Positions 1 to 64,000 are shown, counted from the stretch's first letter. The stretch: DNA of 64,000 nt from an uncultured Candidatus Rokubacteria bacterium (GCA_963826115.1 CAWGVS010000001.1:32001-96000); one strand, 5' to 3'. Numbers and translations are program-made. Notes: generated by a model not told the origin, from the letters alone.

Positions 1-266
1 CGGACGACCTGCGCGTGCTCGCCGACGAACCGCCAGACCTCGGCGGGACTCAGGCCACGCCGCGTGACGAAGCGCATTCGCGGCTCCACGATGGCGGGGA
101 TCGACCGCCGGCCGAGCTCGTCGAGCAGCGGGCCCGGGGCCGCCGTCAGCACGACGGGGCGGAACCGGTCTCGGTCGAGCGCGTCCAGGAGCCCGAGCAG
201 GATCAGCTCGGCCCCGCCCAGCTGCGAGTAGAAGGCTCCGTAGAGGACCGTCGTCGCGCGCGTCAC
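1..266 (-). CDS. Glycosyltransferase family 4, N-terminal part (runs off window start)
   Basis: Manual translation from GTG at 266: VTRATTVLYGAFYSQLGGAELILLGLLDALDRDRFRPVVL..GPLLDEL, a typical GT4 N-terminal GGAE motif. Confidence 0.7.
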   Translation of the reverse strand, partial: MTRATTVLYGAFYSQLGGAELILLGLLDALDRDRFRPVVLTAAPGPLLDELGRRSIPAIVEPRMRFVTRRGLSPAEVWRFVGEHAQVV

Positions 267-406
267 CCCACGGCCGATCTGGCGCCGATCGGCGGCGCGC
301 GTCAAGCCCGCGGCGGCCCCGCGCCTTGAGCGGGCCGACGCGCCAGCGGACAATCACTCCCGGCGGCGCGGCGGGGCCTTCGCGCGCCGCCGGAGGCCCG
401 GCCGGC

Positions 407-1225
407 ATGGAGCGCGCTCCCGTGTACGTGAGTTTGACGACCCTCCCGAGCCGCATCGCGCGGCTCCGGCCCACCCTCGACTCGCTCCGGGCGCAGCGGC
501 TCGTGCCGGATCGCATCTTCGTCACGCTCCCGCTGCGGTCCGTCCGGGAGGATCGCGCGTACGACGTGCCGGCGTGGCTGGCCGCGCCACCCCCGGGCGT
601 GGAGCTCGTCCGCTGCGCGACGGACTCCGGGCCCGGCACCCGGCTCCTCGGCTGCCTCCCTCGCCTCGAGGCCGATGCCTGTCTCATCCTGGTGGACGAC
701 GACATGACCTACCAGCCGTTCCTCGTCGAGCGCCTGGCCGAGGCCCAGCTCACCCGGACCGACGCGGCGTTCAGCTTCCACGTCTTCAAGGTGGGGCGGT
801 TCGACTGCGGTCAGGCGGCCGACGGCTTCAGCGTCTGGACGCCCAACCTCGCGGGCGTCGAGGCGTTCGCGGCCCGCGTCCTCCGGAGTCGCCACCTCTT
901 CGTCGAGGACGACTACTGGCTCTCGGTGTTCCTCCGGAGCCGCGGGATTCCCCTGGTGAGCCTGGCGCCCACCTTGCCGCCGGGCACGCGCGTGTGGACG
1001 CCCACGTACACGGAGGGCCAGCTGAGCGCCCTGACCGGAGACCTCCGCCGGTCGAGGGTCCTTCGCGAGGGCACCCGCTTCCTGCTCGTCCGCGGACCCC
1101 TGCCCGCGCGCCATCGGTTCCTGTGCGCGGTGACGTACGCGGAGTGGATCCTCCGCGCGGCCGGGCATCGGCTGCGGCGGGCGTTCCGGCGACGGCTCCC
1201 GGGCGACGGGACCGGACGGCCATGA
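407..1225 (+). CDS. GT-A fold (GT2-like) glycosyltransferase
   Basis: VYVSLTTLPSRI, DSGPGT.L, ILVDDD and EDDYWLS motifs; start taken at ATG 407. Confidence 0.75.
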   Translation: MERAPVYVSLTTLPSRIARLRPTLDSLRAQRLVPDRIFVTLPLRSVREDRAYDVPAWLAAPPPGVELVRCATDSGPGTRLLGCLPRLEADACLILVDDDMTYQPFLVERLAEAQLTRTDAAFSFHVFKVGRFDCGQAADGFSVWTPNLAGVEAFAARVLRSRHLFVEDDYWLSVFLRSRGIPLVSLAPTLPPGTRVWTPTYTEGQLSALTGDLRRSRVLREGTRFLLVRGPLPARHRFLCAVTYAEWILRAAGHRLRRAFRRRLPGDGTGRP

Positions 1226-2295
1226 GCGGCGTCCGCGTCGTTCTCGCCGACGCGACGAGCCGCTACGACGGCCGGTCGATGGCCGCGCGCCCGCTCGGCG
1301 GCACCGAGACGTCCGTCATCCAGCTGGCGGAGGCCCTCGCGCGGCGCGGCCACGAGGTGACCTGCTGCACCCACGCCGACGGACGGCTCGTCCACAACGG
1401 CGTGACCTGGATTCCTCTGGGGGCCGGCGCGCCGGCGACGTGCGATGTCCTCCTCGCGGTCCAGCACCCGGAGCTACTCTCGGTGGTCCGCCGCCCGGCG
1501 CGACGGGCGCTCTGGGTCGTCTGGGTCCCCACCGGCTTCCGGCGTCCCGGCCGGCTGGCACGCATCTGGTGGCATCGTCCGCGCCCCGTGTTCGTCAGCG
1601 AGTTCCAGGCCCGGACCTATCCCCGCTGGCTCCCCGGCCCGTCGCCCCCGCTGGTCATGCCCTTCGGCCTGCCGGACGCCGTCCGGGGCCGCGGGCCGCT
1701 CGACGCCGCGCCGCCGCCCCGCGCGATCTTCGCGTCCAACCCACAGCGCGACCTCCGGTGGCTGATCGACCTCTGGGCGCGCGCGATCTTGCCCCGGGTG
1801 CCCGGAGCCGAGCTCCTGATCTACGGGATCCGCGACCAAGCGTACCGGTTCGGCGAGCCCTGGGACGAGACCGAGGCCCGGCTCGGTCAGTTCCTGCCGA
1901 CGGATCTCCCGGCCGCCGCCCGGGGGTCCCTTCGGCCGCACGCGCCGGCGGCCAGGGACGCGCTGTGGCACGCCATGCGGGGCGCCCGCGTCATGCTCTA
2001 CGGCGGGCACCCGACCGAGGCGTTCTGTCTGTCCGTCGCCGAGGCGCAGGCGCTCGGCGTCCCCGCGGTCGTGCGTCCGATCGCGGTGATGCCGGAGCGT
2101 GTGCGCGACGGGGCGACGGGCTTCCTCGCCGGCGACGCGGAGACGTTCGCGCGGCGCGCCGTCGACATCCTCACCGACGACGCGCTGTGGCGGCGCCAGC
2201 ACGCGGCGGCGCTCCAGCTCCAGCAGGGCTGGAGCTGGGACGAGATGGCGACCGACTTCGAGACCCGGGTGCTCCGCGCCGCGCCGCGCGCCTGA
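1222..2295 (+). CDS. Glycosyltransferase family 4
   Basis: PLGGTETS, FASNPQRDL, EAFCLSVAEAQALGVP (E-x7-E) motifs; ATGA overlap with upstream gene. Confidence 0.85.
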   Translation: MSGVRVVLADATSRYDGRSMAARPLGGTETSVIQLAEALARRGHEVTCCTHADGRLVHNGVTWIPLGAGAPATCDVLLAVQHPELLSVVRRPARRALWVVWVPTGFRRPGRLARIWWHRPRPVFVSEFQARTYPRWLPGPSPPLVMPFGLPDAVRGRGPLDAAPPPRAIFASNPQRDLRWLIDLWARAILPRVPGAELLIYGIRDQAYRFGEPWDETEARLGQFLPTDLPAAARGSLRPHAPAARDALWHAMRGARVMLYGGHPTEAFCLSVAEAQALGVPAVVRPIAVMPERVRDGATGFLAGDAETFARRAVDILTDDALWRRQHAAALQLQQGWSWDEMATDFETRVLRAAPRA

Positions 2296-2301
2296 CCCGG
2301 C

Positions 2302-2799
2302 CTACCCGGCGTAGACGCGCTGGAGCTTCCCGATGTCGAGCTTCTTCATCTGGAGCATCGCCTCCATGGCGCGCTTGGACTTCGCCGGATCGGGATCCAT
2401 CAGCATCCGGGTCAGGACCGTCGGCACGACTTGCCACGACAGGCCGAACTTGTCCTTGAGCCACCCGCACTGCTGGGCGTTCGGGTCGCCGCCAGCCGAG
2501 AGCTTGCTCCAGTAGTGGTCCACCTCCTCCTGGGTCTCGCAGTAGATCTGGAAGGAGATGGCCTCGCTGAACTTGAAGAGGGGCCCGCCGTTCAGCGCGG
2601 TGAACGGCTGCCCGTTTAGCTCGAAGCTCACGACCATGACCGAGCCCGGCGGCCGGCCGTGCACCTCCTGCCCCGCCTCCGAATAGTGGGAGATCTCCAG
2701 GATCTTGGAATTCTTGAAGATCCCGACATAGAAGCGGGCGGCCTCCTCGGCGCGGTCGTCGAACCAGAGGCACGGGGCGATCTTGTGGATCGAGGGCAT
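2302..2799 (-). CDS. VOC/PhnB-like protein (3-demethylubiquinone-9 3-methyltransferase-like family)
   Basis: IAPCLWFD, ALNGGP.F.FSEAISF, CGWLKDKFGLSWQVVP. Confidence 0.9.
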   Translation of the reverse strand: MPSIHKIAPCLWFDDRAEEAARFYVGIFKNSKILEISHYSEAGQEVHGRPPGSVMVVSFELNGQPFTALNGGPLFKFSEAISFQIYCETQEEVDHYWSKLSAGGDPNAQQCGWLKDKFGLSWQVVPTVLTRMLMDPDPAKSKRAMEAMLQMKKLDIGKLQRVYAG

Positions 2800-2985
2800 G
2801 AGGGTCCTCCTGGTCTCGTGGGTCGGGGACGTCCGTCCCCTTTCCCTCTAGTCGACCGCGGGGACCCCGGATCGACATCTCCGAGAGCGCCCTCGCCCGA
2901 CCGGGGAGTCAGGCCGCCGAGACGGTGCGGGCGGCGGACGTCATGGGCCCGATCCCCGGTAGTCCGGGAACGGGCGCGCCGGATG

Positions 2986-3543
2986 TTACGGGCTCACCTG
3001 CCGGACGAACAGGGCGGATCCGGCGAGCACCGAGCCCACGCCCGGCGGGCTCTCGGGCACCGCCAGGGTCCAGAGCATGGCGAGCTGCTCCTGGGCGCCG
3101 GCCGTCTGGTAGTGCCCGATCCACGTCCCGACGGACGGACAGGCGGACAGGCTGAGCGTCCAGGCGACCGCGTTGCCGTTCACCGTGCCGCCGAGCGGCC
3201 TCGGGGCCGGGGTCAGCGAGGTCGCCAGGCCGCAGGGGAAGCCCGGCGCGAACGTGCCCGTGAGCGTGCCCGTCGTCGGGTCGATCGTGAGATCGGCGAT
3301 CGAGCCGTCCTGGCTCCGCCACGTCGACCGGCCCGCCGGGATCGTCTGAGCGGGGCTGGCGGGCGCGACCACCGGGCTGGGGGCCGGCACCGGGAACGGC
3401 GCGGGCGCCGCAGGGGTGGCGCTGGGCGTCGTGGGAGTTGCCGGCGCCGGAGTCGGGCCCGTGGTCGGCGGAGACTGGGCGATGGTGAGGCCCGCCATCG
3501 CGAGCACGACGGCGATGGTGACGAGGCGAAGTGCGCGGCTCAT
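2986..3543 (-). CDS. Secreted avidin/streptavidin-family protein (rhizavidin-like, divergent)
   Basis: Signal peptide, Pro/Thr linker, then WRSQDGS..GTLTGTF..C..PLGGTVNG..AWT..CPSVGTWIG..LWTL..GSALF matching the avidin strand pattern. Confidence 0.7.
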   Translation of the reverse strand: MSRALRLVTIAVVLAMAGLTIAQSPPTTGPTPAPATPTTPSATPAAPAPFPVPAPSPVVAPASPAQTIPAGRSTWRSQDGSIADLTIDPTTGTLTGTFAPGFPCGLATSLTPAPRPLGGTVNGNAVAWTLSLSACPSVGTWIGHYQTAGAQEQLAMLWTLAVPESPPGVGSVLAGSALFVRQVSP

Positions 3544-3703
3544 GAGGGACCTCCCTCGAGAGATTGGCGCGGCGCCTCCGCGTGGCGCCACACTCCCGAG
3601 TCTAGGAGTCGCCTCCCGGCCGCGTCAAATTTCTGGTGCGTCGACGGCGTCGCGCCGCCGATCGGCCCGTCGCGCTTCCCGCATCCGGGACGAGCCCGGG
3701 AGC

Positions 3704-4504
3704 CTAGCCCGCCGGCCAGCGCGCGGCGCGCTTCTCGGCGAAGGAGGCGAGACCCTCGCCGGCCTCCGCCGACTGGCGCTTGGCGGCGTGGCTCTCGACC
3801 AGGGCGGCGAAGGTCGCGTCGTCGAGGTCGCTCCAGGCCGAGCGCAGGATCCAGGCCTTGGTCTCGGCGATGGCCTCGGGGCCGTTCTGGAGGAGGTGGT
3901 CGACGATCCGCGCCCCTTCCCGCTCGAGGTCCGCGAGCGGCACCACCACGTGCGCGAGCCCGAGGCGGCGCGCCTCTTCGGCGCCGAAGCGCTCACCGGT
4001 CAGGGCGTAGCGGCGCAGCTGCCGCACGCCGATGGCATCGGCGAGCAGCGGGACGATCGGCGCCGCGGTGAGCCCCCAGCGCGCCTCGGCGATCGAGAAC
4101 AGCGCGTTGTCCGCCGCCACCACGACGTCCGAGGCCGCGGCGATGCCGGTCCCGCCGCCGAAGCAGGCCCCCTGCACGAGCGCGATGGTCGGGACCGGCG
4201 CCGCGTTGAGCCGCTGCATCGCCCAGGCGGTCGCGCGCGACACGCGGAGGTTCTCTTCGCGGGACGCCCGGCGTACGGCGCCGATCCACGTGAGGTCCGC
4301 GCCCGCCTGGAAGTGCCGGCCGTTCCCCTTGACCACCACGGCGCGCAGGCCGCGCGCCCGCTCGAGCGCGTCGAGGGCCGCCAGGATCCCCTCGATCAGG
4401 GCGCCGTCGTAGGCGTTGTTCACCTCGGGTCGGTTGAGCGTGACGGTCGCGACGCCGCGCGCGTCGATCTCCCAGAGCACCGGGCCGGCCGCTGGCGTGG
4501 TCAT
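3704..4504 (-). CDS. Enoyl-CoA hydratase/isomerase (methylglutaconyl-CoA hydratase-like)
   Basis: VATVTLNRPEVNNA, FQAGADL, GACFGGG, FSIAEARWGL crotonase motifs. Confidence 0.9.
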   Translation of the reverse strand: MTTPAAGPVLWEIDARGVATVTLNRPEVNNAYDGALIEGILAALDALERARGLRAVVVKGNGRHFQAGADLTWIGAVRRASREENLRVSRATAWAMQRLNAAPVPTIALVQGACFGGGTGIAAASDVVVAADNALFSIAEARWGLTAAPIVPLLADAIGVRQLRRYALTGERFGAEEARRLGLAHVVVPLADLEREGARIVDHLLQNGPEAIAETKAWILRSAWSDLDDATFAALVESHAAKRQSAEAGEGLASFAEKRAARWPAG

Positions 4505-4506
4505 GG

Positions 4507-5103
4507 TCAGCGATCCAAGGGGTTGGCAGCCACCCGCGCGGCGAAGCCGCGGCCGACGAACGTCGCCGCCAGGCTGTCCGGCTTCCGTCGCGCCTGGTCC
4601 TGGAAGCACGCGACGAACTCCCGGGCGAGCCCGAGCCGCGGGTAGCGCGCGAGCACGTCGGCGCGGAGGTCCGCGGGAATGTCCTCGGTCCGCCGGCCCG
4701 AGATGTCCATGCCCGTCGACAGCTCGAGAAGATGTCCCTCCGGGTCCTCGGCGACGTCCACCGCGTCCCACATGTGGCGGACGATCACCTCCGCCACACG
4801 CCGGCGGCGCGGCACGGGCCAGCCGGCGCCCGCGGCGAAGACCCAGGCGACGTGCCCGCCCGCCTCCTCGAACGCCACCGTGTGGCTGTCGAACTCCCTC
4901 ACGAGGCCCACGTCGTGGAGCATCGCCGCGACGTAGAGGAGCTCCGCGTCGAAGGCGATCCCCTTCGTGGGAGCGTACCCGGCGGCCCACAGGTAGGCGC
5001 GCACGGAATGGTTCAGGAGGGCAGGCGAGCAGTACGCCGTCGCCGCCTCGAGCGCGTGCCGGCAGGTCGCGGTGTCGGGGATGTGGAGGTCGTCGAGGCG
5101 CAT
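4507..5103 (-). CDS. HD-domain protein (cyanamide hydratase-like)
   Basis: NHSVRAY, AMLHDVGL, FEEAGG, YPRLG motifs. Confidence 0.85.
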   Translation of the reverse strand: MRLDDLHIPDTATCRHALEAATAYCSPALLNHSVRAYLWAAGYAPTKGIAFDAELLYVAAMLHDVGLVREFDSHTVAFEEAGGHVAWVFAAGAGWPVPRRRRVAEVIVRHMWDAVDVAEDPEGHLLELSTGMDISGRRTEDIPADLRADVLARYPRLGLAREFVACFQDQARRKPDSLAATFVGRGFAARVAANPLDR

Positions 5104-5239
5104 GGCTTCTCCTGGGAGGTCGGGGTTGTGTGGGTCACCCTCTGCTCTCCGGATGCTATGCCGGACGGCGGCGCCGGATCAACGAGGGTCGCCCCCGCGG
5201 CACGGCGATCCGTCCCAATGTTGGTACCCTGGGGCCGAG

Positions 5240-6346
5240 ATGAAGGTCCTGGTGGTCGGCGCGGGGCCCGCCGGGCTGTACCTCGCCTACCTGCTCAAGC
5301 GGAGCGACCCGGGCTGCGCGGTGCGCGTCGTCGAGCAGAACGCGGCGGACTCGACGTTCGGCTTCGGCGTGGTGTTCTCGGACCGGGCCCTCGAGTTCCT
5401 GCGCGCCGGCGACGCCGAGACCTACGACGCCATCGTCCCGCGGATGGAGGTCTGGAGCGACCTGACCGTGGTCCACCGCGGCACGCCGGTAGTGATCGAC
5501 GGCATCGGCTTCGCCGCGATCGGCCGCCTGGCCTTCCTCGGGCTCCTGCAGCAGCGCCTGGCGAGCGTGGGGATCCGGCCGGAGTTCGAGCGACGCGTCG
5601 AGAGCCCGCGCGAGCTCGACGGCCACGACCTCGTCGTCGCGGCCGACGGCGCCAACTCCTACGTCCGCTCGACGGCCGACTTCGGCACCACCGTCCGGAC
5701 GCTCGGCAACCGGTTCGCCTGGTTCGGCACGACCAGGGTCTTCCCGACGCTCACGCAGACGTTCGTCGAGAACGAGGACGGGGCCTTCAACGCGCACCAC
5801 TACCGCCACGCGCCGGGGATGAGCACTTTCGTCCTCGAATGCGACCCGGCGACCTGGCAGCGCGCCGGCTTCGCCGCGATGAGCGAGGCGGCGACGCTCG
5901 CCTACGGCGAGCGCGTGTTCGCGGAGACGCTGGACGGGCACCGGCTCGTCTCGAACCGGTCCGTGTGGCGCAACTTCCCGAACGTCAGAAACGCGCGCTG
6001 GTCGGCGGGCCACCTCGTGCTGATCGGCGACGCCCTGCGCACGGCGCACTTCTCCATCGGATCGGGCACGCGGCTTGCCATGGAGGACGCCATCGCGCTG
6101 GCGCGCGCGCTCGCCGAGCACGGCCAGGCGATCCCCGAGGCGCTGGCGGCGTTCGAGGCCGGGCGCCGGCCGGTCGTCGAGAAGCTCGTGGCGGCGGCCG
6201 ACGCGAGCGGCGACTGGTACGACCGCTTCCCCGAGCACATGAAGCTCGCGCCCCGCGAGCTCGCCTGGAGCTACGTCCAACGCAGCGGCCGGATCGACCC
6301 CGCCCGGCTCCGGACCATCTCCCCGAAGTTCGTCGACGCCGGCTAG
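5240..6346 (+). CDS. FAD-dependent monooxygenase (salicylyl-CoA 5-hydroxylase N-terminal-like)
   Basis: GAGPAG, TFGFGVVFS, ADGANS, IGDALRTAHFSIGSGTRLAMEDA. Confidence 0.9.
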   Translation: MKVLVVGAGPAGLYLAYLLKRSDPGCAVRVVEQNAADSTFGFGVVFSDRALEFLRAGDAETYDAIVPRMEVWSDLTVVHRGTPVVIDGIGFAAIGRLAFLGLLQQRLASVGIRPEFERRVESPRELDGHDLVVAADGANSYVRSTADFGTTVRTLGNRFAWFGTTRVFPTLTQTFVENEDGAFNAHHYRHAPGMSTFVLECDPATWQRAGFAAMSEAATLAYGERVFAETLDGHRLVSNRSVWRNFPNVRNARWSAGHLVLIGDALRTAHFSIGSGTRLAMEDAIALARALAEHGQAIPEALAAFEAGRRPVVEKLVAAADASGDWYDRFPEHMKLAPRELAWSYVQRSGRIDPARLRTISPKFVDAG

Positions 6347-6394
6347 CGTCCTGCGAGCCGGCGCCTGCGGCCCCGGCGCGCCGGGGCCGGCCAG

Positions 6395-7093
6395 CTAGCC
6401 GGGCGGCCCCGCCAGCCTCAGGTCCTCGACCAGCGCGCGGACCCGCGTCATGAACCGGGGCCCCGGGTCACCCTTGGCCGCGCGATACGCCGGGTCGCGC
6501 TCGACGTAGTAGGGGTGGCCCCGAAGCGCTTCCGCCTCGAAATGCCCGATCAGGTGCGTGATCGGAAATCGGGCCGACAGGTCGCGGACCAGCCGGGCGT
6601 TCGCGACGACCTGCGCGTGGGTCAGCGCGAGGTCCGCTATGCCGCCGACGTTCTCGATCCCGATCGCGAGGTGGTTGAGGCCGATGCAATGCCGGGCGAA
6701 CCGCGTCTCGGGCTGCAGCCGATGGATCGCACCGTCCCGGTCGACCACGAAGTGCGCCGAGACGTTGACCGCACCGGCGCGGGCCAGCCCGACGCGCTGC
6801 TCCTCGGCGCGCTCGGCGTCGAAGTAGTCGTGCGTGGCCTTCGCCGACAGGCTGCCGGTGTGGTGCAGCACGATCACGCGCGGCGCGATCGCGAGGTCGG
6901 CCGCGGCGGGGTCGCTGTGCGTGCGACGGTACTCGAGGGTGAGTCGCTCGCGCTCCCGGCTCCACGCGAGGGGCGCGTCGACGATGTCCGGCGGGAGCGC
7001 GGCGCTCGGCTCACGCTGGCCCGGGACGGCATCGCCGAGGCTCGCCCACCGCCTGACGACGCCCCGGATCACTCCGCGCAGCGCGGCGAGCAC
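6395..7093 (-). CDS. N-acetylmuramoyl-L-alanine amidase (Amidase_2)
   Basis: IVLHHT, VSAHFVVDRDG, ARHCIGLN..IGIEN, LIGH, KGDPG zinc-amidase motifs. Confidence 0.85.
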   Translation of the reverse strand: MLAALRGVIRGVVRRWASLGDAVPGQREPSAALPPDIVDAPLAWSRERERLTLEYRRTHSDPAAADLAIAPRVIVLHHTGSLSAKATHDYFDAERAEEQRVGLARAGAVNVSAHFVVDRDGAIHRLQPETRFARHCIGLNHLAIGIENVGGIADLALTHAQVVANARLVRDLSARFPITHLIGHFEAEALRGHPYYVERDPAYRAAKGDPGPRFMTRVRALVEDLRLAGPPG

Positions 7094-7191
7094 GGCCAGT
7101 CAGCCCTCGGTGGTCACGCGCGAGATGCTCGGTGGGAAGGCCGTGCTCGCGCGCCGCACCCCGAGCGGTCCCGGATCGCCAACGGACATGC

Positions 7192-8202
7192 TCACCGAAT
7201 CTCGGCGACCCGCACGCGCCGGGCCGTCTTCGCCAGCCAGCCGGACAGTGCGACTCCGTCCCAGGGATGCCGCCGGCGACGCTCCAGCCGGGGAATCGAC
7301 GCCGGCCAGACCGCCGACCCGATGATCGCGCCCGTCAGCGTCCACCCGCGCCGCTGACGGGCGAGGTCGCGAAACCATCCGGCCCGCTGGCGGGCGAGAC
7401 GCGCCATGGCGCGCCACCGCGAGGGCCCCGACTGGTAGACCAGGCTCGTGTTCGAGACGGTCCACATCCGGATCCGGCGCAGCGATTCCCTCCGGCCGAA
7501 CTCGCGCGCGTGAACGAATACGGCGTCCGGCGAGACCACGAGCTTCCACCCGCGAGTCCGGGCGCGACGTGAGAGATCGACGTCCTCGCAGTACATGAAG
7601 AAGCCGGGATCGAAGCCGCCGATGTCGAGAAACCATTCGCGCCGGAACAACATGGCAGTCCCGGGAAGCCAGGCCGCGGGAATCGCGGGCAGGATCGGCG
7701 GCGCGGCGGGGATCGCCGTCGACACGACCCGCGCGCCGGCCATGAACACCTGGCCATCCCGGTCGAGCGCGCGCGCCAGGCGCGCGACGGTCTCCGGCCG
7801 GGTGACGCCGTCCGGATTGAAGACGCCGACGTAGGGCGCCGCCGCGTGCGCGACGCCGAGATTCACGCCGGCCGCGAAGCCGAGGTTTCGCGAGGACGAG
7901 ACGGCGACCGGACGGGCGGCCGGAAACGCGCGCGCGACCTCGGCCTGCGCGGTCCGGGCGGTGTCCGGCGGCGACGCGTTCTGGACAAGCACGATCCGGC
8001 CGGCCCAGTCCGGCCCCATCGAGACGGCGAGCGCGCGCACCGAGCGCGCCACGACGGACGGGGCGTCGCGATGAACCAGCACGACGAGATCGACGCGATC
8101 CAGGAGCCCGCGGTGGGGCTCGGTCCGTCCGTCACGCTCGGCGACGGGCGCCGATGTCACGGAGCCCTCGACGGCGCCGGCGCCGGGCCGGTCCTCAGGC
8201 AT
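7192..8202 (-). CDS. Glycosyltransferase family 2
   Basis: NLGFAAGVN, VFNPD, GGFDPGFFMYCEDVDLS. Confidence 0.85.
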   Translation of the reverse strand: MPEDRPGAGAVEGSVTSAPVAERDGRTEPHRGLLDRVDLVVLVHRDAPSVVARSVRALAVSMGPDWAGRIVLVQNASPPDTARTAQAEVARAFPAARPVAVSSSRNLGFAAGVNLGVAHAAAPYVGVFNPDGVTRPETVARLARALDRDGQVFMAGARVVSTAIPAAPPILPAIPAAWLPGTAMLFRREWFLDIGGFDPGFFMYCEDVDLSRRARTRGWKLVVSPDAVFVHAREFGRRESLRRIRMWTVSNTSLVYQSGPSRWRAMARLARQRAGWFRDLARQRRGWTLTGAIIGSAVWPASIPRLERRRRHPWDGVALSGWLAKTARRVRVAEIR

Positions 8203-9937
8203 GCACGAAGAACCGCGCGGGCCGGTCCCCGAAGCCGTGGGCCAGCGGCCGGCGGCTGAAGCAGGCGGCGCCCGCCTGCGCGATGTGGACGCCGTCGTCC
8301 TCGCACGGAACGACGAGCGCGACGTGGCCGGGCCCGAAAGGGTTGTGCCAGATGGCCACCGCCGGCGACCCGGCCCGGGCCGCCTCGACCGCACCGGCCG
8401 CATCCGCCTCGCGCCATCCGTCCGCCGCGCCGTGCGCCTCCAGCCAGCGGAGCGTGCGATTGGCGGTCAGCTCCCTCCCCTGCCCGACCGGCACCGGGCG
8501 CCCCGCCTCGTCCACGCAGTGCGGAATCTCGGCGCCGAGCGCGCGCGTGGCGTCCCATACGAAGATGTTGCACCACGTGGTGGAGCCGCGCGGTGTCGAC
8601 ACGGGGCGATAGCGTGGAGTCGTCTCGACGTCGAACTGCGCGACGACCTCCAGGAGCCGGGCCGGGCTCCGGGCCGCCGGCGTCGAGCGAACCGGCGCGT
8701 CCACCGGCATCCAGGGCGGCCGGTCGAGCCAGATCCCGGCGGGGGTGGGTCTCGCGGCATCCTGATCCGCGGGCGGCGCCGTCGGCCGAGTCGGTCGGCC
8801 GAGGCGAATCTCGAGCCGGCGGCGAATCTTCCGCGCCATGACGCCGGCGAGCCCCCGGTAGCTCTCCTGCTCGTAGCCGAGACGCAGGTACCGGGGAAAC
8901 CCGAGCATCGATCGGGCGAATCCCCGGCCGTCCGAGAGCCGATGGTGGTGGCACGCGTAGTAGAGCAGCGTGGTGCCGAGCGAGCGCGCCGCCCGGGCTC
9001 CCGTCTCGTGCTCGACGCGCTGGGTCCACGGCACCCTGATCCCGCGGAGGGTGGTCACGACGCTCGGCGGCACCGGCGCGTCCAGGATCTCCACGAGGAG
9101 CGCCAGCGTCACGCGCATCGGCAGCACCAGGCCGCGGCGACGCGTCTGATCGACGAGACGGTCCCAGTCGATGCCGGCGCCCGGGTAGCGCAGGATCATG
9201 TGCGCATCGGCGACCCAGCGGAGCGACGGCGTCCCGCCCCCGTGGGCGCCGTGCACGCACGCGTGCAAGAGCTGGTCGGTCGGGCAGAGCGTCCGCGTGG
9301 ACGCGCCGCGCAGCTCCAGGGGGACCGACGCGGCCCAGAAGTCGGCGTCGGCGTCCCGGCCACCGCTCTCCCACAGGACGTGCCAGTGCAGATCCACTCG
9401 CTGGCCGCTCGGGTGACGGAACTCGTGCGCGTGATGCACGCCGATGGTGAGCTCGGGGCGGCGCGCCTCCGGAATCCAGCCCTCGGGGGTCCAGCCCTTC
9501 CCCGCGAGGAGCGCCATCACCGACCGCGCCCGATCGGTGGGCACGAGGACGTCCGTGTCCATCATCGGGCGGAGCCCACGGTCCGGGTAGTACAGGGTGG
9601 CCAGCGCGGCCCCCTTCAGGACGAGGGTGGGGACGCCCGCCTCCTCGAGCATCCGGAGGAGGGTGGCGGTCTCGATGAGGCGCTCCGTGTTCCGGGTCCA
9701 CACGCGGCGTCGCACCCCGCGCAGCCGGGGCAGGATCGGATCCTCCACGCCGAGCACCGACAGGTTGCGGGCGACCAGCGGCAGGAGGCGGCCCGACCCC
9801 TCGTCGAGGGCGTCGAGGTCGACGCGCGGCCGCCACTCGCGCCAGGCCGCCACGCCCGGTGGTCCCTCGAGCAGGGCGGCTCGCAGGAGGAGCCGCTGCT
9901 CGGCGGTCGGCCAGCAGTTCACGAAGCGCGCCGTCAC
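8195..9937 (-). CDS. NTP_transf_5 nucleotidyltransferase fused to C-terminal Cys/His (CHAP/papain-like) domain
   Basis: LKGAALATLYY..LRPMMDTDVLV..VDLHWH..LRWVAD..IDWD; C-terminal TWCNIFVWD..GHVALV..IAQAG; GTG start overlaps the LCP stop. Confidence 0.8.
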   Translation of the reverse strand: MTARFVNCWPTAEQRLLLRAALLEGPPGVAAWREWRPRVDLDALDEGSGRLLPLVARNLSVLGVEDPILPRLRGVRRRVWTRNTERLIETATLLRMLEEAGVPTLVLKGAALATLYYPDRGLRPMMDTDVLVPTDRARSVMALLAGKGWTPEGWIPEARRPELTIGVHHAHEFRHPSGQRVDLHWHVLWESGGRDADADFWAASVPLELRGASTRTLCPTDQLLHACVHGAHGGGTPSLRWVADAHMILRYPGAGIDWDRLVDQTRRRGLVLPMRVTLALLVEILDAPVPPSVVTTLRGIRVPWTQRVEHETGARAARSLGTTLLYYACHHHRLSDGRGFARSMLGFPRYLRLGYEQESYRGLAGVMARKIRRRLEIRLGRPTRPTAPPADQDAARPTPAGIWLDRPPWMPVDAPVRSTPAARSPARLLEVVAQFDVETTPRYRPVSTPRGSTTWCNIFVWDATRALGAEIPHCVDEAGRPVPVGQGRELTANRTLRWLEAHGAADGWREADAAGAVEAARAGSPAVAIWHNPFGPGHVALVVPCEDDGVHIAQAGAACFSRRPLAHGFGDRPARFFVHA

Positions 9938-10605
9938 GGGCGCGCCGCTCCGGCAGGGTCGCGGCCGCTTCCGCTCCGCACCAGGACCATCTGGCCCGCG
10001 ATGGTGACGGGCACGAGGTCCGGGACGGTCTCGAGTCGCCAGTCGGGCCGCACCTCTCCGAGCTCGGCCAGGCAGTCCGCGCCGCGCATCGAGTACCAGG
10101 CGGGACGGGCGAGCGCGCGCCGGAAGTCGAAGCCCTTGTCCAGGAGGCGGCGCACGAAAATCTTCTGCCGCTCGATCCGGTGGAGATCCGTGTCGCGGGC
10201 GCCCACCCACTGATGAATCCGCTCTCCCCGCAGGGCCTCGGCCGGCGGATTGAAGACGACCTCCTTCCGGCCTTCCTCGATCGGCGCCTGCGGCGTCAGG
10301 GGATAGGCGAATGTCATCCGCCGCGGCACGGGCACCACCACGACGACGTCGGCAAGGGCCTCCTCCGTGGCTTCCCGGGACAGGACGAGACTGTTCTGGG
10401 CGCGAAAGCCGTGCTCGTCGAGCGCCGCGACGAGCAGGTCGTGGCCGCCGCGGCTGAAGGCGCGATTGACGCGCGCCTGGGTCGTCTCGCACCAGAGATC
10501 GCGCGGGATCCACGTCAGCCGGCGCTCTGCCGGATCGACCAGCACGAGGTTGTCCGTGTTCGCCCGAAGCCCGGGCCGGTCCATGATCCCGACGATGGTG
10601 CTCAC
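9934..10605 (-). CDS. LCP (LytR-CpsA-Psr) family protein without membrane anchor
   Basis: NTDNLVLV, IPRDLW, RVNRAFSRGG, LRGE..ARDTDLHRIERQK motifs. Confidence 0.75.
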   Translation of the reverse strand: MSTIVGIMDRPGLRANTDNLVLVDPAERRLTWIPRDLWCETTQARVNRAFSRGGHDLLVAALDEHGFRAQNSLVLSREATEEALADVVVVVPVPRRMTFAYPLTPQAPIEEGRKEVVFNPPAEALRGERIHQWVGARDTDLHRIERQKIFVRRLLDKGFDFRRALARPAWYSMRGADCLAELGEVRPDWRLETVPDLVPVTIAGQMVLVRSGSGRDPAGAARP

Positions 10606-10628
10606 CGGTCAGGCCTTACGTGTGGCGC

Positions 10629-11405
10629 TCACGGGCGTCCGACCGGAACGTCGAAGCGCCCGAGGTAGTCGAGCATTGCCGACAGCGCGTCAGTGAGCCC
10701 AAGCCGGAGCGTGGCCCCCCGAACCATGTCCCAGTCCAGATCCGGGGACCGGCGAAGCACGTGCGCGGCATCGGCCAGCCAGATCAAGCGGGTGCGAGGA
10801 TCCCAGGATCGACGCTGGCTCGCGATGTGGACGAGCTGGTCGGCCGCGCTCATCACGGCGCAGGCCGCGCCCATCACGGTCACCGTGTCGACACGGTCGA
10901 GGACCTCGCTGGCGCACGCCCCCGGATAGGACGCATCGTGCAGGACGAGGGCCTCGCGCTGGTGATCCGGCCATTCCGGCCCGCCGTCGGGGACGGGCAG
11001 CCAGACGTCGAGGGTCGTGAAGGGCCGCGCTCCCGGGCTGTCGTAGTAGCGGACGGCCATGGCCGTGCCCTTCAGCAGGACGGGAGCGACCGCGGGCTTC
11101 CCCGCCCGGACCGCCGCCGCCAGCGCGTGGAGCCTCGCATTGTTCTTGTACCAGTTGTGAAGATAGACGTTCCGGCACCGCGCGAGCACCGGGTGCGTCA
11201 CGTCATGGCGGAGATTCCAGTAGAGGAGCGGCATGAGCCACTGCGAATCGGGCTCGAGCTGCTCCTCGAGTCCCTCGGCGTCGAGCCCGTCCACCCAGCG
11301 CCGCCACGCGTCCAGGGCCGGCGCGCCCCGGCGGAGCGCGGCCTCCAGGAGGAGCGCCTGGCGCGCGCTCGGCCAGGGATCGAGGTCGAGGGCCGGCCGG
11401 ATCAC
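10629..11405 (-). CDS. NTP_transf_5 nucleotidyltransferase paralog (degenerate active site)
   Basis: LLKGTAMAVRYY..ARPFTTLDV..DQLVH..LIWLAD..DLDWD; GTG start overlaps the kinase stop. Confidence 0.75.
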   Translation of the reverse strand: MIRPALDLDPWPSARQALLLEAALRRGAPALDAWRRWVDGLDAEGLEEQLEPDSQWLMPLLYWNLRHDVTHPVLARCRNVYLHNWYKNNARLHALAAAVRAGKPAVAPVLLKGTAMAVRYYDSPGARPFTTLDVWLPVPDGGPEWPDHQREALVLHDASYPGACASEVLDRVDTVTVMGAACAVMSAADQLVHIASQRRSWDPRTRLIWLADAAHVLRRSPDLDWDMVRGATLRLGLTDALSAMLDYLGRFDVPVGRP

Positions 11406-12457
11406 GCGCCCGACAGCAGCCCGGCGACGACGTCCGGGATCCGGTCGAGGTCCCGGCCGAGCGCCAGCTCGTAGCACGGCACCGTGTCGGCCACCCGGCG
11501 GAGACCATGCGTGGTCAGCGCGGGGTTGCCCAGGACCGTGAAGAGCGTGTCCAGGATCAGCGCGCGGAAGGCCGTGCTCGGGGACACCGGCCGGAGGCGC
11601 GTCTCGCGCGCGTCGGCCACTCGCGGAAGCAGGAGCGCCCGGATGGGAAACTCCCGCAGCATCCGCGACGGGCTCACGTCGTCCAGACAGATCAGGGCCT
11701 TCTCGGCCTCGGGCCGCTCGGGATTGGACACGGCCGCGCCGAGCTCGGGGAACCACGCGAGCGACTGTCGGTTGAGCCGCGTCACCCCGTAGAGGTTGTA
11801 CGCGCGCGGCTCGCCGCCGGCCGAGACCATGACGTTGTCGTCCCCCAGGTATCCGAGGCCGGCCCGCCAGCACAGCGCCGCCGTCGTGGACTTGCCGGAG
11901 CCGGATCGGCCGCTCATCAGAACCCCGCCCGAGGCCCGGCCGACGGCCGACGCATGGGCGGCGAAGAGCCCGTCCCGCTGGAGCCAGCCCTGGAGGACAT
12001 GTCGAAGCGGCGTGGCGCGCTCGGGGAACGACACGGAGCCCGCGTCCTCCATCCAGTGCACGGCCCGGCCATCGACGTTGTCGACCGCGCTGAAGGCCCG
12101 CGTGGGGCGGTCGTAGACGAGCACGAAGCGGTCGTCGCGGAAGCCCCGCATGTTGGCGCGCTCGAAGTACGGCACGGCCTCCCAGGGCGGAGGGCGAAGC
12201 ACGACGCCGGTGGAGCGGCGGTCCCACACGAGCGCGGTCAGCGACGGGGTGGCGGGCGCGGTCTCGAGATGCCGCAGCGCGGGCATCAGCGCGTCCGCCA
12301 GCGCCGCGCCGGCGAACCTCAGGCGTGCCCCGCGCCCGGCGACGTGGAGGCGATGCTCCACGACCTTGGCCGAGCGGTCCGCCGCCTCCGCGAAGGACGC
12401 CTCGGCCTCGTCGAAGAAGCCCTTCAGGGCCTCCTCGGCCGCCGGTCGCCCGGTCAT
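11402..12457 (-). CDS. HPr kinase-related P-loop kinase
   Basis: HASAV..GVLMSGRSGSGKSTT..YLGDD, the HPrK/PEPCK-like signature. Confidence 0.85.
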   Translation of the reverse strand: MTGRPAAEEALKGFFDEAEASFAEAADRSAKVVEHRLHVAGRGARLRFAGAALADALMPALRHLETAPATPSLTALVWDRRSTGVVLRPPPWEAVPYFERANMRGFRDDRFVLVYDRPTRAFSAVDNVDGRAVHWMEDAGSVSFPERATPLRHVLQGWLQRDGLFAAHASAVGRASGGVLMSGRSGSGKSTTAALCWRAGLGYLGDDNVMVSAGGEPRAYNLYGVTRLNRQSLAWFPELGAAVSNPERPEAEKALICLDDVSPSRMLREFPIRALLLPRVADARETRLRPVSPSTAFRALILDTLFTVLGNPALTTHGLRRVADTVPCYELALGRDLDRIPDVVAGLLSGA

Positions 12458-12900
12458 CGGTCCCGGGGAATCGGACGGCGCGGCCAGCCAGTCTCGTCGA
12501 AGTCGTGGATCGGATCCATCTGGATCAGCTTCGCCATGTCCGTGTAGCGATTGAGAACCGGCGGCACGAAGCTCGGCCCGAGATCGCCCGCGTCGGCGGC
12601 GCCGCTCCCGGCCGGGCCCGGCGCCGCGCCGGCCGAGACGGCCAGCAGGCCCTCGGCGGTCAGCTCCTCGACGAAGCGCCCAACCGCCTGCCGGATCGTC
12701 TCGCCCTCGGCCGGAAACCGCGCGCCGAGCGCCTGCGCCGCCTCCGCCGCGGTGGCGCCGGCCACGAGCTGCCGCCAGATCGCGGCCGCGGTGCCGTCGA
12801 GGATGTAGTAGTGTCCGCTGTCGAGGTTGACCACGACGATCTCGCCCTCCAGGACCTCGTAGACGACCCGGCTCTCGTCGACGACGAAGCGCGTGTGCAT
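12454..12900 (-). CDS. PqqD-family (RRE) protein with C-terminal extension
   Basis: EGEIVVVNLDSGHYYILDGTAAAIW..FVEELTAEGLL; purine-rich RBS upstream; tail FVPPVLNRYTDMAKLIQMDPIHDFDETGWP. Confidence 0.85.
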   Translation of the reverse strand: MHTRFVVDESRVVYEVLEGEIVVVNLDSGHYYILDGTAAAIWRQLVAGATAAEAAQALGARFPAEGETIRQAVGRFVEELTAEGLLAVSAGAAPGPAGSGAADAGDLGPSFVPPVLNRYTDMAKLIQMDPIHDFDETGWPRRPIPRDR

Positions 12901-12934
12901 CGGTCTTCCTCTCTGGCGGATCCGCCCGGCGCCG

Positions 12935-13804
12935 CTACAGGCGATCCGGGTCGAGGTCCAGGCGCCGCACGCTGTCCATGATCATCATCTGGCGAAGGCG
13001 AACCGCCGGCGCCGGACGTCGGATGTCGGTGCGGTCCGGGCTCGGGAGCGCCGCCGCCAGTAGGGCCGCATCCTGCAGGTTGAGGCTCGCCACGTCCTTC
13101 CGGAGCAGGATCCGCGAGGCGGCGCCCACGCCGAAGACGTCGGGCCCGAACTGCGCGACGTTGAGGTACACCTCGAGAATCCGGCGCTTCGGCCACGCGG
13201 CCTCGATGAGCACCGTGAAGTACGCTTCCAGGGCCTTCCTGACATAGGACCGTCTTGGCCAGAGAAACAGGTTCTTGGCCACCTGCTGGCTGATCGTGCT
13301 GGCGCCGCGCCGCGGGCCGCCTTCCCGATTGTGCCGAGCGGCGCGACGGATGCCGGACCAGTCGAAGCCGGCATGCGACACGAAGTGGGCGTCCTCGGCG
13401 CCGATCGCGGCGAGCCGCATGGACGGCGCCACCCCCTCGTAGGGCACCCATTCGTGGTGAATCGCCGACCCCGGGCCCCGGCGCCGGCGCGCCCCGGCCA
13501 TGAAGGCCGTGGTCGGAGGCCGGATCCAGCGCAGCGCCAGCACCGGCAGCGCCGACACGAGGAAGACGGCGGCGAGCCCGGTCAGAGCCGCCTGGCCCGG
13601 CGACCGAGGCCTCGCGACGCCGGCCGCCAGCGTCGCCACGGCCGAGAGGAGCACGAGTGCCAACAGGGCGCCGCGGAGCCGGGGCCATCGCGGCCGCGAC
13701 CGCGATCCGCCGTGTCGTGCCGGATCGAGGCCGCCCGACGTCCCGGTGGAGAGCCGCGCCGCCGCGAGACGGCCTCCGGCGGTCGGCGACGACCCTCTGG
13801 TCAC
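12935..13804 (-). CDS. mtgA: Monofunctional biosynthetic peptidoglycan transglycosylase (GT51); start uncertain
   Basis: AEDAHFVSHAGFD, RGASTISQQVAKNLFL, RKALE, KRRILEVYLN; N-terminal TM segments. Confidence 0.9.
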   Translation of the reverse strand: MTRGSSPTAGGRLAAARLSTGTSGGLDPARHGGSRSRPRWPRLRGALLALVLLSAVATLAAGVARPRSPGQAALTGLAAVFLVSALPVLALRWIRPPTTAFMAGARRRRGPGSAIHHEWVPYEGVAPSMRLAAIGAEDAHFVSHAGFDWSGIRRAARHNREGGPRRGASTISQQVAKNLFLWPRRSYVRKALEAYFTVLIEAAWPKRRILEVYLNVAQFGPDVFGVGAASRILLRKDVASLNLQDAALLAAALPSPDRTDIRRPAPAVRLRQMMIMDSVRRLDLDPDRL

Positions 13805-13818
13805 GACACGGTCGAGGG

Positions 13819-14517
13819 TCAGCGGGACGGCGCCGGGAAGCGCCGACGCGCCACGGTGGACGCGATGACCCGCGCGTATTCCTGCCGGGCCGCGCGCTCG
13901 CGGACGCCGAGGTTGTCGTCGTGCAGGCGGCGCTTGAGCACCACCTGCGGCACCAGGACCTCTTCGAGACCGAGGTCGCGCGCGCGAGCGTACCAGTCGA
14001 TGAACTCCCCCACCTGCCACCGCGTGTCGAAGAAGCCGACGCGACGGAAGTCCGACGCCCGAATCAGCAGCGTCCCCACCGAAGGCGCCCGCATCGCGTC
14101 ACCGCAGAGCGCGAGCTCCTGGCCCTGCGGATCGCCCGAATCCCGCACCTGGACGAGCTCGCCGAACGCCATGGCCGGGAGGGGAAGCCCCCGGAGCGCC
14201 TCCAGCTGCAGCTCCAGCTTGCGCGGATCCCAGAGGTCGTCCGCGTCCAGGAAGGCCAGGAACTCGCCTCGCGCCAGGCGGACACCGTGGTTCCGGGCCG
14301 CGGCCGGCCCGCCGTTCGGCTGCCCCACGACGCGGACGCGCGAATCCGGATAGCTCCGCGCCACCGCTCCGCTGCGGTCCGTCGAGCCGTCGTCGATGAC
14401 CAGGATCTCGAGCGCGGCATGGGTCTGCCGGGCCACGCTCTCGAGCGCCTGGGCCAGGTAGCGCTCGGCGTTGTACACGGGAATGACGACGCTGATCACC
14501 GCGGCGGGCGTACCCAT
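13819..14517 (-). CDS. Glycosyltransferase family 2
   Basis: ISVVIPVYNAERYL, IDDGSTD, NGGPAAARN, FLDADD. Confidence 0.9.
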   Translation of the reverse strand: MGTPAAVISVVIPVYNAERYLAQALESVARQTHAALEILVIDDGSTDRSGAVARSYPDSRVRVVGQPNGGPAAARNHGVRLARGEFLAFLDADDLWDPRKLELQLEALRGLPLPAMAFGELVQVRDSGDPQGQELALCGDAMRAPSVGTLLIRASDFRRVGFFDTRWQVGEFIDWYARARDLGLEEVLVPQVVLKRRLHDDNLGVRERAARQEYARVIASTVARRRFPAPSR

Positions 14518-14610
14518 GTCCGTCGATCGGTATCCTAGCAGACTCGGCCGCGAGGAGTGGGCGGCCCGACCGTTTCTCGGAGGACTTCGTACGGTACCAT
14601 TTCCGGTGTG

Positions 14611-15573
14611 ATGCGCGACGCCGCGCCGATCCCCCTCCGACCGATCCGGGGCCGCTGGGCTTCGCTGCTCGACCGGGCAGGCCTCCGGCCCCACCCTCCC
14701 CGGACGGCACGGGGCGAGGGGCTCAAGCACCTCGTCTTCGTGTGGAAGTTCTCGGTCGACGGGCAGCCCCAAGCCATCGGCGCCGTCCTCGAGCGGAACA
14801 ACCTCGGCATCCTGCTCAAGACGCACAGCGGCGTCGAGTGGATGTCGAAGTACGACCCGTCGCCGTTCGCCGTGACCGGCCCCGACCAGATCGCGACCCT
14901 GGCCCGCTACTACGAGGAGGCCGGTGTCCCCTTCCACGCGTGGACCGTCGTCAAGGGCGTCGACGTCGCGCGAGAGGCGCGGATGGCCGCGGAGGTTCTC
15001 GAGGCCGGCGCGCGGAGCCTCGTCGTCGACCTCGAGCCCCACGATCGGTTCTGGCAAGGCACGGCGGCCGACGCCGCCCGATACGGCCGGGATCTGCGGC
15101 GTCTGGCGCCGGACGGCCGCGTGGTCCTCTCCGTCGACCCCCGTCCGTGGGCAATGGCGCAGGTACCGATGGCGGAATTCGCCGCCTTCGCGGACGAGAT
15201 CGCGCCGCAGCAGTACTGGCGCTCGTTCGACACCCCGACCGATCGCGAGCGCTTCACGCGAGCCGGCTTCCCGGTGCCGCCCCGCGGCGTCACGCCCGAG
15301 TTCCTCAACGACGTCTCGGCCAAGACACTCGGCGGCTACGGCCTGCCGCTCAGCCCGACCGGCCAGGGCGCGGCCAACGATGTCGGCGCGTGGCGCCGCT
15401 TCGTCGACCACGCCTACGGTCTCGGCGCCTGCGCTGTCTCATGCTGGCGCTACGGCGTCACCGGGCGGGCCGTCTTCCGCTTCTTGCGTCGCACGCCTCC
15501 ACGCGCGCCGTCACCCGGAGCCAGCCGGCGGTCAGCACCAGACCGTCGCGCCGAGGACTCGCCCCGAGGGTGA
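14611..15573 (+). CDS. Hypothetical protein, possible TIM-barrel glycoside hydrolase-like
   Basis: LLKTHSG, HAW, VVDLEP, APQQYW, P.GQ, SCWRY pattern of a beta/alpha barrel; divergent from the envelope operon. Confidence 0.55.
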   Translation: MRDAAPIPLRPIRGRWASLLDRAGLRPHPPRTARGEGLKHLVFVWKFSVDGQPQAIGAVLERNNLGILLKTHSGVEWMSKYDPSPFAVTGPDQIATLARYYEEAGVPFHAWTVVKGVDVAREARMAAEVLEAGARSLVVDLEPHDRFWQGTAADAARYGRDLRRLAPDGRVVLSVDPRPWAMAQVPMAEFAAFADEIAPQQYWRSFDTPTDRERFTRAGFPVPPRGVTPEFLNDVSAKTLGGYGLPLSPTGQGAANDVGAWRRFVDHAYGLGACAVSCWRYGVTGRAVFRFLRRTPPRAPSPGASRRSAPDRRAEDSPRG

Positions 15574-15668
15574 CGGGCTCGCCGACGGCCGGGCGCGAGC
15601 GCTCGGGCCAAATCGGGTCGGCCGAGACGCACCAGTTCCGCTCCGGGCGTGCTTGCGTGGGCTTCCGC

Positions 15669-16853
15669 TCAGGCCACCGAGGCGAGTGCCGGGAGCCCGT
15701 CGACGCGCGGTGCGCGGCCGAGGGAGCGGATCAGGTCCTCCTCGCGCCCCATCAGCTTGCTCAGCTGGTGGTGGAGCGTCCGGGCCCGGTCGAGGTCCCA
15801 GTCGAACGAGGCGACCTCGTCCGAGAGGTCGAGGAACTCGGCCGCGAACGGGTCGCGCGCGGCCTGGTAGGCCCGGAGCGCCTCGTCCGTTCCGGCCACG
15901 ACGGCGCGGGCCAGCAGCTCCGCGTCGCGCAGGGCATCGGACATGCCGTGCGCCGTGATCGGGTCCTTGAAGCACCCCGCGTCGCCGACCAGCGCCCAGC
16001 CGGGGCCCCACGCCTGCCGGATGAACCCGGCCCGGCCGGGGAACGGGTGGAGCTTCCCGTCGCGCTCGGCGACGGCCACCCGCGCGGCGAGGGCCGCGTC
16101 CGTCTCGGCGAGCGCCTGGCCGTAGAGCGCGTCGAGCCCGAGGGCGCGCTGGGCCTCGTAGCGCTCGGGCCGCATCGCCACGAACACGTTGGCGCGGCCG
16201 TCGTTGGTCGGAATCGCGCCCGCGCCCAGGTCCTTCCGGAAGTACCAGTGCGTGCCGTCGAGCTCGAGCCCCCGCCAGTAGCCGTAGATCACGATACCGA
16301 GGTGCCGGCCGGCCCGCAGGACGGGCGCGCCCACCGCGCGCGCGACGCCGGACCGCGCGCCGTCCGCCCCGATCACGATGCGCGCGTCCACGCGGCGCGT
16401 CGCGCCTTCGGGATCCGTGACGTCGATCCCGCGTACCCGCCCGGCGGCATCGCGCACGACGTCGCCCGCGCTCGCGCCGTGGACGACCCGGGCACCCGCC
16501 TCGGCGGCGGCGTCCGCCAGCACGGCGTCGAGGAGGGTCCGCCGCGGCGCGTAGAGCGCCTCGAGCCCATCCCGCGGCTGGAAGGGCACCGGGACCGCGT
16601 CCTCCGCGTAGTGGAACGTCGTCCGGCGGATGGGCGGCGTCCCCGCGGCGACGATGCGCTCGAGGACGCCCCAGCGCTCGAGCTGCATGAGGCCGGGGCG
16701 CATCAGGGCGTGGGTCGACGTCGTGTCGCTCCCGCGAGCGCTCCGCTCGACGACCAGGACCGACAGGCCCGCGCGGGCCAGGAGGAGCGCCGTGCTCGCG
16801 CCGGCCACGCGCGCGCCGACGACGACCGCGTCGTATCGCGGCTCGAGAGTCAT
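15669..16853 (-). CDS. FAD-dependent oxidoreductase (geranylgeranyl reductase/FixC-like)
   Basis: VVVGARVAG, APRRTLLD, IGADG, VGDAGCFKDPITAHGMSDALRDA. Confidence 0.85.
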   Translation of the reverse strand: MTLEPRYDAVVVGARVAGASTALLLARAGLSVLVVERSARGSDTTSTHALMRPGLMQLERWGVLERIVAAGTPPIRRTTFHYAEDAVPVPFQPRDGLEALYAPRRTLLDAVLADAAAEAGARVVHGASAGDVVRDAAGRVRGIDVTDPEGATRRVDARIVIGADGARSGVARAVGAPVLRAGRHLGIVIYGYWRGLELDGTHWYFRKDLGAGAIPTNDGRANVFVAMRPERYEAQRALGLDALYGQALAETDAALAARVAVAERDGKLHPFPGRAGFIRQAWGPGWALVGDAGCFKDPITAHGMSDALRDAELLARAVVAGTDEALRAYQAARDPFAAEFLDLSDEVASFDWDLDRARTLHHQLSKLMGREEDLIRSLGRAPRVDGLPALASVA

Positions 16854-16864
16854 GATCGTTCTCC

Positions 16865-18112
16865 TCAGGCCGCCGTCCGGCGGCGGCGCGCCAGCCGGCG
16901 CTCGATGTCGTCCGCCAGGTCGGCGGCGTCCGCGCCGACGCCATCCAGGAAGCTCGAGTTGCGGCGGCGCATGAAGTAGAGCCCGAGCGCGTAGAGGCCC
17001 GGCTCCGGCGTGATGCCGCCGTCGTGCCGCAGCTCCCCGTCGCCATCCAGCACGGGCACGCGAAGCCACGGGTACTCGCGGCGGTAGCCGGTCGCCCAGA
17101 GCACGGTCCGGATGCCGGCCGTTCCCAGGTCGATCGCCGAGGGTGTCTCGGGCACCGGCACGCGCGGGGGCCGGCCGCTCTCCGGGAGGACCCCTCCGAG
17201 TCCCCGCGCCTCGATGAACCGGTCCACGCGGTCGAGGAGGTGGTGCATCTTCGTCTCGGCGTGCTCGACCGACGCGCCGAGGTCGCTCGCGAGCGACACC
17301 CGCCGCTCCGCGATGCCGACCACCCGGCCCACGACGCGCACGCCCTCCGCCTGGAGGACGCCGAGATCGAGGGCGTGATGGCCGTCGTCGCCGATGAGCT
17401 GGAGCGAGGGCTCCTCGCGCGAGGCCGCGATGTCCCAGACCTCGTCGGCCGACTCGGAGAGCACCCCCATCGCATCCAGCCACGCCATGATGTCGAGGCC
17501 CCGGTACTGCCGGGGCAGCCGGGTATGGCCGCCGACGGCCAGCGTCACCGGCCGGCCGGACCGCGCGATCTCCGACGCGAGCTGGATGCCCGTCGAGGAC
17601 GCGCCGACGACGAGCACCCCGCCCGCAGGGAGCGCGCCGGGATTGCGGTAGCCGGTCGGCACGACCTGGACGACGTCGGGCGTGAGCGAAGCGGCGACCG
17701 GCGGAATGTTCGCGACGTCGCAGTGCCCGGTGGCGATCACGACGGAGGCCGCATGCCACGCGCCGGCCGTGGTGTCCACCCGGAATCCCGGCCGCGCCCG
17801 CTCGACGGCGGTGACCGCGACGCCGGTGTGCACGGGCGCGGAGAACGAGCGCGCGTACGCCTCCAGGTAGTCGGTGACCTCGGTCCGCGCCATGAAGCCG
17901 TCCGGCTCGGGGCCGCGGTAGGCCCACCCCGGGAGCCGGCCCTGCCAGCGCGGCGTCAGGAGGTGGAGGGAGTCCCACCGCTCGCTGCGCCAGCGCTCGG
18001 CGACGCGCCCGCGCTCGAGGACCACGTGCTCGATGCCCCGGACCCCGAGGTGCCAGCTCATCGCCAGCCCGGCCTGTCCGCCGCCGATGATCACCACGTC
18101 CGTCTGCTTCAT
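16865..18112 (-). CDS. Flavin-containing monooxygenase-like (CzcO/Pyr_redox_3) oxidoreductase
   Basis: IIGGGQAG, WDSLHLLTP, IATG, VVGASSTG, WATGY. Confidence 0.85.
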   Translation of the reverse strand: MKQTDVVIIGGGQAGLAMSWHLGVRGIEHVVLERGRVAERWRSERWDSLHLLTPRWQGRLPGWAYRGPEPDGFMARTEVTDYLEAYARSFSAPVHTGVAVTAVERARPGFRVDTTAGAWHAASVVIATGHCDVANIPPVAASLTPDVVQVVPTGYRNPGALPAGGVLVVGASSTGIQLASEIARSGRPVTLAVGGHTRLPRQYRGLDIMAWLDAMGVLSESADEVWDIAASREEPSLQLIGDDGHHALDLGVLQAEGVRVVGRVVGIAERRVSLASDLGASVEHAETKMHHLLDRVDRFIEARGLGGVLPESGRPPRVPVPETPSAIDLGTAGIRTVLWATGYRREYPWLRVPVLDGDGELRHDGGITPEPGLYALGLYFMRRRNSSFLDGVGADAADLADDIERRLARRRRTAA

Positions 18113-18174
18113 CGCCAGATCTCCGCGCGCGGCGGTCCGGCCGGCCGATGCCGGCCGGACGCCGCAGTGGGAGC

Positions 18175-18756
18175 TCAGCCCGCGTTCACCGACACGGTGA
18201 CCGGGACGCCCTTGGTGAGCACGTCGTACACGGCGGAGCGCTTCCGGGACTGGTCGACGATCTTCTCGAGCACGGCGGGCGGCGCGTCGCCCTTGATCGT
18301 GAAGGACACCCGCAGCTGCTCGTAGCCGTTCCGCACCTCGTCGGACAGCCCGAGGATCCCGCGGAGGTCGATGTCGCCCTCGATGCGGGACTCCACCTCG
18401 TGGAGCGTCACGCCGCGCGCGGCCGCGATGTTGCCGATGCCGGCGGTGAGGCAGGCCGCGAGGGCGTGCAGCAGGAACTCGACCGGCGTCGGCGCCTGGT
18501 CGCGGCCGACCAGCACCTTCGGGTGGTCCGCGTCGTGGACGAACTCCTTCACGTGCATCTGCTCCGCGCCGGCGCCGCTGAACGACTGGATGCGGGTCCG
18601 GCTGTGGGTCCCCGACTGCCACTGGTTCGTGGCGCGGAACTGGAACTTCGCCAGCTCCGGCTGGGCGCCGACCGCCTCGATCGTCGTCAGGAGGGTCGGG
18701 GTGTCGATGCCGTTGCGGGGCGCGGGCTTCGGCTTCTGGGTCGTCGCGGTGGTCAT
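18175..18756 (-). CDS. OsmC family protein
   Basis: DADHP..G.D.APTPVEFLLHALAACL, EGDIDLRGILG, RSAVYD. Confidence 0.9.
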   Translation of the reverse strand: MTTATTQKPKPAPRNGIDTPTLLTTIEAVGAQPELAKFQFRATNQWQSGTHSRTRIQSFSGAGAEQMHVKEFVHDADHPKVLVGRDQAPTPVEFLLHALAACLTAGIGNIAAARGVTLHEVESRIEGDIDLRGILGLSDEVRNGYEQLRVSFTIKGDAPPAVLEKIVDQSRKRSAVYDVLTKGVPVTVSVNAG

Positions 18757-18802
18757 TGGTCTGTCTCCTCCGGTCGTTGGGGTTTGGGGTGGTGTCGCGG
18801 AA

Positions 18803-18994
18803 CTAGCCGCCGGGGCGGTGGGCGGTGGCCAGGGGTCGGGCCGGCACGCCCGGGCGCGAGGGCCGACGGGCGCCGACGGTCGGGGCCGGCTGGCGCGCCT
18901 CGCCCACGTGGTCGGCGACCCACGAGATGGCGCCGATCAGGAACAGGGCGACGTACCCGAGGGTCCGATCGGTGATCCTGGCCACGGTCTCCAT
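18803..18994 (-). CDS. Small hypothetical membrane protein (63 aa)
   Basis: Strong AGGAGG RBS before ATG 18994; hydrophobic LGYVALFLIGAISWVA segment; lies between the sigma54 promoter and osmC. Confidence 0.5.
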   Translation of the reverse strand: METVARITDRTLGYVALFLIGAISWVADHVGEARQPAPTVGARRPSRPGVPARPLATAHRPGG

Positions 18995-19051
18995 CGCTCT
19001 CCTCCTTGTCCCGGCGCCCTCTGTGGCTCCGGGCAACTGTCCGAGGTAAGG

Positions 19052-19067
19052 GCAACGGACGTGCCGA
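19052..19067 (-). promoter_or_regulatory. Sigma54 (-24/-12) promoter
   Basis: Minus strand TCGGCAC-GTCCG-TTGC matches GGCAC-N5-TTGC. Confidence 0.65.
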
Positions 19068-19084
19068 GTCAGTGACGCGTTAGA

Positions 19085-19097
19085 AATCAATTAGTTG
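19085..19097 (+). promoter_or_regulatory. IHF binding site
   Basis: AATCAATTAGTTG matches WATCAANNNNTTR, an AT-rich island in GC-rich DNA. Confidence 0.6.
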
Positions 19098-19101
19098 CGT
19101 G

Positions 19102-19146
19102 GTTCGACAGGGCTCGGGCGCTGTCGAACGGCCGCCGAATTCGACA
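19102..19146. promoter_or_regulatory. Putative enhancer (bEBP UAS) inverted repeats
   Basis: GTTCGACAG-N10-CTGTCGAAC plus a further TTCGACAG starting at 19140. Confidence 0.5.
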
Positions 19147-19319
19147 GTCTTCGACGGTGGGACTGGGTGTGGGTGGACGGAGGAGTGGGTGTGATCCCCG
19201 CCACCACGGACCGCGCCGGGTAGCGGCGCTCTCTCGCCCTACCTACGGCTCAGCGGCGTCCTTCGAGGTGGGGGTTGCCGTCCGCCTCCGATGGCCGGGC
19301 GGACGACGCGGCGTGGGGC

Positions 19320-20439
19320 CTAGTGCGCGGCTCGCCGGTGGGCGCCGAGGACGTCCATCCCGAAGTCGCCGACGGGGTCCCGCCACACGCTGTGCACGTG
19401 GTTGGCGCTCCGGGTGGTGTTGTCGTACTCGACGAGGAGTCGGTGCCCCTGGATGCGGTAGTAGTGCGGGCGGCGTGGGTCGAGACTGCCCGCCCACGCG
19501 AGGTGGAGGGCGTCGAGCGACGGCCCCGTCACCTTGGCCATCTCGCGCTCCGCGATCGCGTCCGGGAGCCGGCCGACATAGGTGCCGAGCAGCGCCGTCA
19601 GGAGCTCGCGCTGGGGCGCGGTCATCGCCGACGCGGGGAGCCCCTTCGGCGCCGTCGTGAAGCGGAGCGCGTCCACGTGCGCGGCGGTCAGGCCGACCTT
19701 GGTCTCCTCGGTGTCCTGGAACCGCTCGAGGTTGTCGAGGAGCTCGCCGGTCCACTCGTTGCGCCAGACGCGCGCCAGGCGAAGCGGCCCGTCGCCCTCG
19801 GCGAGCCGGGTCCGATTCGCCCCGACCAGGTCGATCGGGGGCACCGGCGAGAGCACCGCCCGGTCGCGCTGGACGTCCGACAGGGAGCGCAGGAGCTCGA
19901 ACGCCAGGTCGGTGCACGCGGCGAGCGGCCGGAGGAGCTCGCGGCCCGAGGAGCGGGGACACCGCGGGATCGGCGCCCAGGAAGCACGGCGTATGAGCGC
20001 GCAGCTCGCCGTCCACGATCGTGTGGTGCACCGAGACGTGGTGGCCCCCGAAGCGCCAGGACCACGCGGGCGCGCCGGGCGCGCCGAAGATCCGGAGGTA
20101 GTAGCGCCCCGGATCGCGGCCGCGCGCGTGGCCGAACGAGGCGCGCCAGCCCTCGAGCTCGTCGAGGACGTTCTCGAGCCCCATGATCGTCGAGGCCGTC
20201 ACGTAGCCGGCCCGGCTCAGCCCCGTCGCCAGAAGCCGCATGGCGAGCTGCTGCTGGGCCGGACGCATGGCGCCGAGCGTGAGTCCGCCGTGGTCGGTCG
20301 GCGTGTAGAACCAGCGGAGCCGCTCCTCGTCCGACGGAAACGGCCAGCACGCCGCCGGCCGCTGATCGTCCGACAGGGAGTCGACCAGCCGCCCGGCGGA
20401 CTCGGCCATCCGGGCGGCGAGGTCCCGTGGATCGCTCAC
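19320..20439 (-). pseudogene. DUF3500-like protein, frameshifted near 19940
   Basis: WFYTP..GL..FGGHHVS..FLGADP in one frame; LRPL..FAW-like LAWAG..HYYRIQG..EYDNT..NHVHSVWRD..DFG in another. Confidence 0.7.
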
Positions 20440-21608
20440 CGGCCCGGTCCTCGCAGGCCGAAGATCAGCTCGGGATCCCCGGGCGCCCAGGTGCCGTCCA
20501 CCTGCGAGCGGCGCCCGATCCGGCGCGTCCGCTCGAGCAGCTGGGCCCCGAGCGCGACCTGCTCGGCCTCCCACCGGGCGAGCGCCGACGGCACGTCACG
20601 GTCGCGCCCGAGCGCCGCCGCGAGGGCCCACGCGTCCGCGGCAGCCTTCGCGGTGCCCGCCGCGGCGTGCGGCCTGACGACGAACGCGGCGTCGCCCAGG
20701 AGACAGACGCGGCCGAAGGCCATGCGGGGCACCTCGATGTCGTAGATCACCTGGAGGAACGGCCGGTCGACGCTCTCGACGACCCGGGCGAGCGGCGCCG
20801 GCAGCCGGGCCCGCGCCACCGCGCGCATCTCCGCCACGTGCCGGGCGCGCACCCCGCCCGGCGGCACCGAGAGATCCCGTCGCTGGCCGGCGTCGTCCGT
20901 CAGGACGTCGTCGAGATCGCCGCCCTCGAGGTAGTTCCGATACCAGACGAAGTTCACCAGCCGCTCACCCGGCGCGACCGAGCCGTCGGGTCCCGGGATC
21001 GGGTACGCCAGGACGTGGCTGTTGGCGTAGACGTGATACGTGATGGCGTCGGCCAGGGCCGCGCGCGTCTCGGGGTCGAGGCTCGTCTCCGGCACCATGC
21101 CGCGCCACGCCACGTATCCCGCGTAGGCGGGCCGCACGGCAGGCAGGAGACGCGCCCGGGCGGTCGAGCCGACGCCGTCGGCGCACACCAGGAGGTCGAC
21201 CCGCGTGTCCGGCCGGCCGGCCAGGTGGACCGTCACGCCGCCGTCCCCCTCGGTCCACCCCGTCATCTCGTGGCCGAGGTGATAGCGCGACGGCGCGTAC
21301 CGCGCCTTGAGCTCCCGATACACCGTGTTCCACGAGCTGAACCGGTAGACGTGCGGCGCGTCGTGGATGCGCGCACCGCGACGGTCCAGGTAGCGGATGT
21401 GGGACGTGGCCACGCTGATGCGATCGAGGGGGACGCACGCCCGCTCGACGAGGTAGCGGGCGCTCTCCGGCAGGAACGCGATGCCCGCGCCGCGCTCCGC
21501 GAGCTCCGCGGGCGACCGCTCGTAGACATCGACCTCGACGCCCAGCTCGTGCAGCAGCAGCGCGGCGTGAAGCCCGCCGAGCGACCCCCCGACGACGGCG
21601 GCCCGCAT
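20436..21608 (-). CDS. FAD-dependent monooxygenase (2,6-dihydroxypyridine hydroxylase-like)
   Basis: VGGSLGGL, RGAGI, YAGYVAWRG, NFVWY, LGDAAFVVRPHAAAGTAKA. Confidence 0.9.
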   Translation of the reverse strand: MRAAVVGGSLGGLHAALLLHELGVEVDVYERSPAELAERGAGIAFLPESARYLVERACVPLDRISVATSHIRYLDRRGARIHDAPHVYRFSSWNTVYRELKARYAPSRYHLGHEMTGWTEGDGGVTVHLAGRPDTRVDLLVCADGVGSTARARLLPAVRPAYAGYVAWRGMVPETSLDPETRAALADAITYHVYANSHVLAYPIPGPDGSVAPGERLVNFVWYRNYLEGGDLDDVLTDDAGQRRDLSVPPGGVRARHVAEMRAVARARLPAPLARVVESVDRPFLQVIYDIEVPRMAFGRVCLLGDAAFVVRPHAAAGTAKAAADAWALAAALGRDRDVPSALARWEAEQVALGAQLLERTRRIGRRSQVDGTWAPGDPELIFGLRGPGR

Positions 21609-21620
21609 GTGGCCGGGCGG

Positions 21621-22142
21621 TCAGGGCTTGCCGAACGTCGCCACCTTGTCCACCGCGCACTCGAAGAGCACCCGGCGCTCGTTCCGGGAGGGGTCCCGCA
21701 GCCCGTACGGCGGGGGCTGCTTCGTGTACTTGGTCCAGATCTTGTCGACCTGCGCGGTGACGCGCGCCCCCTCGCGCGGGTCGTCCTCGGACACCTCGCG
21801 CCGGACCGTGCACTTGATGCTGACCCAGTGATAGGGGTTCGCCGGGTTCATCAGGAGGACGGTCAGCCGGGGATTGGCCCGGATCCACTGGACCTTCTTC
21901 CGGTGCGAGGCGATGTTCACGAGCACGGTCGACCCGGAGTAGTCGAACCACATGGGGGTCAGGTTCGGGCGCCCGTCCGTCCCCTGCACCGCGAACACCG
22001 CGGTTACCGGCTCGTCGAGCAGCCGCTTGTAGATCGGATCGAGCTCGTCGAGCGACGTGATCCGGTCGTGCGATCCGACCGAGAACTGGTTCGCCTGGAG
22101 CCCGTTCGCCACGTCGAGGAACCGCGCCACCTGGATCGCCAT
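21621..22142 (-). CDS. Pyridoxamine 5'-phosphate oxidase-like (PPOX/split-barrel) protein
   Basis: DGRPNLTPMWF..RKKVQWIRANPR..NPYHWVSI. Confidence 0.8.
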   Translation of the reverse strand: MAIQVARFLDVANGLQANQFSVGSHDRITSLDELDPIYKRLLDEPVTAVFAVQGTDGRPNLTPMWFDYSGSTVLVNIASHRKKVQWIRANPRLTVLLMNPANPYHWVSIKCTVRREVSEDDPREGARVTAQVDKIWTKYTKQPPPYGLRDPSRNERRVLFECAVDKVATFGKP

Positions 22143-22432
22143 GCGATTGTCCTCCGATGGGATCGTGAGACCCGGCCCGTCAGGGGCCCGCCGGCGTGGG
22201 CCGCCGCTTCCGCCGCGAGTCTCCCGACGATAGCACGACGCCGGAGACGCCGACCACCCTCGCGGCCCACCGCCGCGGGCGCGGCCGTCGACCGCGAGAT
22301 CCGGTGCCGGCCCAGCTTCGACGATATTGGGCGCGCCGAGCCTCAGCGGGTTATGCCGTCGCCGTACCGCAAACCACGCCTTCGCATCACGCGCGGACAG
22401 CGTGAGCTCCAGTCCTCGGTGCCGATCGTAGA

Positions 22433-22831
22433 TTGCTTGTCGCCCCACTTCGCCTGCGCGTACGGACCGTCGAAGCGGTTCTCGTACAGGTCCGGCCCAT
22501 CCAGGCGGAGGTCGCCCGCCACGCCGATCCGCATCTCAGCCGCGCCGTCTACGAGTGGCGTGACGCGTATGGCCTGGCTCTTCGGTCGAGGGACTGGGAG
22601 GCGATGGCGGCCGTCGGCGACGCCGCCGTGCGGGTCAGCGTCCTGATGGACGGGCCAGCGGGTCAGGCCACCGGCTTCCGGGCGGAGGCGCGGCGGGCCT
22701 ACATCCACGCGCTGCTCCGGGCTCGGCGCGAGCGATCGCGGGAAGGCGTCAACCGGATCGCCGACGGGTTCGCCACGCTGGGGGACGCCGAAATGGCCGC
22801 GCACGCCCGCACCCTCGGAACGACGCAGTGA
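22433..22831 (+). CDS. Hypothetical protein (start uncertain)
   Basis: Helical, protein-like C-terminal region (AVYEWRDAYGLALRSRDWEAM..AEARRAY). Confidence 0.45.
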   Translation: MLVAPLRLRVRTVEAVLVQVRPIQAEVARHADPHLSRAVYEWRDAYGLALRSRDWEAMAAVGDAAVRVSVLMDGPAGQATGFRAEARRAYIHALLRARRERSREGVNRIADGFATLGDAEMAAHARTLGTTQ

Positions 22832-22888
22832 TTCGCCCGCCCGCGCGGCGACCGCCGGCGGCCGCGGGGCGCGGGTGGCGCGGGTGCC

Positions 22889-23524
22889 TCAGCGGCCGGG
22901 AGCCGGCACCACGGCGGAGGTCGGTCCCGGACGGCCGGTCCAGTCCGCGAGCAGCCTGCGAATGACCAGCTGGATCAGGGCGAAGCCGAACTTCGGGTCC
23001 TGGTAGTAGAGCTGCACGACCTTGTCCTCCGTGAGGACGAGCGCCACGACGTCCGTCTCGCAGATCGCGCTGGCCGTTCGCTCGTGAGCCGGCGCGAAGA
23101 GGCCGATCTCGCCGATGATGGCGCCTGCCTCCTGGACGAGGACGTCGATCTCCGGCAGCCGGACCGACCCCCGGGCCAGGAGATAGAGGCAGGTTGCCCG
23201 GTCCCCCCGCCGGAAGAGAACCTGGCCCGCCTTGAAGGCGCGCCTCGTCAGGAAGGGAACCATGGGCTCGAAGGAAAACCCCCCGGCGGCGGCGTGCTTG
23301 ATGTCCCTGATCAGATGACGGAGCTCCTGCAGGCGCTTGACGTTGAGGGGCAGCAGGACCAGGTGGAGGACGAGCACCGGGTAAATTTCACCGAGAAATC
23401 CGTACGTGATGAACGCGACGTTGCTCGCGATGGCGCAGACCCGTAGAGGCAGCATGGTCTTCATGTAGAACGTGGAGAGCACGAGAATCGACGCGACATA
23501 GCCGACCACTTCGAGCCAGCTCAT
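22889..23524 (-). CDS. Membrane protein with cyclic-nucleotide-binding domain
   Basis: N-terminal TM hairpins (MKTMLPLR..SNVAFITYG), LFRRGD..GEIGLF..RTASA. Confidence 0.85.
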   Translation of the reverse strand: MSWLEVVGYVASILVLSTFYMKTMLPLRVCAIASNVAFITYGFLGEIYPVLVLHLVLLPLNVKRLQELRHLIRDIKHAAAGGFSFEPMVPFLTRRAFKAGQVLFRRGDRATCLYLLARGSVRLPEIDVLVQEAGAIIGEIGLFAPAHERTASAICETDVVALVLTEDKVVQLYYQDPKFGFALIQLVIRRLLADWTGRPGPTSAVVPAPGR

Positions 23525-23941
23525 GGGTTTGCCTCCCGTCGAGCGGGCCTTCCATGTGTACGGCGCGACACGTTGTCGCGAGCCCGCCCGCCTGCCCGAT
23601 CTGCCGGAGCAAGTCGGATGCCCGGCTCGGTCACGGCATGTGTCTGATTCGAAAGACTGGCCACTTTGCGCGCGTGGACTCCGGGCGCCTCACCACCACC
23701 ACACCACCACCGTCGGGATCCAGACCGGCGGCCGGGCTCCGGCGCCGCGTCCCGGACACCTCGCCCTCGTCGCCGGCACGCCGTCAGGTCTGCGACACGT
23801 GAGGAGCGGCGGTCCAAGGGGTGCTCGCCGGCCGTCGCGGGACCCCGGGCAGGGCGGCGGACGCCACGGCGCCGCGACGGGGACGTCGCCGAGCGACCGG
23901 CCCCGGGGTACGATACCCGCGCGGAACGCGATGGAGGCGCC

Positions 23942-24232
23942 ATGACCCGGATCGAATTCGAAGCGGACTGTCGTCGGGACGGCTACGAGGTGGGCGAGGG
24001 CGAGATCCAAGCGCACGTGCGCCGGCAGCCACACTCGCACGACTTCGACGCGCGCCTGTTCGTCGTGGACGGCGCCCTCACCCTCGTCCGCGGCGAGGAT
24101 CGCGTCACGTACGGACCGGGCGAGGTGTGCGCCGTTCCCGCCGGCACCGTGCACGCGGAGCACACGGAGGCGGACGGCGCGCGCCTCGTCTACGGGCGCC
24201 GCGCCGGCGCCCCCGCGCATCCGCCGCGCTGA
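23942..24232 (+). CDS. Cupin domain protein
   Basis: PHSHDFD..VVDG..VPAGTVHAE; GGAGG RBS. Confidence 0.85.
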   Translation: MTRIEFEADCRRDGYEVGEGEIQAHVRRQPHSHDFDARLFVVDGALTLVRGEDRVTYGPGEVCAVPAGTVHAEHTEADGARLVYGRRAGAPAHPPR

Positions 24233-24507
24233 CAGGATCGCGCCGCCGAGCCTACGGTCCCTTCGTCCCGCGGGCAGGAGCGCCGCGCGATCCGACTCGG
24301 ATTCCGTGCTCGTACGCGGCCAGAACGGCGGACGCCGCCGGGTCCCACGAGAGCTCGTGGGCCTTGCGGCGAGCCTGCTCGCCCATCCGACGCCACCCGG
24401 CTCCGATCGCGCCGGCCGGAGGAGCGCCTCGGCGAGCCGGTCGGGATCTCAGACCGGCATCAGGCCATTCTCGCCGTCCGTCACGACCTGACCGCCGCCC
24501 GGCCACG

Positions 24508-25302
24508 TCACTCCGGCGGCCAGGCCCTCGCCGCCGGGCCGGCGCGGGCGCGGGCGCGACCGAGGCGACGCAGCCGTAGGCCGGCGATCTGCCCGAGCGT
24601 CGGCCATTCGAAGTACGCCGGCGCGATGCCTCCATTGTGCGGGCAGGGTGCCGGATACCGCTTCTCGGCTTCGACGACCCGCGTGAGCCACGCCAACAAG
24701 CGTCCGCCTTCGCGCTTCTTCTCCACGAGGGCGTCATGCAGCGATCGACCGGTCAGCCGCACGACGCCCTGCGCGAGCACCGCGCCAGCGTCGACCTTGG
24801 GCTCCATCACGTGGATCGTGGCGCAGCCCCACTCCTCGCCGCAGTACATCTCCCAGAACGTCCCGAAGACGCCGCGGTAGCGCGGCAGGCGGCCGTTGTG
24901 CACGTTGATGGCTCCGAACGCCGCCGTGGCCAGGACCGGCGGCTTGAAGATCTCCGGCGAGCCCACCGATACCAGGAGATCCGGCCGGCTGGCGCGAAGC
25001 TCCGCCAGGCCGTCACCTTCGTTCAACGTCGACACGCGCTGGAACTGCCCGGCGCCCGGAAAGACACGGCTCGGCTGGGTCGACAGCGTCGCCCGGAGAC
25101 GTCGCCCGCCGGTCCAGGCCCGCGCCGAGGTGATGGGACCAAAGAGCAGCAGGGCCTCGAGGATCCGCCGCGCGACTCCGGGCTGCCGCCGAGAGGCGAT
25201 GAAGAAGACCGTGGCGGGCGCGGGCCCGCCGGCCGCATGATAGGCGCGCCAGAAGACGGCGGCCAGGGGATCATCGGCCGTCGTGGCGATCACGACTCGC
25301 AT
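24508..25302 (-). CDS. Formyltransferase family protein
   Basis: PDLLVS, INVHNGRLPRYRG, TIHVM..VDAG. Confidence 0.8.
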   Translation of the reverse strand: MRVVIATTADDPLAAVFWRAYHAAGGPAPATVFFIASRRQPGVARRILEALLLFGPITSARAWTGGRRLRATLSTQPSRVFPGAGQFQRVSTLNEGDGLAELRASRPDLLVSVGSPEIFKPPVLATAAFGAINVHNGRLPRYRGVFGTFWEMYCGEEWGCATIHVMEPKVDAGAVLAQGVVRLTGRSLHDALVEKKREGGRLLAWLTRVVEAEKRYPAPCPHNGGIAPAYFEWPTLGQIAGLRLRRLGRARARAGPAARAWPPE

Positions 25303-25559
25303 GTCGCGCGTCACCCTCCGCCGCGCGCGCCGGAGAGCCCGCGTCCGGCGCCATGCTGGACCGAATGCCGGAACGGCGCGCGCGTCTGGAGCGCGGCCGG
25401 CGGGGTCAGTCGAGGCGCCGCGCCGGCGTGCTGGACGCGACGCCCGTCCGCCGCGGGGGACCATGTCAGCATGGTGTCGAGCAGGAAACGATGCGAGGGT
25501 CGTCGCGTCAAGACCCCAGCCGAACATCCGAGAAGCTGCTTGGTCAAGATGGAGGGCTC

Positions 25560-25961
25560 ATGAAACGTGCATGGATGGCGGTAGGCGCCTCGCTTCTGGC
25601 GCTCGCGCTGAGTCTGGGCGCCGCGTCGGCCGACTGGAAGACGAAGGCGGCCAGGACGACGGTGGGCAACCTCGCCCGGGATGGCATCGAGCACGGGGCG
25701 AAGGACGCCGCGATGGACGCCGCGCTCGACGCGGCCGGCGTTCCGGATCCGCCGAAACTGGACCGCGACCGGCCCGCCGCGGCGCGGAATCGGGTCGACG
25801 ATGCCAGGGACGACCGAGATCGATCGGGAATCGGGTCGGCGGCCGGAGAAGGTCTCGGGGCAGCAATGACCGTGGCCGACGTGGGATCGAGCATCGAGAA
25901 CACGATGGCCCTGGCCGACGCCACCAAGAGAGCCAATAGGGTTCGCAAGGCCGTCAGATGA
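25560..25961 (+). CDS. Secreted hypothetical protein
   Basis: GGAGG RBS; signal peptide MKRAWMAVGASLLALALSLGAASA. Confidence 0.65.
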   Translation: MKRAWMAVGASLLALALSLGAASADWKTKAARTTVGNLARDGIEHGAKDAAMDAALDAAGVPDPPKLDRDRPAAARNRVDDARDDRDRSGIGSAAGEGLGAAMTVADVGSSIENTMALADATKRANRVRKAVR

Positions 25962-26398
25962 GAGGAGGCGGAATCGTGAGTAGTCGGGTGCACACGGACA
26001 CGTCGGGGAAGCTCGCGGCGGGCCTCTTGCTCGCCTGCGTCATGTCGGTCGCGGCCCACGCCCAGCCGGCAACTCAGCCGGCGAAGACCGCGCAGCAGAC
26101 GCCGCCCGCCAAGACGGCCGTCAAGTACAAGACCGAGGATGTTCTGCCGGTCACCTGCGCGCAGGCGCGGGTTCAGTCCGGCAAGGGCTATCCGGGCATG
26201 CTCGCGATCGTGCGGACGCTCGCCAAGGTCTCGCTGGGGAACCGGAACCTGACGTTCCCCAACACGCGCGAAGCGGGCATGGACGCCGGCAGGGGGATCG
26301 CCGAGGACTGCAAGGCCGACCCGAACGGGCTGCTGTTCGCCTTCGTCGACAAGCACGTTCGTCGCGTCGCCGAGGCAGCCGCTCGCTCGGGCCAGTAG
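25958..26398 (+). CDS. Secreted hypothetical protein, HdeA/HdeB-like Cys pattern
   Basis: Signal peptide ending AAHA; VTCAQA..EDCKADP. Confidence 0.6.
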   Translation: MRGGGIVSSRVHTDTSGKLAAGLLLACVMSVAAHAQPATQPAKTAQQTPPAKTAVKYKTEDVLPVTCAQARVQSGKGYPGMLAIVRTLAKVSLGNRNLTFPNTREAGMDAGRGIAEDCKADPNGLLFAFVDKHVRRVAEAAARSGQ

Positions 26399-26431
26399 CG
26401 GCCGTCGTCGCTTCCGAGGAGCCCGCGACCG

Positions 26432-26662
26432 CTAGAACACGAGCACGTAGACTCCGCCGTTGGCGTGGGACCATCCCGCGCCATCGAAGAGCTTGGTCAG
26501 AACCCCCACCTGACTTGGCGTCGCCCCCGCGAAGCTCACCCCGACATTGACGCCTCCGGTCTTGGCCGCCGTGTTGGGGTCGACCGGCGTGACCTGGAAG
26601 AAGCGCTGCCGCACGGGAAATCCGAACTCGATGGTGCGATCGCCCAAGCCATGAGTGGTCAC
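26432..26662 (-). pseudogene. Hypothetical protein fragment
   Basis: Protein-like C-terminal stretch without a convincing start; sits at the border of the accessory region. Confidence 0.3.
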
Positions 26663-27044
26663 GGTGACGCGGCACGGTGCAGTGTAGGCGTCAGGTCCTC
26701 GTCACGGCACTCGGGATCAACCTCCTGGGCGACGGTCTCCGAGACACTCTCGACCCGCGGCTCAAGGTCTAGCCTCCGGCCCGCTGCCCGGGCCGCGCGG
26801 TTCTGGCGAGCGGAACCGAGCTCCTCCAACCCCGCTTGTAAACGCCGGACGAGATCGCCCGGCTCGTCGACGCGGCCAATGACCGTCTCCGGGCCCGAGG
26901 TCCGGAGATCGCCGCCGAGCCGGAACGGGGGTGGACCACACTCCAGTAGGTCCGCCACCGCCCCCACGCGTCGCAGCGGCTCCGCACCGGGCAGTCCTGG
27001 CAATGCCAGCCGACGCGCGGCCGCACGCAGCCGCAACCAGCAAC

Positions 27045-27075
27045 AAAAACGGGGTTACAGCGTGCGCTGTAACCC
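27045..27075 (-). terminator. Intrinsic terminator-like hairpin downstream of tRNA-fMet-like remnant
   Basis: GGGTTACAGCG-TG-CGCTGTAACCC, followed on the minus strand by a T-run; GGTTGCGGGGG at ~27087. Confidence 0.55.
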
Positions 27076-27230
27076 GTGATCTGCTCGGTTGCGGGGGGGC
27101 GCTTCGGATGGTGGGCGAACCGCTGGTATTCCGGCTAGTGCTCGACCTAGCACCGCTGCCACGCCACCGGAAGAATGCAACCGGGCATACCCCCAAGAAC
27201 CGCGGCTAAGCCGTGATCACGCTTTCGCCA

Positions 27231-27277
27231 CCTATTCAGTAACTTGCACATGGGATAGCTCCGAAGCAACGCAGGGC
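27231..27277 (+). repeat. ~47-bp direct repeat, copy 1 (copy 2 at 29501-29548)
   Basis: cctattc(c)agtaacttgcacatg.g.tagctccgaagcaacg.agggc in both places. Confidence 0.85.
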
Positions 27278-27338
27278 TCACACTTCACAGTCCTTCGCGC
27301 GATCGGACGCGAGTTCAGCAACCGGGCTCAAACGGCGC

Positions 27339-27358
27339 TTTCAGCCTTGAGAGGGCGG
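27339..27358 (-). repeat. tRNA-Glu(CTC) anticodon-arm remnant
   Basis: Reverse complement CCGCCCTCTCAAGGCTGAAA; followed by tandem GGTTGCCAC repeats resembling integrase arm sites. Confidence 0.5.
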
Positions 27359-27450
27359 AACGACCACTACGATGGCTGACTGACGAGACGGTTGCCACCC
27401 GCGGTTGCCACGGAGCCCTTGAGTGGGAAGCTTCTCACCCTATTTCGATG

Positions 27451-29184
27451 TCAGGAGCCTCCGAGCGCTTGAACTGGCAGGCGCTCGTAGATCGAGTGGA
27501 CGTCCGTCCCGTGGAATCGGGCGACGTGATTGGTCGGCGGCAGGGCCTCCTCGTAGAAGAACTGCGGCAGCTCGTCGTCGCGCGCCGTGAAACCTGCCTG
27601 CCGATTGAACTCGTGCTCGAGGCGGAGCGTCTCCCGGCCCAGGGCCTCGAAGAACTCCTTGGTCAGGCTCGTCGCGTGGGCCGCGTTGATGGTGGTCGCC
27701 AGAAACTCCGTATTGGGGTTGGTGACGCTCTGGCCGAAGATGCAGAGCCCGAGCGAGTCGTTGGCGGCCACGCGCGTCTGCTGGAGGAGGCTCTGGCTCA
27801 GGAGCGCGTCGAGGTCCATCTCACGCGTCTTGAGACGCGGCAGGTTGCCGGCCGTATGGTCGGCGCCCTGGGCTGTCACCATCATGGTGATGCCGGTGGC
27901 CTCCACCACACGGGGGTCGTAGGCGCTGATGGCCTGGCGCTTGATGACGGGCGTCCGCCGCACGTTGTAGTGGGCCCCCACGCGTGCCGTACCCTGGGCC
28001 CAGATGCGCCCCTTCTCCGTTCCCCGGGCGATGTCGCCGAGAACGTCGGCCATGAATTTCGCGTCTCCGAAGGCGCCGAGGCCCGCCTCCATCAAGACGG
28101 CCAGCGTCGCGCCCGTTTCGATCGTGTCGACACCCAGGTCGTTGCAGATGAAGTTGAGCTGGGCGAGGTCGTCGGGCTCGGTGAGACCGCAGTTCGAGCC
28201 GAGGAGCCCCAGGGTCTCGTACTCGACCGGCGAGACGACTTCCTTGCCGCTCGCGTCGTGGTACACGTTGCTGCACTGGATGACGCAGCCGGGCATGCAC
28301 GCGTGGGTCTGCTCGCCGCCGCGAGACGTGTTGAGGGGGCCGATGTGGTCGGCGCCCAGCTTGAACGTCTCGCCGGCAGCGGTGTCCGCGAGCCGCCCGG
28401 CGCTGAAGTTCCGGACCGGCAAACCGCCCATGTGATTCTGGACGTCGGCCATGCCCATGGTCCCGAGCTTTGCGTAAAAGTTCTCCACGATGCTATCGGC
28501 CTGCAGCATCTTGGCGTAGTCTTTGATCGCAGCGGTGACCTTCCGGCTGTCGTGGAACGGCGGGATCCGGTCGAGGTCGAGCACGATGGCCTTGACCCGC
28601 TTGGTGCCCATCACCGCGCCGACGCCGCCGCGCGCTGCGAGGCGCGACGGACGGCGATCCTTGTCGCTGAAGGTGATGCCGGCGATCAGGCCCCCGTACT
28701 CACCCACCGGGCCGCACAGCCCGAGGGCGACCTTCTTGCCGTAGCGGGCATGCAGCATCTCGGCGGCGTGGAAGTTCCCCTTGCCGAGGTACGGCGCGGC
28801 GTCGTCGAAGTCGAGGCCACCGTCCTTGCGGAAGTGGAGGACCACCCAGTCTGGCGCCGCGCCGGAGAGCGTGAAGCCGGAGATGCCGAGCTGACCTAGT
28901 CCGTAGCTGAAGGTCCCGCCGCCGTTCGCCTCCTTGATGCCGCCCGTCAAGGGGCTCTTGCAGCCGACGCTGGTCCGGTTCGCGTTGGAGAACGACGTCC
29001 CCGCAAACGGGCCCGCCGAGAAGATGAGCGGGTTCGCGGGTGAGAGTGGGTCGACCTTCGCCGTGCCCCGCTCGAGGAGGGTCCGGGCGATGAGGTAGCG
29101 GCCCGCTCTGACGATCTCCTCCCCTTGCAGCTCCCTCTTCGTGACGGTGCGACTGGTCAGATCGATCTCGTAGTACGTGCGCAT
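27451..29184 (-). CDS. Aldehyde:ferredoxin oxidoreductase (tungstopterin AOR family)
   Basis: KSPLTGGIKEAN, AARGGVGAVMG, CMPGCVIQC, EYET, DTIE, DSLGLC. Confidence 0.9.
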   Translation of the reverse strand: MRTYYEIDLTSRTVTKRELQGEEIVRAGRYLIARTLLERGTAKVDPLSPANPLIFSAGPFAGTSFSNANRTSVGCKSPLTGGIKEANGGGTFSYGLGQLGISGFTLSGAAPDWVVLHFRKDGGLDFDDAAPYLGKGNFHAAEMLHARYGKKVALGLCGPVGEYGGLIAGITFSDKDRRPSRLAARGGVGAVMGTKRVKAIVLDLDRIPPFHDSRKVTAAIKDYAKMLQADSIVENFYAKLGTMGMADVQNHMGGLPVRNFSAGRLADTAAGETFKLGADHIGPLNTSRGGEQTHACMPGCVIQCSNVYHDASGKEVVSPVEYETLGLLGSNCGLTEPDDLAQLNFICNDLGVDTIETGATLAVLMEAGLGAFGDAKFMADVLGDIARGTEKGRIWAQGTARVGAHYNVRRTPVIKRQAISAYDPRVVEATGITMMVTAQGADHTAGNLPRLKTREMDLDALLSQSLLQQTRVAANDSLGLCIFGQSVTNPNTEFLATTINAAHATSLTKEFFEALGRETLRLEHEFNRQAGFTARDDELPQFFYEEALPPTNHVARFHGTDVHSIYERLPVQALGGS

Positions 29185-29225
29185 CGAACCTCCCTCATCA
29201 CTCTGACGGGTGTGCGTCGGATCGC

Positions 29226-29474
29226 TCATTCACGGCTGGCCTGCGGCGGGCATGAGCCCAGAGCCCACCGCTCCCGTGGGACGCCGCTCCCCGACATCGT
29301 ACCAGGACACGCGGCCCGGGAGGTAATCAGGGAGGCGAGCTGGACCATGAGCCGCAGCCACACATCGAGCAGCGCATCCTCGATGACCTCATCGAACGCC
29401 CAGTTGTCGAAGATCTCGATCAGCGCGGGATCCGTAACCCTCAGGGTCGACGGGTGGTCGAAGAAGAAGCGCAT
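29226..29474 (-). pseudogene. Carboxymuconolactone decarboxylase-family fragment
   Basis: TLRVTDPALIEIFDNWAFDEV..RLMVQLASLI, then degenerates. Confidence 0.55.
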
Positions 29475-29500
29475 CGTGGTTGCGCTGCCGCGTGGCTAAT

Positions 29501-29548
29501 CCTATTCCAGTAACTTGCACATGCGGTAGCTCCGAAGCAACGTAGGGC
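29501..29548 (+). repeat. ~47-bp direct repeat, copy 2
   Basis: Near-identical to 27231-27277. Confidence 0.85.
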
Positions 29549-29770
29549 AAGCGGCCCTAGGGTCCTCGCTGAGCCTGCCCCTCTAGCCGGCCGTCCGCAC
29601 CCGTCCCCGCACAATTCCCGCACAACGGCATTCGCGGTGTCGGAGCATCCAGCGCGCGTTGTCCGGCAGGCGCCCGAGTGGGCAGAGGGACTGCAGGGAC
29701 CACAGGATATCAAGAGCATCGGCAATGCCCAACAGACGCCACGGGTCTCCCGCCGGTGCCGTCTCGCCGG

Positions 29771-30433
29771 CTACAACATGTTGATGGCGCGCGATGCGAC
29801 GATGATGATCGTAATGAGCGCGATCGTGCTTTGAAGCATCATCAGCATCTTGGCGCGAGGCGTCAGCGGCAGAGCATCGGTGGCGCTGAATGCCGTCGCC
29901 GTCGAGTATGCCAGGAACAGGTAGTCGAGGTACCTGGGCTCCCAGCCCGGCGACGCGTCCTCGGGTGCTCCCGCTTGCGGAAAGAGCCAGTCCGGCTTCA
30001 GGCTCAGGTTGTTCGCCCGAGCGAGCGAGCCGCCTCGATCGAGTTGCCAGTACAGCAACGAGAACGCGAGCACATTGACCACCCACAGCCCGATGGATGC
30101 AGCGAGAAGCGCGAGCCCGGTGATCTCCTTCGATTTGTACACGATCTCCGCGACTATGCGGCCCAGGCTCGCCAGGAGTCCGACCTCCACGACTCCGAAG
30201 AACAGAAAGGCCGTCGTCCTCTCGATGCGCAGCCACCGCGCCTTTGACGAGCTCAGCGCGACGGCAGCCATCGGGCCAAGCATTGCAAGCGTGACGATGT
30301 AGGGAAACCACGCTGGCAACAGCGACAGGCGGGGGTGCAGCGACGCGATCAGGAAGAGCACGGCGACGATCGCGAGCGCAGGGGGCCAGCGCGGCTCGAT
30401 CCGCGGCTCCTGGCCGGGTCCCACCGGGCTCAT
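29771..30433 (-). CDS. DUF1345-like membrane protein
   Basis: EPRWP, FSLLYWQLDRGG, DWLFPQ, DYLFLAYSTATAFSATD.LPLT. Confidence 0.8.
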   Translation of the reverse strand: MSPVGPGQEPRIEPRWPPALAIVAVLFLIASLHPRLSLLPAWFPYIVTLAMLGPMAAVALSSSKARWLRIERTTAFLFFGVVEVGLLASLGRIVAEIVYKSKEITGLALLAASIGLWVVNVLAFSLLYWQLDRGGSLARANNLSLKPDWLFPQAGAPEDASPGWEPRYLDYLFLAYSTATAFSATDALPLTPRAKMLMMLQSTIALITIIIVASRAINML

Positions 30434-30793
30434 CTGGGGCGCCTCGCTCTCGTCATCGCCGCACGAACTCCCGCGTGTCGCCGGACGGGCCGAGCCCGCG
30501 GCCGATCTGGACCGCGATCCCCCCAGGACCACCGAGCGTCATACGGGGCCCGCCGCGGCGTCCACCTCCCGATGCTCGCGAGCGCATCGTCGTCTGCGAC
30601 AGCCGCCGCATCGACACGCTCATCGTCCTCCCCGCTGTGCTCTGTCGCACTTCGTGTGGGTGGGTCTCCATCGGGCGCGGACGGTCCAAGCACGCTGGCT
30701 GCGATCCAAGGTCCCGCGACGCGCCGGGCGATCCGGGCCCACTGGGCGCGGAGGGAGACCACAGCCGCGAGCCCGACCAGAAGGCATGTTCCG

Positions 30794-31150
30794 CTACGTC
30801 GTCGTCTCCTTGTCCGATGCCCGAGTCAACAGCGCCGTCATGATCGCGTGCAGGCCGACCGCCGGCCACAGGAGGACGCCGGTCGACCCGCCCACGAAAC
30901 CCACATAGGCGAGATACAGCGTGATGGCCGCGCTGTACGTCAGCATGCCGATCCGCGGCGGACCGGGCCAGCAGGCGATCCCCAGAGCGATCAGGGCGAT
31001 GCCGGTCACGCGCGCCACCACCATGGCCATGCCGGTCAACTCGGCGCCGAACAGCACTTGCCCCACCATCGACGGAGCGAGCAGCAACACCGCTCCCGTC
31101 GCGGCTTCACTGACAGCAGCAAGCCCCAACACCGTCTTCAACCCGTCCAT
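30794..31150 (-). CDS. Small hypothetical membrane protein
   Basis: Four hydrophobic segments; EAATG..IALGIACWP..LWPAV.LH; follows the arylsulfatase. Confidence 0.75.
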   Translation of the reverse strand: MDGLKTVLGLAAVSEAATGAVLLLAPSMVGQVLFGAELTGMAMVVARVTGIALIALGIACWPGPPRIGMLTYSAAITLYLAYVGFVGGSTGVLLWPAVGLHAIMTALLTRASDKETTT

Positions 31151-31192
31151 CTCGTGCCTTCGCGAGCTCCGGTCCGAAATGGCCGAACGCCG

Positions 31193-33634
31193 CTAGGGCT
31201 TCGTCGGGTCGAGCTTGATGGTCAGCTTGGTGATCTTCCCGGTGAACTTGAACGGCGGATCGTAGCGATACTCCACCAGCGCCACGCCGGTCCGCGTGTC
31301 CAGGCCGACATCGAAGGTTTCGTCCTCCGGGAACGTGACGGGCGTGGTGTGCTCCAGGGTATTCCTGGCCACTTCCTTGCCGTCCACGTAGAGCACCCCC
31401 GTCCCTCCCTTGCCCAACCCTGGCCCTTCGGACTTGAACTCGAACACGATCGCGTGCTTGCCAGCCTTCAGCTCGGGCCCTTCCCACGTCGTGCGCTTCA
31501 GGTCCAGCAGGTTGTAGAGGAACACCGGCCGGCTCCGGCCGATGCCCAATTCGCCCTTGCTCAGGAACAAGCCGTAGCCCCCGAAGCGTCCGCCCTCGGT
31601 CACGATCATGCCGTCGGCGCCGCCTTCGGGGATCTCGACCTCTGCGGTGATGGTGTAGGACTTGTTGAGGATGCTCGGCGCCGCGCTCTTCGGCGTACCG
31701 GCGAGCTCGCCCGAATACGTGAACGCCGTTCGTCCCCCCGTGAGGTCCGGGCGCGGCGTGTTCCACCGCGCGAGTGTCGAATTGTCGAGCGGCAGCACGT
31801 TGTACTTCTTCGCCTCGGAGTAGAAGAGGGCCTGCATCTCCTTGAGCTTCTTCGGCATCTTGGCCGCCAGGTCGTTGAACTGGGTGGGGTCGTCCTTCAC
31901 GTTGTACAGCTCCCAGCTGTACCCGGTGATCACGTCCGGAGGCGTCTTGGTGCTCAGCTCCCACGGGAGCGTCGCCGGCGTCGTGGCCGCCACCCACCCG
32001 TCGTGATAGATGGCGCGATTGCCGAGCATCTCGAAGTACTGCGTCGTATGCCGGGTGGATGCGTTGGCATTCGCCTTGTCCCACGTGTACTTCATGCTCA
32101 CGCCTTCGATGGGGTTCTGCTTGACGCCGTTGATCGTGTCGGGCGCCCGGATGCCGGCCGCCTCGAGGATGGTCGGCACGACGTCGATGACGTGGTGGAA
32201 CTGGCGGCGGATGCCGCCCACGTCCTTGATGTGGCCCGGCCAGGACATGGCCACGCCCTGGGATGTCCCGCCGAAGTGCGACGGCACCTGCTTCACCCAC
32301 TTGAACGGCGTGTCCATCGCCCACGCCCAGCCCGCCGCGAAGTGCGGGAACGTCCGCTCGGATCCCCAGAACTCGTACCAGAGGAACTGGTCCTTGACCG
32401 GCACGGCCACGCCATTGAAGGTGGTGAACTCGTTCGGCGTGCCGTTGATCATGCCCTCGGCGCTCGCGCCGTTGTCGCCCCCGATGTAGATGATCAGGGT
32501 GTTGTCGAGCTCGCCGAGATCCTCGACGGCCTGGATGACCCGGCCGATCTCATGGTCGGCGTACGCCAGGTAGGCCCCGTAGACGTCCGCTTGCTTGATG
32601 AACAGCTTCTTCTCTTCCCAGCCGAGGGAGTCCCACTCCGGCAGTCCCTTCGGCCACGGGGTCAGCTGGGCGTTCGGCGGCATGATGCCCAGCCGCTTCT
32701 GGTTGGCGAAGATGGTCTCGCGCACCTTGTTCCAGCCTTCGTCGAACAGGTGCATGTCGCTGACCTTCTTGAGCCACTCGGGCGTCGGATGATGCGGCGA
32801 GTGGGTGGCGCCCGGCACGTAATAGACCAAGAACGGCTTGTCCGGCGCGACCGCCTTGACCTGCTTCATGTACTGGATGGCCTCGTCGGCCATCGCCGTC
32901 TCCAAGTTCCAGCCGGGATTGCCCTGGAAGGGGTAGATGGCCGTCGTATTGCGGTAGAGGTTCGGCTGCCACTGGCTGGCGTCGCCGCCGACGAAGCCAT
33001 AGAAGTACTCGAAGCCCATTCCGTTCGGCCATTGATTGAACGGCCCGGCCTGGCTGGACTGATAGGAGGGCGTGTTGTGGTTCTTGCCGAACCACGACGT
33101 CGCGTACCCGTTCTCCTTCAAGATGGTACCGACGGTGCCCTTGTCGATCGGGATGATCGAGTCGTATCCCGGAAAGCCGGTCGCGATCTCACCGACCACC
33201 CCGAAGCCGACCGAGTGATGATTGCGGCCCGTGATGAGCGCCGCGCGCGTCGGCGAGCACAGCGACGTCGAATGGAAGTTCGTGTAGCGCAGTCCCGCCT
33301 GTGCGATCCGATCCATGGCCGGCGTGGGAATGACGCCGCCGAAGGTGCTCGGGGCGCCGAAGCCCTGGTCGTCCGTCATGATGAGCAGCACGTTGGGAGC
33401 GCCCTTCGGCGGCACGACGCGCGGCGGCCACCAAGGTTTCGACTCCGAAGCCTTTTGCTTGATCACCCCACCGAACTTCGGAACCGGCGCCGGCAGCTGT
33501 TTCCCGCCGGTCGTGGTGGTGGCGCTCGGCGCCCCCAGCTCACCGGTCACTTGCTGGGCGATGCCCCATGAGGAGCCGAATGCCAAGACGACACCTGACA
33601 CCGCGACGGCGACGGCGAGCTTGACGGCCTTCAT
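31193..33634 (-). CDS. Arylsulfatase (Cys-type formylglycine enzyme), secreted
   Basis: PNVLLIMTDD, CSPTRAALITGR, GKNH, GDNG; signal peptide. Confidence 0.95.
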   Translation of the reverse strand: MKAVKLAVAVAVSGVVLAFGSSWGIAQQVTGELGAPSATTTTGGKQLPAPVPKFGGVIKQKASESKPWWPPRVVPPKGAPNVLLIMTDDQGFGAPSTFGGVIPTPAMDRIAQAGLRYTNFHSTSLCSPTRAALITGRNHHSVGFGVVGEIATGFPGYDSIIPIDKGTVGTILKENGYATSWFGKNHNTPSYQSSQAGPFNQWPNGMGFEYFYGFVGGDASQWQPNLYRNTTAIYPFQGNPGWNLETAMADEAIQYMKQVKAVAPDKPFLVYYVPGATHSPHHPTPEWLKKVSDMHLFDEGWNKVRETIFANQKRLGIMPPNAQLTPWPKGLPEWDSLGWEEKKLFIKQADVYGAYLAYADHEIGRVIQAVEDLGELDNTLIIYIGGDNGASAEGMINGTPNEFTTFNGVAVPVKDQFLWYEFWGSERTFPHFAAGWAWAMDTPFKWVKQVPSHFGGTSQGVAMSWPGHIKDVGGIRRQFHHVIDVVPTILEAAGIRAPDTINGVKQNPIEGVSMKYTWDKANANASTRHTTQYFEMLGNRAIYHDGWVAATTPATLPWELSTKTPPDVITGYSWELYNVKDDPTQFNDLAAKMPKKLKEMQALFYSEAKKYNVLPLDNSTLARWNTPRPDLTGGRTAFTYSGELAGTPKSAAPSILNKSYTITAEVEIPEGGADGMIVTEGGRFGGYGLFLSKGELGIGRSRPVFLYNLLDLKRTTWEGPELKAGKHAIVFEFKSEGPGLGKGGTGVLYVDGKEVARNTLEHTTPVTFPEDETFDVGLDTRTGVALVEYRYDPPFKFTGKITKLTIKLDPTKP

Positions 33635-33766
33635 GCGAGGTCCCCTCCCTTTCGATGAGTTCTGTCGACCGCGACATTCACAGACCGTGACCCCATGCCG
33701 TGCCGCGACTGTCCGGACCCGCATCGCGTCCCTCTCTTTCACCGGCTCCTCACCTCGAGAGTCCGC

Positions 33767-34673
33767 TCAGAAGTAGAGGTTCAGGCCCAGAAACGGCCCG
33801 TTCATCTCGATGTCCGCGTCGAAGGTCCGGGCACCGCTGCCCTTCTCGATGTCGATGTTCATGTACCGCCAGCCGATCAGAGCCGAGGCGCTGGGGACGA
33901 AGCGCCATTCCAGGCCACCGATGAGGTTGTACGTGAAGTTCGACTGGTTGTCGGAGATGCCAAAGCCTGCGGCGTCTCCACGGAACCAGAGCGCGACCGA
34001 GTCGCTGATATGCCAGGTGATGCGGCCGCCGACCATCGGGTCGATCAGGCTCGCGCTGTCCGAGACCTTCTGGTTCGGGAAGCCGAGCGACACGTCCACC
34101 CACATGAACCGACCCCCGGCCAGGGGCTCGAACGTGAGCGAGCCTGCCTTGCCCAGCTAAGGGCGGGAAGACGGTACGTCCCCGCGAACTCGAAGAACAG
34201 CTCCTGGAGGTTCGTGCTCTCGGAGACCCCGTTCCGCGTCTCGCTCTGCCCGACGCTCACGTAGAAGAGATCGAGGAGCCCGGTCCACTGGCGCCACGTG
34301 GCCTCCGCGTGCGCGGCGAAGGCGAAGTGGAGCTGCGGGACGAGGTCGACGACGTCGATCGTGGTCGACCGGCTGAACTGGCCGACGTCGAGATTCATCT
34401 TGGTGCGAGCCATCCAGAAATAGGGCGCGACCGTGAACTGCCAGTCCTTACCCGACCCGCCCGGCGCGGCGCCGCCGCCGGCCTGGGCCATCAGGATCGA
34501 CCCAGGGCTCAGCGCGGCGACGACATGTGCGCCGGCAGGGTTGCCCTCGGCCGAGTCCAGCAGGCCGAACTGCCGGCCCTCGCCCATTGATCGTCCGCAT
34601 GCACCGGCCACGGAGCCAGCACGAGGATCACGGCTATCAGTCCAAGCCATGTCCGTGTTCGTATCTCACGCAC
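33767..34673 (-). pseudogene. Outer-membrane beta-barrel-like protein broken by two frameshifts (~34570 and ~34160)
   Basis: Signal peptide (WLGLIAVILVLAPWPVHA), WQFTVAPYFW and DPMVG..GPFLGLNLYF (terminal Phe) lie in three separate reading segments. Confidence 0.65.
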
Positions 34674-34990
34674 CGAGCCGGTCAGCCCGTTTCTGCGATC
34701 CATGCCTGTGTTTCCTCCAGGTTCTGTTGCGAGCGCCCGGTCGGATGCGTCCCATTGACCCATCCGCCGAGGGGGTCCATCCCTAGTCGCTCCGAAGGCC
34801 CGACGCGATCGAGGTGCCGGCCGCCCGAACGTGGAACCCTCGATCTCCAGAGGCGCGGGGATCTCGTCCGCGGTCGAATGGGTCAGGCAGTGCGGCAAAA
34901 GTGGGACAGCGCCCACACTTTGGCCTTCGGTATTCAAGACCGTCCAACCCGGGTCGCACCTCGACTCGGCATGGTCGGCCGCGCACCGTT

Positions 34991-35593
34991 TCAGGGCTTG
35001 GGGAGGTGCGTCTTGGTCTGATTGTTGCTCTCGTCCGACTCCTTCACCTGCTGGCTGGCATCGACGGTCGCCGTGACCTCGCATCGGAACTGCTGCAGAC
35101 CACACTTCGTCGACCCGATGGACGCCACGTGAGTCTCTCCCGGGCCCAGTGCGGGCACACTCAAGGTCTTCGTGGGGAAGCACGATGCCGCGTAGTCGGG
35201 CGCCGGCTGGTAGATCGGCTGCGAGTTGACGACGTTGGGAACGCTCGGCGACATCGTCACCTTGAAGGGCGCGCACTCGATCTTCAGCGTGCTCGGACCC
35301 GCCTTCGCGCCCTTGTTGCGCACCGATACGGTGATGTTCGCGCCCGTCGGTCCATTCATCGCCTTGAGCCATTCGATGGTGAGATCGGGCAGCACCTGAA
35401 TCACGGAAGGAGCGGGAGCGCTGGCTCCGGGGGACGGTTGCGGCGACACGGGAGCCGTTGGCGCGACCCGGGAGCCCCCGGCCCCCGGACCTTGCGCTCC
35501 GACGCCCGGACCTCCAGGCCAGAGAGCCACGATCAGACCGAGGATCGCGCACGGGAGCGCGGGAAACTGGCGGGCAGGGTGTCTGAGCGGCAT
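34991..35593 (-). CDS. Secreted CARDB/Ig-like domain protein
   Basis: LPDLTI..VSVRNKG..VPALGPGET..VDASQQVKESDESNN. Confidence 0.8.
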   Translation of the reverse strand: MPLRHPARQFPALPCAILGLIVALWPGGPGVGAQGPGAGGSRVAPTAPVSPQPSPGASAPAPSVIQVLPDLTIEWLKAMNGPTGANITVSVRNKGAKAGPSTLKIECAPFKVTMSPSVPNVVNSQPIYQPAPDYAASCFPTKTLSVPALGPGETHVASIGSTKCGLQQFRCEVTATVDASQQVKESDESNNQTKTHLPKP

Positions 35594-36003
35594 GGCGGCA
35601 CCTCCTCTGGGCGCTCGGACGTGAAGACCAGCGTCTCGTCCTGGCGCTGATGCCGTCGAGGGTAGCACGGGCGCGACATCGGTCGCCCGTTCGGTCGCCA
35701 ACTCGGGCGCACCCTCGTTCGCCCGGCCGCGGTTCTCACCGAGTCCCCGTTCGACCCGGAGAGCCGCCGGCCCTGCGGCTGACGTGCCGGGTGCCGTCAG
35801 GACCGGCCCTGTCGACCGGGCCCGGCGGCGAGGCACTCAAGGCTGGATCCCCGGCGCCTTGGGGCCGCCGGGGATCGGCTGGACGCTCGTCTTGCAGAGG
35901 GCACGTGCGTTCTGCTTGATCACGAGCTCGGATGCGATGGCCGCTGCCGCCCGGGCAGAGCTGAATCACGATCGGCTGGCCCAGCACCTCGGGAGCCGCG
36001 CCG

Positions 36004-36519
36004 ATGAAGGTCCGGGCCACGAGATCGCTCGGTGGCGTCTCCCCGTCTGGCGAATTCCCGACGCTTTGGGTCTCGAACATGGGCTGCTGGCGCTGGCAAG
36101 GCACGGCGTCCCACGTGGAGAGCGGGGAACAGATCCACTCGAGCTGGACCGGTGAGGTCACCTTTGAACGTCTGGCCGCCACGGGCCCCGTGATCGCGTA
36201 CCGGCAGGTCGCCGGCCGGGTCGATTGGGAATACGAGGAGCGTCGGGACGACTACCGCCATGTGGGTAGCGGGACGACGGCGTTCCTTCGAGACATCGAC
36301 CTCGGCTGGTCGTTCAACCACGTGATCTCGTGCCCCGAGCACTGCAACACCGAACTCGTCACCGCCCCGGAGGGCGTGGGAGCCTACACTCGACTCTGCC
36401 CGGACAGCTTTCCTGAGCAGGGCCTGTCCGGTTTCATGTCGGTGCACTCCACCGGCGCGGGAACCAGCACGAGGTCAGCAGTGACGGGACGACGGCCGAA
36501 GGGCGCTACGCGCCCCTGA
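36004..36519 (+). CDS. Hypothetical protein (possibly partial)
   Basis: Beta-rich protein-like ORF, no recognised motif. Confidence 0.35.
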   Translation: MKVRATRSLGGVSPSGEFPTLWVSNMGCWRWQGTASHVESGEQIHSSWTGEVTFERLAATGPVIAYRQVAGRVDWEYEERRDDYRHVGSGTTAFLRDIDLGWSFNHVISCPEHCNTELVTAPEGVGAYTRLCPDSFPEQGLSGFMSVHSTGAGTSTRSAVTGRRPKGATRP

Positions 36520-37373
36520 CCGGTGACGTCAATGAATGGCGGCTGGAGGCCCAGCGAGAGTAGGCGACCCGCGCGACAGGAACCGATCCCATCGGCAGAC
36601 TTCCACGCCCGCCGGCGATCGTGCCCGGCGGACCCGCGCGGTTGGCGTCTCGCGCGCGGCCGTCTACGCTCTCGCCGTGGTGAAACGGCCGGACGACTCG
36701 CGCGACCATCCATTGGCCGCCAGCCACGGCCGTCCCCCCGTCTGCCTGTCTGCCCGCTGGGCCTGTCGGTCGGGTTCCAGGCCTCATCTCCCGACCTCCC
36801 GCCGCCCTGGCCGAACCCGCCAGCACCGCGCTATCGTTCGGGCACGCCGCCGGCGGCGGAGCCGACGCCGCGAGCCCGAGAGGGGGGGCGGGGCACGGCG
36901 CAGCGACGCAGAAACGTGCTTTGGATTCCTACGTTCTGCTGATCGCGTGGTGGGTGCTCTCGTCCGTGTGCTCGGCAGGATCGATCGTTGTGACTCCTGC
37001 CCTTCCAGGCGCGTGAAGTCGACGTCCTTGGTTTGGGCCAGCGCGACGATGGCCCATATCAGGGTCAGCGACGTGACAAGGACACGGATCACGCGAGTGG
37101 TTACAGGGCCCCTCCTCCCGCGATTGGCCGCGATTTGGTCGCGCTTCGCGGTGGCGAGATGCCGGAGTGTAGCACCGGGCCCATGGGTGCGGGAAGGGAC
37201 CCGGCCGCTGGTGGACAGCCTTGATCCACTGCGATGGTGTTAGGGTTGGCTGGAGCGGGAGGGCGAGTCCGGCTACCACACTGATCCCTCGCCGGGTTCC
37301 GACCATCATGGCCGCCACGACTCGCCACACACGAAGAGGTCCACCAGAATCGGTGCCAGAAAGGGGAAAGCCG

Positions 37374-37799
37374 ATGAGCCGGACGATGGCGGTTGTGTTG
37401 CTGGTCCTTTTTCCGGGCACGGCAGGCATGGCACAGTCGGCGAGGACGGCATCCACAGCGGCCGCCCGGACGGAGGCCACGCAGGCAATAGCGGAGTCGT
37501 CGGCCAGACTGTCCGAGCTCGACGCCGTTCACGCCAGGATCGTGCAATCGAATGCCGACCTGTCGAAGATGTATTCCGCGCTGAGCCGGAAGATCGGCGA
37601 GGCGCAGAAGCTGATGGGTGACCCCGCCCGTGCGCAGGAGCAGCTCAAGCAGATCCAGGAGATGACTCAGGGCTTCAACGTACAGTACCTCCAGCTGCAG
37701 CAGAAGATGCAGGATGAATCGCGCCAGTTCACGCTGCTGAGCAATGTCATGAAGACAAAACACGACACGGCCAAGAACTCGATCAGCAATATCCGTTGA
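37374..37799 (+). CDS. Secreted coiled-coil protein with T3SS needle/filament-like C-terminus
   Basis: RBS AAGGGG; signal peptide; YLQLQQKMQDESRQFTLLSNVMKTKHDTAKNSISNIR. Confidence 0.65.
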   Translation: MSRTMAVVLLVLFPGTAGMAQSARTASTAAARTEATQAIAESSARLSELDAVHARIVQSNADLSKMYSALSRKIGEAQKLMGDPARAQEQLKQIQEMTQGFNVQYLQLQQKMQDESRQFTLLSNVMKTKHDTAKNSISNIR

Positions 37800-38086
37800 C
37801 CGTCCCATGGCGCCGGCATGCTCTCTTCGAAACGCCACCTGCGACCATGACGGACAGCTTCGCCGCACCATCACGCGCGGGCCGTAAAGGGCCGGGACAT
37901 CTCGAACACGAGGATCGAACACGAGGACGCCGGTCCCCAGGTGACATCCGCACCGCCCGCCTGCCAGCATCCCGTGGCAGAGGACCGGAGATCTCGGACC
38001 GTGGCGCTAGGCATCGAGAGCACCTCAGTGGCTTCGTCTGGAATTGGCCTGTCGAGGGTCCAGAAAAAACCTTGCCTGAAAAGCCC

Positions 38087-38169
38087 AACGGGCCACGGCG
38101 CGTGCCGTAGCCCGTTCGCTTCCGTGGTTGCGGGGGCTGGCTTTGAACCAGCGACCCTTGGGTCATGAG
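38087..38169 (-). repeat. tRNA-fMet 3'-half remnant (att-like) plus downstream hairpin
   Basis: Reverse complement CTCATGACCCAAGGGTCGCTGGTTCAAAGCCAGCCCCCGCAACCA (38125-38169); hairpin 38087-38116; no 5' half. Confidence 0.75.
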
Positions 38170-38793
38170 GGAAATGCCGGCCACGACGCCAGCCTAGACA
38201 AACCGACAACCACCGAAAGCTACGACAGTTCGGCGGCCGATGATCCACCCCATCCAACGCCCCTTCGGCCCGGTTCATCCACAGGACGTACACACGGCGA
38301 GCCGCGTCCCACCCGAGGCGCGTGTGGCCTCCGGGGCCGATGATGCTGACCCGCGCCGCTCTTGACATGGCCTGCCCCGGACGCGCACCATCGGCCCACG
38401 GTGGCGGGAGCCGGCGTGGGCCACCAGCTCCCTGGGGGCCTGGCTTTATGTCGCCTTCTATGCAGCGGCCCCCCGTGTCAAGCGATAGCGGCATGTGTAG
38501 CGTCGCTCTCTTCCTCCGTCCGAGGTTCAGCGGCCCACGGCGATTACCCACGGCTCCCGCGAGGTTCAGTCATCCTTCTATTCCCGCTCGTCAAGGGCGA
38601 GCGGGGCTCGCCGGCGCATGAGGGGAGTCGAAGAGTGGGGACGCCATCTATGCAACGGCGCTCGAACCGCGGCCAAGCCGACATACGCGCTCACCCACCC
38701 GTGTTCGGGCTGATGATCCAGGTCACGGCATGCTCGTCGTCTCCTGAGAGTCTCGTGGTGGGCCGGGATCGTCGGCTCCATGCCTGAGAGCCC

Positions 38794-39585
38794 GTGACCT
38801 CGCGCCCGCAGCGCCCAGCCGACTTCGTCATCTTGTCGGCGAGACGCTCTGGGAGCACCAACCTGCAGGACAGCCTCAGCCGGCATCCGGAGATCAACTG
38901 CGGGGGCGAGATCTTCAACCCGGCCCACCTTCAGGTGTGGAACCAGATCTCCAGGCTGTACGCCCACGGCCCGCTGGTTCGCTGGGGAGGGCTGTGGGCG
39001 GTGTTCGCTCTCGCGCGATACGGCAAGTGGCGGTTCCCGCGCGCCATGCTCCGTGTCGCGCGCCCCCCCCGTTGCAAGACGCTGTTCGGATTCCGTCTCT
39101 TCGGCGACCAGATCTCGTATTTCGGCATGGAGTGGTTCCTCGACGAGCTGTACGCGGAGGGCACACGCTTCATACACCTCCTGAGGCGGGACACCTTCGA
39201 TCAGGCGTTGTCTCTGGTGCGTGCGCAGGTCACGGGGACCTGGAAGCGCGGGCCTGACCGGGTGCCGCCGGCCTCGGAGCCGGAGGTGGACGTCCTGGCG
39301 CTCGCGGACCGCATCGAGGCGGCCGCCAGGCAGCTCCACGAGGACAAGCTTGTTGCGGCCCGGTCAGCCCGGCGATACCGATCGCTGCTCGTGACTTACG
39401 AGGAATACACGGCGGACGAGGCCTCGTACGACCGCATCCAGGCGTTTCTGGGCGTGCGCACCCAGGTTCGACTGCGGCACGTCAACGTGAAGACGCCGCC
39501 CGTGGACGCCGAGGCGTACCGCCGCCTACGCCACGAGCTCACCCGGCGTGAAGCGCCGCTCTCGTTCGATCTCGAGGCGGGCTAA
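38794..39585 (+). CDS. Sulfotransferase (Stf0-like)
   Basis: RRSGSTNL..HPEI..GEIFN (5'-PSB), IHLLRRD..QALS (3'-PB), VTYEE. Confidence 0.8.
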   Translation: MTSRPQRPADFVILSARRSGSTNLQDSLSRHPEINCGGEIFNPAHLQVWNQISRLYAHGPLVRWGGLWAVFALARYGKWRFPRAMLRVARPPRCKTLFGFRLFGDQISYFGMEWFLDELYAEGTRFIHLLRRDTFDQALSLVRAQVTGTWKRGPDRVPPASEPEVDVLALADRIEAAARQLHEDKLVAARSARRYRSLLVTYEEYTADEASYDRIQAFLGVRTQVRLRHVNVKTPPVDAEAYRRLRHELTRREAPLSFDLEAG

Positions 39586-39819
39586 CTAGCGGCGCGCTGG
39601 CCCTCCCTGCGCTCTGGGAGTGTGATCACTACGGCAAGTTGTGCTGCAGCACTGCGGCGACGGGTCGCGCTGACATCTGCGGCCGAGCGCGTGGGAGGCG
39701 GTCCGGATTCGAGGATTCTCGAAATTTGCCTGAACGAACATCGGATCTGGATTCTCCGCCCCGAGTCTTGTGTGGTGCCCCCGGAGGAGACGGAAGGATG
39801 GATCGGCGCCAGAAACACG

Positions 39820-39883
39820 AAGGCCTCGGAAGTCGTTCTCTTCCGAGCCCTTGGGTTGCGGGGGCTCGATTTGAACCAGCGAC
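39820..39883 (-). repeat. tRNA-fMet 3' remnant plus hairpin
   Basis: GGTTGCGGGGGCTCGATTTGAACCAGCGAC (39854-39883); hairpin AAGGCCTCGGAAG..CTTCCGAGCCCTT. Confidence 0.7.
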
Positions 39884-39919
39884 TGAGGGCGACGGTGGGT
39901 GCGACGGCGACCACATTCC

Positions 39920-40124
39920 GCGCGCTGTCGGAGAACGATCGCTCGCCGAGGCGACGGCTCCATCGCTCAGACAGCTGCCGCGCCTCACGCATGGTAAGCG
40001 CACTCGCCGCACGCTCCAAGATCTCCTTGACCTCCTGCTGCAGCGAGCGCCCGTTGAGGCGGACGCGCTCCTTCAGACGCTCGACGGTCTTCTGATCAAT
40101 ATCTCGAACGAGGATCGCGCCCAT
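39920..40124 (-). pseudogene. FitA/Arc-like ribbon-helix-helix antitoxin, 3'-truncated, toxin missing
   Basis: MGAILVRDIDQKTVERLKER..NGRSLQQEVKEILE..FSDSA, then reads into the tRNA remnant. Confidence 0.65.
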
Positions 40125-40189
40125 CTTGTCCCCAGCCACACGCGTTCCTTGAACACCCTGGGATCACAGGTGGATCGACACGCCGGTCA

Positions 40190-40251
40190 GGGGGTAGGCG
40201 ACATAATGCCCTTTTCTCAGTCGGCCTCCACTCCCTCCTGCCGGGGGGGGG
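40190..40251 (-). repeat. IS91/ISCR-like end motif, copy A
   Basis: Reverse complement CCGACTGAGAAAAGGGCATTATGTCGCCTACCCCC; similar to 43261-43316 and to the + strand copies. Confidence 0.7.
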
Positions 40252-40330
40252 ACACGTCGTTGGCGGCCTCGCGCGTGAACGTCTCATCGAGACAAAGCTC
40301 ACCGCCGGGCGAGAAAGGTGAGGGGTAGGA

Positions 40331-40927
40331 CTACGCCTTGCGTACTGGGTAGCGCAGGTGTGTAACGCCGACGCCCGGGATCACCGTCGGGTTGCCAAGG
40401 ACGGCTGGCGCGCCGGCGAGGTGGTCGAAGAGTCGAACTCCGGAGCCAAGAAGAACCGCCGCGATGTCGACGTTGATTTCGTCGAGGAGGCCAGCATACA
40501 GCAATTGCTGGATGGTGTCAGCGCCGTGGGCCCCGACGGACTTCCCGCCGGCCGCGGCTTTGGCTTGGTTCACGGCGCTTTCGATGCCGTCGGTCACGAA
40601 TTGCACAGTCGAGTTGGGTCGCGGCCATCCGGCGGGGATGTGGTGGGTAAGTACGAATGCCGGTCCCCAAGCGTGATTTCCGTCCCAGCCATGGGCGATG
40701 TCGAAAGTGCGTCGACCGGTGAGCGCGGCACCAAGTCCGGACCAGAGACCGCGAAGGTGCTCGGCGCTCGCCCCGGACACCTTGAACGTCATGGGATCCG
40801 ACCCTCCGGTGTGGATTTCGATGTCCCCCGAGGTGAAGTACCAGTCGAACAATTCAGCCACGCCATCGTTGAGGTCGGCGATGTAGCCGTCGAGCGACAT
40901 GGACATGATTGCGACGACCTTCGACAT
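40331..40927 (-). CDS. Dihydrofolate reductase/RibD C-terminal family protein
   Basis: SMSLDGYIA, GRRTFD, FVLTH, GADTIQQ..LLDEI..LLGSGVRLF. Confidence 0.9.
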   Translation of the reverse strand: MSKVVAIMSMSLDGYIADLNDGVAELFDWYFTSGDIEIHTGGSDPMTFKVSGASAEHLRGLWSGLGAALTGRRTFDIAHGWDGNHAWGPAFVLTHHIPAGWPRPNSTVQFVTDGIESAVNQAKAAAGGKSVGAHGADTIQQLLYAGLLDEINVDIAAVLLGSGVRLFDHLAGAPAVLGNPTVIPGVGVTHLRYPVRKA

Positions 40928-41040
40928 TGCGATGTTCCTTTCGAGGAGTGGAGGCTGCGTTCACGGGATCGCGCGCTGTCCTCCCGGATCGTCCGCCCAA
41001 CGTTGGCGCTGAGCAACGGGTTAGACGCTTGCTTCAGTTC

Positions 41041-41517
41041 TCAACCCTTACGTCTCATGGGATTCTCTCGAGAAGTCTGCTGCCCGAGCTGTTGGGCGAG
41101 CCCGATGAGAATTCCTTCGGGACCCCGGATGTAGCAGAGCCGATACATGTCTCCATATTGGACCACTTCGCCGACGAGCTTCGCGCCGCGTTTGCCGAGT
41201 CGGGCGAGCGTATCGTCGATGTCCTCCACGGTGAACATGACGCGCAGGTAGCCAAGAGCGTTCACTGGGGCGCTGCGGTGATCGGCGACCACTGGTGGCG
41301 CGAGGAAACGGGACATCTCGAGCCTGCTGTGACCGTCCGGCGTACGCATCATGGCAATCTCGACGCGCATGTCGCGCAATCCAGTGACGCGATCTGCCCA
41401 GTCTCCTTCGACTGGGGCGCGCCCCTCGAGCTCGAGACCAAGTTCGGTGAAGAACTCAATGGCGGCATCAATGTCTTCCACCACGATGCCGACGTTGTCC
41501 ATACGCTTGACCGTCAT
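41041..41517 (-). CDS. VOC (glyoxalase) family protein
   Basis: MDNVGIVVEDIDAAIEFF..YRLCYIRGPEG. Confidence 0.9.
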   Translation of the reverse strand: MTVKRMDNVGIVVEDIDAAIEFFTELGLELEGRAPVEGDWADRVTGLRDMRVEIAMMRTPDGHSRLEMSRFLAPPVVADHRSAPVNALGYLRVMFTVEDIDDTLARLGKRGAKLVGEVVQYGDMYRLCYIRGPEGILIGLAQQLGQQTSRENPMRRKG

Positions 41518-41617
41518 GATGTCTCCTAGGCGTCTAACGAACAGTAGGCTGACCCGCTCTGCTCGCGACCGGGCGCCACTCCCGGGGGGCGCCCGGCGGC
41601 AACCTCTCAATCGAATA

Positions 41618-42298
41618 TCAGTGCGCGTGAACCGCCGCCTTCGGATCGGCGATCGCATCGTCACGCTCGGTCGGCACCTGATGTCGTGCCAGTCTGGCGA
41701 ACGTCAGCAGGTGCAGTAGGATGAACAGCGGCACCAGGAACGTCGGAATCAGGCTGACGGGGAACGTGACCATGAGCTCCGTCGTGACGCCGCCGCGGCT
41801 CAGTACGCCAAGCGGGCCGTTCGAGTACAGAACCCCCACCACCAGGGCCGACAGGAGATCGGCGAGCCCGAACGTGTTCCAGACGAGCAGCCACGTCCGC
41901 GAGACGGTTCCTCGTCGAAGGCTGGGAAGAAGGGCGAGGGCGCCGGCCGCGGTCACGGCATCACCAAGACCTTCCGGAATCGCAAACCCGCCCGGCAGCC
42001 TGCCGAACATCCAGGCCGCCACGAACCCGAAGCCGACGAATCGCCAGGTGTGCAGCCCGACCATCCACGTCAGGCTGAAACGATCGGTCCACGCCCGCAG
42101 CGACGGGCTGAGGCGGTACGCCACGACGCCAAGCGCGATGGGGACGACGATGAACGAGAGGAGAATCACCGGCGGCTGGCCCGGCCGGTTGACGAGGCCC
42201 GTCGTGGCGCCGACGATGGCGGCGACGAGCCAGACGAGGAGCGCGAACCCGGTGACCACCCGCACGGTCGAGAATCGAGAGTAATGGATCTGAGTCAT
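41618..42298 (-). CDS. Hypothetical multi-pass membrane protein
   Basis: HTWRFVG..LP..FA.P.G.GD..WNTFG..D..FPVSLIPTFLVP..LH; AGGAG RBS. Confidence 0.8.
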   Translation of the reverse strand: MTQIHYSRFSTVRVVTGFALLVWLVAAIVGATTGLVNRPGQPPVILLSFIVVPIALGVVAYRLSPSLRAWTDRFSLTWMVGLHTWRFVGFGFVAAWMFGRLPGGFAIPEGLGDAVTAAGALALLPSLRRGTVSRTWLLVWNTFGLADLLSALVVGVLYSNGPLGVLSRGGVTTELMVTFPVSLIPTFLVPLFILLHLLTFARLARHQVPTERDDAIADPKAAVHAH

Positions 42299-42314
42299 AC
42301 GAGTCTCCTTAGAC

Positions 42315-42328
42315 TGTGCATATGCACA
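42315..42328. promoter_or_regulatory. Palindromic operator (putative MarR site)
   Basis: TGTGCATATGCACA perfect palindrome just upstream of the membrane-protein gene. Confidence 0.65.
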
Positions 42329-42351
42329 CTTATGCTCCACGAACGCCGTCC

Positions 42352-42810
42352 TCACGCACTCCGTTGACGTGTGACGGACTGACCGAGGTACCGGAGCGCG
42401 AGGCGCCACCCCGAATCCGGCACCTGCGCGCGCACCTCGTCCTGCACGCCCCGCCAGGCCGGGTAGACGCACGCGAGCAACGCACGTCCCTTCGCGGTCG
42501 CGCGCAGCTCGTCATGCCGGTGCCCCGCGGCGCGACGGACCTCCACCAGGCGCCGGCGCACCAGCGGCCGGACGTTGCGCAGGAGCGTCGTCCGGTCCAT
42601 CCCCAGGCTCTCCGCGAGTGGCGCGAGACGGACGCTGTCGCCCGTCGCCGCAGCCGTGAGGATCGGGAGTTGCGTGGCGCGGAGACCGAACGGGCGCAGG
42701 GCCGCGTCGTACCGCTGCGTGACGATCCTCGTCGTCCGTCTGAGGGCCAGGCACAGGCAGTCCTGGAAATCCTTCAGTTCGGCGCCGGTCGGGGTTTGGC
42801 GGGGCATCAT
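42352..42810 (-). CDS. MarR-family transcriptional regulator
   Basis: CLCLALRRTTR.VTQRYD.AL.PFGL.ATQ..LGMDRTTL.RN. Confidence 0.9.
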   Translation of the reverse strand: MMPRQTPTGAELKDFQDCLCLALRRTTRIVTQRYDAALRPFGLRATQLPILTAAATGDSVRLAPLAESLGMDRTTLLRNVRPLVRRRLVEVRRAAGHRHDELRATAKGRALLACVYPAWRGVQDEVRAQVPDSGWRLALRYLGQSVTRQRSA

Positions 42811-42813
42811 GAG

Positions 42814-42827
42814 TGTGCATATACACA
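42814..42827. promoter_or_regulatory. Palindromic operator (putative MarR autoregulatory site)
   Basis: TGTGCATATACACA, one mismatch to 42315-42328, adjacent to the marR start. Confidence 0.65.
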
Positions 42828-43195
42828 GTATAAGACGTCGCCATCCAGGTCAAGGTTCACCGTTGCCTCCCAGAACGCGAGATCCGTCTCCACGACATGG
42901 TGTCGCCGCGATTCTTCCCTGGAAGGCATCGCGTTCGACGGAAATCGATTCAATGGACCGCCGCAACGGCACAACTGTTCAAGTACTTGACGCGTTTTTG
43001 AGAGTGCTCGCGCAGAGATGGCGAGCCTAACAGGAATCGAACCGACGCGAGGCCGATGCGCTCCCACAATCGGATTGTTCCTGAGCAGTCGCCAAGGGAT
43101 GCCGCCCACAGGTCGTGGGCCATGGTCGGGTGGCGCCCGAGGCCGCCGCTGATGACCCCGCCGAGACCCGCTCGGGGCCGCCGTCCCCACGGCGC

Positions 43196-43260
43196 AACTG
43201 GACGTGGGCAGCCCTCATGCGACGCGCGTTCGCGATCGCCGTGTTGGCCTGTCCGAACTG
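43196..43260 (+). mobile_element. IS91-family transposase C-terminal fragment
   Basis: NWTWAALMRRAFAIAVLACP matches WPWAQLLRRVFGVDVLVC of the 57482-58276 remnant. Confidence 0.6.
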
Positions 43261-43316
43261 GGGGGTAGGCGACATGCTTTTCTCAGTCGGGCTCCACTCC
43301 CTCCTCCCGGGGGGGG
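43261..43316 (-). repeat. IS91/ISCR-like end motif, copy B
   Basis: GGGGGTAGGCGACAT..CTTTTCTCAGTCGG.CTCCACTCCCTCCT.CCGGGGGGGG shared with 40190-40251. Confidence 0.7.
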
Positions 43317-43412
43317 CTCCACTCCCTCCTCCCGGGGGACCGCTGAACATCGCGGCCCTGGCGCTTCGAATCCCGAGGTAGTCCGTCTGGACGCCTATCG
43401 TGAACGCGTCGA

Positions 43413-43952
43413 TCGAACCAGCGGTGGTGCTCCGACGTCTTCCTCATCCCGTGCTGGAGCGGCGAGGTCCTGTCCGTCGCCTTCGCGATCGACTGTCACG
43501 ATCGCGAGGGCCTCGCCTGGACCGCCTCGCCGCGGCCGCTGACGGGTGCCGACATTCGCACGCTCATGGACACGGCGTTGTGGGCCCGCTTCGGCGAGGC
43601 GACGGCCATGGCGCCGCACGCGATCCAGTGGCTCAGCGACAACGCCCCGCAGTACACCGCGACGGCCAGCGTCCTCTACGCGCATGAGCTCGGCCTGGTG
43701 CCGATCACCACGCCGGCGTACAGCCCCGAGAGCAATGGCCTGGCGGAAGCCTTCGTGAAGACCTTCAAGCGGGACTATGTCGGCGGGCCGGAGCTCCGCG
43801 ACGCCGAATCGGTGCTCATGCAGCTGGGTGGGTGGTTTGCCGACTACAATACCCAGGCGCCCCACGGCGCGCTGGGACTCCGGAGCCCGGTGGAGTACCG
43901 GGCGACCTTAGGACTCGCGCCCCCATCTGTCTAGCGAACTGGGAGCACTCCA
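43413..43952 (+). mobile_element. IS3-family (IS2-like) OrfB remnant with right terminal repeat
   Basis: SNQRWCSD..AFAIDCHDRE..WLSDN..SPESNGLAEAFVKTFKRDY (DDE); ends ..GGGAGCACTCCA. Confidence 0.85.
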
Positions 43953-44012
43953 AGGTCGGCATGCTAGGCCGCCTTTACCCGCCCACGTAGGGGCACGGTC
44001 AAGCTAAAGCGG

Positions 44013-44041
44013 TGGTGGCTCCAACGGGATTCGAACCCGTG
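44013..44041 (-). repeat. tRNA-Glu-like 3' end remnant (att-like)
   Basis: Reverse complement CACGGGTTCGAATCCCGTTGGAGCCACCA: T-arm, acceptor 3' strand and CCA. Confidence 0.75.
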
Positions 44042-44448
44042 CTTGAATCGAGATCACGCTTTCGCCAGTCAGCTCGCGAGGTTACGCGCTGTCTAGTTCC
44101 GAACAAGGAGACGGGACTCAAACCTCAGACCGTGCCAATTCCCGGAAGAAGCGCTCCAGGAGATTCCTGAGCACCAGCGTGAACCTGTCTTCCGGGTTCA
44201 CCGCGGCGGCCTGGCGCACCCCATCGCCGCGAACTTGTAGTAGCCCATCTGCCGACCGATGCCCACGACCCTCGACTTGAAGTCGCCGAGCGTCGCGCCC
44301 GCGCCGCTGTCGCCGGTGACCTGCCGGTAGACGTCGCCCACGAGGCCGACGTGGCAGTGCTCCGACAGGAACTGGGACGCGACCTCTCGGCGCCGGCAAG
44401 CCGGATTGCGTAGACTGTGAGGCCTGACCCCCTTTTCAGGAGGCGACG

Positions 44449-45432
44449 ATGGCGCAGGCGAGCACGATGAGCTACGAGGTCGTCGAGGGTTGGGAGCAGC
44501 TGCCCGCCGGCTGGGAGCACCGGGACGTGGCCGGGGTCGCCGTCGACGCGGAGAGCCGCGTCTACCTGATCTGCCGCGGCGAGCACCCGATCATTGTCTA
44601 CGACAGCCAGGGGAACTTCATTCGCGCCTGGGGCGAGGGCGACTTCACCCTGCGGACGCATGGAATCACGGTCGGCCCCGACGGGACCGTCTACGCCACC
44701 GATGACGGCAATCACACGGTGCGCCAGTTCACTCCCGGCGGAAAGCTGCTGATGACCCTGGGAACGCTGAACACCCCCTCCGACACCGGGTACGACGGCA
44801 AGAGCACGGTCACCGCAACCAGGCCCGGAGGGCCCTTCAATCGCCCGACCAACGTGGCGATCGGACCCCGGGGCGACGTCTACGTCTCCGACGGCTACGG
44901 GAACTGCCGGGTCCACCGCTTCTCGCCCACCGGTGAGCTGAAGCGCTCGTGGGGCGCGGCCGGCCAGGGCCCCGGCGAGTTCTTCCTGCCCCACGGCATC
45001 GCCGTGGCGGCGGACGGGCGCGTGTTCGTCTGCGACCGGGAGAACGACCGCATCCAGATCTTCAGCCCCGACGGCGAGTATCTCGCCCAGTGGACCGACA
45101 CCCGGCGGCCGACCCACCTCGTGTTCGACGGCCAGGGCCGAGCCTACGTCTCCGAGCTGTGGTGGCAGCCGGGCCAGACCTCCCGGCGCTACGGACCGGC
45201 CGGGGAGCTCCGCGCGGGCCGCGTCAGCGTCTACGACCGGGAGGGACGCGTCCTCGCGCGCTGGGGCGGGCCGGATCCGGTCGCGGCCGGTAGCTTCGCG
45301 GCTCCCCACGGCATCGCCGTGGATTCGAAAAACGACGTGTACGTGAGCGAGGTCACCTGGACGTTCGCGGCCAGCCGCGGCCACGTGCCGGCGGGCTGCC
45401 ATACGTTCCAGAAGTTCGCGCTACGAGGGTAG
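44449..45432 (+). CDS. NHL-repeat beta-propeller (PAL-like)
   Basis: HGITV, FNRPTNVA..VYVSDGYGN.RVH.F, PHGIAV..DRENDRIQIF. Confidence 0.9.
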   Translation: MAQASTMSYEVVEGWEQLPAGWEHRDVAGVAVDAESRVYLICRGEHPIIVYDSQGNFIRAWGEGDFTLRTHGITVGPDGTVYATDDGNHTVRQFTPGGKLLMTLGTLNTPSDTGYDGKSTVTATRPGGPFNRPTNVAIGPRGDVYVSDGYGNCRVHRFSPTGELKRSWGAAGQGPGEFFLPHGIAVAADGRVFVCDRENDRIQIFSPDGEYLAQWTDTRRPTHLVFDGQGRAYVSELWWQPGQTSRRYGPAGELRAGRVSVYDREGRVLARWGGPDPVAAGSFAAPHGIAVDSKNDVYVSEVTWTFAASRGHVPAGCHTFQKFALRG

Positions 45433-45590
45433 GCGGCTCGCCAGCGCCGACGGCGATCCCGCCCAGGATCAGCACGACGGCCGCGACGAGCAACGGGGTC
45501 AGCGCCTCGCCGAGCCACAGGGTCGCCAGCAGCGCCAGCGCCGTGACGACTGCCGGCAGGTCCCGGTCGTTTTCCCCGAGGGGGGCGCGG

Positions 45591-46610
45591 CTAGCGGGGT
45601 GCCGGCCAGACGATGGCCGCGCCCGCGCCGCCGAATTGGCCCCGGCGGGTGAGGAAGTTTTCCGCGCTCAGGAGCACGATCATGAGCAAGGACAGGCAGA
45701 CCAGGAACATCGCGATGCCGATCACGATCTCGAGGATCTTGAGATTCTCGAACAGCGAGGGTATCGACCTGCCTCCGCGTTCCCGGCGCACCCGCAGCTT
45801 CGCCGGGATCGTCGCCACGCGCCACGCGGTATTGGCCGCCAAGGCGATTCCCACGGCGGCGATTGCGAGTCCGACGCCGACGAACACGAGGATGCCGAAG
45901 CGCGTGCCGGCGCTGCCCTCGAGATAGTTTTGCGTCGTGGCGGCAACCAGGCGCGGGGTGCGTGCGAACGCCTCACCGATCCGCGAGAACCAGGGTCGCT
46001 GTGAGCGCCGGTCCGCGGCCGCCCTCGCGTGAATCGCCTCCGCATCGTCGTTGCCCATTTCTTTGCGCAGGGCCTTGATGAGGGCGTCGAATCCGCGCTC
46101 GTACTGGCCCTGCGGAAAGGCGGGGGCGAGATGCGATTCGAGCAGCTGCCGCACGCGGGCGTCGGTGAACACCGACTCGAGCCCGTAGCCCACGTCGATG
46201 CGCGCGATCCGCGGCTCCGTGAAGACGAATACGACGAGCCCGGTGTCGTTCTTCGCCGCGCCGATCTTCCAGTCGGTGGCGGTCTGAATCGTCCACGCCG
46301 CAAGGTCCCCTTCCGGCGGCTTGCGGTCGACATAGACAACGATCTCCGCGCGCTCGTCATTGAGCAATGCCCCGGCCCACTCGCTGGCAAACTTGGGCGA
46401 CACGATCCCGACTCGGTCGACGAAGGCCTGGGCGGGCTGCGCGAGCGATGGCGGAGGCGGGAGCTTGCGCGGCGCGGCGAAGATCAGAAGCAGGATGACC
46501 GCCGCGAACGTCGCCAGCGACCACCGGACGATCCGAACCATCCGGGGCGTCACGAGCGCCGCCGCGGTTCCCTTCGGAGTGGGCTTGGCAGCGGGCTTGG
46601 ACAAGGGCAT
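45591..46610 (-). CDS. TPM-domain membrane protein
   Basis: WKIG..DTGLV..RIDVGYGLE..TD..GGAGA. Confidence 0.85.
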   Translation of the reverse strand: MPLSKPAAKPTPKGTAAALVTPRMVRIVRWSLATFAAVILLLIFAAPRKLPPPPSLAQPAQAFVDRVGIVSPKFASEWAGALLNDERAEIVVYVDRKPPEGDLAAWTIQTATDWKIGAAKNDTGLVVFVFTEPRIARIDVGYGLESVFTDARVRQLLESHLAPAFPQGQYERGFDALIKALRKEMGNDDAEAIHARAAADRRSQRPWFSRIGEAFARTPRLVAATTQNYLEGSAGTRFGILVFVGVGLAIAAVGIALAANTAWRVATIPAKLRVRRERGGRSIPSLFENLKILEIVIGIAMFLVCLSLLMIVLLSAENFLTRRGQFGGAGAAIVWPAPR

Positions 46611-46851
46611 CGCGTATTCCCTGGGTCTCCGCTTTGCACCGGCGGCCATGTCGCCGCGATTCGTGAGGCGTCGACGGACCGGAAGCCACGAGCGCTGGAA
46701 CCAGACCCAGCCAGCAGTCCCTCTCGTGCGCAGTGAGACGGTTAGTACGGCACCGGAACCTTCTCGAACGGGGGATCGTGAGCTCCCAACATCGCCGACC
46801 CGTCGCAGCGAAAGACGGTGTCTTGCGTTCGAGCTTGCCAATCCCCGTCGA

Positions 46852-47244
46852 TCAGCTGCAACCCGTTCGGGGCGTGCCTCGCGCTTTCCTGGGCACCAGC
46901 GTGCACGCGAAGGTGGCGGGCTGCTGCCGGTACTGGTCAAGGAGGGCCCGGAGCCGCGCCAGCGTTCGGTCCCGCTTGGAGAGGCCGATACCGTAGATCG
47001 CCAGATCGTTCACCAGCCGCGTGTAGAAGAAATGCTGGTGGTCACCAGTGTCCCGCATGCAGGGCGTCGGCTTCTGCGCCACGCGCAGGAGGAGCCCGAA
47101 CGCGTGGACGTACTCGCCGAGCACCGGCTCGTCACGGAGGTCCGGGGGAACCTCGGGGAAGCGTGCCAGGAACTCATCCACCGTCATCGGGGTGCGAACG
47201 GCCCGGGCGCATTCCTCCAGGTCCGACGATAGGTGTATCTGCAT
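46852..47244 (-). CDS. Hypothetical protein
   Basis: GGAGG RBS; protein-like composition. Confidence 0.6.
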   Translation of the reverse strand: MQIHLSSDLEECARAVRTPMTVDEFLARFPEVPPDLRDEPVLGEYVHAFGLLLRVAQKPTPCMRDTGDHQHFFYTRLVNDLAIYGIGLSKRDRTLARLRALLDQYRQQPATFACTLVPRKARGTPRTGCS

Positions 47245-47412
47245 GACAGCCCCTCCAGAGCCCAGTATAGTCCGGGGGCGCCCGGCTGGTCTTCTCCTGC
47301 CCACACACCCATACGTCCTGACGGTCAGGCTCACCCGATCAACCGCCGATGCCTCCAGCGCCTCGCGGGATCGCACGCAGGAATCTCTCTCATCGCCGTC
47401 GCGCCTCTCGGA

Positions 47413-48075
47413 TCACGAGCCGGGCGAGCCCTTCCAAGGCCGTTGCCCGTAGCGGTCGAGCGAGACCACCTCGCCCACCGGCCGGCGCGTCGTCGGTCCG
47501 TAGCGACCGCGCGGCCAGCCGAGCGGGATCACCGCACAGGGCTGCACGCTCCAGGGGCAGCCGAGGATGCGCCGCGCCGACCAGGTGCTCCACAGCGGCA
47601 GCGTGATCAGCGCCGCGCCGAGGTTCACGGCACGCGCGGCGAGCAGCAGGTTCTGCACCGAGGGGAAGACCGAACCGTAGTACGAGGCGGTCGCCATCGG
47701 CGGGAACCAGAGTCGGAGCCCGCGCAGGCAGGCCACGACGATCACCGGGATCTCCTCGAAGTGGTCGGCCTGCCACTGCACCGCGTCGAGCACCCGTGGC
47801 ATCGTCGGGTCATGGCGCGTGAGCCAGCGCCCGAGCCCGCCGTACAGCTGCCAGGCCTGGCGGTTGCGGCGCGCGAGCTTGGCCTTCACGGCGGGATCGC
47901 GCACGATGATGAACTCCCAGTTCTGGGCGTTCGACCCGGTCGGTGCCTTCAGCGCCAGCTCGATGAGCCGCAGCACGAGCGCGTCGTCCACCGGATCAGG
48001 CTTGAGGCGCCTCACCGCGCGCTGCGTCGTCATGGCCTCCGCGAGCGGCATGGAGAAGTCCCACGTGTCTCTCAT
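47413..48075 (-). CDS. Nitroreductase family protein
   Basis: TQRAVRRLKPDPV..APTGSNAQNWEF..SVQNLLLAARA..IPLGWP. Confidence 0.9.
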   Translation of the reverse strand: MRDTWDFSMPLAEAMTTQRAVRRLKPDPVDDALVLRLIELALKAPTGSNAQNWEFIIVRDPAVKAKLARRNRQAWQLYGGLGRWLTRHDPTMPRVLDAVQWQADHFEEIPVIVVACLRGLRLWFPPMATASYYGSVFPSVQNLLLAARAVNLGAALITLPLWSTWSARRILGCPWSVQPCAVIPLGWPRGRYGPTTRRPVGEVVSLDRYGQRPWKGSPGS

Positions 48076-48256
48076 CGAGGCATCCTCCCTCAGGTGCGAA
48101 AAGGCCGAAAGCAAGGTTTCGGTGAAGAAGCGTTGCGTCGAGGCCTAAGGCGAACGAAGGCTCGCCGGCTGACGCGAGGGTTTGATCCAGGCTTGAGGAC
48201 CTTCCCCATTGTCCTCAAACCTGGAGGCGGACATCTCACCTATCATGAATCGCGGG

Positions 48257-48384
48257 TGGTGGCACGACGGGATTCGAACCCGTGTTTCAGTCACGATCGC
48301 CTCTGAGCCCATAGATTCGCGCGGTTAGGACGCATGACGCCTCCGAGAAGAGACGGGACTCGAACCTTCACGGGTTCGAATCCC
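48257..48384. repeat. tRNA-Glu-like 3' remnant with inverted T-arm copy
   Basis: GGGATTCGAACCCGTG (48269-48284) and CACGGGTTCGAATCCC (48369-48384) are perfect 16-bp inverted repeats; the interior resembles 44041-44127. Confidence 0.7.
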
Positions 48385-48471
48385 CGACGGGAACTGCCCC
48401 CCTTAGGTTGCTCGTACCCATCCGCGTCCGGGTACGGGCGGCCTGATGGCAGAACACTCGCCACTCTCCCC
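48381..48471 (+). repeat. 91-bp exact direct repeat, copy 1 (copy 2 at 51632-51722; degenerate copy ~50915-50985)
   Basis: TCCCCGACGGGAACTGCC..GCCACTCTCCCC identical in both. Confidence 0.9.
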
Positions 48472-48529
48472 TAACCCCAGGTTACCTAGGCCCAGATGAT
48501 CGAAGTGGTCCGTATATTTGATTCGCCAG

Positions 48530-48817
48530 CTCGGGCCCGGCCCGCCGCCTGGGGCGTCCGCCATCGCGCCCTGACGGCCCCTGATCTCACGGGGGCGCTC
48601 GATCTCTAGACTCGCGGCGGCGGATTGGGCCCGCCCGTGCTTCCCGGCCCCTCACCCGACGACGCCGAAGTCCTGGACGCCGCGGGTCCCATCCCGTGCC
48701 GTCCTTGACACTCTCCGCGCCGAAGGCACAGGATTGGGGTCGCGTGAGGCCGTCACGCAGGGCGAGTGTTGTCTGCCAGCCCCCATGGGACCCGACCGAG
48801 AAGGGGCTTTATGTCGA
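48530..48817 (+). repeat. ~290-bp IS91-like right-end region, copy 1 (copy 2 at 51907-52200)
   Basis: Long near-identical block ending CCCATGGGACCCGACCGAGAAGGGGCTTTATGTCGA. Confidence 0.85.
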
Positions 48818-49160
48818 TCAGGATCGCGAAGAGTACGAGCGGTGTGCGCGGCGGTCCACTCGGGTCCGTAGTGGTCGGCTCGGGGTCGTAGACGGTCGCA
48901 TCCTGGTGAGAGGTCGCCACCCCGACCGCCGGATCGGGTGGCAGTTGCGACCCGGGCTCGATCCGGGGCGGTATGGTCATGATGATGCCTCACTACTCGC
49001 GCTGCCCCGCCCAATGCAGATACCGTACCTGGCAATCACGCAGAGTCCTGGGTGAGCCTCGTTCCCAGCGCGGCCGATCGCAAGACCAGCAGAGTCCGTG
49101 TGTCGTTGGGCGACAATCGCCGTTGTCGTTCGGGCGGTGCTGCATGGAGAGGGTGATGCC

Positions 49161-50606
49161 ATGACGATGAGTGCCAGCAGCCTCTATCAACTGTCGATCG
49201 CCGAGCTCCTGCCACTGCTGCGACGACGTGAGCTATCGCCGGTCGAGGTTGCGGAGGCGGCGCTCGCTCGGATCGAGGCACTGAATCCGACGCTGAACGC
49301 CTTCTGCACGATCGACCCGGAGCTGGTCCGGGCCCAGGCGAAACGTGCCGAGCGTGAGCTGCTGGCGGGCGACGGCGTCGGGCCGCTCTGCGGCGTGCCG
49401 ATCGCCGTCAAGGATCTGATCTTCACCAGGGATCTGCGCACGGTTGGCGGCTCGACGGCGTACCGAGACTTCGTGCCGGAGGAGGACGACGTCACCGTCG
49501 AGCGGCTGCGTCAAGCTGGCGCCATCATCCTGGGCAAGACCAATGTGGCCGAGTTCGGCTACGGCCGGGGCCTCACCATTAATCCCGTGTTCGGTACCAC
49601 CCGCAACCCCTGGAACTTGGAGCGGACGCCCGGTAGCTCTAGCGGTGGCTCGGCGGCGGCGCTGGCGGCGGGGATGTGCCCGGGTGCGCTCGGGAGCGAC
49701 GGCGGCGGCTCTGTGCGCAGCCCCAGTAGCTACTGTGGCCTGTACGGCATCAAGGCGTCGTTTGGGCGAGTACCGCTCTATCCGAGCTGCCGCGACGTCC
49801 GCTATCCTGGTTTTAGTGGCTGGGAGACGCTGGAGCACATCGGGCCGATGGCGCGCACGGTGACTGACGTGGCACTCTTGCTGGACGTCCTGGCCGGGCC
49901 TGATCCGCGCGATCGTCACTCACTGCCGCGCGAAGCCGGCTCGTTCGCCGATCTCGATGGCGCCGACGTGAAGGGGCTGCGGATCGCCTGGACTGTCGAT
50001 TTCGGCGGCTACGCCCGGGCCGATGCCCCGGTGGCGGCAGCGGTTGAGGCAGCTGCGCGTCGGTTTGCGAACCTGGGGGCCCAGGTCGAGAACGCCACTC
50101 CGTTCACCGACGATCCGCGCACGTATTTCGCGGCCGTGGTGGCGTTCGACTCGGACGTCACGGCGATGCGCAAGCTGGCGGCCGAGCAGCCAGGCTCGAT
50201 CAGCGACGCGCTTGCAGCGTCAGTGGCGCGCGAATGGACCTACGCCGAATTGTCGGACGCCGCCACCGCCCGTCGCGACCTCTACAACAAGCTCTGGCGC
50301 TTCTTCGAGACCTACGATCTGCTGCTGACGCCAACCACGCCAACCGTCGCCTTCGACGTGACGCACTTCGGGCCGCGCGAAGTGGCCGGCGTGGCGGTCA
50401 CCTCAGACCGGCCGGCTCCCTCGTTCACCAGCCCATTCAACCTGACCGGCAACCCGGCCGCTAGCATCCCGGTCGGCTGGACCGAGGACGGCCTGCCGAT
50501 CGGGATGCAGATCATCGGCAACCACCTGGCCGACCACCTGGTGCTGCGGGCATCGCGAGCGTATGAGCGAGCGGCGCCGTGGGCCGATCGCTGGCCGGCG
50601 CTGTAA
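49161..50606 (+). CDS. Amidase signature family enzyme
   Basis: PIAVKD, GKTN, NPW..TPGSSSGGSAAA, GSDGGGSVRSP. Confidence 0.95.
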   Translation: MTMSASSLYQLSIAELLPLLRRRELSPVEVAEAALARIEALNPTLNAFCTIDPELVRAQAKRAERELLAGDGVGPLCGVPIAVKDLIFTRDLRTVGGSTAYRDFVPEEDDVTVERLRQAGAIILGKTNVAEFGYGRGLTINPVFGTTRNPWNLERTPGSSSGGSAAALAAGMCPGALGSDGGGSVRSPSSYCGLYGIKASFGRVPLYPSCRDVRYPGFSGWETLEHIGPMARTVTDVALLLDVLAGPDPRDRHSLPREAGSFADLDGADVKGLRIAWTVDFGGYARADAPVAAAVEAAARRFANLGAQVENATPFTDDPRTYFAAVVAFDSDVTAMRKLAAEQPGSISDALAASVAREWTYAELSDAATARRDLYNKLWRFFETYDLLLTPTTPTVAFDVTHFGPREVAGVAVTSDRPAPSFTSPFNLTGNPAASIPVGWTEDGLPIGMQIIGNHLADHLVLRASRAYERAAPWADRWPAL

Positions 50607-50949
50607 GTCGGGCACGGTGTCAGGCCGGCTGGGCCTCGGCCTGTTGGGCAGTCGCAACCAGCGCATCACGTGTCCCGAATGGCCGGAAAATTCGGCAGGG
50701 CAACCCCAACCCGCATCGATTCGCGTACTCCTTCCTTGTCTACGGGCACGGCAGTCAAGCCGCCCGCGAGTTACCCTGCCGGTTTGCCTCGTAGGCTGCT
50801 CATGCGCAGCAAGAATGGATCTCGACCACCAACAAGCCGAGCGTGGTGACTGTCACGACGCGGCTCGGCCGGCCGTTGGAACCGTAGCGCGGCCCCGTCG
50901 GGGCCGGCAAGGGCCGTACCCATCTGCGTCCAGGTACGGGCAGCCCTAG

Positions 50950-51170
50950 GTGTCAGAAAGCTCGCCGCTTTCCCCTAACCCGCAGCCACTAAAGAGAACT
51001 CGCCCCCCTACGGACGGTTCCCGACGGGGACCTGTCCGTCCCCGGACCGGGCTCAACGCCCTCAAGGCCCAGATGAAGGTCCGGGGATTGGCGGTCCTTG
51101 ACCGCCGAACCCTGGCCGCGCGCCACCTCCTCGACTGGCGCGCCGAGTTGCTCGACGACCTCAGGGGTGA
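50950..51170 (+). pseudogene. Fragment of small integrative-element protein
   Basis: Starts SESSPLSPNP like MAEHSPLSPNP after the recombinase tail; TGLNALKA..VRGL..DRRT..LLDWR. Confidence 0.4.
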
Positions 51171-51199
51171 GGCGACGACCAGCTTGACCCCGAGGCCAC

Positions 51200-51697
51200 G
51201 GCCCGCGAGACGAGCCGGCTGGAGGCCGAGATAAGCCGGGTCGACGGCGAGCTTCGCCGGCTCGCCGACGTGATCGCGACCGGGGGCAGCGACCTCTCCA
51301 GCCTGACGGCCGCCGTGCGAGAACGGGAGCGCGAGCGCGGGCGCCACCAGGCCCGCCTGGCCGAGCTAGCGGCGAGGAGCCAACTCGCGCGGCTCGATCG
51401 CGCCCGGCTCGGCCGGGACGTGCGGGAGCGGCTGACCGACTGGCAGGGCCTGATCCTGGGACAGCCGAGCAAGCCCGGCAGGGGGTGAAGAAGCTCCTGG
51501 AGGGACGGCTGGCCTGCACGCCCACCGCGGACGGGACGGCGGTGGAGTTCAGCGGCCAGGGTCGGCTCGATCCCATCCTGGCCGGCGTCATCGAGGCGTG
51601 GAACGGGCACGGGCTACCTAAAGGGGTGGTGTCCCCGACGGGAACTGCCCCCCTTAGGTTGCTCGTACCCATCCGCGTCCGGGTACGGGCGGCCTGA
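51200..51697 (+). pseudogene. Large serine recombinase C-terminal remnant overlapping tRNA-like att
   Basis: Coiled coil (ELRRLADVIATG), L.KLLEGRL..TP, ends KGVVSPTG, encoded by reverse-complement tRNA 3' end TGGTGTCCCCGACGGGA (51627-51643); frameshift ~51485. Confidence 0.6.
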
Positions 51698-51769
51698 TGG
51701 CAGAACACTCGCCACTCTCCCCAAACCCAAGGCCACCTCAGCCGGCAGGGTCCCCCGTCCCCGCTCCGC

Positions 51770-52200
51770 AACTGGACCTGGCCGCCCTCGTGCGCCGCGC
51801 GTTTGCGATCGACGTGTTGACCTGCCTGCGCTGCGACGGGCGGCTGCGGGTGATCGCGACGGTCGAGGATCCACTCGCGGTGCGGCAGATCCTTGCGGCT
51901 GCGCCGCTCGGGCCCGGCCCGCCGCTTTGTGCGTCCGCCATCGCGCCCTGACGACCCCGGGTCTCACGGGGGCGCTCGATCTCTAGACTCGCGGCGCGGG
52001 ATCGGGCTCGCCGTGCTTCCCCGCGCCCTCGCCGAACGACGCCGAAGTCCTGGATGCCGCGGATCCCACCCCGTGCCGTCCTTGACACCCTCCGCGCCGA
52101 CGGCGCAGGGTTGGGGTCGCGGGAGGGCCGTCACGCAGGGGCGTGGTCCGCCAGCCCCCATGGGACCCGACCGAGAAGGGGTTTTGTGTCGACTACCCTC
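51770..52200 (+). mobile_element. IS91-family transposase tail plus right-end region
   Basis: AALVRRAFAIDVLTCLRCDGRLRVIATVEDP..VRQIL zinc-ribbon tail, then end motif ..GAGAAGGGGTTTTGTGTCGACTACCCTC. Confidence 0.75.
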
Positions 52201-52219
52201 TAAAGACAGGGAAGCGCTC

Positions 52220-52984
52220 ATGGCGAGACTGGCAGGACGGACCGCGATCGTCACCGGCGGGGCGAAGGGCATCGGCGTGCACTATTCCAAGGCGCTTGCC
52301 GCCGAGGGCGCCCAGGTGATGATCGCCGACATCGCAGATGGCTCGGAGCTCGCCGCCGAAATCGCCGCCAAGCACGGCCGCAACTCGACCGACAGCATGG
52401 TGTTCGACGTCAGCGACGAGGCGCAGTGCAAGGCGCTGGTCGCGCGCACCCTGGAGCGCTTCGGCAAGATCGACATCCTGATCAACAACGCCGCGCTCTA
52501 CGCGCCGCTGCCGACGCTCAAGGTGTCGGAGATCGACGTGGAGCTCTGGGACAAGGTGATGGCGATCAACATCCGCGGCCCGTTCCTGATGGTCAAGCAC
52601 ACGGCCCCGCACATGATCGCCAAGAAATACGGCAAGATCGTCAACATCGGCTCCGGCACGGTGGCGCGCGGCATTCCGGATTTCTCGCACTACGTGACCT
52701 CGAAGGGCGCGGTGACGGCGTTCACCCGCTGCATGTCGCGTGAGCTCGGCGAGCACGGCATCTGCGTCAACACGCTGGCACCGGGCTATACGCTGTCCGA
52801 CACCGGGCTGACCAACACCGTGCATGTGGAGAAATCCCGCGCCGGCGCGGTGCAGCGGCGGGCGCTCAAGCGCGACGAATACCCCGAGGATCTGCTCGGA
52901 ACCCTGGTTTTCCTGTGCTCGCCGGACTCTGATTTCATGACCGGCCAGGTGCTGGCGGTCGACGGCGGGTCTAATAACACCTAG
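52220..52984 (+). CDS. Short-chain dehydrogenase/reductase
   Basis: TGGAKGIG, NNAA, YVTSK, VNTLAPG. Confidence 0.95.
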   Translation: MARLAGRTAIVTGGAKGIGVHYSKALAAEGAQVMIADIADGSELAAEIAAKHGRNSTDSMVFDVSDEAQCKALVARTLERFGKIDILINNAALYAPLPTLKVSEIDVELWDKVMAINIRGPFLMVKHTAPHMIAKKYGKIVNIGSGTVARGIPDFSHYVTSKGAVTAFTRCMSRELGEHGICVNTLAPGYTLSDTGLTNTVHVEKSRAGAVQRRALKRDEYPEDLLGTLVFLCSPDSDFMTGQVLAVDGGSNNT

Positions 52985-53162
52985 CGGAACCGGGCCTTCC
53001 GGCCCGCAAATCACGCATATCGCCTGCGTTGCCGCGACCCTGTTAAAGGTACGCGAAAATCGCTATATCTTAGGCCAAGCAGGCCGAATTTGCCCTTTCG
53101 GGGCAGGGATTTCCAGGGAGCACGCCATGTCCGTCGCCCACGTCGACCCCAAGCATAACGTC

Positions 53163-53208
53163 CCCCCATGGGACCCGACCGAGAAGGGGCCTAATGTCGA
53201 CTACCCTC
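53163..53208 (+). repeat. IS91/ISCR-like end motif, copy E
   Basis: CCCCCATGGGACCCGACCGAGAAGGGGCCTAATGTCGACTACCCTC. Confidence 0.85.
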
Positions 53209-53220
53209 AGGCCATCGGCC

Positions 53221-53310
53221 ATGAAGTGTCCCCAGTGCCAGCAGGAAAACCCTGGGCATGCCGTCTTCTGCCAAGAGCGCGGCACCTCGGTTCGAGGGTG
53301 CGGTCGATAG
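53221..53310 (+). pseudogene. Double zinc-ribbon N-terminal fragment
   Basis: MKCPQCQQENP.HAVFC then an early stop. Confidence 0.5.
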
Positions 53311-53392
53311 GTGGGTCGGGTGGCTCGGCCGGGCCCGCGCCGTCATACACGAGCCGACGATGAAGACATGTTTCGTCGGTCCGGGGTGACGT

Positions 53393-53755
53393 ATGGCTGA
53401 CCGTCCTTCGGGGACATGGGCTGGCGATGTCGTACGCAAGCCAGATTCGACAGCCGTGACCACGGCCTTGTGGCGCGCCGCGCACATCCGACTGGACGCG
53501 CCTCCCCACGTCCTAGAGGACGAGATCGGCTTGCGGCTCGTTCGCGACACCGACGTCCTCGCCGCCTATTTGGGACCGGAGGCGGCCCCGGGGCCGGACG
53601 CGTGGTTGTCCCATCCGTATATGGGTGAGAGGTTCCGTCGCTTTCGCGCCGGCATTGTCGCCAGGGCGCGCCTTGTCGAGGACATTGTGGCCGAGCAGGT
53701 CGACCGCGGGCACGACCAGTATGTGATCGGCCGGCTCGCCTTCAAGCGGGCCTGA
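53393..53755 (+). pseudogene. Truncated LCM-type SAM methyltransferase
   Basis: DSTAVTTALWRAAH..ARARLVED..QYVI, breaks before LGAGLDT. Confidence 0.7.
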
Positions 53756-53943
53756 CGCCAGAGGTCTGCGAGGTGCTCTCGCGCACGGCGTCGGCTGGCA
53801 GCGACGGTGCGCGGCCCGCCGGGGCCTGGGTGTCCCCGAGGGGACTCGACGTCTTTACGCGGGCGTTCCGCGGGGTGCTCGTCGCGTGAGGCGGGGGCCG
53901 AGGAGGATCTCCGCGCCATCGTTTGTGTCCTTCGACCGATGCT

Positions 53944-54939
53944 TCAGGGTGCGACGATGGCAGGAATCACCCGATCCGCGAGGAGTTCGACCGTCTCCTC
54001 GTCCAACCCCAAGATCCCCGGAATGAAGTACTGGATGCCCGCCCCCGCCAAGCCCCGGTAATACGTGATCGCGTCGTCTGGCGTGCCGGCGAAGAGACTG
54101 GTCTGAATGAGAGCCTTCGTCGCCGACGGGATGGCATCGACCCTGGCCTCGACCCCGGCGCGGGTCGAACTCAGCATCAGTGGATACGTAATATGGCTGC
54201 GCAGCACCGACTCCGGAGGACGGCCGAGCACGGCACAGTGCTGGTCCAAAACGTCCAGCTTGCGCCGCACGTCGGCGACACTCTGAGCACCGCCTGTGTA
54301 GACGTGTTCGCCGAAGTTGGACATATCGGCGTACCGGGCCACCTGGCGCAGCGTCACGCGCTCCCCGCCGCCGCCGATCAAGAGCGGCAAATGCGGCCGC
54401 TGAATGGGCCCGAATGGGAGGGTCGCGTTGGTGACCCAGAAGTGCCGGCCCTTGTAGGTGAACGGGGCCTGGTCCACGACGCCGCGGACGATCTGGATCG
54501 TTTCCTCCAGGGCTTCTTGCCGCTCTCGCGGGCTTGGGAGATGGAGGCCCAGCTGCTCGAACTCCCAGAGGAAATCACCGGCACCGAGCCCGAGAACCAG
54601 CCGGCCCGCGCTCATGCGGTCGACGTCCGCGCTCATCCGTGCGAGCAAGCTCGGTTGGCGGTAGCCGACGCAGCTCACGAACGACCCGAGGCGGATGCGG
54701 GTGGTGACAACCGCCAGTGCCGCGAGGGTGGTCCAACAGTCCAGCCAGTTCATGGGGTGGTCGGTTTTCCAGTAGGAGTCGAACCCGAGGGCCTCGAGGC
54801 GCTGGACGAAGGTCTGAAACGCGGACCAGTCCGCCCCTTTCACCGAGGACACAGCCAGGCCGAACCGAATCTTGTGGTGGCCTTCGGCGACCCACGGGTG
54901 CGTGATCCAGGGCCCTGCCTTCGGCGGTCCCTCGTGCAT
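53944..54939 (-). CDS. LLM-class flavin-dependent oxidoreductase
   Basis: GFDSYW.TDH, TTRIRLG, RQPSLLARM..VD.MS.GRLVLGLGAG, LLIGGGGE. Confidence 0.9.
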   Translation of the reverse strand: MHEGPPKAGPWITHPWVAEGHHKIRFGLAVSSVKGADWSAFQTFVQRLEALGFDSYWKTDHPMNWLDCWTTLAALAVVTTRIRLGSFVSCVGYRQPSLLARMSADVDRMSAGRLVLGLGAGDFLWEFEQLGLHLPSPRERQEALEETIQIVRGVVDQAPFTYKGRHFWVTNATLPFGPIQRPHLPLLIGGGGERVTLRQVARYADMSNFGEHVYTGGAQSVADVRRKLDVLDQHCAVLGRPPESVLRSHITYPLMLSSTRAGVEARVDAIPSATKALIQTSLFAGTPDDAITYYRGLAGAGIQYFIPGILGLDEETVELLADRVIPAIVAP

Positions 54940-54991
54940 CGCAGCCCTCCCTGCCGACCGGACTCAAGCCGGCAGCTGGCGTATCCGGCCG

Positions 54992-55621
54992 TTATGGCGT
55001 GATGGGGTGGGGTCTCCGCCGCATGAACCAGAAGTGCGGCCCCCCGGCGGGGACATCTCCCTCGACGGCGATCTCGAAGCCGTACCGCTGGTAGAGCGGC
55101 ACGTTCCGCGGCGGCAGGCTCAACAGGTGGCACTCGACCCCGTCCTGGTCGGCCCGCGCGAGGCCCGCTCGCAAGAGCAGGCCTCCCAGGCCGAGGCCCT
55201 GCCGCGCGGGGTCCACGCCGATGAACATAAGATACCAATGGGGAATGGACTGGGCGGCCTCGCGGACACCGCTCAGGTGGTGAACCACCGCGTCGAGGCG
55301 CGCTCGCGCCCCCTCGCTGAACGCGCTGACCGCCGCGGTCACTCCCGCCTGATCTCTGCGTTCCTGGGTCCTCCGGATCCCGGCGCCCGGTGGGAACCAG
55401 ATGGCGCTCGCCTCGACCGGCCCGGCGGGCACGTCCACCACCCCGAAGAGAAGGCCGTACCGCGTCCAGGCCGTCATGAACGGCGGCATGAGGCGCTCCC
55501 GCTCGACGGGATCCGACAGCGAGTGGGTGAAGAGCGGATCGTCGGCGAAGGCCCGCGCCAGCACCGCTCCCGATTCCGCGACCTGCCCCTCAGCGAGTCT
55601 GACTGGCTCGGCCAAGCTCAT
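54992..55621 (-). CDS. GNAT acetyltransferase
   Basis: LARAFADDP, HWYL.FIGVDPARQGLGLG, NVPLYQRYGF. Confidence 0.9.
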   Translation of the reverse strand: MSLAEPVRLAEGQVAESGAVLARAFADDPLFTHSLSDPVERERLMPPFMTAWTRYGLLFGVVDVPAGPVEASAIWFPPGAGIRRTQERRDQAGVTAAVSAFSEGARARLDAVVHHLSGVREAAQSIPHWYLMFIGVDPARQGLGLGGLLLRAGLARADQDGVECHLLSLPPRNVPLYQRYGFEIAVEGDVPAGGPHFWFMRRRPHPITP

Positions 55622-55724
55622 GACGAGGTCACCTCACGATTCCAGTACCAGTGTCGTCCCCTGACCCGAATCACGGGAGTCCCCGACCGGCACAGGGGGC
55701 GCCGGAGGATGCTTCGACGGTGCG

Positions 55725-56585
55725 TCAGACCGTTGCTCTCATCATTTGCTCGTTCCACCACACGCTCAGACCATCACGGCGATCGCCGATATAGCGCCCA
55801 GCCGCTGCCTCGGGCGACAAGTGAGCGACACGCGAGAAGCCCATCCCCCTGAGCTTTGCCACGAGTTCGTCCGGAAGACACGCCGTCAGCCAGGGCTCAC
55901 CCATCTCGGCGGAGCGAGCCGCAAACGCGGCGACCAGCGCCGCCTCGTCCGGCGGCCGAGCAGACTCGGGCAGTACGAAGCTGAGAACGATTTCGCTCGA
56001 TGCGGGCATGGATAGCACGAACCTCAGCGTCAGGTCCAGGGAGGCCTCCGTGAGGTACTGGCTGACGCCGAGGAGTGCGAAGAACGTGGGGGCGGCGAAG
56101 TCGAGACCCGCGGCTGACAGGCCCTCGGTCAGGGTCACGCGCTCGAAGTCGACCGGGACCAGGCGTACGTTCCCAGGAATCGCAATATCCGCCCCGGCCA
56201 GCCGTCGGCGTTTCCGTTGCTGGCTCGCGGGATGGTCCACCTCGAACACGTGCAGTGGCCGGGCCCAGAGCGGCTGGCGATATGCGAAGGTGTCCAGGCC
56301 GGCGCCCAGGATCACGTACTGCCGGACGCCATCGCTGACCGACTCCGCCAAACAGTCTTCTGCGTACCGACTGCGCACGACAAACAGCGATCGGAACCGA
56401 GCCTGGAGCGGACGGGGAAGGCCCTCAAAGCGTGCCAGGGCGCCCTTGTAGAAGTCGCCGTCCGGCTCGATCAACTTCGCCGCGATCGGATCGACCAGGA
56501 TCTTGGGGTCGTCGTCAACGGACTGATGTAGCGCGCGCATGATCGCGGCCGCCTCGGCGGTCGCACTCCAACGCTGTTCGTGCAT
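55725..56585 (-). CDS. Class I SAM-dependent methyltransferase (LCM-like)
   Basis: QYVILGAGLDT, FEVDHP, VDF, LGVSQYL. Confidence 0.9.
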   Translation of the reverse strand: MHEQRWSATAEAAAIMRALHQSVDDDPKILVDPIAAKLIEPDGDFYKGALARFEGLPRPLQARFRSLFVVRSRYAEDCLAESVSDGVRQYVILGAGLDTFAYRQPLWARPLHVFEVDHPASQQRKRRRLAGADIAIPGNVRLVPVDFERVTLTEGLSAAGLDFAAPTFFALLGVSQYLTEASLDLTLRFVLSMPASSEIVLSFVLPESARPPDEAALVAAFAARSAEMGEPWLTACLPDELVAKLRGMGFSRVAHLSPEAAAGRYIGDRRDGLSVWWNEQMMRATV

Positions 56586-56815
56586 CGAACGCCGCGGTTC
56601 AGAATCGGAGGAGCGGCTGGAATCGCTGGAGGCCCAGGATCATCCGGCCGGTCTCCTCGCACTGCTGCGGGAACATACCGACATGCTGGGTCGCGGCATG
56701 GACATCGCGCAGCGACCGCTGTGCCGCGCACACAAACGATGAAAGCCACCTCCCTCGGAGCGACCGCCACCGGGGGCCCGGCGAGCGGCAGCCGCACGAT
56801 CGCCGGAGTTGAGCT

Positions 56816-57229
56816 TCACCGCTCTCGTTCCCATACGATCTTGCGGAAATCAACTTTGCCCGGAAACAGAACGCTCGCAGCAGGGACCGACTCGATGATG
56901 AGCTTGTCGCCATCAATCTTGAAACGCCGCCTCTGCTCCGTTCCATTCCACTTTTCGTTCCATGAGGCATCGACCGTTGTGATGAACTCCTCACCTTCCA
57001 CACGGTACTTGCCCGTATAAGCAAGCATGGACGTGTAGAGTGCCGCACGCTCTGGTTCGGTCTCTCCGGGGGTGCGATTTTCAGCGGTGGTAAGCGCCAT
57101 GGCGCGTCCCTCGCGTGTCAGGATCAAGGAGCCCTTTGGTTTGGACCCAAAGAAATCCCGCGCCCCGTCTTCGCTGACAACCTGCCAAGAGACAAGTTTC
57201 CAATTGCCAACCAGCAGTTCCGCACTCAT
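56816..57229 (-). CDS. Lipocalin-like domain protein
   Basis: LVGNWKLVSW..G..PKG..AYTGKY..GTEQRR..WER. Confidence 0.85.
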   Translation of the reverse strand: MSAELLVGNWKLVSWQVVSEDGARDFFGSKPKGSLILTREGRAMALTTAENRTPGETEPERAALYTSMLAYTGKYRVEGEEFITTVDASWNEKWNGTEQRRRFKIDGDKLIIESVPAASVLFPGKVDFRKIVWERER

Positions 57230-57481
57230 TGACGCTGCCCCCACACTCGAACATCGTGGATAGAACAGGCGATCCACATAATCAGGCTTGCCCGAAGTCT
57301 AGGACAGAATTGCCAGCCTCCGCACCTAGCACTTGCGAACCTGCGTCATTCCTACGCGGCGCAAAGCCTGTTTCCTGCCCCCTCCCCGATCACTAGCGCC
57401 AAGAGCCGGTGGCCTTGCATATGAACCTGCGATCTATCTCGGCGACGGTGCCAACGCCCGAAAGAAACATCGTGTTTCTCA

Positions 57482-58510
57482 GTTCCGCCGCCGACCGATG
57501 CCGACATCACGGCGCTGCTCACACGGGTCCACCGCCGCGTGCAGCGGCTCTTGATCCGCCGGGGGCGGTGGCCGGCCGACGACGCCGGGAGCGATCCGTT
57601 CGCGGCCCAGGAGCCGCTGTTCGCCAGCGCGGTGGCGGCGTCGCTCCAGGGCCGGGTGGCGCTGGGACCACGGGCCGGGCAGACAGTGCGCCGGCTCCGC
57701 TCGGCGGCCGCCGCGACGGCGACCGGGCGACGCTCGGCCCGGCTCGCGGGATTTAGTCTGCATGCGAATGTCGCGGTGCCCGCGCGCCGACGGGATCAGC
57801 TGGAGCGTCTGGTGCGCTACCTGGTGCGCCCACCGCTGGCGCTCGACCGACTGACGGAGAGCCCGGGGGGGCAGCTGCTGTACCAGTTCCGCCGCCCGTG
57901 GCGTGATGGCTCGACGGCGCTCCTCTTGGACCCACTGGAATTGTTGGAACGACTGGCGGCCTTGGTGCCCCCGCCGCGCCGGCCGTTGCTCGCGTACCAC
58001 GGCGTGCTGGCCCCGCGCGCTCGCTGGAGATCGGCCATCGTGCCGAAGCCACTGCCGGCCGACGCGCGGGCGGCGGCGGCGCCGGTCCCGCGCCGCTGGC
58101 CCTGGGCCCAGCTCCTGCGCCGGGTATTCGGGGTTGACGTGCTCGTGTGTGACCGCTGTGCCGGGCCGCGGCGGATCCTGGGCGCGGTGATGGAGCCCCA
58201 CGCCGTGCGCCGGCTCTTGGCGGCGCTCGGGTTCGCCGCCGAGCCGCCCCCCGGCCGCCCCGTCCCCGCCGCCTGACCCACGGTCGATCGCGCTCCCCAC
58301 CCCGGCGCCGCTGGTCCCGTCTGTCCAGCGCTGCGGGGGACACGTCTTGGGCCCTCCCGTGCCGACCGCCGGCGGCCCTTGCCGGCCCCGCCGGAGCCGC
58401 GGTATCGTTCCGCGGTATCGTTCCGGCGGCAGCCACCGGCGGCCGGGGGGCGGGCCGACGTGATGGAGGGCGGGACGAGGGGGCCGAGAAACGTGTTTAG
58501 CATTGCCTAG
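57482..58510 (+). mobile_element. IS91/ISCR-family rolling-circle transposase remnant (C-terminal half, stop at 58276) plus right end
   Basis: GFSLHANV..LERLVRYLVRPPLALDRL..WRDGST..LERLAALVPPPR..YHGVLAP..CDRCAG; HUH N-terminus absent; end-like CCGAGAAACGTGTTTAGCATTGCCTA. Confidence 0.8.
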
Positions 58511-58836
58511 GTTCGATACGTTCGCGGCGCTCACCGGCGATGATCACTGGATCCACATTGATGTCGACCGCGCCGCGCGCGAGATGCCGCAGGGCAAGAC
58601 CATTGCCCACGGTTTTCTGACGCTGTCGCTGATCCCGCTGTTGCAGCGTTCGGTCTATCGGATCGCCCGGCGCGGCCGTGGACTGAACTACGGCTGCAAT
58701 CGCGTAAGATTTCCTGGTCCGACGCCGGTCGGATCGCGGATACGCCTGCATCACCTTCGAATGCACCATCGAGGTTGAAGGGGCCACGCGTCCCGCGGTC
58801 GTGGCCGAAACTGTCCTGCAAATTTACGGAGAGTAG
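58511..58836 (+). pseudogene. MaoC-family dehydratase fragment
   Basis: FAALTGDDHWIHID..TIAHGFLTLSL..LNYG.NRVRF..PVGSRIR; 5' end cut at the IS91-like end. Confidence 0.75.
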
Positions 58837-58838
58837 TT

Positions 58839-60347
58839 TTGGCAGACGCGGATTTTCTGTCCCTTCCTGAAGTGCTCGCACGTCACGGCCGAGAGATGCC
58901 GGACGCTATTGCGTTGACCTGTGAGGACGACAGCCTCACCTGGGGTGGACTTGCCGAAGCGATGGATCGTGTCGCCGTGCGGCTGATGTCGCTCGGCATC
59001 GGCGCCGGCGACAATATCGCGACAATCGGTCTGCCATCCGTCAATCACGTTGTTGGCGTGTTGGGCGTCCTCCGTGCCGGCGCGTGTGTCGTGCCGCTCC
59101 CCGCGAGCGTCGCCGCCGGCGCGCTTGAGGCGATGATCGAAGATTGTGGTGCAAAGGCGATCATTGTGGCTGAAGATGCGCGGACCATGATCCCGCCGTT
59201 TGAGGACAGAATGAGCGCGCAGAAGATCGCGCTTGAAATGTTGGTCGATGGCTCGTCGTTTGATCAAGGACAGGCGCCGCCGCCGACCATAGGCCCCGAT
59301 GATGATTTCAACATCATCTATAGTTCGGGAACGACGGGCGCTCCGAAAGGCATCGTTCACAGTCACGGCATGCGGATGCGTCAGTTTGCAGGCCGGAACT
59401 TCGGCTTCGATCGCACATGCGCTATGCTGCTGGCGACGCCGCTCTATTCCAATACGACTCTGTTGCCGATGTTATCGACGCTGGCGCATGGCTCCCGCGT
59501 CATCCTGATGCGGAAGTTCGATGCAGGCCAATACCTCGAGATTGCGGCGGCGGAGCGCGTCACGCACACCATGCTGGTGCCGGTGCAATATCGTCGCATC
59601 CTGGCATCACCGGATTTTGGAAAATACGACCTCTCGTCATTCAGGGTAAAACAATCGACCGGCGCGCCGCTCGATGCCGCGCTCAAGCGGGATCTGTCCG
59701 CGCGCTGGCCCGGACGTATGCTCGACCTGTTCGGCATGACGGAAGGCGGCACCACCTGCATCCTCGATGTCGGCGCAAATCCAGACAAGCTGCATACGGT
59801 CGGTCATCCGGCGCCGCAGCACGATATCCGGCTGATTGATGAAGAAGGTCACGAACTGCCGCGCGGCGCGACCGGAGAGATCGTCGGGCGCGGGCCTTAC
59901 ATGATGACGCGCTATCACAACCAGCCGGAGATGAGCGAGGCGTTTCGCTGGCGCGATGCCGAGGGACATATTTTCCATCGCAGTGGCGACGTGGGGCGTT
60001 TCGACGAGGATGGTTTTTTGATTCTGCTGGATCGCAAGAAAGACGTGATCATTTCCGGCGGGTCCAACATTTACGCCTCGGACCTGGAGGCGGTGTTGTC
60101 CAGTCACCCCGACGTTGCGGACGCTACGGTTATCGGTATTCCAAGCCAGGCGTGGGGCGAAACGCCGGCGGGCTTGGTCGTGCTGCATGCAGGCCGGACG
60201 ATCGATTCTGACACGTTGCGAGAGTGGGCCAATGCGCAACTTGGCAAGATGCAGCGATTGAGTGTCGTGGAATTCAGGGACGAGTTGCCGCGTTCCAGCT
60301 TGGGCAAGGTGCTCAAGCGCGATCTGCGTGATCCGTACTGGCGCTGA
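58839..60347 (+). CDS. Acyl-CoA synthetase / class I adenylate-forming enzyme
   Basis: IIYSSGTTGAPKG, FGMTEGG, SGDVG..DRKKDVIISGG, LPRSSLGKVLK. Confidence 0.95.
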   Translation: MADADFLSLPEVLARHGREMPDAIALTCEDDSLTWGGLAEAMDRVAVRLMSLGIGAGDNIATIGLPSVNHVVGVLGVLRAGACVVPLPASVAAGALEAMIEDCGAKAIIVAEDARTMIPPFEDRMSAQKIALEMLVDGSSFDQGQAPPPTIGPDDDFNIIYSSGTTGAPKGIVHSHGMRMRQFAGRNFGFDRTCAMLLATPLYSNTTLLPMLSTLAHGSRVILMRKFDAGQYLEIAAAERVTHTMLVPVQYRRILASPDFGKYDLSSFRVKQSTGAPLDAALKRDLSARWPGRMLDLFGMTEGGTTCILDVGANPDKLHTVGHPAPQHDIRLIDEEGHELPRGATGEIVGRGPYMMTRYHNQPEMSEAFRWRDAEGHIFHRSGDVGRFDEDGFLILLDRKKDVIISGGSNIYASDLEAVLSSHPDVADATVIGIPSQAWGETPAGLVVLHAGRTIDSDTLREWANAQLGKMQRLSVVEFRDELPRSSLGKVLKRDLRDPYWR

Positions 60348-60480
60348 TGTTGGCAGCTTTACTGATTGTCATCCGGATCAACGGGAGACATCGGCGCGCG
60401 GCTCGCTCTGGATTGTGGAAGCGACCCGAGTTGGGCTTCGACTTCGTCTTAGGATACTAGCAAGACCAGAACCCGGACCA

Positions 60481-60502
60481 GAACCCGTGTTTCAACCTTG
60501 AG
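60481..60502 (-). repeat. tRNA-Glu-like remnant
   Basis: Reverse complement CTCAAGGTTGAAACACGGGTTC, matching the other tRNA-Glu pieces. Confidence 0.5.
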
Positions 60503-60909
60503 CGACTGTCTTTCGAGTCAAGCGATTTGCCACGGCCTGCGTGCTCGGAGCATGGCCAGGAATCGTCGTGCGCGCGATGACGGGCCATGAGGACGTCAGC
60601 TCGTCCGGCCGCACGAGGCCGAGGAACGACGGCCCGCCAGCCGAGCGGCAGGGCCGCGATCAGCCAGCGGTCATGACGCGGGCCTTGCCGGCAGCCGGTC
60701 GGCCGAGAGCCAGCACGGTGAGCGTTCCTCGCGATGCCGAGACCGGAGTCACCGGGCCCCGCGCCGCACGTCGACGCGAACAGAGTACAGCCGCGGGTGG
60801 CCCAGTGAGCGGGACCCGGACTCTGCCCCGACGCGGCACGCCCTCCCGCGCGACGTGGCGCCTTGTGGCGGGAACCCGGGCACGTATATCATCACGCGCG
60901 TCGAAAGCC

Positions 60910-61935
60910 ATGAGCCACGAATCGTCGGCGTATCGGCAGCTGAAGGCGCGGTGGGCCCGGGGCGAACCGACCGTCATGGACGGCGGGATCGGGTCGGAGC
61001 TCCAGGCCATGGGCTATCCACCCGCCAGGGCCGACGGCCCGGTCAACTTCACCTGGGGGACGCTCGGGCTGTACGAGGCCCCCGAGACGGTGAAGGCCAT
61101 GCACCGGCGCTTCGTCGACGCCGGCGCCGACATCCTGCTCACCAACACCTTCATGTTCCACCGCTGCGTGCGCATGGAGCGGGACGGGGACCTGGCCGTA
61201 CCGGCCGGGACGTGGCGGGAGAAGGCGCGGCTCAGCGTGCGCCTGGCTCGGGAGGCGGCGCGCGAGGGGGGACGGCCGGACATCGCGGTCGTGTTCGCGA
61301 TGATGATCCAGGACTCGCCGAAGGCCGAATGGCCCGACAACCGGGCGAGCAGCGGTCGCGGGAGCAAGGACTGGACGGAGATGGTCGCCCACGACTACCT
61401 GCGGGAGCTGGCGGGAGCCCTCGAGTCAGAGCCGCCGGACGCCTTCCTCGTCGAGCTCGCGCCGGCCATCGCCGAGGATCTGAGGTTTCCGCACTACGAG
61501 ACGCTCGTGGCCACGGGCTTCCCGCTTTGGGTCGCCTACCGTCGCGGGGTGGGCGGCCCGGTCGGCATCTTCGGGGACGCGCTGCCGCCGGACGGCGACC
61601 GGTTCGGACGCGCGGCCCGGCGCCTCGAGGAGCTGGGCGCCGGCGCCGTGCTGGTCCACTGCCTGCCACCGGCGAACGCCCACGGCGTCGCGCCGTGGCT
61701 CCGCGACTTCACGTCCTTGCCGATCGGCGTCTATCCCAACAACGGCCGCTACGACATGTACACGTGGCGCTGGGAGCACACCGTCTCGCCGGGTGAGATG
61801 GCCGATCACGCCCTCCGCTACGTCGCCGAGGGTTACGCCATCGTGGGCGGGTGCTGCGGGACCCGACCGGAGCACATCGCCGCCATCGCCAAGGCGGTGA
61901 AGCCGGCGTCGGGCGCGCCCGCGCACGGACGGTGA
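60910..61935 (+). CDS. Homocysteine S-methyltransferase family protein
   Basis: MDGGIGSEL, AGADILLTNTF, VHC, GGCCGTRPEHI zinc ligands. Confidence 0.9.
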   Translation: MSHESSAYRQLKARWARGEPTVMDGGIGSELQAMGYPPARADGPVNFTWGTLGLYEAPETVKAMHRRFVDAGADILLTNTFMFHRCVRMERDGDLAVPAGTWREKARLSVRLAREAAREGGRPDIAVVFAMMIQDSPKAEWPDNRASSGRGSKDWTEMVAHDYLRELAGALESEPPDAFLVELAPAIAEDLRFPHYETLVATGFPLWVAYRRGVGGPVGIFGDALPPDGDRFGRAARRLEELGAGAVLVHCLPPANAHGVAPWLRDFTSLPIGVYPNNGRYDMYTWRWEHTVSPGEMADHALRYVAEGYAIVGGCCGTRPEHIAAIAKAVKPASGAPAHGR

Positions 61936-61978
61936 CGGGGCCGGCGTCGGCTGAGGTCAGGCCGGTCAGCGCGGATTG

Positions 61979-63961
61979 ATGACGCCGACTGGGTTCCCGC
62001 TGCTCTTCAGCCCGTTCCGATTCGGCGCGCGGGGCCACGCCGAGGCGCCGAACCGCATCGTCTCGACGAGCCACGGCACGAACTTCGCCGTCGACGGGGC
62101 GCCGGGCGAGCGGCTGATCGCGTATCACGCCGCGAAGGCGGCCGGCGGCTGCGGGACGGTCATGATGTTCGGCTCGGCCGCGGCGTCCTCGCTGACCCCG
62201 ATCCCCCCGAACCACGTCAATCTCTGGCAGGCGAGCGCCGAGCCCGGGCTCCGGGCGGCCGCCAGGGCCGTCAAGGCGCACGGCGCGCTGGCGTTCAGCC
62301 AGGTCACCTCGAGCGGGCGGCGCAGCTATCATCATCTCGATCGATGCGGGAGCGGCCCGTCGGCGACGGTGAGCCAGCTCTCGCCGGGGATCCCCCACGT
62401 GCTGTCGGTGACCGAGATCCGCCAGATGGTCGACGACTACGCCGCCGCGTGTCGGCGGCTGAAGGCGTGCGGCCTGGACGGCGCCGACCTCGCCTTCTAC
62501 GCCGACCAGCTGCCCGACCAGTTCTGGAGCCCCGCCGTCAACCTGCGCACCGACCGGTACGGCGGGAGCCTCGAGAACCGGCTGCGCTTCTCCCTCGAGA
62601 TCATCGAGGCGGTGCGCGGCGCGGTGGGCCGGGACTTCGTCGTCGGCGCGCGCGTCTCCGGCGACGACGCGCTGCCGGAGGGTCTCCAGCCGGACGAGCT
62701 GCTCGAGATCGTCACGCGCCTCGACCGCACCGGGGGGCTCGACTACTTCACGGTCACCGGCGGGACCGTCTCGACGTTCCGCGCCCGGGGGTACAACAAC
62801 CCCTCCGCGTACTACGGCCTCGGCACGTTCGTGCACCTGGCGGCCCGCATCAAGGCGGCGGTGCGGACGCCGGTGATCGTCACCGGTCGGATCGTGACGC
62901 CCGCCCAGGCCGAAGAGGTGCTCCGCAGCGATGCGGCAGACCTGGTCGGGATGACGCGCGCCCTGATCGCCGATCCGGAGATGCCCCGGAAGGCGCGCGA
63001 AGGTCGACTCGACGACATCCGGATCTGCATGGGCTCGGCCGAGGGGTGCATCGACCGCCTCTACTTCGGCATGCCGATCGGCTGTGTCCAGAACCCCGTC
63101 ATCGGCCGCGAGCGCGAGTGGGGCGCGGTGATCCCGGCCGCCGCCCCGCGGCGAGTCCTGGTCGTCGGCGGCGGCCCGGCCGGCATGGAGGCGGCCCGCG
63201 TCCTGACGGAGCGCGGCCATCGGGTGACGATCCTCGAGCGCGACGATCACCTGGGCGGCGCGCTGCGGATCGCCGCACGCGCCCCGGGCTGGGAAGCCTA
63301 CGCCACCGCGGTCGACTGGCTGGCGCGTCAACTCACGCGGCTGAAGGTCGAGGTGCAGCTCGGCGTGACGGCGACCGCGACGAGGGTGCTAGCGGAGCGT
63401 CCCGACGCCGTGGTGGTGGCGACCGGCGCCGATCCGCGCCGTCCCCGGCTTCCGGGAGTCGATCGGCCGCACGTCGTCTCCGCGACCGAGGTGCTGGCGG
63501 GCACCGCGCCCGTCCGAGGGCGCTCGGTGATCCTGGACGAGACGAGCTACACGCCAGGCCCCAAGGTCGCCGACGCGCTCAGCCAGGCCGGCCACGCGGT
63601 CGAGATCGTCACGCGCCAGTACAGCCTGGGCGAGGACATCGGCACCACGCTGCGCGCGAAGCTGCTCGAGCGCCTCTTGCGACAGGGCGTGACGATCACC
63701 GTGCTCGCCGCCCCCGTCGCGATCGCGGCGGACCACGTTCGCGTCCGGCACATGCTGACGGACGCAGAGTGGACGATCCCGGCCGACACGGTGGTCCTCG
63801 CGTCCGGCGGCCAGGCGCGAGATCAGCTCTATCACGAGCTCACCGCGCTCACGGCAAGGCAGGAAAGCCCGCCCGCCCTGCACCTCATCGGCGACGCCTA
63901 CGCACCCCGGAACCTGCTCCTCGCCATGGTCGACGCCGCGCGCGTCGGTCGGGCGATCTGA
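61979..63961 (+). CDS. NADH:flavin oxidoreductase (OYE-like TIM barrel + Fe-S + FAD domain)
   Basis: NRIVSTSH, NLRTDRYGGSLENRLRF, GMTRALIADP, CVQNP..GRE, VVGGGPAGME, IGDA.APR. Confidence 0.9.
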   Translation: MTPTGFPLLFSPFRFGARGHAEAPNRIVSTSHGTNFAVDGAPGERLIAYHAAKAAGGCGTVMMFGSAAASSLTPIPPNHVNLWQASAEPGLRAAARAVKAHGALAFSQVTSSGRRSYHHLDRCGSGPSATVSQLSPGIPHVLSVTEIRQMVDDYAAACRRLKACGLDGADLAFYADQLPDQFWSPAVNLRTDRYGGSLENRLRFSLEIIEAVRGAVGRDFVVGARVSGDDALPEGLQPDELLEIVTRLDRTGGLDYFTVTGGTVSTFRARGYNNPSAYYGLGTFVHLAARIKAAVRTPVIVTGRIVTPAQAEEVLRSDAADLVGMTRALIADPEMPRKAREGRLDDIRICMGSAEGCIDRLYFGMPIGCVQNPVIGREREWGAVIPAAAPRRVLVVGGGPAGMEAARVLTERGHRVTILERDDHLGGALRIAARAPGWEAYATAVDWLARQLTRLKVEVQLGVTATATRVLAERPDAVVVATGADPRRPRLPGVDRPHVVSATEVLAGTAPVRGRSVILDETSYTPGPKVADALSQAGHAVEIVTRQYSLGEDIGTTLRAKLLERLLRQGVTITVLAAPVAIAADHVRVRHMLTDAEWTIPADTVVLASGGQARDQLYHELTALTARQESPPALHLIGDAYAPRNLLLAMVDAARVGRAI

Positions 63962-64000
63962 GGCCTCAGCACCACTCGACTCGATCGGCGCCAGTGACGC

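Follow-up and report, generated by a model that had tools for sequence, protein, structure and literature searches.

ISCR and IS91 elements are credited with capturing the genes beside them. To our knowledge, direct evidence for such capture is scarce, and nearly all of it comes from resistance regions of clinical Proteobacteria. Short palindromic repeats derived from the ends of HUH transposons also spread without an adjacent transposase, as in the REP elements mobilised by RAYT (HUH Y1). For IS801, right-end fragments of 229-679 nt are reported to have been mobilised in vivo together with upstream DNA, a tetranucleotide bounding each of them (PMC3189936). A mini-IS91 with ends of 89 bp and 82 bp is reported to move in trans, with one-ended events at 11-53%, and the tetranucleotide sites given for the IS91 family in that source are CTTG, GTTC and CTCG (PMC13181058). 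As of 2018, ISCR-type transposition was described as being without experimental demonstration (PMC6218425).

The window, that is, the whole 64,000-nt stretch analysed here from an uncultured Candidatus Rokubacteria bacterium, carries six copies of a short motif with genes and gene remnants between them (table 1). All six had been located by a sequence-only reading, and a profile built from 18 element ends and used to scan the window recovers each one (matches with E > 1, at 36902, 49575 and 57356, were disregarded). The 32-nt pattern of that reading, with up to three mismatches, matches at 52167-52198 and 53175-53206, and in none of 100 shuffles; its 19-nt core adds 48798-48816, giving three matches where 0.57 would be expected on average; as many as three occur in 2 of 100 shuffles.

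One of the six ends follows a 5′-truncated transposase gene and another the final ~55 transposase codons, in agreement with the earlier claim of two copies behind transposase tails (after 57482-58273, PF04986 E 3e-15, and after 51772-51939, respectively). One end consists of a non-coding tail alone plus the module, and the remaining three are short solo modules. Pfam matches agree with the genes which the motif had been said to bracket, namely RibD_C (DHFR-like)/VOC/MarR, amidase and SDR. The SDR start codon lies, as had been read, 19 nt past the tip at 52200, and the MaoC-like frame is indeed cut at the motif: it begins directly after 58514 and its first ~24 profile positions are absent.

Table 1. 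Motif copies, cargo genes and transposase remnants (window coordinates)
Feature	Position	Strand	Details
Module A, short solo oriIS-type end	40190..40253	-	variant with GGAGTGGAG spacer, tip 40190
Module A, profile match	40190-40233	-	E 8e-7
RibD_C (DHFR-like) cargo gene	40331..40927	-	PF01872 E 1e-7; same orientation as module A
VOC/glyoxalase cargo gene	41041..41664	-	PF00903 E 2e-10
MarR-like regulator	42352..42810	-	PF12802 E 3e-4, under Pfam cut-off
ISCR/IS91-type transposase C-terminal remnant	43100..43261	+	cut by module B tip; translation ends ...WTWAALMRRAFAIAVLACPNW
Module B, profile match	43262-43299	-	E 1e-3; tip 43262
Module B, inner part partly duplicated in tandem	43262..43335	-	repeats D6, D15
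D2 companion repeat	48372..48492	+	other copies 51623-51743, 50915-50981 (repeats D2, D7, D9)
Copy C, ~255-nt subterminal tail and module	48524..48817	+	repeats D1, D3
Copy C, module	48780-48817	+	profile E 1e-6; tip 48817 (cut), truncated after TGTCGA
Amidase gene, between copies C and D	49098..50606	+	PF01425 E 1.5e-112
Copy D, ~55 C-terminal transposase codons, tail and module	51772..52200	+	tail 51902-52154
Copy D, module	52155-52200	+	profile E 1e-9; tip 52200
SDR gene	52220..52984	+	PF13561 E 7e-57
Module E, short solo copy	53162..53208	+	begins at CCCCCCATGGG palindrome; upstream flank unique; tip 53208
Module E, profile match	53165-53208	+	E 2e-9; model R1 58 bits
5′-truncated ISCR/IS91-type transposase gene	57482..58276	+	C-terminal ~265 aa and stop; PF04986 E 3e-15
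Copy F, own tail and divergent module	58277..58514	+	ends ...CCTAG/GTTC; tip 58514
Copy F, module	58480-58514	+	profile E 3e-3
MaoC-like frame, 5′-truncated, abuts copy F tip	58515..58778	+	PF01575 profile positions 25-97 of 123

The relatives carry intact transposases of 500-550 aa with Zn_Tnp_IS91 and Y2_Tnp domains. The motif stands ~215-285 nt past the stop codon, an arrangement found in 8 of 12 relatives' loci, and similarity between copies stops at the motif. As the same motif follows these intact transposases, it is the ~46-nt module with which rolling-circle elements of the ISCR/IS91 family terminate on the right, an oriIS-type end as the earlier reading had proposed. In detail, two loci (L009 and L010) delimit an element of ~1.98 kb. 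Its left end begins GGCGGTGGAGG...CTCCGCC and has a GC-rich hairpin, its right end is the motif, inverted repeats and target duplication are absent, and the flanks are not duplicated. The module runs from a CCCC..GGGG palindrome through CGACCGAGAAGGGGC to TTTATGTCGACTACC, with a CTCN-type tetranucleotide beyond the tip. Copies stop at one fixed base beside this tetranucleotide, a point which the earlier reading had asked to have checked, and it reads CTCN, TTCN or CACT in most aligned copies.

The transposase domain pair, the two unlike ends, and the lack of target duplication with a tetranucleotide at the oriIS tip place these elements in the IS91/ISCR family. The proteins of L009 and L002 carry PF14319 and PF04986 (zinc-binding N-terminal and Y2_Tnp domains), and the full-length transposases have ISCR clade Ia as their best NCBIfam match (E 3e-102, over nearly the full profile). 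Their scores against this model (NF052416), 343 and 337 bits, are far under the curated cut-off of 925, and the proteins therefore lie outside that narrow clade. IS91 proper (NF033538) was rejected, with 72 and 63 bits against a cut-off of 125 and a match to the N-terminal part only. On structure, assignment of the module to MITE or REP elements was also rejected: it is polar, and its flanks show neither a matching inverted end nor a duplication. We regard the elements carrying the motif as native to the family, whose members are uncultured soil bacteria.

Several copies and remnants of the window have counterparts among these relatives. Copies C, D and F match G003:C9:4020-4421 (89% identity), G008:C53 (90%) and G003:C12 (87%, homology ending at 58514), respectively, and the variant of module A occurs three times in G001:C14. 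The truncated transposase gene before copy F is 79% identical to a full-length protein of G017 (NCBIfam ISCR clade Ia, E 7e-44). The transposase tail of copy D shows 49% identity over 63 aa by tblastn and corresponds to positions 446-485 of the same NCBIfam model. Module B interrupts another transposase remnant, a nested insertion; this remnant keeps 86% DNA identity to G019:C31 as far as 43263, and has no Pfam match because its length is just 54 aa. For the companion repeat D2, four of the 21 genomes of the family give 17 matches, which lie near arrays though not in every case next to one.

The RibD_C block (40254-41014) is 93% identical to a stretch of G019:C24, which carries no module, and the inner edge of module A (40253/40254) is the breakpoint of this homology. 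The VOC block (41068-41539) shares 94% identity with a gene between attC-like sites in two other genomes (G021:C28 and G040:C158). No Pfam match was found for the ORF at 41618-42472, between MarR and VOC. The best DNA matches of the amidase gene in relatives reach just ~69-70%, and 177 nt separate the end of the SDR gene from the start of module E. No close copies of the amidase, SDR or RibD_C-MarR units were found in relatives, the nearest being 69-73% identical or themselves mosaics, a point against their movement as units.

When the 21 genomes of the family were scanned with a model of the 47-nt module (R1), 16 of them gave 148 copies in all, a density of 1.28 per Mb; the presence of kindred genomes and of paralogous segments (G008:C19, C31 and C32) inflates these counts. 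For 63 of the 148 a neighbouring copy lies within 5 kb. Adjacent pairs within this distance (n = 38) are on the same strand in 35 cases and on opposite strands in three, with spacings of 477-4178 nt; same-strand arrays of gene-size spacing occur across the family. Most copies are solo modules without a transposase, in line with the earlier view of them as non-autonomous. About 25 short copies, from several sequence subfamilies, all begin at the palindrome with unrelated DNA upstream, while ~18 retain tails of differing length. In a manual tally of the short modules with a Pfam-supported non-transposase ORF at most ~400 nt upstream, module and ORF point the same way in 16 of 18 cases. The upstream families are cupin, GNAT, VOC, hydrolases, DinB, RibD_C, YCII, GH88 and SDR. 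For instance, G008:C75 has a row of four gene-module units, whose cargo has no close copies found elsewhere.

Four comparisons put cargo boundaries at module edges, one of them being module A against the RibD_C block. An array on contig C3 of the same genome reads module, DinB, module, RibD_C, module, flank, and in G008:C95 the array ends are identical but DinB and RibD_C have changed places. Homology between them is limited to the genes, and the module subtype follows the genome and not the gene, a point against. In G004:C28 a block of 665 bp lies between two identical short modules, its first bases being CTCG; in G008 the block is an internal part of a continuous sequence. This block is the sole indirect trace of rolling-circle, one-ended movement; the public sequencing runs gave short contigs alone and showed no circular junction. 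A VOC cassette, 98.7% identical in G003:C9 and G004:C28, begins at the tip, and the upstream units differ. The expected coincidence of cargo boundaries and motif thus stands in these four cases, whereas no empty site or pair with presence and absence of a cassette was found among the genomes compared; outside the blocks that modules delimit, the DNA of one genome bears no relation to that of another.

Our preferred reading, which we consider probable, is that the modules are origins of native ISCR/IS91 elements, mobilised in trans as units of gene and module, and that the array of the window is a fossil. No intact transposase was found in the 99%-complete assembly of this genome, which holds one PF04986 match and four tblastn fragments; the link between motif and Y2_Tnp genes that the earlier reading called for is seen in the relatives, the genome itself having fragments alone. 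In G008, with 45 modules, none is evident among the matches listed. The array in this genome, where no intact transposase was found, is most likely what past events of this kind have left behind.

As mechanism we infer one-ended transposition in trans, primed at the ori. A transposase supplied in trans would nick the tip of a module, and replication would proceed inward across the module and on into the DNA upstream of it, until halted at a tetranucleotide or at the tip of the next module. Units of gene plus module would be released, or a bare 46-nt module, equivalent to the miniature right-end fragments of IS801. These would re-insert beside a CTCN site, preferably at the tip of a resident module, by which arrays would grow and be reshuffled. 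A bolder form, which we put forward only tentatively and would not bet on, makes the 46-nt modules a true HUH-transposase-based counterpart of integrons. One gene and one module would form the cassette, a transposase encoded elsewhere would nick the tips, and single-strand circles from ori to ori would re-insert at any resident tip, so that arrays would be built, reordered and exchanged among soil bacteria with neither attC nor tyrosine recombinase.

The arrays may alternatively be a graveyard of decayed ISCR/IS91 remnants in a dispensable, horizontally acquired region, where RecA-type or slipped exchange between near-identical 46-nt repeats, and not a transposase acting on ori-only units, gave the permuted orders and the breakpoints at module edges. 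This is in keeping with transposases present as fragments alone, the ~18 copies with tails of various lengths, the many other IS types within arrays (IS110, IS5-like, ISAzo13-type and Transposase_29) and the module subtype that tracks the genome. Further points against module-driven assembly are mosaic junctions without the motif in the same region (45566 and 46661) and a copy at C5:2095497, which keeps a 105-nt tail, has its breakpoint upstream of the module and is collinear in four genomes for at least 2.8 kb past the tip. The authors of the IS801 study held reorganisation to be the source of most natural IS801 fragments (PMC3189936). Random decay leaves unexplained, however, the palindrome boundary common to the ~25 short copies of several subfamilies, the captured fragment starting CTCG exactly at the tip and the 35:3 strand bias. 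Repeats of 46 nt are moreover short for efficient homologous exchange, and we judge this explanation rather unlikely.

A spread of the REP/MITE kind, in which the 46-nt module is the sole mobile unit, a one-ended miniature inserting into intergenic spacers among genes that are passive residents, seems improbable. In its favour, the short form is a discrete one, some modules stand bare or partly in tandem (L036 1927-1985 and L057 3001), and IS801 miniature fragments are reported to insert on their own (PMC3189936). The copy at C12:610171, in a promoter region and opposite to the neighbouring genes, also speaks for it and against cassettes. Nevertheless, no collinear empty site was found, the DNA beyond module-bounded blocks being unrelated between genomes; modules inserting independently into a fixed backbone do not yield permuted gene order between identical array ends, and 16 of the 18 upstream genes are co-oriented. 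The last alternative takes the repeats for integron attC sites or for a promoter/operator motif common to the downstream genes. The gene-repeat-gene architecture, start codons 16-47 nt beyond the tip in five cases, the 94% identity of the VOC gene to an attC-flanked cassette elsewhere and the outward promoters reported in the ISCR1 oriIS region (PMC6218425) would suit it. It is very improbable all the same, and attC identity is largely refuted: the module has no RYYYAAC...GTTRRRY cores, and in relatives the motif is a transposon end. A crude attC scan of the 6.2-Mb genome gave two weak candidates alone, none of them at modules, and in 548 kb of retrieved loci seven, of which just three (in L023 and L024, the positive controls) are attC-like; no sigma-70-type promoter was found within any module.

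With mobilisation in trans as the preferred reading, this uncultured soil lineage offers a simpler and more regular form of ISCR/IS91 gene capture. Transposase-less 46-nt ends stand behind single accessory genes in one direction, and breakpoints, permuted orders and a captured fragment fall at their edges. That such arrays behave like shuffled gene cassettes is partly supported. The integron-like accretion first suggested holds as an analogy of architecture, but the mechanism is not that of integrons and the modules lack attC features. If movement from ori to ori in trans is true, it would be a second, mechanistically unrelated route to cassette arrays, and the module could serve as a search key for them in metagenomes and would provide a minimal, defined substrate on which to test ISCR-type transposition.

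Of the known systems, the members of the IS91 'common region' subgroup (ISCR1, ISCR2 and other ISCR elements) share the best NCBIfam match, the Zn_Tnp_IS91 and Y2_Tnp domains and the unlike ends. They are also described as having an oriIS region that follows the gene at a distance of a few hundred nt, accessory genes of various kinds adjoining the oriIS side, and often truncated copies (PMC6218425, PMC13393415). They differ in the score (343 against 925 bits); here, ends are mostly 46-nt solo copies without a transposase, arrayed after single genes in one orientation and with no outward sigma-70 promoter seen, in an uncultured soil phylum and with metabolic/detoxification cargo instead of resistance genes. 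IS801 miniature fragments are likewise reported as pieces of the right end alone, fixed at the outer end, with a tetranucleotide at the inner one and mobilised in trans, and one-ended transposition of IS91/IS801 as recruiting upstream DNA of variable length to a tetranucleotide, which the CTCG-started 665-bp block matches (PMC3189936, PMC13181058). Those fragments, as reported, measure 229-679 nt and are scattered, whereas the modules here, known from sequence alone, are of ~46 nt, in several subfamilies and in same-strand single-gene arrays. REP/RAYT repeats are similarly palindrome-bearing derivatives of HUH-transposon ends without an adjacent transposase, but the present modules are polar, have the tip fixed beside a tetranucleotide, are placed at cargo breakpoints and cluster in accessory regions (1.28 per Mb) instead of genome-wide. 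Integron arrays and integrase-less attC clusters resemble these arrays in their small accessory genes (GNAT, VOC, cupin, DinB, DHFR-like), which are co-oriented and poor in promoters, in the short structured repeat after each gene and in a gene order that varies between genomes; they differ in that the repeat here is a transposon end and not attC, and that the enzyme would be an HUH rolling-circle transposase in place of a tyrosine recombinase.

The repeated IS91/ISCR-like end motif of the sequence-only reading was searched for in the window and in the whole assembly of this uncultured Candidatus Rokubacteria bacterium (6.24 Mb, 12 contigs, ~70-72% G+C). A 32-nt pattern with up to 3 mismatches was located at 52167-52198 and 53175-53206, with no match in 100 shuffles. 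A 19-nt core added 48798-48816 (three found against a mean of 0.57, with 2 of 100 shuffles reaching 3). An end profile (nhmmer), built from 18 element ends (ten from the own genome and eight from relatives, one row being locus L012 of the unpublished genome G038), recovered all six places that had been named beforehand, and three additional window matches with E >1 were disregarded. These six ~46-nt copies are referred to as modules A to F and their outer edge as the tip. Copies C and D have ~300 nt more in common upstream of the motif (repeats D1-D3).

The genes said to be bracketed by the motif were also borne out, namely RibD_C, VOC, an ORF without a family and MarR, then an amidase and then an SDR. 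The start codon of the SDR is 19 nt past the tip of D, and a MaoC-like frame devoid of its N-terminal part opens directly after the tip of F. Just beyond the tip of A there is an antitoxin frame of the FitA-like ribbon-helix-helix type, and a fragment of an rve integrase core, the remnant of another IS, adjoins module B.

Coordinates of modules, transposase remnants and other features (window positions unless a contig is named)
Feature	Position	Strand	Remark
Module A	40190-40233	-	18-end profile
Module B	43262-43299	-	18-end profile
Module C	48780-48817	+	18-end profile; tip cut after TGTCGA
Module D	52155-52200	+	18-end profile
Module E	53165-53208	+	18-end profile
Module F, divergent	58480-58514	+	18-end profile
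Transposase fragment	51694-51939		tblastn
Transposase fragment	57482-58273		tblastn
Transposase fragment	C4:53839-54033		tblastn
Transposase fragment	C12:409435-409587		tblastn
PF04986 (Y2_Tnp) fragment	57626-58018		
Transposase C-terminal remnant	43100-43261		54 aa
FitA-like antitoxin frame	39582-40163		
rve fragment	43404-43934		
VOC block	41068-41539		
Mosaic	44319-48171		
D2 repeat	48372-48492		
D2 repeat	51623-51743		
D2 repeat	50915-50981		
tRNA-half-like repeat	44005-44144		tRNA-like stretch on minus strand
tRNA-half-like repeat	48255-48375		tRNA-like stretch on minus strand
~210-nt repeat array	G000:C12:581383-647545		15 copies, same strand
Leucine-carboxyl-methyltransferase-like gene	53390-53755	+	fragment
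Leucine-carboxyl-methyltransferase-like gene	55725-56585	-	full copy

The link of the motif to IS91-type transposases was upheld in the relatives. In eight of the 12 loci (L001, L002, L006 to L010 and L012) the motif ends 215-285 nt past the transposase stop; the motif of L011 is cut, and the transposase frames of L003 to L005 are truncated or chimeric. The identity conclusion holds without L012. Loci L009 and L010 are 88% identical over ~1.98 kb, from a GC-rich hairpin to the motif, with unrelated flanks and no duplication. Full-length proteins of the relatives carry Zn_Tnp_IS91 and Y2_Tnp domains, and the NCBIfam model that fits them best is ISCR clade Ia (E 3e-102, profile positions 23-488 of 509), with a score far under the narrow cut-off of that model; IS91 proper reaches only 72 bits. 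Relatives of P0001 (283 aa, the frame of the window PF04986 fragment) were found in 50 of the 101 related genomes, a tally that is the only one to include the unpublished genome G055. Many of them are fragments and some are open frames of ~500-550 aa.

The tetranucleotide beside the tip is CTCN, TTCN or GTTC. In ISCR/IS91 elements, subterminal palindromes of oriIS adjoin the target tetranucleotide, terIS is cleaved at CTCG or GTTC, target duplication is described as absent, and mini-elements are mobile in trans (PMC13181058). Based on its position downstream of the transposase, its fixed outer edge and the adjacent tetranucleotide, the motif is the oriIS-type end of an ISCR/IS91-family element. 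A group II intron end, Tn3-type ends and other inverted-repeat ends were dropped, since relatives carry the motif behind IS91-type transposases. The module profile matched only six of 66 named loci at E up to 1, which shows that the ends of distant elements have diverged; a profile of the ~300-nt tail, that is, the subterminal non-coding DNA inward of the module, had zero matches in L001-L012, so the tail is lineage-specific. Rfam at gathering score matched nothing in the entire window. Modules folded as single-stranded DNA gave z-scores of -0.26 to +1.49, with pairing limited to the inner palindrome, and a special fold is therefore unsupported. The sigma-70 scan of 40000-58700 returned three sites against 1.5 expected, none of them within modules.

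In the own genome, the only PF04986 match is the window fragment, and tblastn with two full-length relatives as queries returned only the four transposase fragments of the table. All ~16-17 module copies of this genome are thus non-autonomous. The 54-aa remnant, recognised by DNA identity to contig G019:C31 and by its own sequence, ends where the tip of module B cuts into it, a nested insertion. Among the matches listed, long open transposase frames occur in G003, G014 (chimeric), G017 and several sister-family genomes, and are absent from the own genome and G008. The module system of the own genome is probably a fossil.

The end exists in two forms. In the alignments, ~18 tail copies have the module after ...GTCCGCCAG plus up to ~250 nt of subterminal DNA, and ~25 short copies start at the CCCC..GGGG palindrome, with unrelated DNA upstream. 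There are at least five sequence subfamilies, and every one includes short copies sharing the inner boundary, which random decay would not generate. Modules in L036 (1927-1985) and L057 (~2960-3028) either are duplicated in part on the inside or run straight into the beginning of a further module, and could be bare-module insertions at a tip. The modules of L018 (2837) and L055 (2527) are cut at one base, after ...TGTCGAC, and are followed by an identical flank, which in L018 runs into an IS5-like transposase. These cuts suggest that an IS5-like IS targets the module.

The distribution of modules was determined with a model of 24 aligned modules (R1), which found 148 copies in 16 of the 21 family genomes, or 1.28 per Mb on average. 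A neighbor within 5 kb is present for 63 of the 148 copies. Adjacent pairs (n=38) are spaced by 477-4178 nt, 35 of them on the same strand and three on opposite strands; three pairs represent near-identical paralogous or orthologous segments (G008:C19, C31, C32; G004:C11), and kin genomes are non-independent in these counts. Along contig C1 the modules are oriented - - + + + - -, and the direction of chromosome replication thus does not explain the same-strand bias. For instance, G008:C75 has four short modules, one each after an alpha/beta-hydrolase, a VOC, a GNAT and a cupin gene, with gaps of 11-285 nt from stop codon to module and of 26 to ~250 nt from tip to the next gene start. A search with this array gave cargo matches of only 65-75%, and no second context was found. 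In a tally made by hand on the fetched arrays, the upstream gene was co-oriented with the module in 16 of 18 cases and opposite in two. This tally covers short modules with a Pfam-supported gene up to ~400 nt upstream, leaving out tail copies, modules after the transposase of another IS, duplicate cassettes and modules lacking a Pfam-supported upstream ORF. Opposite-strand ORFs within arrays are mostly transposases of other families.

Cargo boundaries were seen to coincide with the motif in four comparisons with relatives. Contig C3 of the own genome reads tail and module, DinB, module, RibD_C-like gene, module and AAGCGTGTTTGCGG...., and G008:C95 reads tail and module, RibD_C-like gene (92%), an IS110 insertion and module, DinB (82%), module and AAGCGCGTTTGCGG.... 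The two arrays share their ends and have the genes in permuted order. This comparison is limited in that only the genes are homologous, starting ~6 nt ahead of the start codon and running to the stop, and in that module subtype tracks the genome, not the gene. A block of 665 bp in G004:C28, matching three G008 loci at 93-94% identity, opens with CTCG at the tip of a short module and stops 3 nt short of an identical module. The block is internal to unbroken sequence in G008, with its left edge within an ORF, so the G004 state is a captured fragment. G003:C9 and G004:C28 share a VOC cassette (98.7% identity over 634 nt) that begins exactly at the tip in both (...CCCTC before the tip and TTGTAGAGGG... 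after it); the upstream unit is GNAT, D2, tail and module in one genome, and epoxide hydrolase with a different module subtype in the other. Finally, homology of the window RibD_C block to G019:C24 (93%) stops between 40253 and 40254, the inner edge of module A.

IS91-family transposases nick oriIS beside the tetranucleotide, with displacement of the bottom strand in the direction of terIS; termination is frequently missed or takes place at other tetranucleotides, which yields right-end fragments, or units that have recruited DNA from upstream; single-strand circles integrate next to a target tetranucleotide, and ends are active with transposase in trans (PMC13181058, PMC3189936, PMC5737581). 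The 46-nt module would be the minimal product, with termination just beyond the palindrome. Once seeded 3' of a gene, it could carry that gene along as far back as a tetranucleotide or the tip of the preceding module, itself a presumed cleavage site. Insertion at the tetranucleotide by a resident tip would set the new unit immediately downstream and oriented alike, and would account for same-strand arrays, starts directly past tips and permuted orders. The regularity of the module arrays across the family suggests a real cassette-handling process.

Two other explanations were weighed. Rearrangement by recombination among decayed ends is rather unlikely, and that bare modules have spread independently of the genes is quite improbable. 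Several observations limit the cassette reading or count against it. The 44.3-48.2 kb region is mosaic, and its gene-size blocks (an NHL-repeat protein, a TPM-domain protein and a nitroreductase) share 93-96% identity with other genus members, where they stand in other contexts; its joints at 45566 and 46661, the former cutting short a membrane-protein gene, are devoid of modules. The copy at C5:2095497 retains 105 nt of tail with the breakpoint upstream of it, and at least 2.8 kb beyond its tip is collinear (90-92%) in three other genomes. The copy at C12:610171 is opposite in orientation to both neighbor genes, and empty-site tests around it and C5:2095497 found no module-less collinear locus. 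Across the 40 relatives searched, DNA matches to the window amidase and SDR reached no more than 69-73%, which gives no support for movement of these two as units. In public runs, 20 of 24 rows contain 8-20% of the sampled words; four public runs are short Logan contigs, their listed joints having sides of <32 letters.

Other repeats were recorded beside the modules. D2, of ~120 nt with a GTACCC...GGGTAC hairpin, lies immediately before the truncated transposon tail in both C and D and recurs near module arrays in G003, G004 and G008. It has 17 matches in four of 21 genomes, and its adjacency to modules is not constant. Tested as the left end of the element, it was unmatched in full-length relatives; it could still represent a left end, or else a small element in its own right. 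Two window repeats include a stretch like a tRNA 3' half (T arm and acceptor end). ARAGORN detected no tRNA or tmRNA in the window, L059, L037 and L041, and Rfam at E up to 1 found only an 18-nt T-arm look-alike of tmRNA in 43900-48500. A related ~210-nt repeat forms an array over 66 kb of contig C12, one copy adjoining module C12:610171, with similar same-strand series in G003:C10, G014:C7 and G008:C3/C4. Between the two leucine-carboxyl-methyltransferase-like copies there are luciferase-like monooxygenase and GNAT genes, the GNAT block ending at its own stop codon (54993) in three other genomes. G021:C28 and G040:C158, of another family in the same order, carry a gene with 94% identity to the window VOC block, flanked there by canonical-looking attC sites (GTCTAAC...GTTAGAC, 58 and 70 nt). 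Only the GTTAGAC core is kept in the window, before the start codon, and attC-like sites are almost absent from the own genome.

In a literature search of limited depth, no paper was found to describe solo oriIS modules arrayed behind single genes. Among known systems, those that come closest are ISCR elements, similar in their transposase and in the varied genes beside oriIS, and the one-ended products of IS801/IS91. The short modules resemble IS801 right-end fragments in their right-end-only form; such fragments of 229, 360 and 679 nt, bounded by the right end and a tetranucleotide, were mobilised in vivo (PMC3189936). Integron arrays are alike in architecture, but the modules here are not attC sites.
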